Shown here: positions 1 to 32,000 of the stretch, one piece after another
Layout: each line of letters begins with the position of its first letter
Numbering within the stretch: the first letter of the stretch is position 1
Assembly (NCBI GenBank): GCA_048886185.1
Contig: JBHLKY010000022.1
Location: 21,864-53,863, forward strand
Direction: 5' to 3'
Length of the DNA stretch: 32,000 nt
DNA from: Candidatus Hermodarchaeota archaeon
Lineage (GTDB): Archaea > Asgardarchaeota > Heimdallarchaeia > Hodarchaeales > Hodarchaeaceae
Notes under the pieces: model-generated
The model's input: only the letters and a program-made list of their open reading frames with translations
Told to the model about the DNA's origin: nothing
Databases searched by the model: none
Made by a program: the position numbers and the translations under genes

Positions 1-881
1 ATCCTTATTCAATTTCAACCGAGTTTTTTAAGCGGATTGATTGGGTTATTGATCAATCACTATCTCGAAACCTTACTGTTATAATCAACATCCATCATTA
101 TGAAGATTTAATGAATGATCCTCATGTGCATAAATCTAGGTTTCTTTCAATTTGGCGTCAGATTTCGACCCGTTATCAGGATTATTCTGAAAATCTTTAT
201 TTTGAGTTACTTAATGAACCAACTTATAATCTTAACAGTTCTCTTTGGAATCAGTACCTTCAAGAAGCCATTGAAATAATCAGAAATACAAATCCAAATA
301 GAACTCTCATTGTTGGCCCAACAAACTGGAATAACTTATTTGATCTAGAATATCTTATACTCCCAGAGGATGATTCGAATATAATTGCTACATTTCATTA
401 TTACTCACCCTTTCTCTTTACTCATCAAGGGGCCGAATGGGTTCAGGGGAGCAATCAATGGCTTGGAACAAAATGGACTGGAACAGAATCTGAAAAAGAA
501 GCTATAAGATGGGATCTTAACACAGCTCTCCAATGGGCACAGGATCAAAATAAAACTTTGTTACTTGGTGAATTTGGGGCATATAATAAAGCAGAAATGG
601 AATCTCGTGTACGATGGACAAACTTTGTTGCAAGAGAAGCAGAAAAAAGACAAATAACATGGGCATACTGGGAATTCTGTGCAGGTTTCGGGATATACGA
701 TCAGGAAGAAAAAAAATGGAGACTGGAATTACTAGAGGCACTTGTACCAACTAGTCCAATTTTAACTCGTGTAACAACTTCCACTAACCATACCACAAGG
801 TATATGGAGAACTTTTTTTCAATTGTCACATTTGCTACTATTGCATTATTCTTCTATCGTTATCGACGTAGAAAAACATGA
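1..881 (+). CDS. GH5 endoglucanase/beta-glycanase (Thermotoga Cel5A-like), 5'-truncated by the window, with C-terminal Thr-rich linker and membrane anchor
   Basis: The frame is open from base 3 (PYSISTEFFKRIDWVIDQSLSRNLTVIINIHHYEDL), so the track's Met at 111 is internal. It has the acid/base NEP (213-221), HYYSPFLFTHQGAEW, the nucleophile GEFG (E at 570-572) and WAYWEFCAGFG, all closely matching T. maritima Cel5A as recalled. The C-terminus is TRVTTSTNHTT, then hydrophobic FFSIVTFATIALFF, then basic RYRRRKT. Confidence 0.92.
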   Translation, partial: PYSISTEFFKRIDWVIDQSLSRNLTVIINIHHYEDLMNDPHVHKSRFLSIWRQISTRYQDYSENLYFELLNEPTYNLNSSLWNQYLQEAIEIIRNTNPNRTLIVGPTNWNNLFDLEYLILPEDDSNIIATFHYYSPFLFTHQGAEWVQGSNQWLGTKWTGTESEKEAIRWDLNTALQWAQDQNKTLLLGEFGAYNKAEMESRVRWTNFVAREAEKRQITWAYWEFCAGFGIYDQEEKKWRLELLEALVPTSPILTRVTTSTNHTTRYMENFFSIVTFATIALFFYRYRRRKT

Positions 882-928
882 CAGTTTTGAATATGTAATT
901 AGAGAGATTTTACTAGAATTTCCAAAAC

Positions 929-2836
929 ATGGAGGCAAATATTATACTTGAAAAAAAAGATTTACTCTTTCCGAACCCTAAGCATCTAAAATTAGAGAAA
1001 GGATCTTTATCTCTATCAAAGGAATTATGGATCGTTCTCAACAGTCCATCGACAAAGATTCTTTCTCATGCCTGGTATTTGAAGAAAAAATTAACAGAGT
1101 TTGGTTATAATTCAAGAATTACTGCATCCAAATCGAATATGCCGAAATCTGATGTGGTTCCCATCACACTTTCAATTAATCAACCAGTGCTTGAAAAACC
1201 AGAAAGCTATACAATAATTATAAATCAAGAAGGGATCATTTTAACTGGGTACGATAGACCAGGCCTATTTTATGCGATTGTAACTTTTTTCCAAGTTATA
1301 GAGCTTTCAAATCAACAGGAATTATCTTGCTTAGAAATTAAAGATTGGCCTGACTTTCCATCTAGAGGAGTAATGTTAGATGTAAGTAGGGATAAGGTTC
1401 CCACCATGGAGACCCTATTTGAATTAACAGAATTACTAGCAAATCTTAAGATCAATCAATTACAACTATACTTAGAACATACTTTTGCTTATTCTGGGCA
1501 TAATGTAGTCTGGAAAGATGCAAGTCCTTTCACTGGAGAGGAAATATTAGCCTTAGATGAGTTTTGTAAGGAACGATATGTTGAATTAGTACCCAATCAA
1601 AATAGTTTTGGCCATTTTCATCGCTGGTTGATTCATGATCCTTATAGAGATCTTGCAGAATGTCCTGAAGGGACAGATCACCCGTTTAGTAAAGAAAAAG
1701 AACCATTTTCTTTAAACCCTATTGATTCACATGTAATTGAGTTACTGGAGGATCTATATGATCAGTTATTACCTCATTTTTCCAGTAACCACTTGAATGT
1801 TGGCCTTGATGAAACCTTTGATTTGGGAGAAGGCCAGTCGGCTGAAGTGTGCAAAGAAAAAGGAAAAGGAACTGTTTACTTAGAGTTTCTCCTTAAGATC
1901 TATGAATTAGTGAAAAAACGAGGAAAAACAATGCAATTTTGGGCTGATATAATTTTTGAACACCCAGAATTAATACCACAAATACCCAAGGATATCATTC
2001 CTTTAATATGGGGTTATGAAGCATCACATCCTTTTGATTTATTATCTGAGAAAATAAGTAATTTAGGTTTATCATATTATGTCTGTCCTGGAACTAGTAG
2101 CTGGAATAGCATCGCTGGGCGGACAGATAATGCAATAGCTAATTTGTATAACGCAGGGATCAATGGAGTGAAGAATAACGCGGGAGGTTACCTTATTACC
2201 GATTGGGGTGATCATGGTCATCTCCAACCATTACCTTTCAGCTATTTAGGATATCTTGTTGGGTCAGGAGTCGCGTGGAATGTCAAAAGCGCCGAAATGT
2301 TGGACAAAAAGTCATTTATTTCTCATTTACTTGATTTTCATATATTTCATGATAAAGGAGGAGTAATGGGAAAAGTTACTTGGGAATTAGGAAACGCTTA
2401 TACAAAAGTTGAATTCAATCCTCCCAATAATTCATCATTATTCTTGATTCTTATGTCTTCAATGAATAAGTATTCTGAGATGGTACTAGAAAATATTTCA
2501 ATTGAAAAACTACAAGAAGCATATACATTTATCGATGAGTCAATCAAGTTAATAGTCAATGCTGATATGAAAAGAAAAGATGCCCAATTGGTGGAACAAG
2601 AATTTCTTTGGGCTGCGAATATTTTGAAATTTGCTTGTGATCTTGGTATAGCTAGATTAAGAATCGGTATCAATGAACCTCTAAGTAAAATTCCTAATAA
2701 GAAGAAAAATGCGTTACAAACAACATTGGGAAAATTGATTGAGGAGCATCGAAACATTTGGTTACAAAGAAATCGTTCTGGAGGATTATCTGACTCAGCT
2801 AATCGACTTGAAGTGCTTTGGCACGAACTTAATTAG
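929..2836 (+). CDS. GH20 beta-N-acetylhexosaminidase (no signal peptide)
   Basis: GH20b-type N-domain (ESYTIII...GLFYAIVTFFQ), then IKDWPDFPSRGVMLDVSR, LVPNQNSFGHF and the catalytic Asp-Glu pair in NVGLDETF (1808-1813). Also has WADII, VCPGTSSW and TDWGD. Confidence 0.88.
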   Translation: MEANIILEKKDLLFPNPKHLKLEKGSLSLSKELWIVLNSPSTKILSHAWYLKKKLTEFGYNSRITASKSNMPKSDVVPITLSINQPVLEKPESYTIIINQEGIILTGYDRPGLFYAIVTFFQVIELSNQQELSCLEIKDWPDFPSRGVMLDVSRDKVPTMETLFELTELLANLKINQLQLYLEHTFAYSGHNVVWKDASPFTGEEILALDEFCKERYVELVPNQNSFGHFHRWLIHDPYRDLAECPEGTDHPFSKEKEPFSLNPIDSHVIELLEDLYDQLLPHFSSNHLNVGLDETFDLGEGQSAEVCKEKGKGTVYLEFLLKIYELVKKRGKTMQFWADIIFEHPELIPQIPKDIIPLIWGYEASHPFDLLSEKISNLGLSYYVCPGTSSWNSIAGRTDNAIANLYNAGINGVKNNAGGYLITDWGDHGHLQPLPFSYLGYLVGSGVAWNVKSAEMLDKKSFISHLLDFHIFHDKGGVMGKVTWELGNAYTKVEFNPPNNSSLFLILMSSMNKYSEMVLENISIEKLQEAYTFIDESIKLIVNADMKRKDAQLVEQEFLWAANILKFACDLGIARLRIGINEPLSKIPNKKKNALQTTLGKLIEEHRNIWLQRNRSGGLSDSANRLEVLWHELN

Positions 2837-2857
2837 GATCGAGGGGTTAAAATACAA

Positions 2858-3691
2858 TTAATAATATCCTAGTGCTCCTTTTTGTCGTGTACGATATTCA
2901 AAGTAATTGAAGACTAGAATTCCTAGAATCAACCACACTACGTTTAAAAACATTATATATATGAGAATTTCAAACCAATATGCACTAAATCCTTGGAGTA
3001 CTCCCTCACGGAATCCCTCAACACCCCAAGTTATTGGTGAGATGAAAGATAATGGTTTTAGAAGAGCAGGTAATACTGCTAATGGAAAAAAAGCCGGAGC
3101 TAATAAATTCATGAATCCATCCATGAAAAGGACAAACTTCCAAGCTTGTTTCATTGCAAGAACCAATCCAGATATGATTAGGGAAAATCCTAACAATGAA
3201 ATCGTAGCAAAAAACAAAATGAAAATCATGGGTAGAATATTGAGAACATTTATTTGTAATCCATATAGAAAATATACACCACCAATCTGCAAAAAAAATG
3301 CCAATACTGACATGGACAGACCAAAAAGTGTATTACCAAAAATTATTGAAAATCGGGAGGCAGGGGTCATATAAATGCTAACTAATGTTCCAGTCCATTC
3401 TTCCCGTCGAATACCCATTGCTCCCATCCAATAAATGCGTGTTAGAATAGCCATTGAAGCTGAACCGAAAGTTAAGAATAAGATAACATCACTTGTTGTT
3501 GCATACTTGGCTAGTATCTCACTTTCACGACCACCTACTAAGGCTTGTCCATAGATGATAACAGGAAGCAAGAAAATCAATGGTTCAGATACAAAGTAGA
3601 GAAAAGTTAATGGATATGCTAATCTGATTCTCCAATATTTAATCATAAGTTGCCAAGAGCAATTAAGCTCAAACCAAATGCGAGATATCAT
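2858..3691 (-). CDS. ABC-2 type transporter permease
   Basis: About 6 hydrophobic segments, an EEWTGTL motif (ABC-2 'E...GTLE') and FFPLAVLPALL...SPITW. It is third in a tightly packed minus-strand trio. Confidence 0.88.
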   Translation of the reverse strand: MISRIWFELNCSWQLMIKYWRIRLAYPLTFLYFVSEPLIFLLPVIIYGQALVGGRESEILAKYATTSDVILFLTFGSASMAILTRIYWMGAMGIRREEWTGTLVSIYMTPASRFSIIFGNTLFGLSMSVLAFFLQIGGVYFLYGLQINVLNILPMIFILFFATISLLGFSLIISGLVLAMKQAWKFVLFMDGFMNLLAPAFFPLAVLPALLKPLSFISPITWGVEGFREGVLQGFSAYWFEILIYIMFLNVVWLILGILVFNYFEYRTRQKGALGYY

Positions 3692-3693
3692 TG

Positions 3694-4521
3694 CTAATAG
3701 GCTCCTAATGATCCTTTTTCACGTGAGAATTCCTCCATCTTTGTAAAGAGAAGGACTCCAATCATCCACAACACAATATCTAGAATTACTAGGCTAATTA
3801 TAAAGATCATTGGTTCTAATGCGGGGTACATTATTGTTTCTGGCATTGTTAATTTCCTAATAACAGAAAGACCTAATGTAAAGGGAATTGTAAGAGAAAT
3901 TACTCGAATCCAGCCTGGCAGAGCTTGCAAACTGTACCGAACTGGTGTGATGAGATGCATCCCAGTTTCAATCATTTCAGTTAGTGTTCCTGGTTCTTTG
4001 AAGACTATAATTATACCTGCCATCAAAACACCAAATCCATACAAACCTACTATTGTGAGGATTAAGACACCAACAGATAAAATTAGTCCTTGCCAAAGTA
4101 GATGTATTTGTAGAAAGACACTTATAATGGTAAATTGAATCAAAATATTGATTGATGCCCATATTGTTTCCGAAATACTTGTACCAATTAGTATATCCAC
4201 ACGACTCGTGGGCGTTGTCCATAGTACTTCCAGTGTTCCAGATTCTTGTTCCCAACGAATGGCATTTCCTGCTCCCCATAAAGCTGTAGACACAAACATG
4301 AAGAGAATTGTCCCTACAACAATAAAGCTCAGAAAATCTTCACTTCCAGTAAGTTCTGCGAAGTTTTCACTAGTAGTTCCCCCAACAAATGCTATTCCTT
4401 GAAGTATGAGTGGTGTTACCCACATTACTGGCATAACTGCCCAAAACAGCAAGTCGAACTTGTATCGAGACATATGAATTATATTTTTATAGATAATGGC
4501 TTGAATTGTCGCAAGTTTCAT
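3694..4521 (-). CDS. ABC-2 type transporter permease (start revised from 4578 to ATG 4521)
   Basis: EQESGTLEVLWTTP motif and multiple TM segments. The ATG at 4521 follows the ATPase stop (4523-4525) by 1 nt and has GGAGG upstream. Confidence 0.88.
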   Translation of the reverse strand: MKLATIQAIIYKNIIHMSRYKFDLLFWAVMPVMWVTPLILQGIAFVGGTTSENFAELTGSEDFLSFIVVGTILFMFVSTALWGAGNAIRWEQESGTLEVLWTTPTSRVDILIGTSISETIWASINILIQFTIISVFLQIHLLWQGLILSVGVLILTIVGLYGFGVLMAGIIIVFKEPGTLTEMIETGMHLITPVRYSLQALPGWIRVISLTIPFTLGLSVIRKLTMPETIMYPALEPMIFIISLVILDIVLWMIGVLLFTKMEEFSREKGSLGAY

Positions 4522-4522
4522 T

Positions 4523-5527
4523 TCAAGTGTCCTCCTTGATATTTGATAATCCCCGTCCAGTGAGTTTAATGAAAGCATCTTCTAATGTAGGAGTTTCAAC
4601 ATCAATACTTTGTATCGAGACATTCTCTTCTTTCAATTTTTCTAAAACTGAGAGCATAATTTGTGAGCTGTCTTGTGTATGAATGTGAGTAAGATTGTTT
4701 TGTGTATAAACTTCAAGGATCCCAGGAATATCATGAAAGATTCTATTTGGAAATGAATCAGTTGTTTTAATTTTAATAACTTCGTGTTCTTTGATCTGTA
4801 ATTTAAGTTGTTCAGGAGTGGCGGTATCTATGATTACTCCGTTATCAATTAGAGCTACTCGATCAGATAACTGATCAGCTTCAGCCATATAATGAGTGGT
4901 TAACAGAATAGTTTTTCCCTCTTCCTTCTGTAGAATATTTTTTATGAATTGTCTCAAATCACGAGCAAAGGAAGGATCAAGGCCTAATGTTGGTTCATCG
5001 AAGAGTAATACTGGTGCATTTGATATTAAAGCTCTAGCAAAATTAATTTTCATTTTCATTCCAGTACTATATTTTTCAACGCGTTCATGAGCTTTATTTA
5101 GAAGTTGCATTTGTTTAAGTAAATGCCTTGCACGATCATGGGCTTCAGTTTTACTAAGGCCATACATACGTCCAAAAAATATCAGGTTTTCCAATCCAGT
5201 CATTTTCCAATAGGTACTCCGTTCACCACCACCAATAGTAGCCCCGAAACTAGCACGTGCTTTAGAACTTTCTTTTACAACATCGAAACCATTGATTTTT
5301 GCTATACCATGATCCGGAATAACAATTGTAGTTAGTATTTTCACTAAAGTAGTCTTACCAGCTCCATTAGGACCAAGTAAACCAAAAATTTCTCCTTTAC
5401 TGACACAGAGATCTACTTTATCGAGAGCTTGGACTATCTCTTTTTTCCGATTACGCTTAAAACGCGAGCCTCTTGTTTTCTCAAATCTTTTGCTTATTTT
5501 AGACACATAAATTGGAAAATTCTGCAT
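4523..5527 (-). CDS. ABC transporter ATP-binding protein (DrrA/ABC-2 family)
   Basis: Walker A GPNGAGKTT, signature YSTGMK, Walker B LLFDEPT, H-loop TTHYM and a C-terminal PTLEDAFIKLTG. Confidence 0.95.
   Translation of the reverse strand: MQNFPIYVSKISKRFEKTRGSRFKRNRKKEIVQALDKVDLCVSKGEIFGLLGPNGAGKTTLVKILTTIVIPDHGIAKINGFDVVKESSKARASFGATIGGGERSTYWKMTGLENLIFFGRMYGLSKTEAHDRARHLLKQMQLLNKAHERVEKYSTGMKMKINFARALISNAPVLLFDEPTLGLDPSFARDLRQFIKNILQKEEGKTILLTTHYMAEADQLSDRVALIDNGVIIDTATPEQLKLQIKEHEVIKIKTTDSFPNRIFHDIPGILEVYTQNNLTHIHTQDSSQIMLSVLEKLKEENVSIQSIDVETPTLEDAFIKLTGRGLSNIKEDT
4531..4535 (-). promoter_or_regulatory. Shine-Dalgarno site (GGAGG) for the permease start at 4521
   Basis: GGAGG lies 9 nt upstream of ATG 4521, inside the end of the ATPase gene. 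Confidence 0.65.
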
Positions 5528-5975
5528 CTAAGAACATCCTTCACAGCATAAATTGTTTTTTTCAGTGTAATCGTGTGTTAGAAAGTCTTAAATTAGACTG
5601 GTGATCGAATGAAAGAATTTTGACGAACTTCAACGTTATTAAGAATGTTTAAATATCTGAAAATATTATAATTAATCTTTTTACCAACGTAAAGCAAAGA
5701 TAACTAGGAAATGGCGGTGAAGATTTTTTATCAACACGGTCAAATTTCAATCCTTATTTTAACTTATTATCTTCTATATAATTTCGTCTTTAAAGAATAT
5801 TCCTGAAAAAATGACTAAAAATTATAGAAAACTGAATTATAGTAATTTAGATATTCTTATTAGACCTGTTGATTGCTTATTTTTTTATTTGTTCTAAAAA
5901 TCAATGTAGTAAAAGTTTTTCATTACGTATTGAGTAGATAATAAATGAATTATACAGTGAAATCTACTAATTCAT

Positions 5976-8900
5976 GTGTTTAAAATGAGTTATTTCAACA
6001 TAGCTTTCCGTAATGTAAAGCGAAATAGATGGAGAAGCTTCTTATTAATATTAGGTATCACCATGTCTGTTGCATTGGAAACGGGAATAGCTATTACAGT
6101 TGATTCATTATATGAAAATTTCATTACGGAGCAGAGATGGAATAATTATACTGATCTTAGTATTCATTCTACGATTAATGGGACGACTCCTGAAGAAATG
6201 AAAGATGTAGCAAATACAGTTCAGTCGATATCAGGAGTTCGTAGGGCTAGTACAATCATAACTCATATTTATTCTAATGAAACACTTGAATCTATAGAAT
6301 ACAACTTCAGTATTGACTATAACGTCATTATATATGGTTGTCAAACAAATCATCCTGATTTTCAGAATATCAATGTAATTAATGGAAATCGAAGTTTAAA
6401 TACCAACGAGGTAATGATTTCGAATAGCCTCGCTAAAATGTTTGGAACTGTTCCTGGCCAGAACATTAATCTATCACGATTCATTCCTGATATGTCTGGA
6501 TCAGTGAATATTAAGGGAATTATAAAAGACGAAAATAATTTTGGAAACTTATTTGGATATCTTCTTATCCTTGTTAATTTAGATTTTTTATATGAAAAAT
6601 TGTTAGAAGCCAAATGGGATTTTGAAATTGAATGTGTGGTTGAGATTGCTAATTTAATGGAAATTGATGAAGTCACTACAAGAGTAATGAATGAGCTTGG
6701 AGAAAATTTTCTGGTTATGCGGGGAAAGATCATTTCAGAATTAGCGAAAATGGGAATCACCTCCTATCAATCAGCAATGAACATTATATTATTAGCTTCT
6801 TTTGTTGTAGCTGTCCTATTTTTAACAAATATATTAGCAATAAATGTTAATGAGCGAAAAAAGGAATTTGGTATTTTAAGATCGATTGGTACATCTAATA
6901 CACAAATCATTATAACACTTGGCATTGAGATCTTAATTTATTGTATTTTAGGGAGTCTTTTAGGAAGTATCCTTGGGTTATTTTTCTCAGTGTTTTACTT
7001 AACGATATTTAATCAAACTGAAGAAATAATAACTATAACTGAACTTGTGATAAGCCCTATCTCCTTAGGTTCCGCTTTTTTTTCAGGTATTTTTATATCT
7101 CTTGTCGCTGGGAGCTACCCCGTTTTACTAGCTATATTCTATCCACCTGTTCAAAACATCTATTATCAACAACGAACTATGGAACGTAAATGGAGAATAA
7201 CATGGAAATATTCATTTTTAGCTGGCTCTATCTTAAGTCTAATTGGGATTCTTGGTACATACTTAATTGGACCGTCACAATTCTTATCTTTTGAAATAAT
7301 TTCTTTCCACTTTATTGCTGTTGTTTTAACACTGATTGGGACACTCTTAATACTAACTGGATTACTAAGTTTTTTACCAAAGGTTAGCAGGTATTTATTC
7401 TGGCACTCGGCTGTTTCCAAAATAATTTCATCACGAAATGTTAAACGTGAGGCGTCTAAGTCATCAATCACCATTCTTACCAGTGCTGTTGCATTGTCTT
7501 TCATCTTGATAATTGGAGTTGTATCAAGTGCATTAGTTGAAGCTGTTCCAGATTTTTATAATAACCAATTTGGGGGAATTGATATTATTGCAGAATGTTA
7601 TGATGGACAAGAGCTCCCAATTTCATTGGTAGATAAATTAAAGAAAAATGGAGACATACATCAAGTCAGTTTTATACAAGAGCACTCAACCAGTGTAGCT
7701 ATGAGTCAAGACAGGATTAATATTTTTGGAATTAGTCCAAAAGAATTTGAAATATTTATCGATCCAATTCTAGCTCAAACCAAACAAAATCTAATAACAA
7801 TGTTAAATACTACTGAACATGGAGTTATTATTAGCGATCTTCTATTAAAAAAACTAAATGTAGATCTAGAAGAAGAAGTTCAAATCATTATAAGAGAAAA
7901 TATCACAGTAACCCTTGTTATTAATGGAATTGTAAGAGGAAATCCATTTATTCACAATGGTATGTATTTATATTTATCTAATACTCTATTTAATCAGCTT
8001 TTCCCTTCTGAAAGTGAACCTGTGGCAAAATGGTTCGTTATTGCTACAGAAGACGAAGTTAATGAAAAGAACTTAACAAGAAGCCTTATGAGATCATATG
8101 AATTCAATCGTGTATCTTCGATAGATTATTTTTCAGGAGTGATCGAGAAAACAATTCAAAGACAAGCTGCGTTGTTCCAAATATTATTCTTAGAATCATT
8201 CTTCCTAGTTGGATTAGCTCAATTTGTGTGTATCTTAATTTCAACATTGAGGATGGAAAGAGAATTAGGAATCATGCGCGCAATGGGACTGTCAAAAAAC
8301 GGAGTTATTTCAATCTTTTTGGCAGAAAGTACATTATTAGGAGTTACTGCCGTAATTATTGGTATTGTAGAAGGTGTTATTGGATCATATCTCATGCAAT
8401 GGTACATTTCTACAAGTATTCCGATCAACGTGAGTTTTGATCTAAGATTGATCTTACTCTGGGTAGGAGTTACATTTTTAATAACTATTATTAGCACTTT
8501 GATTCCAAGCTATCGCTCTTCAAATAAAAGTGTTGTCGCAGCGATCAGCGGAAGAGCTATCCCTGAAATAAAAGTTCCAGATATTGAAGTATTTGAAGAG
8601 ATTGTGTTAAATGTTGAAAATCTGAGAGGCTACTATCGGGGATCATTTGGAATAGTGCATGGAGTTGATGATGTCTCCTTTACCATGAAAAAAGGTGAAA
8701 TTGTAGGTCTTGCTGGAGAATCTGGTTGTGGAAAGTCCACATTAGCAGAACTCATTACAGGAACACCCAGGCCTCTCCTACACTATGAGGAGGGGATAGT
8801 ACGCGTTGATAAATACAATATATACAATATCAGAAATGAGGAGCTACGAACCAAGGTCAAATGCAAATTGATGGCATATGTACCTCAAGCTTCAATGGAT

Positions 8901-9590
8901 TCCTTGAATCCTGTGAAAAGGATAATTGATTTTATCATGGATGTAGTGAAAGAACGTACTGGTCAAACAAGATCTAAAGGAGAAATCTATAAACTTGCTG
9001 CAGACCATTTTGAAAGGGTAGGTTTGGATAAATCAGTTCTGAAACACTATCCCCATGAACTTAGTGGGGGCATGAAACAACGTGTCATAATTGCAATCTC
9101 TACTTTATGGAATCCTCATCTCTTGATAATAGATGAACCAACAAGTGCATTAGATGTTACATCTCAAAAACAAATGATAAAAATGCTTTCTGAGTTGAAA
9201 AAAGAGCAGATTATTCAATCAATCTTGTTTGTGTCACATGATATTGCTACTCTCAGACAATTATGTACTAGATCCATAATCATGTATTGTGGTGAAATTG
9301 TAGAGATTGGTACAATGGACGATATTATTAACAATCCTCTTCATCCTTATACTACTTTACTCATTTCATCTATTGTAAGATTCAATCCAGATGGTACTCG
9401 CTCTTTTGCGTTGAAGAGTATTCCAGGAAATCAACCTGACTTAAGAGCTCCTCCCCCTGGGTGTCGCTTTCACCCTCGCTGTCCTCAAGTGATGACTCAT
9501 TGTAAATCTTATGAACCCCCTACAGTAGAGATTTCTGTCGAAGGGAGAATGGTTAAGTGTTGGTTATTTCATGAGTATGATAAGCATTAA
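5976..9590 (+). CDS. Fusion of a duplicated FtsX/MacB-family permease (about 10 TM, two extracytoplasmic domains) and a C-terminal DppD/OppD-type ABC ATPase with a 4-Cys tail
   Basis: FtsX motifs appear twice (NERKKEFGILRSIG and RMERELGIMRAMG), as do N-terminal RNVKR motifs. The ATPase begins near 8601 and has GESGCGKST (8715), YVPQASMDSLNP, ELSGGMKQR, IIDEPTSALD, VSHD, HPYT and GCRFHPRC...C...C. The start is GTG 5976 or ATG 5985. Confidence 0.88.
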   Translation: MFKMSYFNIAFRNVKRNRWRSFLLILGITMSVALETGIAITVDSLYENFITEQRWNNYTDLSIHSTINGTTPEEMKDVANTVQSISGVRRASTIITHIYSNETLESIEYNFSIDYNVIIYGCQTNHPDFQNINVINGNRSLNTNEVMISNSLAKMFGTVPGQNINLSRFIPDMSGSVNIKGIIKDENNFGNLFGYLLILVNLDFLYEKLLEAKWDFEIECVVEIANLMEIDEVTTRVMNELGENFLVMRGKIISELAKMGITSYQSAMNIILLASFVVAVLFLTNILAINVNERKKEFGILRSIGTSNTQIIITLGIEILIYCILGSLLGSILGLFFSVFYLTIFNQTEEIITITELVISPISLGSAFFSGIFISLVAGSYPVLLAIFYPPVQNIYYQQRTMERKWRITWKYSFLAGSILSLIGILGTYLIGPSQFLSFEIISFHFIAVVLTLIGTLLILTGLLSFLPKVSRYLFWHSAVSKIISSRNVKREASKSSITILTSAVALSFILIIGVVSSALVEAVPDFYNNQFGGIDIIAECYDGQELPISLVDKLKKNGDIHQVSFIQEHSTSVAMSQDRINIFGISPKEFEIFIDPILAQTKQNLITMLNTTEHGVIISDLLLKKLNVDLEEEVQIIIRENITVTLVINGIVRGNPFIHNGMYLYLSNTLFNQLFPSESEPVAKWFVIATEDEVNEKNLTRSLMRSYEFNRVSSIDYFSGVIEKTIQRQAALFQILFLESFFLVGLAQFVCILISTLRMERELGIMRAMGLSKNGVISIFLAESTLLGVTAVIIGIVEGVIGSYLMQWYISTSIPINVSFDLRLILLWVGVTFLITIISTLIPSYRSSNKSVVAAISGRAIPEIKVPDIEVFEEIVLNVENLRGYYRGSFGIVHGVDDVSFTMKKGEIVGLAGESGCGKSTLAELITGTPRPLLHYEEGIVRVDKYNIYNIRNEELRTKVKCKLMAYVPQASMDSLNPVKRIIDFIMDVVKERTGQTRSKGEIYKLAADHFERVGLDKSVLKHYPHELSGGMKQRVIIAISTLWNPHLLIIDEPTSALDVTSQKQMIKMLSELKKEQIIQSILFVSHDIATLRQLCTRSIIMYCGEIVEIGTMDDIINNPLHPYTTLLISSIVRFNPDGTRSFALKSIPGNQPDLRAPPPGCRFHPRCPQVMTHCKSYEPPTVEISVEGRMVKCWLFHEYDKH

Positions 9591-9653
9591 AAAAAAATAA
9601 TAATATTATTACAAACCAAATATCTTCCACATTTTAACAACGAGCATTAGGTT

Positions 9654-10463
9654 GTGCAATACTTGATAAATGATAATTTTGTTCTTGTTATGGACATGGA
9701 CGGAACTTTGATTAAAACAGGTGAACAACTTAATGATGAACTTGCAATTCTACTAAAACCCTATATTGATGAATTTCGTTTGATAATAGCTACAGCACGG
9801 CATCCCCTTGGAGTAAAATTTGTTTTACAGGAATTTTTTAATTTTGTGCCTACTATCTCTTTGAATGGAGCTGCTCTTCACCTAACGAGTTGGACAAAAT
9901 TCGATAAAGTTATCTTTTTTCCAAGCAAAGTTGTTAGTGAGATCAAAGAAGAACTATCATCGTTTAATGTTGTTACAACATACTATGGAACAGATTTCTG
10001 GGCAGTATCAGATTATTCTCCAGGAGTTGATAGAGAGGCGAGAGTAACTGGTATGACGCCTGTTTTATGGGAAGAAAAGTTCCTAGATGGCTGTATAAAG
10101 ATACTAGTAATAGATGAAAGAAATAAGATAAAAAAGGTGCAAGAATATGTCTCCAGAAATCTCAGCAATCATGTCCAAGTTAATACTTCCCATGAAACTT
10201 ATTTGGAAATCTCCCCGTATTCTGTAAAGAAATGTTTATTTCTTCCGGATCTGTTGAAAGAGTTATTCTATAGAAACTATCGAACCATCAAAGTAATATT
10301 TATTGGTGATTCTGAAAATGACATCCACTGTGCAGAAGTTGCCAATGAGGCTTGGACTTTTTCAACATCCCCAAAAAGATTAAAAGATCTCTCTTCAGGA
10401 ATTCTAGACCATGCTAATGGCAAAGGAGTAAAAAAATTTCTCATTCGGTTAAATAAACAATAA
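9654..10463 (+). CDS. Cof-type HAD-IIB sugar-phosphate phosphatase
   Basis: Motif I DMDGT, motif II IATAR, SLNGA, a cap ending YLEISP, a motif III Lys and motif IV GDSEND. Confidence 0.88.
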   Translation: MQYLINDNFVLVMDMDGTLIKTGEQLNDELAILLKPYIDEFRLIIATARHPLGVKFVLQEFFNFVPTISLNGAALHLTSWTKFDKVIFFPSKVVSEIKEELSSFNVVTTYYGTDFWAVSDYSPGVDREARVTGMTPVLWEEKFLDGCIKILVIDERNKIKKVQEYVSRNLSNHVQVNTSHETYLEISPYSVKKCLFLPDLLKELFYRNYRTIKVIFIGDSENDIHCAEVANEAWTFSTSPKRLKDLSSGILDHANGKGVKKFLIRLNKQ

Positions 10464-10515
10464 GAATGCCTCTTAAACATGAACTATCAAAATAATCTCC
10501 TAGGAATGTCAAATA

Positions 10516-13500
10516 ATGAGTATTTATTATTACGATGAGAGTAATAGATTCGTTATAGAGAATTATAATCATGCTAAACCTTTTGCTAGTTTTCTACCTG
10601 GAATTGCAGGAACATTGGGCATCCCTCTGTGGGTTTTCTATGTTAACAGAGGGCAAGGAATTGCAAGTTTTGGATTTCGAGATAAGAATGGCTCAATCAT
10701 GGAATTTTTTCCTGCAAATAAATCATACCAACTAGTGCCTTATATTGGATTTAGAACTTTTATAAAGAAAATTAGTAATAATAAATCTCATTTTCATGAA
10801 CCTTTTTCATTAAATCACCGAAATTTCAATAGAATTGAACGAATGATGATAAGCTCTCATGATCTAGAGATTGAAGAAATCTCACACGATCTTGGCTTGA
10901 AAACCAATATAATTTACTTCACATTACCAAATGAAGATTTTGGTGGTTTAGTACGGAGAGTAAACATAAAAAATGTTTCTTCAAATCCCATAAAATTTGA
11001 GCTACTTGATGGATTACCGATTGTGGTCCCTTTTGGGATCCCTCATAGGGTATTAAAGGAGATGAGTTATACAGGGATTGCTTGGATCGAAGTTTCCAAT
11101 ATAGACCAAAAAATCCCTTTTTATAGGGTTAGTTCAAGTATAGGAGACGAGACACAGGTTCAGAAAATAAACAAGGGACATTTTTTTCTATCATTCATTC
11201 AGAACAAAGATGGAAATCGGCTATTAGATCCCATTGTTGACCCAGAAAACATATTTGGTAAAAATACATCACTATCTTATCCTGATATTTTCTTAAAATC
11301 ATCAATAAAAGAATTACGAAAGAGAGGGCAAATAACTAGTAATAAAATCCCTTGTGGCTTTTTTTATACTGACTGGAGTCTAAATCCAAATGAATCAGTA
11401 GAAATAATTTCTATTATTGGTCAAGTTAATGATATTAACTGGCTTAACAGCCAAAAACAACGGATTATTCAGAAGAATTACATTGCTTTGAAAGAAGATG
11501 AAAATGCAGAAATCATTTCTTTAATAATGAAGAAGGTACAAACAAAGACATCCTCAAAATTATTTGATAGCTATTGCCAACAAAATTTCCTAGACAATGT
11601 TTTACGGGGAGGTTATCCATTTATTATAGATAGTATAAAAACACCTATTGTGTTTCACTTATACTTTAGAAAACACGGGGATTTAGAACGAGATTACAAT
11701 TGGTACTATTTAGAAGATAATTTCTATTCACAAGGAAATGGAAATTATCGTGATGTTAATCAGAATCGAAGATGCGATGTACATATTCATCCTAATGTCC
11801 AGCATTTCAATGTACTTGCATTCATGAACCTAATACAATTAGATGGATATAATCCATTAGTACTTGAAGGTTCAAGGTTCAAATTTGAAATCTCCAGTCA
11901 ATTAGAAATCTTAAACCTTGGAAATGACCGTTCTAAAATAGAAGGTTTCTTTAAAAGACCCTTTACACCAGGAAGTTTAATCAAATTTATAAAGGATCAA
12001 AAAATCACTCTGAAGATTCCTCTTCACGATTTTCTGAAAACAGTCCTTAATCATTCAGATCAATTTTTTGAAGCTTCTCATGGAGAAGGTTATTGGATTG
12101 ATCACTGGACATATAACTTAGACCTTATTGAAGACTATTTTTCAATTTTTCCTGATAAGAAGGATGAATTACTTTTTAAGAAGACCATTTTCACTTTTTA
12201 TGACAATTCAGCAGTGGTTCGACCAAGAAAAGACAAATATGTATTAATTGACAGAAAAGTTCGACAATTAGGTTCAGTTATGATAGATAAACAAAAAGAG
12301 AAGTTAATTAATTCCAGAGATCAATTTCAGAATTCTGTAAGAATAGAGAATGGAACTGGATCTGTTTACAAAACAACTTTGTTTTCAAAGCTATTTTGTC
12401 TCGTACTGGTTAAGTTTGCCACTTTAGATCCTTATGGAATGGGAATTGAGATGGAAGCTAATAAACCAAGCTGGTACGATGCTTTGAATGGATTACCAGG
12501 AATTTTCGGTTCCTCTATGTCTGAAACTTATGAGCTTAAAAGATTCATCATTTTTATGTTAAATTCTATTAAAAATAGTATAGAAAAATCTATCAAAATT
12601 CCAGTTGAAGCTTATGACTTTTTAGAGAAAACATTAAAACATTTAGAGGAATATTACTCTTCAAAAATGGAAAATAAGCAATTTCTTTATTGGGATGTAA
12701 TCTCAACGGCGAGGGAAAACTTCAGGGAACGAATCAAATTTGGACTTATCGGGGAAGAAAAAGAGATTACAATTAAAAATGTAAAAATTAGTTTAGAAAC
12801 CTTTTTACAGAAATTGGAGAAAGGGATATCTAATTCACTTGAATTGAATAATAAAAGATACCCTACTTACTTTTATTATGAAATCGAGGAATATGAACCA
12901 CTTTATGATGAACAAGGAAATGTTAAAATTCATGAAAATGGTTTTCCTAACGTACAGATAAAGAAATTTAAGCCAGTGTCCCTACCATTGTTTCTAGAAG
13001 GATTTGTTAAAGGTATAAAAATCCAAACTAGTAAACAGAATGCAAGAGAAGTTTGGAGTCAAGCTAGAGACAGTAGGCTTTTTGATCAGAAGTTAAAGAT
13101 GTATAAATTGAATGAATCACTTGATAAACAACCCATTGATATTGGGAGAGCCAAAGCTTTCACGGCAGGCTGGCTAGAGAATGAATCAATTTGGCTTCAC
13201 ATGCAGTACAAATTCTTACTTGAAGTCCTTAAACAAGGTCTATACAATGAATTTTTTTCTGATTTTAAAAATATAATAATTCCTTTCTTAAATCCAGAAG
13301 TTTATGGAAGAAATTTAACTGAAAATTCATCGTTCATCGTAAGCAGTGCCTTTATCGATGAAAATCTTCACGGAACAGGCTTCTATGCAAGATTAAGCGG
13401 AGCAACAGCAGAATTTTTACATATTTGGTTATTAATGATGGTAGGGAAGAATCCTTTTACAGTAGAAGATAACCAATTATGCTTAGAATTCAGACCAATT

Positions 13501-13770
13501 CTACCAAGCTGGTTATTCGATGAAAAAGGAATTATATCTTTTAATTTCTTAGGGAATTGTAATGTAATTTACAATAATCCGCAAAAATTAGACACATTTA
13601 ATAAAAATATACAAATCAAGGAGATAGACCTTGAAATTGAAGGAGAAGGTACTACTAATCTCAAAGGAAGTAAAATCAGAACTCCTTTTGCATCATTGGT
13701 AAGATCAGGCAAAGTAAAATCTATTTCCATCTTTTTTGAATCCATTGAAACCTCAAAAAGTAATTTCTGA
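10516..13770 (+). CDS. GH161-type beta-1,3-glucan phosphorylase (often auto-annotated 'cellobiose phosphorylase')
   Basis: 1084 aa. Carries the motifs I recall for GH161: KPFASFLPGIAG..GIPLWVFYVNRGQ, RKHGDLERDYN, SQGNGNYRDVNQNRR, GEGYWIDHWTYNLD, GIEMEANKPSWYDALNGLPG (candidate catalytic Asp at 12478), WLENESIWLHMQYK and ARLSGATAEF. It lacks the PFFMSIVS-type N-terminus of GH149. Confidence 0.82.
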   Translation: MSIYYYDESNRFVIENYNHAKPFASFLPGIAGTLGIPLWVFYVNRGQGIASFGFRDKNGSIMEFFPANKSYQLVPYIGFRTFIKKISNNKSHFHEPFSLNHRNFNRIERMMISSHDLEIEEISHDLGLKTNIIYFTLPNEDFGGLVRRVNIKNVSSNPIKFELLDGLPIVVPFGIPHRVLKEMSYTGIAWIEVSNIDQKIPFYRVSSSIGDETQVQKINKGHFFLSFIQNKDGNRLLDPIVDPENIFGKNTSLSYPDIFLKSSIKELRKRGQITSNKIPCGFFYTDWSLNPNESVEIISIIGQVNDINWLNSQKQRIIQKNYIALKEDENAEIISLIMKKVQTKTSSKLFDSYCQQNFLDNVLRGGYPFIIDSIKTPIVFHLYFRKHGDLERDYNWYYLEDNFYSQGNGNYRDVNQNRRCDVHIHPNVQHFNVLAFMNLIQLDGYNPLVLEGSRFKFEISSQLEILNLGNDRSKIEGFFKRPFTPGSLIKFIKDQKITLKIPLHDFLKTVLNHSDQFFEASHGEGYWIDHWTYNLDLIEDYFSIFPDKKDELLFKKTIFTFYDNSAVVRPRKDKYVLIDRKVRQLGSVMIDKQKEKLINSRDQFQNSVRIENGTGSVYKTTLFSKLFCLVLVKFATLDPYGMGIEMEANKPSWYDALNGLPGIFGSSMSETYELKRFIIFMLNSIKNSIEKSIKIPVEAYDFLEKTLKHLEEYYSSKMENKQFLYWDVISTARENFRERIKFGLIGEEKEITIKNVKISLETFLQKLEKGISNSLELNNKRYPTYFYYEIEEYEPLYDEQGNVKIHENGFPNVQIKKFKPVSLPLFLEGFVKGIKIQTSKQNAREVWSQARDSRLFDQKLKMYKLNESLDKQPIDIGRAKAFTAGWLENESIWLHMQYKFLLEVLKQGLYNEFFSDFKNIIIPFLNPEVYGRNLTENSSFIVSSAFIDENLHGTGFYARLSGATAEFLHIWLLMMVGKNPFTVEDNQLCLEFRPILPSWLFDEKGIISFNFLGNCNVIYNNPQKLDTFNKNIQIKEIDLEIEGEGTTNLKGSKIRTPFASLVRSGKVKSISIFFESIETSKSNF

Positions 13771-13870
13771 AGGATGAAATCTAAGGGAACAATGATGAAT
13801 AATAATTTTAATCTTGCTCATTATATTAATATAGGCCAATTAAATATCAAAATAATTCAACCACATATAG

Positions 13871-13875
13871 GGTGA
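13871..13875 (+). promoter_or_regulatory. Shine-Dalgarno site (GGTGA)
   Basis: GGTGA lies 8 nt upstream of ATG 13884 and is complementary to the conserved 16S 3' tail. Confidence 0.6.
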
Positions 13876-13883
13876 GCACTAAT

Positions 13884-14609
13884 ATGGAAACCACTAGGGC
13901 ATTAATAGACATTGCTGAATGGAGGAGACGTCGTAAAGTAATTGAAAATAAAAGAATAGAACTTCTATTAAAGAATGAGAGTTGGATAAAACAAAGGTTG
14001 ATTTCACAACGGGGATCAGATGTTCGTCCTTCTGAAGTCTCTCAAACGATAGAATGGTTAAAGAAAGTCTCGAAATTTATACCTATTCCTTCTGATAGAG
14101 AATTAGAAGAAATTGTAAGAATTATGGTTCTCCTGAGCAATGAACGAGCAAAATTTTCTCACATTTATGATGAATCTGGTCTAAAACTAATGAAATCGGT
14201 AAGAGAGGGGATGATACGATATTTTGTCGTACTCAGCGAACTTCGAGCTCGTAGAAAAGAGTTTATTGACTATTGGTTCACTGATGACTATTGGATAACA
14301 GAATGGAGTAAAATATTACTTGATTTAGCACCAGAGGAAAATATGACTAAATATAGTATTGCTGATGTAACAGCAAGGGACTTTTTATATATCTTAGAGC
14401 TAGAGCTAGCAACTGCTGACACTGCATCTGGATTGGAAAATCCAATGATCTGTTTACAAGCTATTGAAAATAAGGATGCTTTTCTAATTATTCCTACCGA
14501 AGCTGCCGCAAAAGAATATAAGGATCAAGTCGATCAAATCATTGATAAAAAAATAACATTCACGGAATGGACAAAAAAGACTTTAAAACATCTTGGACTA
14601 CCGAAATGA
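13884..14609 (+). CDS. Hypothetical protein, apparently all-alpha (start revised to ATG 13884)
   Basis: Clean ORF of about 241 aa in its own intergenic slot, with GGTGA at 13871-13875 upstream of ATG 13884. No recognisable motif. Confidence 0.75.
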   Translation: METTRALIDIAEWRRRRKVIENKRIELLLKNESWIKQRLISQRGSDVRPSEVSQTIEWLKKVSKFIPIPSDRELEEIVRIMVLLSNERAKFSHIYDESGLKLMKSVREGMIRYFVVLSELRARRKEFIDYWFTDDYWITEWSKILLDLAPEENMTKYSIADVTARDFLYILELELATADTASGLENPMICLQAIENKDAFLIIPTEAAAKEYKDQVDQIIDKKITFTEWTKKTLKHLGLPK

Positions 14610-14631
14610 ATATTGAAAATAAATATAGCCT

Positions 14632-15474
14632 TTAATCTATATCATATTTCTTTTTATAGAAATTATACCAATATTCAACTGCTATTGGTTTCCATATCTC
14701 TGCTTCTAGCTTAAAAAAATCAGGGGGCTTTATAGCCTTCATTGGTAAATTATCTTGGATAACCTCACAAACTATTTCTTTAAGGGATTTATAGAAACTA
14801 ATATGTTTATCTAAGTCTTGTTTACTCAATAAAACATGACCATGACCAGGTACTATCTTCTCAATGTCCATTTTCTGTATTTGCTGTAACTGGGTCAACC
14901 ACTTGTCAGGATTGCAGGTAGGATCCCCCGCATAAGGATAAATATCTTCAAAAACAAGATCCCCAGTGAAAATAACCTTTTCTACAGGAAAATATACATA
15001 GGTTGATCCAGAGGTATGTCCTCCAGCGTGATAAATCTCTATCTTGAGATCTTCATCATATAGGAGCTTCTTATATTCAAAAGTGGTTGTTGGAGGAGTG
15101 ATTTCAATTCCTTTTGCTAATGGATCTTCAATTATTAGGTTATTTCGCCATTCCTCTAAAGATTTTAAGGTATTTGGATCTGTTAGATTATGTAAGGTTT
15201 CTTTAGAACCAATAATTGACAAATCCCGAAATGCAGGTGACCCAAAGATGTGATCACCGTGATAGTGCGTATAAACTAAGTATTTAATAGGCAATCCAAA
15301 TTTTTCCTCAACTTTATCACGAAAATTCTTTGCTGTAACTGTATATGTCGTTGTATCAACGATACAGACAAAATTTCGTAATACTATGGCTCCAATATTT
15401 CCAGAACGGATCATACTGGTGTTAACTATACAATGATAATCTGTAACAAATTCTAATTCAAATTTAAGTCCCAT
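14632..15474 (-). CDS. MBL-fold metallo-hydrolase
   Basis: THYHGDH metal-binding motif, GGHTSG, FTGDL and PGHG. Confidence 0.9.
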   Translation of the reverse strand: MGLKFELEFVTDYHCIVNTSMIRSGNIGAIVLRNFVCIVDTTTYTVTAKNFRDKVEEKFGLPIKYLVYTHYHGDHIFGSPAFRDLSIIGSKETLHNLTDPNTLKSLEEWRNNLIIEDPLAKGIEITPPTTTFEYKKLLYDEDLKIEIYHAGGHTSGSTYVYFPVEKVIFTGDLVFEDIYPYAGDPTCNPDKWLTQLQQIQKMDIEKIVPGHGHVLLSKQDLDKHISFYKSLKEIVCEVIQDNLPMKAIKPPDFFKLEAEIWKPIAVEYWYNFYKKKYDID

Positions 15475-15570
15475 TGATTAAGAACACCTAAGATAAAAGA
15501 AGTTTCGATCCTATTTCAGATATTCTGGAGAAAAAGAAAGAGACCGGGATTAGTTATAGTATTTATTAAT

Positions 15571-16287
15571 TTACCATCCAAGGATTCTTTTTTCCTTATA
15601 AAATTCTCCTGTTTTTAAATTCCTCGCAGATTCTGTGGCTAGGAATATTGGAGTCTCAATTCCTTCTTTAATAGATAATGGCGCATTTGGTCCTCCTAGA
15701 TCTGTTCTTACCCATCCAGGATCAACTGAAAAAACCAGAATATTTGTATCCTTAAGTTCATTTGCTAAGTTTTTTGTTATGGCATTTATAGCAGTTTTTG
15801 AAATGCTATAAGCTGGATAATAATCCATTCTATTAACAGTCAATTGTCCCAATCCTGATGAAAAATTAATGATTCTTCCTGATTTGGATCTTCTTAGAAG
15901 AGGAATGAACTTTTGGCTCATTAAAAGAATCCCTCTGAAATTTATGTTCATAGTTCGTTCTAAAATCTCAAGTGGAAGGTTTTCAATCCTGGTTTCAGCA
16001 CTTTCAAGATTCACTGCTCCATTGTTGATTAGAACATCGATGTGATTTTGTTCTTCTGAAACCTCTTTGGCAAGCCTTTCAATATCCTCAACTTTTTCTA
16101 AGTCAGTAATTTTCAATTTAACTTTTAAGTTCTGATCTTTAAAGTCTTTTTCAGCCATAGAACCACTTTCCTCATTTCTACAAATCATATAAACAGTAGC
16201 TCCCATTTCAGCGAGTTTTCGTGTCATCGCTTTTCCCATACCTTTATTTGCACCAGTGATTAGAATGATTTTACCTTTGAGACTCAT
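15571..16287 (-). CDS. Short-chain dehydrogenase/reductase (carbonyl-reductase-like, probably NADPH)
   Basis: TGANKGMG glycine motif followed by a basic residue (ICR), then NNGA, catalytic Ser (FSSG), YSISK and DPGWVRTDLGG. Confidence 0.92.
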   Translation of the reverse strand: MSLKGKIILITGANKGMGKAMTRKLAEMGATVYMICRNEESGSMAEKDFKDQNLKVKLKITDLEKVEDIERLAKEVSEEQNHIDVLINNGAVNLESAETRIENLPLEILERTMNINFRGILLMSQKFIPLLRRSKSGRIINFSSGLGQLTVNRMDYYPAYSISKTAINAITKNLANELKDTNILVFSVDPGWVRTDLGGPNAPLSIKEGIETPIFLATESARNLKTGEFYKEKRILGW

Positions 16288-16333
16288 CTTGTTTCTTCCT
16301 TTCTTTCTCTAATGCTATATCCTCCATTTGCAT

Positions 16334-16411
16334 CTATCCAGTAGGAGCTTCCCCAATTCCCGAACTTCCTCTGAATAATATAGCAACTTTTCCATTTAAA
16401 CCATTTTCCAT
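16334..16411 (-). pseudogene. Remnant of an SDR N-terminus (25 codons)
   Basis: ATG 16411 gives MENGLNGKVAILFRGSSGIGEAPTG*, resembling the SDR start L.GKVAIVTGGSSGIGEA. It ends at TAG 16334-16336 and is out of frame with the downstream SDR. Confidence 0.6.
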
Positions 16412-16488
16412 AATATTACACTTAAGATTAGATTGTTTCACTTGTTTTGAAGAAAATTTATTAAATTTCCTTTGAAAATAGACTGAAA

Positions 16489-16494
16489 GAGGTG
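16489..16494 (+). promoter_or_regulatory. Shine-Dalgarno site (GAGGTG)
   Basis: Lies 8 nt upstream of ATG 16503. Confidence 0.6.
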
Positions 16495-16502
16495 TTTTAG
16501 TA

Positions 16503-17837
16503 ATGAATTCATCCTTTATCAAAGTAGATGGATCTAAGTTCATTGTAAATGGAAACAAAATCATTTTAAGAGGTTTTGGGCTTGGAAACTGGTTAAACAT
16601 CGAACACTTTATGATCGGTCTTCCTGGAACAGAATCTCAATTAAGGGGAGCTCTTGAACAAGCATATGGATTAAAAAACGCCAAAAAATTCTGGGAAAAG
16701 TATCACAACTGTTACATTAATGAAAAAGATTTCCAATTTCTTAGGAAAATAGGTGTTAATTCGCTTAGAATTTCTTTTAATTACCGACTTTTTGAATCTG
16801 ATCTGCAGCCTTATTCTTATGACCCAAATGGTTTTGGCCAACTAGACCGAATCCTGAAATTGTGTGAAAAATACAAGATCTATGCCATTCTCGATCTACA
16901 CGCTGCACCAGGAGGCCAGAATCCAGATTGGCATTCAGATAACGCAACAGGTGAAGCTCTTTTTTGGGAACAGCAGGATTTCCAAAAGCGTGTCTTTTAT
17001 TTATGGAAACATATTGCTTTGCATTACTGTTCTAATCCATGGGTCGCTGGATATGATTTAATGAATGAACCATGTTATTATGAACCCAAGGGAGAGATTG
17101 TTGATCAATTCTATCATGAACTAGCTAAAGAAATACGAAAAGTGGATAAAAATCATATTCTGTTCATTGAAGGAGATTTTTATGGACATTTCTTCACAAA
17201 GTATACTCCTTATGAGGACCCGAATGTCGCTTATTCATTTCATTTTTATCCATCATTTTTCGATGGCAAAATTCAACAAAAGTCAGACCAAATAGATACA
17301 ATTGAAAAAGTAATTTTTGGTGATGGTGAGATAGATTTTGTAAAAAATAAATTCCAACGCCCTTTATGGTGTGGTGAAACAGGAATTTCCTTAAAAAGAG
17401 GTAATATGAAATTTTATGAATCATTACTACATGATACAATAACAGTTTTTGAAAAAAATGGCATATCTTGGTCCATTTGGACCTACAAAGATGCTAGAAG
17501 CATGGGATGTCTTCATCCGAAAGTTGATTCTCCTTGGATGAAATTTTCGGCCTTGGCGTCAGGAGATTGGAAATTTGAGGAGGAATTTCAAAGATATTTA
17601 ATTGCAAATGAAGTATTGAAGAACATGAATTTAACTCACTTACCGAATAATCTCCAGCGGAAGATTAATTTTCGCCTTTTGGCAAATAATCAATTAGTGA
17701 GGTGTATTCGCTACAAAGACATTTTTAATAAAATTCCAATTGAAGGATTGATGAGTTATCCAAAGTCCTTTCTTTTTGAAAATTGTGAACAATGGACAAC
17801 CATTATAGATCTGATCAAAACACAAACAAAAATTTAA
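16503..17837 (+). CDS. GH5 glycoside hydrolase, cytoplasmic (resembles GH5_22 beta-xylosidase/beta-glucosidase)
   Basis: LRGFGLGNWLNIEHF, LDLHAAPGGQNPDWHSDN, the acid/base motif DLMNEP, SFHFYP, the nucleophile WCGETG and WSIWTYKD. No signal peptide. GAGGTG lies upstream. The subfamily call is from recall only. Confidence 0.85.
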   Translation: MNSSFIKVDGSKFIVNGNKIILRGFGLGNWLNIEHFMIGLPGTESQLRGALEQAYGLKNAKKFWEKYHNCYINEKDFQFLRKIGVNSLRISFNYRLFESDLQPYSYDPNGFGQLDRILKLCEKYKIYAILDLHAAPGGQNPDWHSDNATGEALFWEQQDFQKRVFYLWKHIALHYCSNPWVAGYDLMNEPCYYEPKGEIVDQFYHELAKEIRKVDKNHILFIEGDFYGHFFTKYTPYEDPNVAYSFHFYPSFFDGKIQQKSDQIDTIEKVIFGDGEIDFVKNKFQRPLWCGETGISLKRGNMKFYESLLHDTITVFEKNGISWSIWTYKDARSMGCLHPKVDSPWMKFSALASGDWKFEEEFQRYLIANEVLKNMNLTHLPNNLQRKINFRLLANNQLVRCIRYKDIFNKIPIEGLMSYPKSFLFENCEQWTTIIDLIKTQTKI

Positions 17838-17865
17838 TTTCCCATCAAAATTATAAATAATTTAA

Positions 17866-17870
17866 GGTGA
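17866..17870 (+). promoter_or_regulatory. Shine-Dalgarno site (GGTGA)
   Basis: Lies 5 nt upstream of ATG 17876. Confidence 0.55.
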
Positions 17871-17875
17871 AATTT

Positions 17876-18859
17876 ATGAAATACCGTCATGTAGGTAGCA
17901 CAGGTTTAAAAATAAGTGAGATAAGCTTAGGCTCATGGTTGACCTATGGAGGATCTCAAGATAAGGAAGCCAGTAGAGAAATTGTGGTTAAAGCCATAGA
18001 ACATGGTATAAACTTCATAGATATCGCAGATGTCTATAGTGGAGGGAATGCAGAAAAAGTAATTGGTGAAATAATTCAAGAAGAAAATTATAATAGAAAA
18101 GACCTTGTTATAAGCAGTAAAGCTTTTTGGCCAATGTCTAAGGGAGTCAATGATAAAGGTTTAAGTCGAAAACACATAATGGAGTCAATTGAAGGAACTT
18201 TAGATAGACTTAACACAGACTATTTAGACATTTATTTCTGTCACAGATTTGACAGATACACCCCTCTTGAAGAAACAATCCAAGCAATGTCGAATCTCGT
18301 TGATAGAGGAGTTATTCATTACTGGGGAACATCAGTATGGACTGCAGTACAGCTAGAAAGAGCTTATTGGATGGCAAAATCTCTTGGTTGTCATCCTCCA
18401 GTTGTGGAACAACCTCAATATCATATGTTGAATCGTTATATTGAAATACCTCAAGGTGTAATAGAGACCTGCAGACATAATGGGATGGGTATCGTGTGTT
18501 TTTCTCCTTTATGTCAGGGAGTTTTGACAGGAAAGTATAACGATGGGGTTCCATCAGAAAGTCGAGGAGCTTCAACAGATTGGCTTAAATGGGATTTAAA
18601 TCCCGAAAACATAGAGAAAGTAAAACAACTTCAACCTATTGCTGATTATTTAAATGTTCAAATGTCTCAATTAGCGCTTGCTTGGATTTTACGTCATGAA
18701 GAAATAAGTTGTGCAATCACAGGTGCTACTAAACCACAACATGTTGAATCTAATGTTCAAGCATCTGGATTAAAACTTGACAACAAGACTATAAACCAGA
18801 TAGAGGAGATTCTAAATAATAAACCAGAGATCCATGGACTTTATCATCCTCCTTGGTGA
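17876..18859 (+). CDS. Aldo/keto reductase (Kv-beta/YghZ-like; start revised to ATG 17876)
   Basis: MKYRHVGSTGLKISEISLG, catalytic tetrad D/Y (DIADVY), K (SSK) and H (CHRFD), and SPLCQGVLTGKY. GGTGA at 17866-17870 favours ATG 17876. Confidence 0.93.
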   Translation: MKYRHVGSTGLKISEISLGSWLTYGGSQDKEASREIVVKAIEHGINFIDIADVYSGGNAEKVIGEIIQEENYNRKDLVISSKAFWPMSKGVNDKGLSRKHIMESIEGTLDRLNTDYLDIYFCHRFDRYTPLEETIQAMSNLVDRGVIHYWGTSVWTAVQLERAYWMAKSLGCHPPVVEQPQYHMLNRYIEIPQGVIETCRHNGMGIVCFSPLCQGVLTGKYNDGVPSESRGASTDWLKWDLNPENIEKVKQLQPIADYLNVQMSQLALAWILRHEEISCAITGATKPQHVESNVQASGLKLDNKTINQIEEILNNKPEIHGLYHPPW

Positions 18860-18895
18860 TTTCCTCCAAATGAGAATTTCTTGAAACAGTCCACG

Positions 18896-21196
18896 TTACG
18901 AGGATTTATCCAGAGAAACTCCAGCCTGAGCTAATAAGGTCTTAACAAGATCTTCTGCTGACATTGGTAGGTCTTTTTCTGCATATCTGAAAATTCTTAT
19001 CAAAGGTTGGTCTATTGCCCACCTAAGAAGTTCTTCTCTTACCTTTTTTTCATCAATTTCTACATCTGGATTTTGCATTTTTACATGGCTTATTCGTTGA
19101 GCTATTATTTGGTCTATAATAGGTTTTCCTTTTAGATCATTGAGCCAATCACGCAATGTTGAATCCATATTTAATTTACTTGGTAATTTCTGCGTCGATT
19201 CTAATATCACATTAGTGTGCAATCGAATATCTCTTGAAGAAGCGCCAATTAAAATCTCATACTCTCCATTTTCCCATACCCATGATTTGTAAATAACATT
19301 ATAATAGGCAAAAGAACGAGAATCTAAGTGAAAAGTTATTGTCTTTGTTTCATCAGGTTGTAATTCAACTTTACTAAATCCCTTCAGTTCCTTATTTGGC
19401 CGATCAATTTCAGGATTCGATTGGGATACATATAACTGCACTATCTCTTTCCCTACAACTTTTCCTGTATTAGTTATATCAACATTAACATCAACACCCT
19501 CTATATCTTTAAATGATTTACTTGAAACCCTCAAATTTGAGTAAGAAAATGTTGTATAACTTAATCCGTGCCCAAAAGGGAATATCGGTTCAATTGCCTT
19601 TTTATCATAATACCTATAACCAACATAAAGACCCTCTCCATATCTTACTTTTCCAGCCTCTCCAGGATAATTAATATAAGCAGGATTATGCTCTAATCTT
19701 TCTGGGAAAGTTTCAGCCAATTTTCCAGAAGGATTTACCTTATCAAACAGTACATCAGCAATAGCTCCTCCTCCTGCTTGGCCGAGTAAATATGCTTCAA
19801 TAACTGCTGGAACATCGTTAATCCATTCTTTCAAACTAATAACAGAACCATTATTCAAAACAACTATAGTTTTAGGATTTGAATTTGTTACGGCTTTTAT
19901 TAGTTCAACATGACTTTCAGGTATGTTTATAGTTTTTCGATCATACCCCTCCGATTCATACTCAAAGGGTAAACCTGAAAAAATTATGGCAATATCAGAT
20001 TGTCTGGCTAGGTCACAAGCTTCATCGATTAAGGCTTTATTTATACCTTCTTTTGCATAACCATCAGAATATCTGAGAAGAATCCTATCCCCTACTATCC
20101 TTTGGATTTCATCAAAAGAATTATCAACTTTAACAGGATTAATTAAGGAACTACCTCCACCTTGGAATCGAGGTTCTTTTGCCATATATCCAATGATAGC
20201 AACTGAAGAAGCTTCTGTGATTGGTAAAACATTATTTTGGTTTTTGAGTAAAATTATGCCTTCTGCTGCAACCTTACGAGCAAAATCATGATGCTTTTCC
20301 TTATCGAATTCAATATGTCCCTTTTTTGTTTCTTTTGCTTTAAAAATAATCCTTAAAATTCGTTCAACAGCCTGATCCAAGTTTTTTTCATCAAGATCAT
20401 TATTTTTAACAGCCTCAACAACCCTTTGGACATCTAGATCGTTTGGACCCGGCATTTGAAGATCTAATCCTCCTTTGAGTGCAGCAACACGGTTGTGGAC
20501 TGCTCCCCAATCGGAAACAATAAATCCCTCCAAACTCCATTCGGATTTCATTATTGTGGTTAAAAGATCATAATGTTCTGAGGCATATATCCCATTTATT
20601 TTGTTATAAGCACACATAACAGTCCAAGGATGTGATTCTTTCACTGTTTTTTCAAAAGCTGGTAAATAAATCTCTCTTAATGAGCGTTCATCAATTTCTG
20701 CACTAATCATGAATCTTTGATATTCTTGATTATTTGCAGTATAATGTTTTAACGAGGTTCCCACACCTTTGCTTTGAACACCCTTTACAAAAGCCATACC
20801 CATTTCTCCAGCTAGAAAAGGATCTTCAGAGTAATATTCGAAATTTCGGCCACAAAGAGGTGTTCTCTTAATGTTGACACCCGGTCCCAATAATATATCT
20901 ACGTCTAAGGAAATACATTCATCTCCTAGATATTCACCAACTTTTTGAACTAATTCCGTGTTCCATGAAGATGCTAAAGCCACAGCAGGAGGAAAACACG
21001 TCGCTGGAAAACTTTTAGCATCACCAAACTCTTGGATATTTTGAACTTTTCTTACTCCATGAGGCCCATCGCTCATTGTAATCTTAGGAATGCCTAATCG
21101 TTGCACATCAATTGTTTGCCAAGGGCCAGAGCCTGTACAGAAAGCTGCTTTTTCTTCCAGTGTTAATTGTGATAATAAAGATTTTATATCAACCAA
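18896..21196 (-). CDS. GH3 beta-glucosidase (clostridial/Thermotoga BglB-like) with Fn3-like C-terminal domain
   Basis: MSDGPHGVRK, GPGVNIKRTPLCGRNFEYYSEDP, KHYTAN, the nucleophile in SDWGA, ESEGYDR, GEGLYVGYRYY, PFGHGLSYT and ELKGF. TTG start with GGTGA upstream. Confidence 0.95.
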   Translation of the reverse strand: MVDIKSLLSQLTLEEKAAFCTGSGPWQTIDVQRLGIPKITMSDGPHGVRKVQNIQEFGDAKSFPATCFPPAVALASSWNTELVQKVGEYLGDECISLDVDILLGPGVNIKRTPLCGRNFEYYSEDPFLAGEMGMAFVKGVQSKGVGTSLKHYTANNQEYQRFMISAEIDERSLREIYLPAFEKTVKESHPWTVMCAYNKINGIYASEHYDLLTTIMKSEWSLEGFIVSDWGAVHNRVAALKGGLDLQMPGPNDLDVQRVVEAVKNNDLDEKNLDQAVERILRIIFKAKETKKGHIEFDKEKHHDFARKVAAEGIILLKNQNNVLPITEASSVAIIGYMAKEPRFQGGGSSLINPVKVDNSFDEIQRIVGDRILLRYSDGYAKEGINKALIDEACDLARQSDIAIIFSGLPFEYESEGYDRKTINIPESHVELIKAVTNSNPKTIVVLNNGSVISLKEWINDVPAVIEAYLLGQAGGGAIADVLFDKVNPSGKLAETFPERLEHNPAYINYPGEAGKVRYGEGLYVGYRYYDKKAIEPIFPFGHGLSYTTFSYSNLRVSSKSFKDIEGVDVNVDITNTGKVVGKEIVQLYVSQSNPEIDRPNKELKGFSKVELQPDETKTITFHLDSRSFAYYNVIYKSWVWENGEYEILIGASSRDIRLHTNVILESTQKLPSKLNMDSTLRDWLNDLKGKPIIDQIIAQRISHVKMQNPDVEIDEKKVREELLRWAIDQPLIRIFRYAEKDLPMSAEDLVKTLLAQAGVSLDKSS

Positions 21197-21202
21197 ATAG
21201 AT

Positions 21203-21207
21203 TCACC
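21203..21207 (-). promoter_or_regulatory. Shine-Dalgarno site (GGTGA) for the GH3 TTG start
   Basis: TCACC on the + strand places GGTGA 6 nt upstream of TTG 21196. Confidence 0.6.
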
Positions 21208-21327
21208 ATTTGAAATACAAAAGAATAATACTATTTTAACCTGATTAATATGATTTGAGAGAGAAACCTCACTTAATCTAAGAACATCATTATTAAATTT
21301 AAACAATTAGGAGTGGGATGTGAAATA

Positions 21328-22323
21328 ATGATTGGAACTAAAATATATGACTTTCAAGGAGATCTTCAGGAGTTATTCAAAGAATGGCTTTCTCTAAACT
21401 TTGATACCATTTTTGTAAGTAGATCTTTGTATTCCAATCACAAATTTAGAAAACTGGTGCAAAATAACAAAATGAATGCATTTATTATATTTCCTGTTTT
21501 TTATGATCCTAAAACTCTTGAGAATAATCCTGAATTGTACTCTATAACAGATAAAGGGGAGAAAGCGATAGATGAATGGATAAAATTCGTATGTCCATCC
21601 CGAGATGATTACAGGAGATATAAAATAGAGGAAATCAAAAAAGAAGTCATGACACTAAACCCTGATGGATTAAGTCTAGATTTCATTCGATATTTTGTGT
21701 TTTGGGAAAAAATTTACCCAGGGAGAACAATGGATTCTATACCTAACTGTTGTTTCTGCTCTCATTGTATAGAGAAATTCCAAAAAGATACTCAAGTTTC
21801 ACTGCCAAAGGAAATCACGGACAATCAGAAAAAAGCAGAAATCATCCAAAACAATCTCTCTAATGAATGGACAAAGTGGAAATGCAACATTATTTTCAGC
21901 TTCATAAAAGAAATCACCGAAGAGGTAAAGAAATTAAAACCAGAAATCTTGATTAATGTGCATGTTATTCCTTGGAGGAAAGAAGACTTCAACGGTGCAA
22001 TTGAAAAGATAGCAGGCCAAAATCTTAAAGAGATTGCAAAAATCGTTGATATGATTTCTCCAATGTGCTATTCCCACATGCTAAAAAGACAACCATCTTG
22101 GATAAACTCAGTAGTGAAAGACATGTATGAACAGACCAAACACAAGATCATACCAAGTATACAAGTAGAAAAATGTTATTTAAAAACTGAGATTTCAACA
22201 GAAGAGTTTAGTGACATGATTACGGAAGCATTAAAGGATCCTTCAAGTGGTATTGTTTTTTGGTCATGGGAGAAAATTCAAGGCAATATAGAAAAAAAAC
22301 AACTCCTGAAAGCAAAAATATAA
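21328..22323 (+). CDS. Putative glycoside hydrolase, GHL10-like TIM barrel (start probably ATG 21328)
   Basis: FVCPS...DGLSLDFIRY resembles the GHL10 motif LCP...DGIHLDYIRY. Also has CFCSHCIEKF, GQN...VDMISPMCY. No signal peptide. Divergent from the GH3. Confidence 0.6.
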   Translation: MIGTKIYDFQGDLQELFKEWLSLNFDTIFVSRSLYSNHKFRKLVQNNKMNAFIIFPVFYDPKTLENNPELYSITDKGEKAIDEWIKFVCPSRDDYRRYKIEEIKKEVMTLNPDGLSLDFIRYFVFWEKIYPGRTMDSIPNCCFCSHCIEKFQKDTQVSLPKEITDNQKKAEIIQNNLSNEWTKWKCNIIFSFIKEITEEVKKLKPEILINVHVIPWRKEDFNGAIEKIAGQNLKEIAKIVDMISPMCYSHMLKRQPSWINSVVKDMYEQTKHKIIPSIQVEKCYLKTEISTEEFSDMITEALKDPSSGIVFWSWEKIQGNIEKKQLLKAKI

Positions 22324-22450
22324 CTAGAATTTTGTTTAAAAACGAAAGAAGCAAGATAGAAATTCATAGTATTCAAATAAAACTCAAATAGCTTAATTAG
22401 TAAATAGCCTCAACTAGATAATCAAAATGATTTGACCCATGTGATTAGGA

Positions 22451-23488
22451 ATGTTTTCATTAAATGTTGAAACAGCCTTAACCAGGATAAAAGAATTAAA
22501 AATGACTGTTCTACCAGATTTTTACCTCGATATTATAGTAGATCCCCGAATGTCTTATGATCAATTAATAAAAGGTATCGGAACTGTGTATTCAAGGGGA
22601 GGAGGTAATCTTCTAGGACCAGAAACCCAATTCATCGCAGGTGGGAATGGAGGAAATGTTGCTAAAACATTAGGTGGTTTAGGTGTTCCAACGTTCTTCT
22701 TATGTGAAACATCACCCCTCGGTAAGCAGCTTGTTGAATTTTTCTTACATCCACTAGGAGTTAAGACACTGATCACCGCCTCTGGAGATATAGCTACTTC
22801 AATTATTCTAGAAATCCCCCATGGTTCAAACAAACATAATGTTATGCTTTGTTCCTCAGGAAGTGTGGCAGATTTTTCTTCTAAGAGATTAACACCTGAC
22901 CAGTGGAATGTCCTTAAAGAGAGTCATGTTATTGCTATATGCAATGCACAAAACTACCAAATGGAAGATCTTGTAGAGGCAATCCTTCGAGAAGTTCCAA
23001 CTTCTACTGTAGTATCAGTTGATTTTTCAGACTTGACACCACATCTTCAACGGATTGATGGGTTTAGGAAACGAATTCTAGAGCATCCAACGAGACCCCC
23101 ATCATTTATCACTGGAAATGAAATTGAATTTCGATTGTTAGCAAAGAAACCCAATCAGTCACCAGAGGAAGCCACACAAATATTATCCTCTACATATCCA
23201 GACATCATGTTTGGATTACATATGTCTAATAAGGCAGAAATATGGAAAGGTGGTAAACAATTATCCATAGAACCATGTTTTAAGGTTTTCGTCCTAAAAG
23301 CAACTGGGGCTGGAGATAATTGGCATGCTGGTTTTCTAACAGGATGGCAATTAGGACTAACTATTTCAGAAGCAACAATTTTTGCGAATGCAGTCGCAGG
23401 TTATCAAATATCAACTGGAAAGATTGGCTCATTGAAGGATATCATCAGTTTTACAGCATCTACACCATGTCAGGATTTAATAATCTGA
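22451..23488 (+). CDS. PfkB/ribokinase-family carbohydrate kinase
   Basis: GGNGGNVAKTLGGLG (PfkB signature 1-like), ATGAGDNWHAGF (anion hole and catalytic Asp) and GNEIE. Confidence 0.88.
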   Translation: MFSLNVETALTRIKELKMTVLPDFYLDIIVDPRMSYDQLIKGIGTVYSRGGGNLLGPETQFIAGGNGGNVAKTLGGLGVPTFFLCETSPLGKQLVEFFLHPLGVKTLITASGDIATSIILEIPHGSNKHNVMLCSSGSVADFSSKRLTPDQWNVLKESHVIAICNAQNYQMEDLVEAILREVPTSTVVSVDFSDLTPHLQRIDGFRKRILEHPTRPPSFITGNEIEFRLLAKKPNQSPEEATQILSSTYPDIMFGLHMSNKAEIWKGGKQLSIEPCFKVFVLKATGAGDNWHAGFLTGWQLGLTISEATIFANAVAGYQISTGKIGSLKDIISFTASTPCQDLII

Positions 23489-23569
23489 TTATATTAGTAA
23501 GTAAACTACACCCATATTGTTTATATGGGTAATACGAAACCAATGATTATGGATCCTTGAGGGTTATCA

Positions 23570-24676
23570 ATGTCACAAAATGGGAATACTATATTGATTG
23601 TAGGCACTGGTACTATTGGAGAACCGTTAACAGGCCTATTATCAGCTTTATCAAAAAATTTAGGAATTGATGAGTTAATCTTCTACAAACACACACCAAG
23701 GTTAACAGATCGTCCTATGATACGGGGATTACTTAAAAAGGGGGCTCATATGTGCTGTCAAATAGAGAAATTTAACATGTTTCGGGAATTGGGAGTTGAA
23801 CCAACGTATACTTTTGAAGATGCCCTAGCTAAGGCAACTGTTGTCATTGATTGCTCAACTGAAGGAATGGGTGTTCGAAATCGTCTTTTGTTTTATGAAA
23901 ATGCAAAAGACAAAGTCCGTGCATTCTTAGGCCAAGGATCAGAACACGGGTTTGGTATTCCTTATGGTGTTGGACTCAATGATAGTATCCTACACAGAAA
24001 AAATTCCCAGTTTCTCCAAATCGTTAGTTGTAACACTCATGCAGCATCAAGGGTACTCAAGGATTTGGCATTTGATGAAGAAGGTAAGAGTATTTTAAGC
24101 GAAGGACGATTTGTTTTCATGAGAAGAGCTACTGATGTCTCACAAGAAGGCAAATTCATTGCAGGGCCATCTGTTGGGAAACATAAGGATCAGACTTTCG
24201 GAACCCATCATGCAAAAGATGTTTATCGCTTATATTCAACTTTAGGTCATCATCTCAATGTGTTTTCTAGTTCGATTAAACTTAACACCCAGTATATGCA
24301 TACATCATTTTTTAATCTAGTATTAGATAAAAAGAAAGCACTTTCGTTGGAGGAGGTTATTCAAAAGTTTTCGGATGATCCTTATGTAGCTGTAACTAAT
24401 AAAACAGATGCAAATGTGATTTTTTCCTTTGGAAGGGAGTATGGTCACTTCGGGAGAATCCTTAACCAAATTGTTGTAGTACTTCCCAGTCTAATGGTTC
24501 GTCAAAGTGAGCTTTTCACAGACAAAATAGAAATTGTAGGTTATGCCTATACCCCCCAAGATGGAAATTCACTCTTAAGCTCAACATCCGCAACAGCATT
24601 CTTTTTGGATCCCGATAATATTACATTAGGTGAGCCACTTCCTTGCCTTAAACCATACATGTTCTCCGAGGTTTAA
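23570..24676 (+). CDS. Divergent class II (archaeal-type) glyceraldehyde-3-phosphate dehydrogenase-like protein
   Basis: Rossmann motif IVGTGTIG, VVIDCS, catalytic SCNT, RRATD, HHAKDV (catalytic His motif as in Sulfolobus GAPDH) and YMH. Confidence 0.75.
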   Translation: MSQNGNTILIVGTGTIGEPLTGLLSALSKNLGIDELIFYKHTPRLTDRPMIRGLLKKGAHMCCQIEKFNMFRELGVEPTYTFEDALAKATVVIDCSTEGMGVRNRLLFYENAKDKVRAFLGQGSEHGFGIPYGVGLNDSILHRKNSQFLQIVSCNTHAASRVLKDLAFDEEGKSILSEGRFVFMRRATDVSQEGKFIAGPSVGKHKDQTFGTHHAKDVYRLYSTLGHHLNVFSSSIKLNTQYMHTSFFNLVLDKKKALSLEEVIQKFSDDPYVAVTNKTDANVIFSFGREYGHFGRILNQIVVVLPSLMVRQSELFTDKIEIVGYAYTPQDGNSLLSSTSATAFFLDPDNITLGEPLPCLKPYMFSEV

Positions 24677-24794
24677 GAGAAACACCTTTCTATCTTTATC
24701 AGTGTTGAAATATATCCTGAATAACTTGGATTCACAATCTTCTACAAAGGCTTTTTTAAAGTTAATTACCTTTGAGTTGAATAGAGGTATTAAA

Positions 24795-27191
24795 ATGGAT
24801 ATTCCTACTTGTTGTTGGACTAGACCAATCAGTTTTGAATTGCGTGATTCACCAAAACCCAGTGGATTGTCCCTCGCCGTTTTACGATCTATCCCTCTGA
24901 AAACAATTTTTAAATTATGGAAATTGTCACGTAAAGCCAAACAAGAAGGGAAAGAAACGTTCTCTTTCTCCCCAATGAAAGATGGCTATTATCAAGGCAT
25001 TTCAATTGGAGGAATGGGTGCTGGTACTATAGGCAGAAGTTATAGAGGTGATTTTATTCGCTGGCAGCTCTATCCTGGAAAAAGACGTTATCAGACACTT
25101 TATGCTAATCAATTCTCGATCTTCATTCGTAATTCACAAAAAACATTTTCAAATGTTCTCTTTCCTAACCAACCTGAAAGAAATCAATTAGCAGCATGGA
25201 AGTGGAAACTCTCGAGCAACATTGGAACGTATTATGCCCTCTATCCAAGGGCATGGACGAAGTATGAAAGGTTCCCTAACTTTCCAAATGTGTCTTTAAT
25301 CTGTTCTCAGATCACTCCAATGATTCCCCATAACTATAAGGATAGTAGTTTACCTTGTGGTTTATTTAATTGGGAGATAGAAAACAAAGAAAAGGATCCG
25401 ATACAAATAAGTCTACTGCTTACATGGCAAAATGGTGATGGCTCCGAGAATGACCTAAAAGGTAGCCATTTTAATTCTTATAAAAAGTATGAGACCATAG
25501 AAGGAGTTCTTATGACATATAATCTCCCCGCAGATCAGAATGGACCAGCAAGCTTTTTCATTGGTACCCAAGCAGATTCAAATGTTTCCATAACTTATCA
25601 TTCAACATTTGATAGTTCTGGTGATGGAAGTGACATCTGGGAGAAATTTAGTCAGAATGGTAGACTTCAAAACCTTGATAATAGTACTCCCTCAAATAAA
25701 GGCAAATCAATAGCTGGCGCAATCTGTGTATCAGCAAAACTAAAGCCTGGAGAACAAATACACATTCCATTCGTTGTGTCATGGGATATTCCCATTATGA
25801 CCTTTGGGGAAGGCCGTCAATGGTATAAGAGATATACAAAATACTTTGGTACAGATGGAAAGAATGCAGTTAATATAGCGAAATATGCCTTAGAAAGAAG
25901 ACTTGAATGGAATAAAAAGATAGAAGAGTGGCAGAATTCAATAATTAACAATGATATAATACCTCTTTGGATAAAAACAGCCCTCTTTAATGAATTGTAT
26001 TATCTTGCTGATGGATTAACGGCATGGGAACATGGAGAGGTTGGGAGGAGACCACAACCAGATTCTTATAATGGCCATTGGGCTTATTTAGAATGTCCTG
26101 ACTATCCAATGTACAATACGTATGATGTCCATTTCTATAGCTCCTTTGCTTTAGCTATCTTATTTCCAGAGATTCAGAAGTCAATCACCCGAGATTTCGC
26201 CCAAGCTGTTTTAACCGAGAACACTGAATCGCTTACTATGCTTTTTGATGGAAAAAAAGTATCCCGAAAACCTTTAGGAGTTGTCCCCCACGATCTCGGA
26301 TTGCCTTCAGAAGATCCTTGGATTAAGGTAAATAGCTATTCTATGCATGATATTGCAAAATGGAAGGATTTGAATTCTAAATTTGTGTTACAGGTATACA
26401 GAGACTCATTACTTGATGATGATCGACTTTCTTTCATTCAATCTAATTGGCCAGCCGTAGTAATGGCAATAGAACATCTTGAACAATTCGATAAGGATGG
26501 AAATGGATTAATCGAAAATGGAGGATTTGCTGACCAGACATATGATGTTTGGAAATTGAAGGGGGTTTCGGCATATTGTGGTGGTCTTTGGATTACTGCA
26601 TTGGCCGCAGCAATTAAAATGGCTGAGACGATTGGAGATGAAGAAAGATATAATCAATACAAAGAAACATTTAATAAGGCAAAATTAAATTTTGATAAAA
26701 TTTTATGGAATGGGGATTATTATAAGTTAGATACTCAAAGAAAAAATACCCAAGTAATCATGTCAGATCAATTATGTGGCCAGTGGTGGGCGAGAGCTTG
26801 TGATCTTGAAGAAGCGTTACTCCCAGACGATAATGTTAAGAAAGCGCTTGGAACCATTCATAAATATAATGTCAGGACTTTTGGGGAAGAAAAACTCGGT
26901 GCCGTGAATGGAATGCTTTTTTCAGGAAAAATTGATAAGAGAGGCCTGCAATCTCAAGAAGTATGGTCAGGAACTACCTATGGACTAGCAGCATTAATGC
27001 TGCATGAACATTTAGATGAGATGGCCTTTTCCACAGCTTATGGAGCCTATCATATGACATATGAAAGGGGTTTTTGGTTTAGAACACCAGAAGCATGGAA
27101 TAAGGATGGTCGCTATCGAGCATCGCAATATATGCGACCTTTAGCTATATGGGCTATATGTTGGGCCCTAAAACACCGATCCAAAAGTTAG
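24795..27191 (+). CDS. GH116 beta-glucosidase / non-lysosomal glucosylceramidase (GBA2)-like (start revised to ATG 24795)
   Basis: GISIGGMGAGTIGR, the nucleophile in YLECPDY (E at 26091), NTYDVHFYSSFAL, VPHDLG, WKDLNSKFVLQVYRD, the acid/base in DQTYD (D at 26544), SAYCGGLW, DQLCGQW, EVWSGTTY, FRTPEAW and YMRPLAIW. The track's start (24630) overlaps the upstream gene. Confidence 0.93.
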   Translation: MDIPTCCWTRPISFELRDSPKPSGLSLAVLRSIPLKTIFKLWKLSRKAKQEGKETFSFSPMKDGYYQGISIGGMGAGTIGRSYRGDFIRWQLYPGKRRYQTLYANQFSIFIRNSQKTFSNVLFPNQPERNQLAAWKWKLSSNIGTYYALYPRAWTKYERFPNFPNVSLICSQITPMIPHNYKDSSLPCGLFNWEIENKEKDPIQISLLLTWQNGDGSENDLKGSHFNSYKKYETIEGVLMTYNLPADQNGPASFFIGTQADSNVSITYHSTFDSSGDGSDIWEKFSQNGRLQNLDNSTPSNKGKSIAGAICVSAKLKPGEQIHIPFVVSWDIPIMTFGEGRQWYKRYTKYFGTDGKNAVNIAKYALERRLEWNKKIEEWQNSIINNDIIPLWIKTALFNELYYLADGLTAWEHGEVGRRPQPDSYNGHWAYLECPDYPMYNTYDVHFYSSFALAILFPEIQKSITRDFAQAVLTENTESLTMLFDGKKVSRKPLGVVPHDLGLPSEDPWIKVNSYSMHDIAKWKDLNSKFVLQVYRDSLLDDDRLSFIQSNWPAVVMAIEHLEQFDKDGNGLIENGGFADQTYDVWKLKGVSAYCGGLWITALAAAIKMAETIGDEERYNQYKETFNKAKLNFDKILWNGDYYKLDTQRKNTQVIMSDQLCGQWWARACDLEEALLPDDNVKKALGTIHKYNVRTFGEEKLGAVNGMLFSGKIDKRGLQSQEVWSGTTYGLAALMLHEHLDEMAFSTAYGAYHMTYERGFWFRTPEAWNKDGRYRASQYMRPLAIWAICWALKHRSKS

Positions 27192-27525
27192 AATCCCACA
27201 TAGATCCTTAGAAAGAAAAAATGATGTTACTGATAGAATCATCTTATATTATAAAACTATATTGCGAATGATTTCTCTAGCGAGTCTTATTATTCTGAAG
27301 ATATAGGTATAGTTATTTAATCGTGTTAATCAGCATATCATGAAGTCTTGAAAAATATAATGTGTCTTGCTTAGAAGAGTGTAATAATTCAAAATATCAT
27401 TCAGATTCCCTAAAGCAGTCAATATAATAAACTTTCTTGTCATTCAGTATATCAACAGGAAGCTCACAAATCCTCTAGGAGAAAAGATAATTAGATAAAC
27501 CCATTAAGAAAGAAAAAATGATTAG

Positions 27526-30500
27526 GTGGTTACAACAGTAATTCCACTCAAAAAACAGTATCAGGTTACCACTATATTGCTGATTCTCTCTCTGATTGCT
27601 AGTGTAATTCCCACTAATCTGTTATTTCCACTTTCAAATGGTCAAATTTCTTCAGAAAAGGGTGATAATTCTAATTCAATCTCAACTACATTCTCACAAA
27701 TACCTAGGTTAATGACTATCTGTAATGATAGTTTTATAGGTTCGGCCTTTAGAAAAGAGAATAGTTCAGAATTATCTAAAAAAAATCAAGAGAACAACTC
27801 TCTAACAAAATTTGTTATTGGAAGTCAATCAGGAGTTGGAAGTGGAAGCTATGAAGCTAAGGACTCCGCTATTCTGTCTAGTAACACAAACCTCGATGTA
27901 GAAGATGGCCATTGGCGTTCACAACCAGAAGAACACCAAAATAGCATTACAATTACTATCCCATCAGGTTTCACAAACAAATCGGGGTATTTTAACATTA
28001 ATGAGGTTACAGCATTACCTGATTGGCGATTAGTTGAAAATGAAACTACAGGAATGACCCAAAGACAATCAGATTCGTTTTATGAGGGTGCCCAAGAATT
28101 CATAGTTGAAGAAACAGACCTTAATCTCACCAAAATTAATTTATTTATCGATATGATTGATACTAACGATATGGATGACCAGAAACCTAATGGAGAATTT
28201 TTGGTTGTTAGCGATAACTCAGGGGAGCCAAATTCAACAGATGTTATAGGAAAAATAACCCTAGAGACCCATCCCACTTTAGCAGGTCTCTCAGATGGAG
28301 GTAGCTGGAGCGCACCAACGAACGGGTGGTTACAATACACATTTTCTCCTGCGATACATCTGTCAAAAGGAACCTTCTGGTTTATTCTCAATGGCACTGG
28401 AGAAGGAGGTGCTGGCTATTGGCGTTGGTATACAGTCTCAGATGGTAGTGGAAATCCTGATAAGGGAGAGTGGGACTTTAAACTCGGATCACACTCAGGA
28501 TCTTGGTCCGAATGGCCTAATGTTGACATGGTGATCATGCCTCAAGTATTACCTGTGGAATTTATTAGTTCATCATATGTCAATAAAAAGTACTCTTCCC
28601 CACAGTCTCTAGAGTTTATCTACCGAACTTCCATTGATGATACGAATTTAGCTTCATTTTCTTGGTTCCAATGGAATGGAACATCTGATAATATTCATTA
28701 TTTTTTAACAAATACATCTATAAATCTCACACTCAGTTGGAGGATTAATATTACAGATTTAAATAATCCCCTATCTGTACTTTCATCTTATTTGACAAAT
28801 AATGCTAGTATTACAATCTGGAACTTGACTTTTTCGACTTCAAGTATATCAACTAGCTATAAAATCCGCAATCGGACCATTATCGTTGATGGCCTTGAAA
28901 ATGATTGGAATAGTAGTTCTATTTATCTTGATAATATATTAGAATATAATACATCTATATCAAGTGGATTAAATGCCTCTGTAACATATTCCAATCAGTC
29001 TAGCTCGATGGTTATTAATGCTTCATCGCTAGCAGCAGCTAAAAACTGGAAGGTTTCATTTGACTCTCCTAATTACCTCTTGGACTTCATAATTTCCAAG
29101 GAAGCTATTCCACTTTCATTACCATATAAAATTTTCAATATGAATGAATATAACTTAACTTTTGTAGTAGGGGATCCTGGTAATCTTACTTATTGGATTG
29201 ACTACCCTAATGGTTCCCAAGTTCTCCAGAAGAATAATATTAATAACGCTCAAACAACGATTACGGATCTCTGGAATGTCAACAGCACCCTAGATCAAAC
29301 GACATATGTGAATGGAACATACAATCTTCAAGCCTTCTGGAATAACAGTGATAAGACAAAAGTAGGAACTTATACTCGTGTGGTAGATGTCTTCATCAAT
29401 ACATCCTTTTCTGTTCAAGCTGATTCACAGGTTGTGGTTGGTCATTTATTTAATGTTTCTGCATACTATACTTGCGTTCATAACAGTAGTGATATCCAAG
29501 ATGCGTTAATTTTCTGTGAGAGTAACTGGACTGAAAATGTCTATATGAATCAGATAGCTAGTTCCTATTATAACGCTTCATTTAATACAGATGGGCGAAA
29601 CGCTGGAGAAACAGGTACTATTATAATAACAACATTATTACCTTGGTTTGTTAACTGGACACAAGAGATTTATGTCAAATTTGTAAGAGCAACTAGCATT
29701 GAGGCTCGAGATGCTATCAATAATACATTATTGGCTAATGAGACGAGTACATACTATCGACGTTATTCAGCAGCTTTTTATGATAACTTTTCTATTTACA
29801 TTAGCTACTATGACGAATTAACAAGTTCATCTTTGAATATGACAACAAATCCAACAATTGAAAGTGATGGTTCAATTTTTGTTTACAAGAAAAAAGATCC
29901 AGTCAGCTATAACTGGACATTTGAATTCAATGGATCCATGGTTGGGAGCTTCCTCATCAATATCACCTTTAGCTTGGATAATTACACCTCTTCAACTTTT
30001 CAGATCCGATATGTGATTAGTCGGGCTGATACGGCAATTATCAGTGAAATAAAGGAAACGAATATTTTTTGGAGTAACTCTTATGATTTTGCGCTTATTG
30101 TCAACAATACAAACTATAACGAGAATATCACTTTGTATACGAGTGACAAAATTGATATTAATGATACTGGCAAAATACAGTTCCTCAATCAGCAGGGAGA
30201 CAAATATTGGTTCCGCTTTGCACCTACACTACTTTCAATAGACATCTACAGTATAAAAATTAAATTTTTCCATGATTATCTTTATAACTCTTCCATTACA
30301 GTTAGTTTTACTGTAATAGCCCGCCCAACAAATATTGAGTCCCGAGATGCTCTTAACAACAGTTTGCTGATAAATACGACAAGTACTTATTCTCACCACT
30401 TCTCAGCTAGTCATTCAGACAACTTTTCTATAGTTATTAGTTATTATGATCAAGGGACTTCAGCGATATTGAACATGACTGCTGATCCAATAGTTGAAAG

Positions 30501-32000
30501 TGATGGTTCAATTCTTATTTATAAAAGAAAGGATCCAGTCAGCTATAACTGGACATTTGAATTCAATGGATCCATGGTTGGGAGCTTCCTCATCAATATC
30601 ACCTTTAGCTTAGATAATTACACCTCTTCAACTTTTCAAATCCGATATGTGATTAGTCGGGCTGATACGGCAATTATCAGTGACATAAAAGAAACGAGTA
30701 TTTTCTGGAATAACTCTTATGATTTTGCGCTTATTGCCAACAACACCAACTATAACGAGAATATCACTCTGTATACGAGTGAAAATATTGATATTAATGA
30801 TACTGGGAAAATAGAGTTCCTCAATCAGCAGGGAGACAAATATTGGTTCCGCTTCGCTCCTACAGTTATTCCAATTGGTACTTATAGCTTTAATATTACA
30901 TTTTCCCATAGCTATTTACAAACGAGCTTCATAATCATCTCTTTTGCTGTGATCAATCGTCCCACAGATATTCAAGCACGTGATGCACTCAATCACACTT
31001 TACTCACAAACGTAACTAGTACTTACTACCTTCAATACTCTACAGGTCACTCTGATACCGTTTCCATCATCATTGCTTATTATGATGAAGATACAGGGTT
31101 AATCCTAAATACAACAAGTGAACCACTTATCGATATTCATGCCTCAGTGCTTGTTTATAAAACTAAAGATCCTGTTAGCTATAACTGGACATTTATTTTC
31201 AACGGTACCATGATTGGTAGTTTTCTCATCAATATAACTTTTACTCTTGATAACTACACGACAGCAACTTTTCAAATTCAATATATTCTCTCTCAAGCGG
31301 ACACAACAGTCATCAGCAACATAGTTCAAACCACCTTTTATTGGAACGATTCCTACGATTTCGCGTTGGTTGTAAACAACGCAGCTTACAATGAAAATAT
31401 CACCCTTTATACTAGTCCAGATATCACAATCGACAATCTAGCAATAGTCATATTTCTCAATCGAACTACAGAACACTATTGGTTCCGCTTCGCTCCTTCT
31501 GCCGTTCCGCTTGGGATTCATAACATTAATATCACATTTTCTCACGTAAATTTCCAAACCTGCTACATTTTATTCTCTTTTACGGTTGTTAGTCGTCCTA
31601 CAAGCATTGAAGCGCGTGATGCACTTAATAGTACTTTACTCATCAACGAAACAAGTACTTACTACCGTCAGTACTCTGTAGGTCACTCAGATATCTTCTC
31701 CATTATCCTTAGCTATTATGATGAAGAAACAGAGGCAATCCTTAACACTATCAGTGATCCCCTTGTTGAAAGCGATGGATCGATACTTGTTTACTCAACA
31801 AAAGATCCAGTCAGCTATAATTGGACTTTCATATTCAATGGTACCGCTGTCGGTAATTTTCTTATCAATATCACGTTCAACTTAGACAATTATTCCGTTG
31901 CCGCATTTCAGGTGGGATATATTCTCTCTAAAGCGGTAACAGCAGTCATCAGTGAGATAACTCAAACCACCTTTTATTGGAACGATTCCTACGATTTCGC
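27526..32000 (+). CDS. Very large secreted, repeat-containing, N-glycosylation-rich cell-surface protein (3'-truncated by the window; absent from the ORF track)
   Basis: Frame +1 translated by hand from GTG 27526 (after TAG 27523-27525) to the window end with no stop, at least 1491 codons. The N-terminus KKQYQVTTILLILSLIASVIP looks like a signal peptide. The protein is beta-rich and S/T/N-rich, with 212-aa repeats from 29686. The exact start codon is uncertain. Confidence 0.9.
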   Translation, partial: MVTTVIPLKKQYQVTTILLILSLIASVIPTNLLFPLSNGQISSEKGDNSNSISTTFSQIPRLMTICNDSFIGSAFRKENSSELSKKNQENNSLTKFVIGSQSGVGSGSYEAKDSAILSSNTNLDVEDGHWRSQPEEHQNSITITIPSGFTNKSGYFNINEVTALPDWRLVENETTGMTQRQSDSFYEGAQEFIVEETDLNLTKINLFIDMIDTNDMDDQKPNGEFLVVSDNSGEPNSTDVIGKITLETHPTLAGLSDGGSWSAPTNGWLQYTFSPAIHLSKGTFWFILNGTGEGGAGYWRWYTVSDGSGNPDKGEWDFKLGSHSGSWSEWPNVDMVIMPQVLPVEFISSSYVNKKYSSPQSLEFIYRTSIDDTNLASFSWFQWNGTSDNIHYFLTNTSINLTLSWRINITDLNNPLSVLSSYLTNNASITIWNLTFSTSSISTSYKIRNRTIIVDGLENDWNSSSIYLDNILEYNTSISSGLNASVTYSNQSSSMVINASSLAAAKNWKVSFDSPNYLLDFIISKEAIPLSLPYKIFNMNEYNLTFVVGDPGNLTYWIDYPNGSQVLQKNNINNAQTTITDLWNVNSTLDQTTYVNGTYNLQAFWNNSDKTKVGTYTRVVDVFINTSFSVQADSQVVVGHLFNVSAYYTCVHNSSDIQDALIFCESNWTENVYMNQIASSYYNASFNTDGRNAGETGTIIITTLLPWFVNWTQEIYVKFVRATSIEARDAINNTLLANETSTYYRRYSAAFYDNFSIYISYYDELTSSSLNMTTNPTIESDGSIFVYKKKDPVSYNWTFEFNGSMVGSFLINITFSLDNYTSSTFQIRYVISRADTAIISEIKETNIFWSNSYDFALIVNNTNYNENITLYTSDKIDINDTGKIQFLNQQGDKYWFRFAPTLLSIDIYSIKIKFFHDYLYNSSITVSFTVIARPTNIESRDALNNSLLINTTSTYSHHFSASHSDNFSIVISYYDQGTSAILNMTADPIVESDGSILIYKRKDPVSYNWTFEFNGSMVGSFLINITFSLDNYTSSTFQIRYVISRADTAIISDIKETSIFWNNSYDFALIANNTNYNENITLYTSENIDINDTGKIEFLNQQGDKYWFRFAPTVIPIGTYSFNITFSHSYLQTSFIIISFAVINRPTDIQARDALNHTLLTNVTSTYYLQYSTGHSDTVSIIIAYYDEDTGLILNTTSEPLIDIHASVLVYKTKDPVSYNWTFIFNGTMIGSFLINITFTLDNYTTATFQIQYILSQADTTVISNIVQTTFYWNDSYDFALVVNNAAYNENITLYTSPDITIDNLAIVIFLNRTTEHYWFRFAPSAVPLGIHNINITFSHVNFQTCYILFSFTVVSRPTSIEARDALNSTLLINETSTYYRQYSVGHSDIFSIILSYYDEETEAILNTISDPLVESDGSILVYSTKDPVSYNWTFIFNGTAVGNFLINITFNLDNYSVAAFQVGYILSKAVTAVISEITQTTFYWNDSYDF
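29686..32000 (+). repeat. Intragenic tandem repeat, 636 bp/212 aa period, at least 3.6 copies
   Basis: Units begin at 29686 (RATSIEARDAINN), 30322 (RPTNIESRDALNN), 30958 (RPTDIQARDALNH) and 31594 (RPTSIEARDALNS), exactly 636 bp apart with no indels. KDPVSYNWTF is present in all four. Confidence 0.95.

Follow-up and report, generated by a model that had tools for sequence, protein, structure and literature searches.

Bacterial GH161 genes cluster with GH1, GH3 and GH30 beta-glucosidases, ABC transporters and GH94 (PMC6484121). The GH161 loci of Anaerolineae contain GH94 (65-68% identical to the proteins of the island described here) and GH3 (55-56%). Sus-type polysaccharide utilisation loci (PULs) differ from it, as no SusC/SusD genes were found and no transcription regulator was recognised in the island. 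The term PUL-like, used in a preliminary description of the sequence, therefore fits only if taken loosely, as a name for any cluster of CAZyme genes.

The window analysed is a stretch of 32,000 nucleotides of contig JBHLKY010000022.1 (C22), with window position 1 at C22:21864. Gene families were assigned by Pfam, NCBIfam and PDB searches, and anchors and signals were called from a hydropathy scan. The enzymes named in the preliminary description were all found where it had placed them, and its overall interpretation was supported in part. The island is probably a real accessory set for the catabolism of beta-linked glucans and gluco-oligosaccharides. It is larger than first described and consists of two modules, locus A, mostly in the 21.8 kb of contig upstream of the window, and locus B (Table 1).

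Table 1. Features of the island and its right flank (window positions unless prefixed C22).
Feature	Position	Strand	Matches or content
Locus A	contig start to window 2836		GH116-GH94-GH3, Opp-type ABC importer, LVIVD, GH94, GH17-like, DeoC, GH5, GH20
GH116a	C22:303-2732	-	
GH94a	C22:2753-5197	-	1135 bits to C. thermocellum cellobiose phosphorylase
GH3a	C22:5398-7575		
SBP5, surface-anchored binding protein of Opp/Dpp-type importer	C22:7851-10034		
Two permeases, Opp-type importer	C22:10281-12228		
Two ATPases, Opp-type importer	C22:12233-14034		
LVIVDa, anchored propeller	C22:14080-15225		
GH94b	C22:15292-17658	-	736 bits
GH17-like	C22:17716-19419	-	61 bits to a GH17 beta-1,3-glucanosyltransferase
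LVIVDb, anchored propeller	C22:19610-20788	-	
DeoC	C22:20822-21544		
GH5a, Cel5A-type endoglucanase, 389 aa	1..881 (whole gene C22:21575-22744)	+	Pfam Cellulase 185 bits; 398 bits to Thermotoga maritima Cel5A (3amc)
GH20-family, divergent, cytoplasmic	929..2836	+	Pfam GH20 catalytic and domain 2, 57 bits each
Locus B	2858-23488		ABC-2, FtsX-OppD fusion, HAD, GH161, unknown, MBL, SDR, GH5, AKR, GH3, DUF4015, PfkB
ABC-2 type transporter	2858..5527	-	permeases 2858-3691, 3694-4578; DrrA-like ATPase 4523-5527; Pfam ABC2_membrane, ABC_tran, DrrA1-3_C
FtsX-OppD fusion, 1204 aa	5976..9590	+	Pfam FtsX x2, MacB_PCD, ABC_tran, oligo_HPY
HAD, Cof-type HAD-IIB sugar-phosphate phosphatase family	9654..10463	+	Pfam Hydrolase_3 102 bits; NCBIfam Cof-subfamily
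GH161 beta-1,3-glucan phosphorylase, cytoplasmic, 1084 aa	10516..13770	+	solved GH161 9qqk, 839 bits, residues 9-1072
unk245, 245-aa protein	13872..14609	+	65-73% orthologues after GH161 in G010, G003, G008
MBL, metallo-beta-lactamase-fold hydrolase	14632..15474	-	Pfam Lactamase_B 85 bits; syntenic in G010, G003
SDR, short-chain dehydrogenase/reductase	15571..16287	-	Pfam adh_short 149 bits; syntenic in G010, G003, G008
GH5b, cytoplasmic GH5	16503..17837	+	Pfam Cellulase 106 bits
AKR, aldo/keto reductase	17867..18859	+	Pfam Aldo_ket_red 240 bits; 85-86% orthologues in place, G010 and G003
GH3b beta-glucosidase, cytoplasmic, three-domain	18896..21196	-	Pfam GH3 N and C domains, Fn3-like
GHL-type TIM-barrel protein	21313..22323	+	Pfam DUF4015 36 bits, GHL13 30 bits, GHL10 19 bits
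PfkB-family sugar kinase	22451..23488	+	Pfam PfkB 73 bits
GAPDH-like, divergent type-II dehydrogenase	23570..24676	+	80.6 bits vs cut-off 185
GH116b, cytoplasmic beta-glucosidase-family	24792..27191	+	Pfam GH116 N 334 bits, catalytic 493 bits
Giant surface protein, signal-bearing, 2975 aa (start)	27526..32000	+	ORF open to C22:58316

Host genome and origin of the contig

The source genome (4.84 Mb) is that of a sediment Asgard archaeon of the phylum Promethearchaeota and carries the Asgard markers L31e, a eukaryote-type actin (442 bits) and two ESCRT-III (Snf7) genes, and C22 itself bears gelsolin, PAC2 and CDC48. The tetranucleotide correlation between C22 and the genome is 0.993. The nearest GH161 record is from a Promethearchaeota MAG, the same protein was found in two other NCBI MAG assemblies, and orthologous loci are present in four congeners, one of which has a single-contig genome of 4.9 Mb. 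C22 is of Asgard archaeal origin, as the preliminary description had proposed.

Contamination was conceivable because the CAZymes are bacterial in type: outside the Asgard archaea, the nearest homologues of GH161, GH94a and GH3a/b come from bacteria (54-68% identity). The bin also has an estimated contamination of 4.96%. A mis-binned or chimeric bacterial contig is countered by the markers on C22, its composition, the orthologous loci, the two other assemblies and per-run contigs from four samples, which span the junction of loci A and B (2836-2858). About 49 kb of C22, 1% of the genome, holds both GH3 genes, both GH116 genes and the only GH161 gene of the genome, with 2 of its 3 GH94 and 2 of its 4 GH5 genes. 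This clustering is far beyond chance. Chance or mis-binning is already contradicted as an explanation and we regard it as extremely improbable.

Architecture and conservation

The island comprises at least seven transcription units, with genes on both strands. No shared operator motif was found above shuffled controls, and none of the RNA runs checked for the locus holds it. Loci A and B are adjacent here and 570 kb apart in the complete congener genome G010, so physical linkage is not required. The single 27-kb system proposed in the preliminary description is replaced by two modules that form separate loci in congeners.

Congeners G010 and G003 have a collinear locus B at 70-89% amino acid identity, and G008 and G015 retain part of it; in relatives the genes are not dispersed. 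For locus A, collinear copies are found in G010 and G008, and all 8 genomes inspected from three other Asgard families have its core (GH94a, five Opp genes, GH94b). The two loci co-occur in the same subset of species, GH94a being found in 4/4 GH161-bearing congeners versus 1/17 other congeners. The trait is accessory (4-5 of 21 congeners). A search of 400 Asgard genomes found GH161 in 6, and the five Asgard copies placed in a tree form one clade inside bacterial diversity. The core of locus A is an Asgard-wide cassette of a putative cellobiose phosphorylase and an ABC importer, and locus B is a genus-restricted block around a GH161 of bacterial origin.

Surface proteins and enzymes of locus A

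GH5a, the last-but-one gene of locus A, starts 288 nt upstream of the window and keeps both catalytic-Glu motifs (NEP and GEFG). Its membrane anchoring, noted in the preliminary description, was upheld, with a C-terminal hydrophobic anchor and basic tail within the window and an N-terminal signal-like segment just outside. GH17-like, LVIVDa and SBP5 likewise combine an N-terminal hydrophobic segment with a C-terminal transmembrane segment and basic tail; LVIVDb shares this C-terminal anchor, and an N run masks its N-terminus. A Ser/Thr/Pro-rich stretch precedes the anchor in GH5a, GH17-like, LVIVDb and SBP5. From similarity, GH17-like is a putative surface-anchored beta-1,3-glucanase or transglycosylase, GH94a a predicted cellobiose phosphorylase and GH94b a predicted second GH94 disaccharide phosphorylase. 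The GH20 protein gave only weak PDB matches (≤52 bits), and its orthologues lie at the locus A end beside GH17-like in G010 (71%) and beside GH161 in G015 (54%).

Apart from GH5a, no window glycoside hydrolase, GH5b included, has a hydrophobic N-terminus, in agreement with the lack of signal peptides described earlier. Of the cytoplasmic enzymes, the scan covered those of the window, namely the phosphorylase and the exo-glycosidases, and found neither anchors nor N-terminal hydrophobic segments in them.

GH161 and its neighbours in locus B

GH161 keeps 136 of the 138 columns that are ≥97% conserved across 79 bacterial homologues and carries the WYDALNG motif; its earlier identification, like that of the Cel5A-like GH5, was correct. 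The best PDB match of GH5b was 9ku5 ('putative beta-xylosidase GE32', 213 bits), followed by CelC and GH5 exo-beta-1,3-glucanases, and the protein is probably an exo- or oligosaccharide-active beta-glycosidase. Nucleophile motifs are present in the GH3 enzymes, that of GH3b being GFIVSDW. GH3b has orthologues in G010, G003 and G008 (77-83%) and is 56% identical to GH161-adjacent GH3 genes of Chloroflexota MAGs.

The left end of locus B is formed by the ABC-2 transporter, which is of exporter type. Its orthologues in G010 and G003 (80-89%) are in the corresponding place, and no permease homologue was found in 80 bacterial GH161 loci. The FtsX-OppD fusion joins a MacB/FtsX-type permease part (~12 hydrophobic segments, MacB periplasmic core domain) to a C-terminal OppD-type ATPase. 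Over residues 875-1200 the fusion shares 76% identity with the importer ATPase of locus A, a link between the modules. The fusion also adjoins HAD-GH161 in G010, G003 and G015. HAD lies directly upstream of GH161. It adjoins GH161 in G010 and G003 too (70%), G015 has a partial match, and no copy was found in 80 GH161 loci (79 bacterial and the G008 record; tblastn, E≤1e-8). A HAD enzyme acting on glucose-1-phosphate would squander the energy saved by phosphorolysis, which counts against the pathway reading.

Downstream of GH161 in every case within the genus is unk245, which had no match in Pfam, NCBIfam or the Atlas and gave an AF2 model with pLDDT 43. AKR begins 29 nt after GH5b. The protein earlier called GHL10-like is indeed of GHL type, although its best match is DUF4015/GHL13 and GHL10 matches only weakly; it resembles the PgaB C-terminal domain (NCBIfam PgaB, weak) and has orthologues in G010, G003 and G008 (67-73%). 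For PfkB every NCBIfam equivalog was far under its cut-off; the gene is in place in G010 (76%) and beside the GAPDH-like gene in G015. The interleaved non-CAZymes (ABC-2, FtsX fusion, MBL, SDR, AKR, unk245) were passed over in the preliminary description.

Genes right of locus B

The GAPDH-like gene had been taken as a link to glycolysis. It keeps the SCNT cysteine and HH motifs when aligned to 1cf2. Its score is under the cut-off and the housekeeping type II GAPDH (394 bits) is on contig C2; the gene is therefore no evidence for that link, and it was rejected as a glycolytic enzyme and assigned as a divergent paralogue. In the Atlas it falls among unnamed GAPDH-II-like clusters, and among relatives an orthologue was found only in G015 (86%).

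The GH116b ORF is open from GTG 24630, ATG 24792 being the more likely start. No orthologue was found in congeners (best match 45%, to GH116a orthologues and one genome of another family), and GH116b, GH20 and the GAPDH-like gene are not kept in most congeners. The giant surface protein had no significant Pfam match, no detected carbohydrate-binding domain and no homologue near the congener loci. It is the right boundary of the island and was left out of the pathway.

Participation of the accessory genes

Half of locus B (ABC-2, FtsX fusion, MBL, SDR, AKR, PfkB, unk245) does not fit into a glucan pathway in any obvious way and may be passengers, kept only because the congeners are closely related. 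It is possible, if on the unlikely side, that only GH161, GH5b and GH3b and, separately, GH94a/b and the Opp importer work as a unit, and that the other window genes (ABC-2, FtsX fusion, HAD, MBL, SDR, AKR, GHL, PfkB, GAPDH-like, GH116b, GH20) are unrelated neighbours kept through recent ancestry; a 27-kb surface-to-glycolysis system would then be an over-reading. GH5b alone lies near GH161 in all five GH161-bearing genomes (orthologues 62-78% in G010, G003, G008 and G015), and GH3b in four. ABC-2 is displaced in G008 and without a close orthologue within ±50 kb in G015 (34% at best), PfkB is absent near GH161 in G003 and G008, and HAD, MBL, the ABC-2 permeases, PfkB and the GHL protein were found in 0/79 bacterial GH161 loci. 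The status of GH116b and of the GAPDH-like gene points the same way. Against so small a set, the FtsX fusion-HAD-GH161 adjacency persists in G015 at a GH161 identity of only 57%, unk245 comes after GH161 in four genomes, and the fusion ATPase is a close paralogue of that of the locus-A importer. The smaller set is compatible with the two-module catabolic reading and differs only in the number of participating genes.

Proposed pathway

In the proposed pathway, the surface GH5a endoglucanase and the anchored GH17-like enzyme would cut glucans outside the cell, and the Opp/Dpp-type importer with its anchored binding protein would take up the products. GH94a, GH94b, GH3, GH116 and GH20 of locus A would act in the cytoplasm. 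GH161 would phosphorolyse imported beta-1,3-oligosaccharides to alpha-glucose-1-phosphate, GH5b and GH3b would finish short products, and glucose-1-phosphate would enter glycolysis through one of the five PGM/PMM genes elsewhere in the genome. The substrates would be glucans of laminarin type, of mixed linkage or derived from cellulose; we likewise infer the way in which the phosphorylases run, the accessory genes taking part and their co-regulation. The sequence of surface cleavage, import and cytoplasmic phosphorolysis or hydrolysis had been put forward in the preliminary description. Its logic fits the gene set, but no binding-protein importer lies in 1-27191, where the ABC systems are the ABC-2 exporter type and the MacB/FtsX-type fusion; the Opp importer is upstream.

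Phosphorylases are reversible, which was counted against the pathway reading. GH161 and GH94 could instead serve the cell's own glycans, in glycolipid or N-glycan turnover (GH116, GH20, GHL) or in beta-glucan synthesis and mobilisation, with the phosphorylases synthetic and ABC-2 or FtsX exporting the product. In vitro, PapP makes chains of up to DP14, and it was in a heterokont alga that GH161 was first recognised, most eukaryotic members coming from heterokonts (PMC6484121). Locus B has exporter-type transporters without a binding protein of its own, GH20, the PgaB-like GHL protein and GH116 do not belong to the classic enzymes of glucan foraging, and heavily glycosylated giant surface proteins adjoin the island. 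We consider such a role improbable: the co-occurring locus A supplies endo-enzymes anchored at the surface and an importer with a binding protein, the contig showed neither glycosyltransferase nor nucleotide-sugar genes, and the precedents in bacteria and haloarchaea are catabolic (PMC6484121, PMC9726719). A niche substrate is also favoured over a core cell-envelope function because the trait is accessory in the genus. Read as a catabolic set, the island is a sound, fairly ordinary metabolic trait.

Gene content of the locus

Six-frame open reading frames were searched with Pfam, NCBIfam and PDB sequences to check the enzymes named in the preliminary description, and every one was present at the place given for it. 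An ABC-2 transporter, an FtsX/MacB permease fused to an OppD-type ATPase, a metallo-hydrolase of the MBL type, an SDR, an AKR and a 245-aa protein (unk245), none of which had been stressed, were interleaved with the CAZymes of the window. The protein described as GHL10-like was retained as GHL-type, with DUF4015/GHL13 a better fit than GHL10. No tRNA genes were found in the window. The locus extends upstream of the window back to the start of the contig, C22, so that the island was real but larger than the 27 kb reported; the importer and surface enzymes lie outside that extent.

Features of the island on contig C22 (plain coordinates, window; C22:, contig)
Feature	Coordinates	Strand	Remark
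GH116a, GH94a, GH3a	upstream of window
Opp/Dpp-type ABC importer	upstream of window		727-aa SBP_bac_5 protein, two permeases, two ATPases with oligo_HPY tails
LVIVDa propeller	C22:14080-15225	+
LVIVDb propeller	C22:19610-20788	-	N run (masked/gap) near 5' end
GH94b, GH17-like protein, DeoC-type aldolase	upstream of window
GH5a	1-881		gene begins 288 nt before window
GH20	929-2836
ABC-2 transporter	2858-5527	-
FtsX/MacB-OppD fusion	5976-9590	+	1204 aa
Cof-type HAD	9654-10463
GH161	10516-13770
unk245	13872-14609		245-aa product
GH5b	16503-17837
GH3b	18896-21196	-
GHL-type protein	21313-22323		DUF4015/GHL13 match better than GHL10
PfkB	22451-23488
Type-II-GAPDH-like gene	23570-24676
GH116b	24792-27191

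No match to unk245 was obtained in Pfam, NCBIfam or Atlas, and its AF2 model, built from a 4-sequence alignment, had a pLDDT of 43. The GH116b frame is open from a GTG at 24630, which gives a 47-nt overlap with the end of the GAPDH-like gene. Because the Pfam N-domain begins only with residue 124 and there is an ATG at 24792, the start as annotated is not certain. Two giant open reading frames of 2975 aa (27526 to C22:58316) and 2063 aa (C22:58711-64902) follow, both with signal-like N-termini and late hydrophobic segments. Neither a carbohydrate-binding nor another significant Pfam domain was found in them, no homologue of either was seen close to the congeners' glycan loci, and they were not counted within the glycan system.

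Host assignment

The study genome (G000) comprises 75 contigs and 4.84 Mb, with an estimated completeness of 96% and contamination of 5%; C22 is 75.3 kb, and the window occupies C22:21864-53863. No SSU rRNA gene, archaeal or bacterial, was found in the assembly. Genes for ribosomal protein L31e and for a eukaryote-type actin (442 bits, Pfam Actin) occur in the genome, as do two for Snf7/ESCRT-III, and a gelsolin-repeat protein, PAC2, CDC48 and SerRS are encoded on C22 downstream of the window. GC content was 31-37% throughout, and the tetranucleotide profile of C22 correlated with the genome mean at 0.993. The nearest relative of the GH161 protein was from a Promethearchaeota archaeon MAG, rated as the same genus, and the identical protein was present in two other NCBI MAG assemblies. 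The Asgard host that had been proposed was thus borne out at phylum level by L31e, actin and Snf7, by gelsolin on the contig itself, by composition and by the congener GH161; with an archaeal ribosomal protein and eukaryotic signature proteins in both genome and contig, the host belongs to the Asgard archaea (Promethearchaeota). Contamination was rejected as an explanation on the basis of gelsolin, PAC2 and CDC48 on C22, the matching composition and orthologous loci in congeners. At C22:66001-68755, ∼12 kb past the window end, a gelsolin-repeat protein is followed by an MFS_2 sugar transporter of the glycoside-pentoside-hexuronide type.

Clustering and synteny

Within ∼49 kb of C22 were located both GH3 genes, both GH116 genes, the one GH161, two of the three GH94 and two of the four GH5 genes of the 4.84-Mb genome. 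The chance of finding two GH3, two GH116 and one GH161 in a single 1% segment was estimated by us at ∼1e-8, assuming independent uniform placement. The clustering of GH3, GH116 and GH161 copies therefore exceeds chance, and a reading of the island as a chance CAZyme neighborhood was rejected on this count. With 12 GH-family genes (13 with the GHL-type protein) and an Opp-type importer in 49 kb, the island fits the loose definition of a CAZyme gene cluster (dbCAN CGC or Gram-positive PUL), namely several CAZymes with a transporter.

Synteny was assessed in four congeners (G003, G008, G010 and G015) by tblastn searches with every C22 protein over the 50 kb on either side of their GH161 genes. 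G010 and G003 share one order, ABC-2 (3 genes)-FtsX fusion-HAD-GH161-unk245-MBL-SDR-GH5b-AKR-GH3b-GHL, at 70-89% amino acid identity, to which a terminal PfkB is added in G010. The order is partly kept in the other two: G008 (GH161 59% identical) has GH161-unk245-SDR-GH5b-GH3b together with the remaining genes 10-20 kb off, and G015 (57%) has GH20-GH161-HAD-FtsX fusion with GH5b, the GH17-like gene and PfkB-GAPDH-like nearby. The genes are thus not scattered in relatives, in agreement with the island as first described.

The remaining, mostly upstream genes (locus A) form a second unit. In the single-contig genome G010 they are ordered GH20-GH17-like-GH94b-LVIVD-Opp(5)-GH3a-GH94a-GH116a at 4.258-4.281 Mb, ∼570 kb from the GH161-containing locus B (3.70 Mb); G008 has the same order plus DeoC-GH5a, on a contig other than that of GH161. 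From these gene orders GH5a and GH20, the first two genes of the window, belong to locus A. In G000 locus A directly adjoins locus B, at 2836/2858, and the junction is spanned by per-run Logan contigs from four samples of a single study (probably the source), each of which covers at least 1-5377.

No regulator families were detected. In a search for a shared operator, 10-mers with one mismatch occurred in at most 4 of 18 island intergenic regions, which equals the shuffle maximum. No RNA runs were present among the sequencing runs matching the stretch, which were DNA runs of one sediment study and two small-share runs.

Enzyme assignments

Against the solved GH161 9qqk the GH161 protein reached 839 bits across residues 9-1072, and against 9h8v 837 bits; the GH149 structure 6hq6 gave only 72 bits and the NCBIfam GH149 model 126 bits (cut-off 1150). 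On full-length similarity it is assigned to CAZy GH161, as distinct from GH149 and GH94. It is identical at 136 of the 138 columns conserved in ≥97% of 79 bacterial homologs, the two changes being F/Y swaps, where columns were counted for conservation as such; a WYDALNG motif lies at residue 653. As the GH3 nucleophile motifs are also present, the island enzymes look active.

GH94a scored 1135 bits to the cellobiose phosphorylase of Clostridium thermocellum (3qde) versus 516 to chitobiose phosphorylase 1v7v, and would by full-length similarity be a cellobiose phosphorylase. The corresponding scores of GH94b, 736 and 580 bits, leave its disaccharide ambiguous. There is a third GH94-like gene (G000:C20:81647-84811, in a 1420-aa open frame, 38% identical to GH94a), and the gene immediately after it, in a 718-aa frame, has a PGM/PMM domain; the two make a second phosphorylase-plus-mutase pair in the genome. 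GH5a scored 185 bits in Pfam and 398 bits to Thermotoga maritima Cel5A (3amc); its catalytic domain, the acid/base motif NEP at 168 and the nucleophile Glu in GEFG at 286 identify it as a predicted Cel5A-type GH5 endoglucanase. The GH17-like protein scored 61 bits to a GH17 beta-1,3-glucanosyltransferase. Nothing useful was found in the literature on the GH5 structure 9ku5 ('GE32').

The GAPDH-like enzyme had been taken as the link to glycolysis, a role that its scores do not bear out: 80.6 bits against a cut-off of 185 (NF003251) and 64 against 233 (TIGR01546), with the above-cut-off type II GAPDH of the genome (394 bits) on contig C2. In Atlas it falls among unnamed GAPDH-II-like clusters. 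Since the catalytic SCNT cysteine is kept, the protein is, to judge from its sequence, an active-looking paralog and not the glycolytic copy. Its gene is paired with PfkB in both G000 and G015. The paralog is 86% identical between these two genomes (G015:C1 ∼2,950,800-2,951,900), where the neighbors are much less alike (PfkB 63%, GH161 57%, GH5b 62%), which suggests either strong constraint or recent exchange of a single gene.

Importer and predicted surface anchoring

An import step had been proposed. Both ABC systems of the window proved to be other than binding-protein importers, and the Opp-type importer lies upstream. In the FtsX/MacB-OppD fusion, the ATPase part (residues 875-1200) shares 76% identity with that importer's free ATPase (C22:12233-13222), and on this identity it looks like a duplicated importer ATPase joined to a permease of the exporter type. 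G010, G003 and G015 all retain the fusion.

GH5a has a signal-like N-terminus and a C-terminal hydrophobic segment followed by RRRKT, so its description as membrane-anchored was right; a hydropathy scan of the remaining window glycoside hydrolases gave no hydrophobic N-terminus, in line with their description as lacking signals. The binding protein of the importer (SBP5), the GH17-like protein, LVIVDa and GH5a have a common architecture of an N-terminal hydrophobic segment and a C-terminal transmembrane segment with a basic tail. LVIVDb matches them in its C-terminal anchor, its N-terminus being masked by a run of N. In SBP5, the GH17-like protein, LVIVDb and GH5a, a stretch rich in Ser, Thr and Pro comes before the anchor. 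The shared architecture predicts anchoring at the cell surface. LVIVDa and LVIVDb are anchored beta-propeller paralogs facing each other around the GH94b-GH17-like pair.

Distribution and phylogeny

GH161 was found in four of 21 congeners and in none of 19 other genomes of the class sample. Across 400 Asgard genomes it occurred in six, five in this genus and one (G083) in another family of the same class. The G083 sequence is 43-44% identical and split over G083:C9:324-2330 and G083:C360:14-1090; it could be a separate acquisition or bin contamination. The best 80 relatives of GH161 were drawn from a collection of 185,579 species genomes and comprised one congener MAG and otherwise bacteria, with identities of 54% for Defluviitalea phaphyphila, 42-50% for Chloroflexota/Anaerolineae and 42-46% for Paenibacillus; Omnitrophota, Planctomycetota and others were also represented. 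No haloarchaeal GH161 was among these 80.

A quick maximum-likelihood tree of 84 rows (LG+G4, unrooted; bacterial and Asgard sequences, with no eukaryotic or haloarchaeal ones) placed the five Asgard GH161 sequences in one clade (SH-aLRT 100). The clade shares a polytomy with one clade of Bacillota and one of Chloroflexota; other bacterial phyla fall on the opposite side. A single acquisition from bacteria would be the parsimonious reading, the direction not being proven by an unrooted tree.

GH94a was commoner than GH161, being present in 47 of the 400 Asgard genomes and 14 of 85 genera; within this class it was found in only five species, all of this genus. Each of the eight genomes inspected from three further Asgard families (f18, f20 and f31) had GH94a, five Opp genes and GH94b together, in varying orders. 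In a 30-row tree the Asgard GH94b-type sequences formed one clade (100), and the GH94a-type sequences of families f1, f18 and f20 formed another (99), next to Anaerolineae GH94 genes. These Anaerolineae genes lie beside GH161 and are 65-68% identical to the island GH94; GH3 of the Anaerolineae GH161 loci is 55-56% identical to that of the island. GH94a was present in 4/4 GH161-bearing congeners versus 1/17 of the others, a co-occurrence that is descriptive only, since kin are not independent.

Comparison with known systems

In bacterial clusters GH161 occurs with GH1, GH3 or GH30, ABC transporters and GH94; examples are PapP of Paenibacillus polymyxa, GH161 with GH94 in Acholeplasma laidlawii, and GH94-GH161 tandems (Kuhaudomlarp et al., 2019, PMC6484121). 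The island resembles these in a cytoplasmic GH161 near beta-glucosidases (here GH3), GH94 and an ABC importer with a binding protein, and in the proposed route from oligosaccharide to disaccharide to glucose and Glc-1-P. It differs in its Asgard host, in an Opp/Dpp-type importer with a C-terminally anchored binding protein and in that congeners carry GH161 at one locus and the GH94/importer module at another. Its GH161 is flanked by HAD, the FtsX-OppD fusion and unk245, none of which was present in 79 bacterial GH161 loci.

GH161 in archaea is already on record from curdlan-degrading haloarchaea, which carry GH81, GH161 and GH3 and for which growth on curdlan, pachyman and laminarin was demonstrated (Sorokin et al., 2022, PMC9726719). 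Both systems combine an archaeal GH161 with GH3 and an endo-beta-1,3-glucanase, here a predicted one, but the haloarchaea belong to another phylum, and their endo-enzyme is GH81 in place of the GH17-like protein and GH5. In Lokiarchaeia, for which use of cellulose or beta-glucosides has been predicted, GH94, endoglucanase and beta-glucosidase genes were noted (Bulzu et al., bioRxiv 10.1101/385732), and a Lokiarchaeon in sediment yielded transcripts of GH94 (Orsi et al., bioRxiv 10.1101/826495). The GH94a/Opp/GH94b cassette of f18, f20 and f31 is probably what these studies saw gene by gene; they gave gene lists with no conserved locus architecture and did not mention GH161, and G000 is in a class other than that of the GH94-rich families. 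No mention of GH161 in Asgard archaea or of this locus architecture was found in the literature searched.

Like the SusC/SusD PULs of Bacteroidota, the island encodes a surface endo-enzyme, uptake and intracellular exo-enzymes together; unlike them it has no SusC/SusD pair, outer membrane or hybrid two-component or ECF regulator. TonB-receptor, SusD and hybrid two-component/ECF regulator Pfam families were absent from ORFs of ≥100 aa on the 75-kb contig. The label 'PUL-like' accordingly holds in the loose sense of a CAZyme gene cluster with an importer and fails in the Sus-type sense. In Thermococcales and Thermotoga, transporters of the peptide family import sugar oligosaccharides, and beta-gluco-oligosaccharides are taken up by Opp/Dpp-family ABC systems. 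The island shares with them a peptide-transporter-family binding protein and oligo_HPY-tailed ATPases, here with a predicted use for sugar oligomers; GH5a is membrane-anchored at its C-terminus, whereas TmCel5A is soluble.

Proposed pathway and implications

All steps of the pathway are proposed from the gene set. At the surface, the GH17-like protein and GH5a would cut beta-1,3-, beta-1,4- or mixed-linkage glucans, and the LVIVD propellers may, speculatively, bind or present substrate. Oligosaccharides would then enter the cell through the Opp-type ABC system and its anchored binding protein. In the cytoplasm GH161, by its predicted activity, would shorten beta-1,3 chains to laminaribiose and free alpha-Glc-1-P; PapP phosphorolyses beta-1,3-gluco-oligosaccharides of DP ≥3 to alpha-Glc-1-P (PMC6484121). 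GH94a would phosphorolyse cellobiose and GH94b another disaccharide, leftovers would be hydrolysed by GH3a/b, GH5b and GH116a/b, and Glc-1-P could enter glycolysis via one of the five PGM/PMM genes of the genome. A HAD phosphatase adjoining a phosphorylase does not fit the scheme first put forward.

The island is real, conserved, Asgard and functionally coherent, and its biochemistry is conventional, with bacterial and haloarchaeal precedents. A broader reading, which we consider improbable, is that a subset of species of one uncultured Asgard genus became beta-glucan specialists by combining the Asgard-wide GH94/Opp cassette with a bacteria-derived GH161 module and inventing lineage-specific parts: the FtsX/MacB permease with its fused, duplicated OppD ATPase of importer type, which would serve as a novel sort of glycan transporter or sensor, the HAD, and the conserved 245-aa partner of GH161. 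If it were true, these archaea, close relatives of eukaryotes, could be selectively enriched on laminarin or cello-oligosaccharides.

The main value of the island lies in a cultivation and SIP hypothesis and in illustrating how Asgard carbohydrate metabolism can be put together from modules, in part across domains. It gives a concrete carbon-source prediction for an uncultured Asgard genus, laminarin-type and cellulose-derived beta-gluco-oligosaccharides, which could steer enrichment and stable-isotope experiments. Asgard archaea hold some of their saccharolytic capacity in modular, accessory form: the GH94/Opp cassette is common to several families, and the GH161 block is almost confined to one genus and nested among bacterial sequences. 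This modularity bears on the extent to which bacterial metabolism has entered the archaeal lineage related to eukaryotes.

Follow-up and report, generated by a model that had tools for sequence, protein, structure and literature searches.

Can the ATPase of one class of ABC transporters become the motor of another? The question is raised by a gene in the window (the whole stretch of 32,000 nt analyzed here, from an archaeon of the Hodarchaeales) in which a permease of the FtsX/MacB class is followed, on the same chain, by an ATPase of the family that serves peptide and oligosaccharide importers. To our knowledge, in the characterized ABC systems each fold class of membrane domain uses its own family of ATPases. 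The Hodarchaeales have been placed closest to eukaryotes by some phylogenomic studies.

Architecture of the fused gene

The FtsX–DppD fusion gene is a single uninterrupted open reading frame, 5976..9590(+). Read from the GTG at 5976 it encodes 1204 aa; the ATG at 5985, the likely start, gives 1201 aa, as in the database form P0002. The protein consists of a 10-TM double-FtsX permease, a linker, and a complete DppD/OppD-type ATPase (Table 1); with ten TM helices by hydropathy, the C terminus is cytoplasmic. In Pfam, MacB_PCD (PF12704; aa 21-203, 48.3 bits), FtsX (PF02687; two stretches, 101 bits with a cut-off of 25.5), ABC_tran (aa 898-1057, 92.7 bits), and oligo_HPY (PF08352; aa 1109-1176, 74.2 bits) are all above cut-off. 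The permease half terminates with ...SYRSSNKSVVAAISGR (aa 844-860, nt 8505-8555). The sequence-only reading had two FtsX modules ending near 8555, followed by a short linker and an ATPase, and took the protein for a cross-class fusion of an FtsX/MacB double permease with a DppD/OppD ATPase. Both views are borne out, the first with a linker of 17 aa and the second by Pfam, NCBIfam, the alignment to 4fwi, and a structure model.

Table 1. Features of the fused gene and of the genes that follow it
Feature	Residues (aa)	Position	Strand	Basis or remark
Whole fused gene: double-FtsX permease, linker, DppD-type ATPase		5985..9590	+	ORF, Pfam, database form
TM1	22-40	6039..6095	+	Hydropathy; AF2 helix
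Extracytoplasmic domain 1, MacB_PCD	41-269	6096..6782	+	PF12704; AF2 mixed alpha/beta
FtsX module 1, TM2-TM4	270-387	6783..7136	+	Pfam FtsX
Coupling helix 1, NERKKEFGILRSIG	289-310	6840-6905	+	Family conservation, n=28
Linker helices TM5-TM6, as in YbbP and BceB	414-464	7215..7367	+	Hydropathy, AF2
TM7 and extracytoplasmic domain 2	498-516; 517-735	7467..8180	+	Hydropathy, AF2
FtsX module 2, TM8-TM10, with conserved family end ...AAISGR (aa 860)	736-843	8181..8555	+	Pfam, alignment
Coupling helix 2, RMERELGIMRAMG	755-779	8238-8312	+	Family conservation
Linker, 17 aa, low pLDDT	861-877	8556..8606	+	Alignment, AF2, bridging contigs
ABC ATPase core	878-1108	8607..9299	+	Pfam, NCBIfam, alignments
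Walker A GESGCGKS; Q-loop; signature LSGGMKQR	914-921; 968-973; 1029-1036			In ATPase core
Walker B LLIIDEPTS; H-loop	1049-1057; 1086-1090			In ATPase core
oligo_HPY C-terminal domain	1109-1204	9300..9587	+	PF08352; alignment to 4fwi
C1163-x5-C1169-x6-C1176-x18-C1195 tail		9462-9560	+	Alignment to 4fwi; E. coli DppD ligands
Cof-type HAD-IIB phosphatase, co-directional, 63 nt downstream of the fusion		9654..10463	+	Syntenic in G003, G010, G015
GH161-type beta-1,3-glucan phosphorylase homologue, co-directional, 1084 aa		10516..13770	+	839.5 bits to PDB 9qqk_A
Soluble protein of 245 aa, no Pfam family		13872..14609	+	Homologues (51-54% identity) beside unfused ~900-aa permease paralogues

In the AF2 model of the fusion (mean pLDDT 84.6), the NBD matches 4fwi and the permease matches E. 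coli YbbP (9ge6_A, 908 aligned columns), with BceB as the next closest fold; the sequence identity to YbbP is ~13%. Hydropathy and model agree on a 10-TM topology of the YbbP/BceB kind, in which TM1-2 and TM7-8 flank the outer domains and TM5-6 form the linker. Outer domain 2 is weak by Pfam in the homologues and, in the model, is mixed alpha/beta like domain 1. In the coupling helix between TM2 and TM3, residues R294, E297, G299, and G305 are invariant in 28/28 family members; in that between TM8 and TM9, E761, R762, R768, and G771 are at least 90% conserved over 28 sequences. Both helices are invariant or nearly so across the family, fused members included. The assignment of this half as a type VII ABC permease (FtsX/MacB superfamily) of the duplicated, YbbP/BceB-like form is supported.

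The ATPase half has its best NCBIfam matches with OppD (219 bits) and DppD (202 bits), values below the equivalog cut-offs of 575 and 541 bits that indicate family-level membership only. Of the 25 models listed, DevA (101 bits) alone is of the MacB/LolD type, and the fused NBD is not a motor of the LolD/MacB/FtsE family usual for a type VII permease. It scores higher with E. coli OppD than OppF (201.6 vs. 173.4 bits) and with DppD than DppF (185 vs. 172), and is 75% identical to the product of the first ATPase gene of the local Dpp operon vs. 38% for the second. Judged by these comparisons, it is a D-type, not an F-type, Opp/Dpp (PepT) ATPase. In the AF2 model it superposes on the DppD of T. 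tengcongensis (4fwi; 40% identity) with a target TM of 0.94 and an rmsd of 1.9 Å. Walker A, Q-loop, signature, Walker B with the catalytic Glu, and H-loop are intact in all members of the clade of fused and free forms. Instead of a BPD_transp_1 (OppB/C) permease, the usual partner, it has an FtsX permease covalently attached, and no OppB/C gene occurs in the window. In the alignment of fused NBDs with free DppDs, no substitution specific to the fused forms is universal. No fused-specific change marks an adapted interface between the NBD and a coupling helix.

The four-Cys tail proposed from the sequence alone is confirmed: the cysteines align with all four of 4fwi, are conserved, and have a spacing (C-x5-C-x6-C-x18-C) nearly the same as in E. 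coli DppD, where C284/C290/C297/C315 are the ligands of a [4Fe-4S] cluster and oxidation dissociates the complex (PMC12136057). Redox-gated transport by the fusion is speculative. Were the fusion to carry an oxygen-labile cluster there, like E. coli DppD, it would be sensitive to redox state; since the DppD parent has the same tail, this would be a property simply inherited and not a new one.

The junction and the selection on both halves

An artifact (misassembly at the junction) or a decaying accident (neutral fusion by read-through, with an ATPase no longer in use) has in its favor the rarity of the fusion and its confinement to one genus. However, independent contigs cross the junction region (8540-8610) without indels, which excludes a misassembly: a 157-bp contig of an estuary metagenome (8498-8654) with 0 differences and no gaps, and a 179-bp contig of a third study (8437-8615) with 7 substitutions and no gaps. 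The junction is further spanned by a contig of 3.3 kb from what is probably the source sample. (The contigs of run X7 start within the linker and so do not bridge the junction.) Eight fused protein clusters, at 60-100% identity, come from four data sources (NCBI, JGI, ENA, Logan) and include G015, a single-contig genome of 4.9 Mb; the junction and the linker length are common to all 8/8. The dN/dS of the NBD (0.09-0.12) and that of the permease (0.10-0.22) indicate purifying selection on both halves, and every catalytic motif is intact across 57-80% identity. An artifact or accident thus has a practically negligible probability, and it is nearly certain that we are dealing with a real fusion under selection, whose NBD came from the local dppD. 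The apparent C-terminal truncation of the G015 orthologue was rejected: the locus has N at this place (X in the translation), and the near-identical P0009 is complete.

Origin and rarity

A free DppD, 75% identical to the fused NBD, is encoded 15 kb upstream of the fusion (G000:C22:12233-13219). The donor-type dppD belongs to a beta-glucan importer locus with the order GH3-SBP5-DppB-DppC-DppD-DppF-LVIVD-GH94. In separate phylogenies of the two halves, the fused NBDs and the free DppDs of the genus form one clade (98/99), and the fused permease halves are monophyletic (100/100). The fused NBD is a recent local paralogue of the dppD of the beta-glucan importer, and the fusion arose once, within one GTDB genus of the Hodarchaeales. 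The NBD of P0007 pairs in the tree with the free DppD P0273, for which two independent fusions were considered. They were rejected in favor of one fusion followed by gene conversion, because the junction is homologous, the permease halves are monophyletic, and the dS of the P0007 NBD is larger than that of its permease.

The fusion is rare: both halves were found together in 1 of 1.84 billion cluster representatives. Among the longer proteins containing an NBD of the fused type, no other FtsX plus oligo_HPY protein was found; P0142, P0178, P0183, and P0251, from other lineages, are OppC-OppD-OppF or multi-NBD fusions without FtsX. Within the limits of our searches, the pairing of an FtsX permease with an oligo_HPY ATPase was found neither in other proteins nor in the literature, and a literature search on Asgard, FtsX, and ABC transporters led to PSP systems and not to such a fusion.

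Genomic neighborhood

The fusion is followed by the HAD and GH161 genes in G000, G003, G010, and G015. In other orthologues the glycan context is rearranged, with GH94/ROK/GH2 (P0008) or GH17 (P0007). All genomes belong to one GTDB genus, and the conserved synteny therefore amounts to few independent events. A role in glycan handling had been suggested from the gene order; the GH161 homology and the recurrence of glycan neighbors stand, and a role linked to beta-glucan use is probable, since the orthologues retain glycan-enzyme neighbors. HAD and GH161 are cytoplasmic enzymes, the presence of which in the operon is expected of an importer and not of an extracellular machine.

Proposed mode of action and its alternatives

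We somewhat favor, as a whole, a lineage-confined YbbP/BceB-like permease with a dppD-derived NBD acting as a glycan-linked mechanotransmitter; for the mechanism and the glycan-linked role taken together, the chances appear evenly balanced. The tethered DppD-type NBD would dock on the canonical FtsX coupling helix of TM8-9. Since both coupling helices are conserved and the chain contributes a single NBD, a second ATPase is probably needed. The sequence-only reading already held that a pseudo-dimeric permease requires a second NBD, in agreement with the stoichiometry of two YbbA for one YbbP (PMC12646458). This second NBD, on the helix between TM2 and TM3, could come from a second copy of the fusion or be a free Opp/Dpp ATPase acting in trans. 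The ATP-driven closure of the NBD pair would act across the membrane on the two outer domains, of Porter/Sabre type, which would perform mechanical work outside the cell and not let a solute through a pore. The work could, for example, consist in extracting a glycan or a glycolipid, or in presenting such a substrate to the importer or to glycanases of the cell surface. Oligosaccharide acquisition is the most likely task, because of the glycan-enzyme neighbors of the orthologues and the OppBCDF operons beside unfused paralogues.

The source of the second NBD bears on the alternatives. In G015 and G003, which have the fusion, neither an orthologue of the D subunit of the beta-glucan Dpp system nor a close one of the 266-aa DppF was detected; other OppF-type genes (~40% identity to DppF) are present in both. 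A complex prediction between aa 1-480 and the free 266-aa DppF, run without controls, gave a score of 0.00 and is evidence neither way. A self-sufficient homodimer, in which two fusions pair through their NBDs (20 TM, 2 NBDs) and the coupling helix of TM2-3 has a purely structural part, would suit the two genomes, where no close orthologue of that DppF was detected; likewise, no second ATPase gene is conserved beside the fusion, and with the full canonical motif set of the NBD both sites of such a dimer would be competent. On the other hand, both NBDs sit under one 10-TM permease in YbbAP and BceAB (PMC12646458), D-type ATPases are normally partnered by an F-type subunit (PMC12136057), other OppF-type genes are present in the two genomes, and the invariance of coupling helix 1 in the fused proteins argues for its use. 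The homodimer is rather unlikely.

Alternatively, the fused NBD could replace DppD under DppB and tie the FtsX permease, with its outer domains, to a DppBC-DppF translocator in a single supercomplex. With the DppD of DppB/DppC it has 72-78% identity and no fused-specific change, the Dpp operon is 15 kb away, and unfused paralogues occur within or beside OppBCDF operons. Further, the grouping of the P0007 NBD with P0273 (82% identity; P0273 is from the same MAG or from another) points to gene conversion and hence to interchangeable sequences. The same two genomes, G015 and G003, in which no D or F orthologue of the Dpp locus was detected, speak against such an assembly, as does the conservation of both FtsX coupling helices, which would have the NBDs dock on the FtsX permease itself; no precedent is known. 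We consider it quite improbable. Very improbable is a true importer, with the type VII scaffold taking up beta-1,3/1,4-gluco-oligosaccharides for the downstream GH161 and HAD. The importer origin of the NBD, the conserved glycan-catabolic context, and the close spacing of the co-directional cytoplasmic genes (63 nt to HAD, a further 52 nt to GH161) would fit, but type VII ABC systems are not known to carry a substrate across their own membrane (PMC5985334, PMC12646458), the fold matches YbbP/BceB, there is no binding-protein gene alongside the fusion, and these sugars already have a complete canonical importer 15 kb away.

Unfused members of the family and Opp-type ATPases

A new link appears between the unfused permeases and neighboring Opp-type ATPase genes: an oligo_HPY ATPase lies within 10 kb at 24/59 family loci (22 genomes), vs. 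~1-2 expected. No LolD-type ATPase gene of their own is present at any of the 11 family loci inspected gene by gene. The group of ~900 aa sits in a co-directional row OppB-OppC-OppD-OppF-158aa-FtsX2. In the genome that carries the window, a conventional double-FtsX permease has its own LolD-type ATPase (230 bits) directly upstream. Upstream of the ~900-aa paralogue of G015, a fragment is left of the decayed Opp operon while the permease itself is intact, and this permease is thus not strictly dependent on an adjacent OppDF. Near the paralogues P0019, P0020, and P0010, no ABC ATPase was found. A replacement of the binding protein by the FtsX outer domains in the FtsX-linked Opp operons is unsupported at the C4 locus of the own genome, where an SBP_bac_5 gene occurs ~1.5 kb past OppB.

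Taken as a “Rosetta stone,” the fusion suggests that the whole Hodarchaeales FtsX family is powered by Opp/Dpp and not by LolD/MacB ATPases. We put forward, tentatively and with more doubt than confidence, that this expanded type VII family dropped its LolD/MacB motors and uses Opp/Dpp ATPases shared with or borrowed from adjacent importers. If true, a single pool of ATPases would link import with the mechanical work that ATP drives outside the cell, and the fusion would be the covalent fixation of such a partnership and the first evidence of a natural exchange of ABC motors between fold classes. The suggestion also offers a hypothesis for the many Asgard “orphan” FtsX permeases without an ATPase gene of their own.

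The fusion itself, in which natural selection has kept a type VII permease on the motor of a type I importer, is an exception to the rule of one ATPase family per fold class, and the swap is young enough to study, since the donor gene is still recognizable 15 kb away. Apparently, a DppD-type NBD can work with a coupling helix of the FtsX type without being altered, a point of interest for the modularity of ABC systems and for the engineering of chimeric transporters. For the Hodarchaeales, the fusion hints that the use of beta-glucan includes an ATP-driven step at the cell surface, so far unexplored.

Comparison with known systems

YbbAP(-TesA) and BceAB share with the fusion the ten TM helices, the outer domains between TM1-2 and TM7-8, the TM5-6 linker, and the coupling helices between TM2-3 and TM8-9. 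YbbP and BceB are driven by two free ATPases of the LolD/MacB family (YbbA, BceA), whereas in the fusion a single NBD of the Opp/Dpp family, with an oligo_HPY four-Cys tail, is joined at the C terminus. MacB, like the fusion, has an FtsX permease and an ABC ATPase on one chain and a MacB_PCD outer domain. However, its NBD is N-terminal and of the MacB/LolD family, and its single 4-TM module forms a homodimer; the C-terminal DppD-type NBD and the duplicated 10-TM permease of the fusion depart from the layout of MacB proper. MacB, LolCDE, FtsEX, and YbbAP-TesA perform extracellular mechanical work and are the model for the action proposed here.

The DppD/OppD importers (4fwi; E. coli DppBCDF, 8z1v; M. 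tuberculosis OppD, 8j5q) have the same motifs, oligo_HPY domain, and Cys positions, but their ATPases either stand alone as subunits or are joined to a second NBD or to OppC, and they dock on the EAA loops of BPD_transp_1. ATPases of the MsiK/MsmK type are shared between sugar ABC importers. In these multitask ATPases, one family serves several membrane modules, as suggested here for the Opp-type ATPases and the FtsX family; the sharing of MsiK/MsmK is among type I importers of one class, and not across ABC fold classes.

Architecture of the fused gene

A double FtsX/MacB-type permease fused to a DppD-type ATPase with a four-Cys tail had been described in the sequence-only reading. This holds, and the features that it named are found at the coordinates it gave. 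In the translated window, a single open frame occupies 5976..9590(+) (1204 aa); the database form (P0002) starts with the ATG at 5985 and has 1201 aa. By hydropathy, there are ten TM helices (see the table), a layout that places the C-terminal ATPase in the cytoplasm. The permease part terminates at ...AAISGR (aa 860), conserved across the family, and a linker of 17 aa follows. The ATPase part contains Walker A, the Q-loop, LSGGMKQR, Walker B with the catalytic Glu, and the H-loop, and its tail reads C1163-x5-C1169-x6-C1176-x18-C1195. In the NCBIfam ranking, OppD, DppD and OppF are on top (219-198 bits), and DevA (101 bits) is the sole MacB/LolD-type model among the 25 matches listed.

Features of the fused protein (aa) and of the genes around it (nt)
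Feature	Position	Strand	Basis or remarks
MacB_PCD	aa 21-203		Pfam, above gathering score
FtsX (x2)			Pfam, both above gathering score
ABC_tran	aa 898-1057		Pfam, above gathering score
oligo_HPY	aa 1109-1176		Pfam, above gathering score
TM1	aa 22-40		Hydropathy
Outer domain 1	aa 41-269		Hydropathy
TM2-4	aa 270-387		Hydropathy
TM5-6	aa 414-464		Hydropathy
TM7	aa 498-516		Hydropathy
Outer domain 2	aa 517-735		Hydropathy
TM8-10	aa 736-843		Hydropathy
Cof-type HAD phosphatase	63 nt downstream of the fused gene	same as fused gene	
GH161 phosphorylase homologue, 1084 aa	10516-13770	+	839 bits to 9qqk_A, near full length
Soluble protein, ~245 aa	13872-14609	+	No Pfam or NCBIfam family
Free DppD (contig coordinates)	C22:12233-13219		Locus: GH3 - SBP_bac_5 - DppB - DppC - DppD - DppF - LVIVD - GH94 - GH17-like

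The junction at 8540-8610 is crossed by contigs of several origins: an estuary-metagenome Logan contig is identical over 8498-8654, a Logan contig from a third study covers 8437-8615 with seven substitutions and no gaps, and a contig of 3.3 kb from what is probably the source sample likewise spans it. Across genomes, the same four Pfam domains occur in eight 90%-identity clusters (60-100% identity) drawn from NCBI, JGI, ENA and Logan, the single-contig 4.9-Mb genome CP070695.1 included, with homologous linkers of equal length. Nei-Gojobori estimates between orthologues put dN/dS at 0.09-0.12 in the ATPase part and at 0.10-0.22 in the permease part (0.10 and 0.16, respectively, in the least saturated pair, with dS 0.6-0.75). 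An assembly artefact is excluded by the junction-spanning contigs from other studies and by the eight clusters with the same architecture, and a decaying accident by the low dN/dS in both parts.

Distribution and origin of the fusion

Sought in 40 relatives (E<=1e-80), the permease family was found solely in the window's GTDB genus. There, 20 of the 21 other genomes contained it, each positive genome giving 1-6 matches that include fragments. Fusion to the ATPase occurs in the source genome (G000) and in the relatives G003, G010 and G015. Among 1.84 billion cluster representatives, an exhaustive phmmer search gave one protein with both halves, at a search floor of ~315 bits below which very distant FtsX-DppD fusions would escape detection. 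The other long phmmer matches were ruled out as such fusions and are OppC-OppD-OppF fusions.

The window covers positions 21864-53863 of contig C22 of G000. Within this genome, the fused ATPase is most similar to a free DppD of 329 aa, 75% identical and encoded ~15 kb upstream in a beta-glucan locus, where the accompanying DppF (266 aa) has no Cys tail; the same GH3-to-GH17-like Dpp locus is present in G008, G010 and G012. The two halves were placed in separate trees. A maximum-likelihood tree built from 59 NBDs unites the nine fused domains with eight free DppDs from the genus in a single clade (98/99), which sits within a wider set of free DppDs from Asgard and other anaerobes. In the permease tree, the fused proteins are monophyletic (100/100), and their sister is P0010, an unfused paralogue with a TM-rich tail where the ATPase would be. 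A duplicate of the local dppD gave rise to the fusion, which became fixed a single time, in one genus of Hodarchaeales. The fused NBD of the distant orthologue P0007 (L040 1750-5349) pairs with the free DppD P0273 (82% identity, support 95/94), nearer to it than to the other fused ATPases, and, against the other fused genes, dS is higher in its NBD than in its permease. Because of this grouping and this difference in dS, we read the pattern as probable gene conversion after one fusion; P0273 may or may not share the MAG of P0007.

Unfused family members and Opp-type ATPases

The permease family is linked to oligo_HPY ATPases, a pattern absent from the first reading. When 59 family loci were compared with the oligo_HPY matches of the same 22 genomes (150 of 173 matches listed), such an ATPase lay within 10 kb of at least 24 loci and within 3 kb of at least 14, with roughly 1-2 loci within 10 kb expected by chance (at about 4.2 clusters per 4-Mb genome). 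In the ~900-aa group, the gene map of G008 contains a tight co-directional row OppB-OppC-OppD-OppF-158aa(TM)-FtsX2, and paired oligo_HPY matches immediately ahead of the permease point to the same row in G003, G005, G007 and G019. For the ~1250-aa group, OppC-OppD-OppF-135aa runs convergently with the permease, as read from the gene maps of G000 and G008 and from gene positions in G010 and G014. Since all genomes are congeneric, there are perhaps three or four independent Opp-FtsX associations.

No LolD-type ATPase gene of their own was found in 11 of the 12 family loci examined gene by gene. The exception is G001 (contig C5, L037 3907-5476): instead of OppBCDF, two LolD-type ATPase genes and a 959-aa gene lie ~2 kb upstream of its ~900-aa paralogue, with a divergent gene in between, and the arrangement may represent either a break in the Opp linkage or a different system. 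On C37 of the window's genome (G000), a conventional double-FtsX permease has a LolD-type ATPase directly upstream. At the inspected loci of the paralogues P0019, P0020 and P0010, there is no ATPase gene nearby. The Opp operon upstream of the intact ~900-aa paralogue of G015 has decayed to an OppF C-terminal fragment (oligo_HPY only) at ~1289.4-1290.1 kb of contig C1 (L036 7400-8062; single-contig CP070760.1), a site where relatives have a full OppBCDF operon.

P0019 (G000:C21, L029 6312-9866(-)), P0020, P0010 and L028 4848-8591 carry past ...AAISGR a ~300-aa hydrophobic multi-TM extension of no Pfam family, in the place of the ATPase in the fused group. The family seems prone to gaining modules at its C-terminus. 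In the Opp operons linked to FtsX genes, OppB/OppC are of unusual length (749, 495 and 799 aa; L035 14137-16386(-), 12620-14107(-), and L028 11118-13517(-)) and carry sizeable additional stretches, lacking any Pfam match, ahead of or within the BPD_transp_1 core.

Gene neighbourhood

The 1084-aa GH161 homologue has no Pfam match and a weak match to GH149 6hq6; it would be an archaeal GH161. The ~245-aa protein adjoins the fused gene cluster and unfused ~900-aa FtsX paralogues (51-71% identity; homologues at L001 8766-9503(-), L036 11527-12255(-) and L037 10734-11462(-)); it is a candidate for a cytoplasmic partner or a regulator. G003 and G010 share the downstream order HAD - GH161 - 245-aa, which is rearranged in G015. 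Among the distant orthologues, P0008 neighbours GH94-like, ROK/GlcN-isomerase and GH2 genes, and P0007 a GH17. A role in glycan handling had been suggested from the HAD-GH161 position; this context, rearranged yet recurrent, supports a link to the use of beta-glucan or glycans. Directly upstream of the fusion (2858-5527(-)) lie a DrrA-type ATPase and two ABC-2 membrane proteins, divergent from it in G000 and G003 (80-88% identical in the latter) and co-directional in G010; the set looks like a separate exporter retained beside the fusion.

Fold and function

The AF2 model (aa 5-1204, 58-row alignment) has a mean pLDDT of 84.6 and a pTM of 0.60, with the linker disordered. With Foldseek, the ATPase part matches T. 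tengcongensis DppD 4fwi (target TM 0.94, rmsd 1.9 Å, 40% identity) and also E. coli OppD/DppD; the permease part matches first E. coli YbbP (9ge6_A, 908 aligned columns), next BceB, MacB and LolC. YbbP is a ten-TM protein whose outer domains lie between TM1-2 and TM7-8 and whose coupling helices fall between TM2-3 and TM8-9 (PMC12646458), and the archaeal protein is alike in all three respects. The coupling helices, NERKKEFGILRSIG and RMERELGIMRAMG, are invariant or nearly so in 28 family members, fused ones included.

The four Cys of the fused ATPase align with those of 4fwi, and the cluster-ligand Cys of E. coli DppD have nearly the same spacing; in E. coli, DppBCDF comes apart on oxidation or when Cys are changed to Ser (PMC12136057). 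As the free parent DppD carries this tail too, it is inherited and did not arise with the fusion. In the G015 copy (contig C1, L033 ~9064-9300), the 3' end reads N, masking the tail.

The fold and the conservation of the coupling helices favour mechanotransmission, i.e. work outside the cell, for the fused protein. Less likely alternatives are a true importer, which the ATPase of importer type would suit, and a tethered accessory of DppBC, which its kinship with the free DppD would suit. G015 and G003 yielded no close orthologue of the DppF at the beta-glucan locus but do carry other OppF-type genes. In YbbAP, two YbbA serve one YbbP (PMC12646458); for the fused protein, we infer both the partner ATPase and the mechanism. 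The fused gene encodes an ABC system in which the permease is of type VII and the ATPase comes from a type I importer; its work would resemble the extracellular work of YbbAP-TesA, FtsEX, LolCDE and BceAB.
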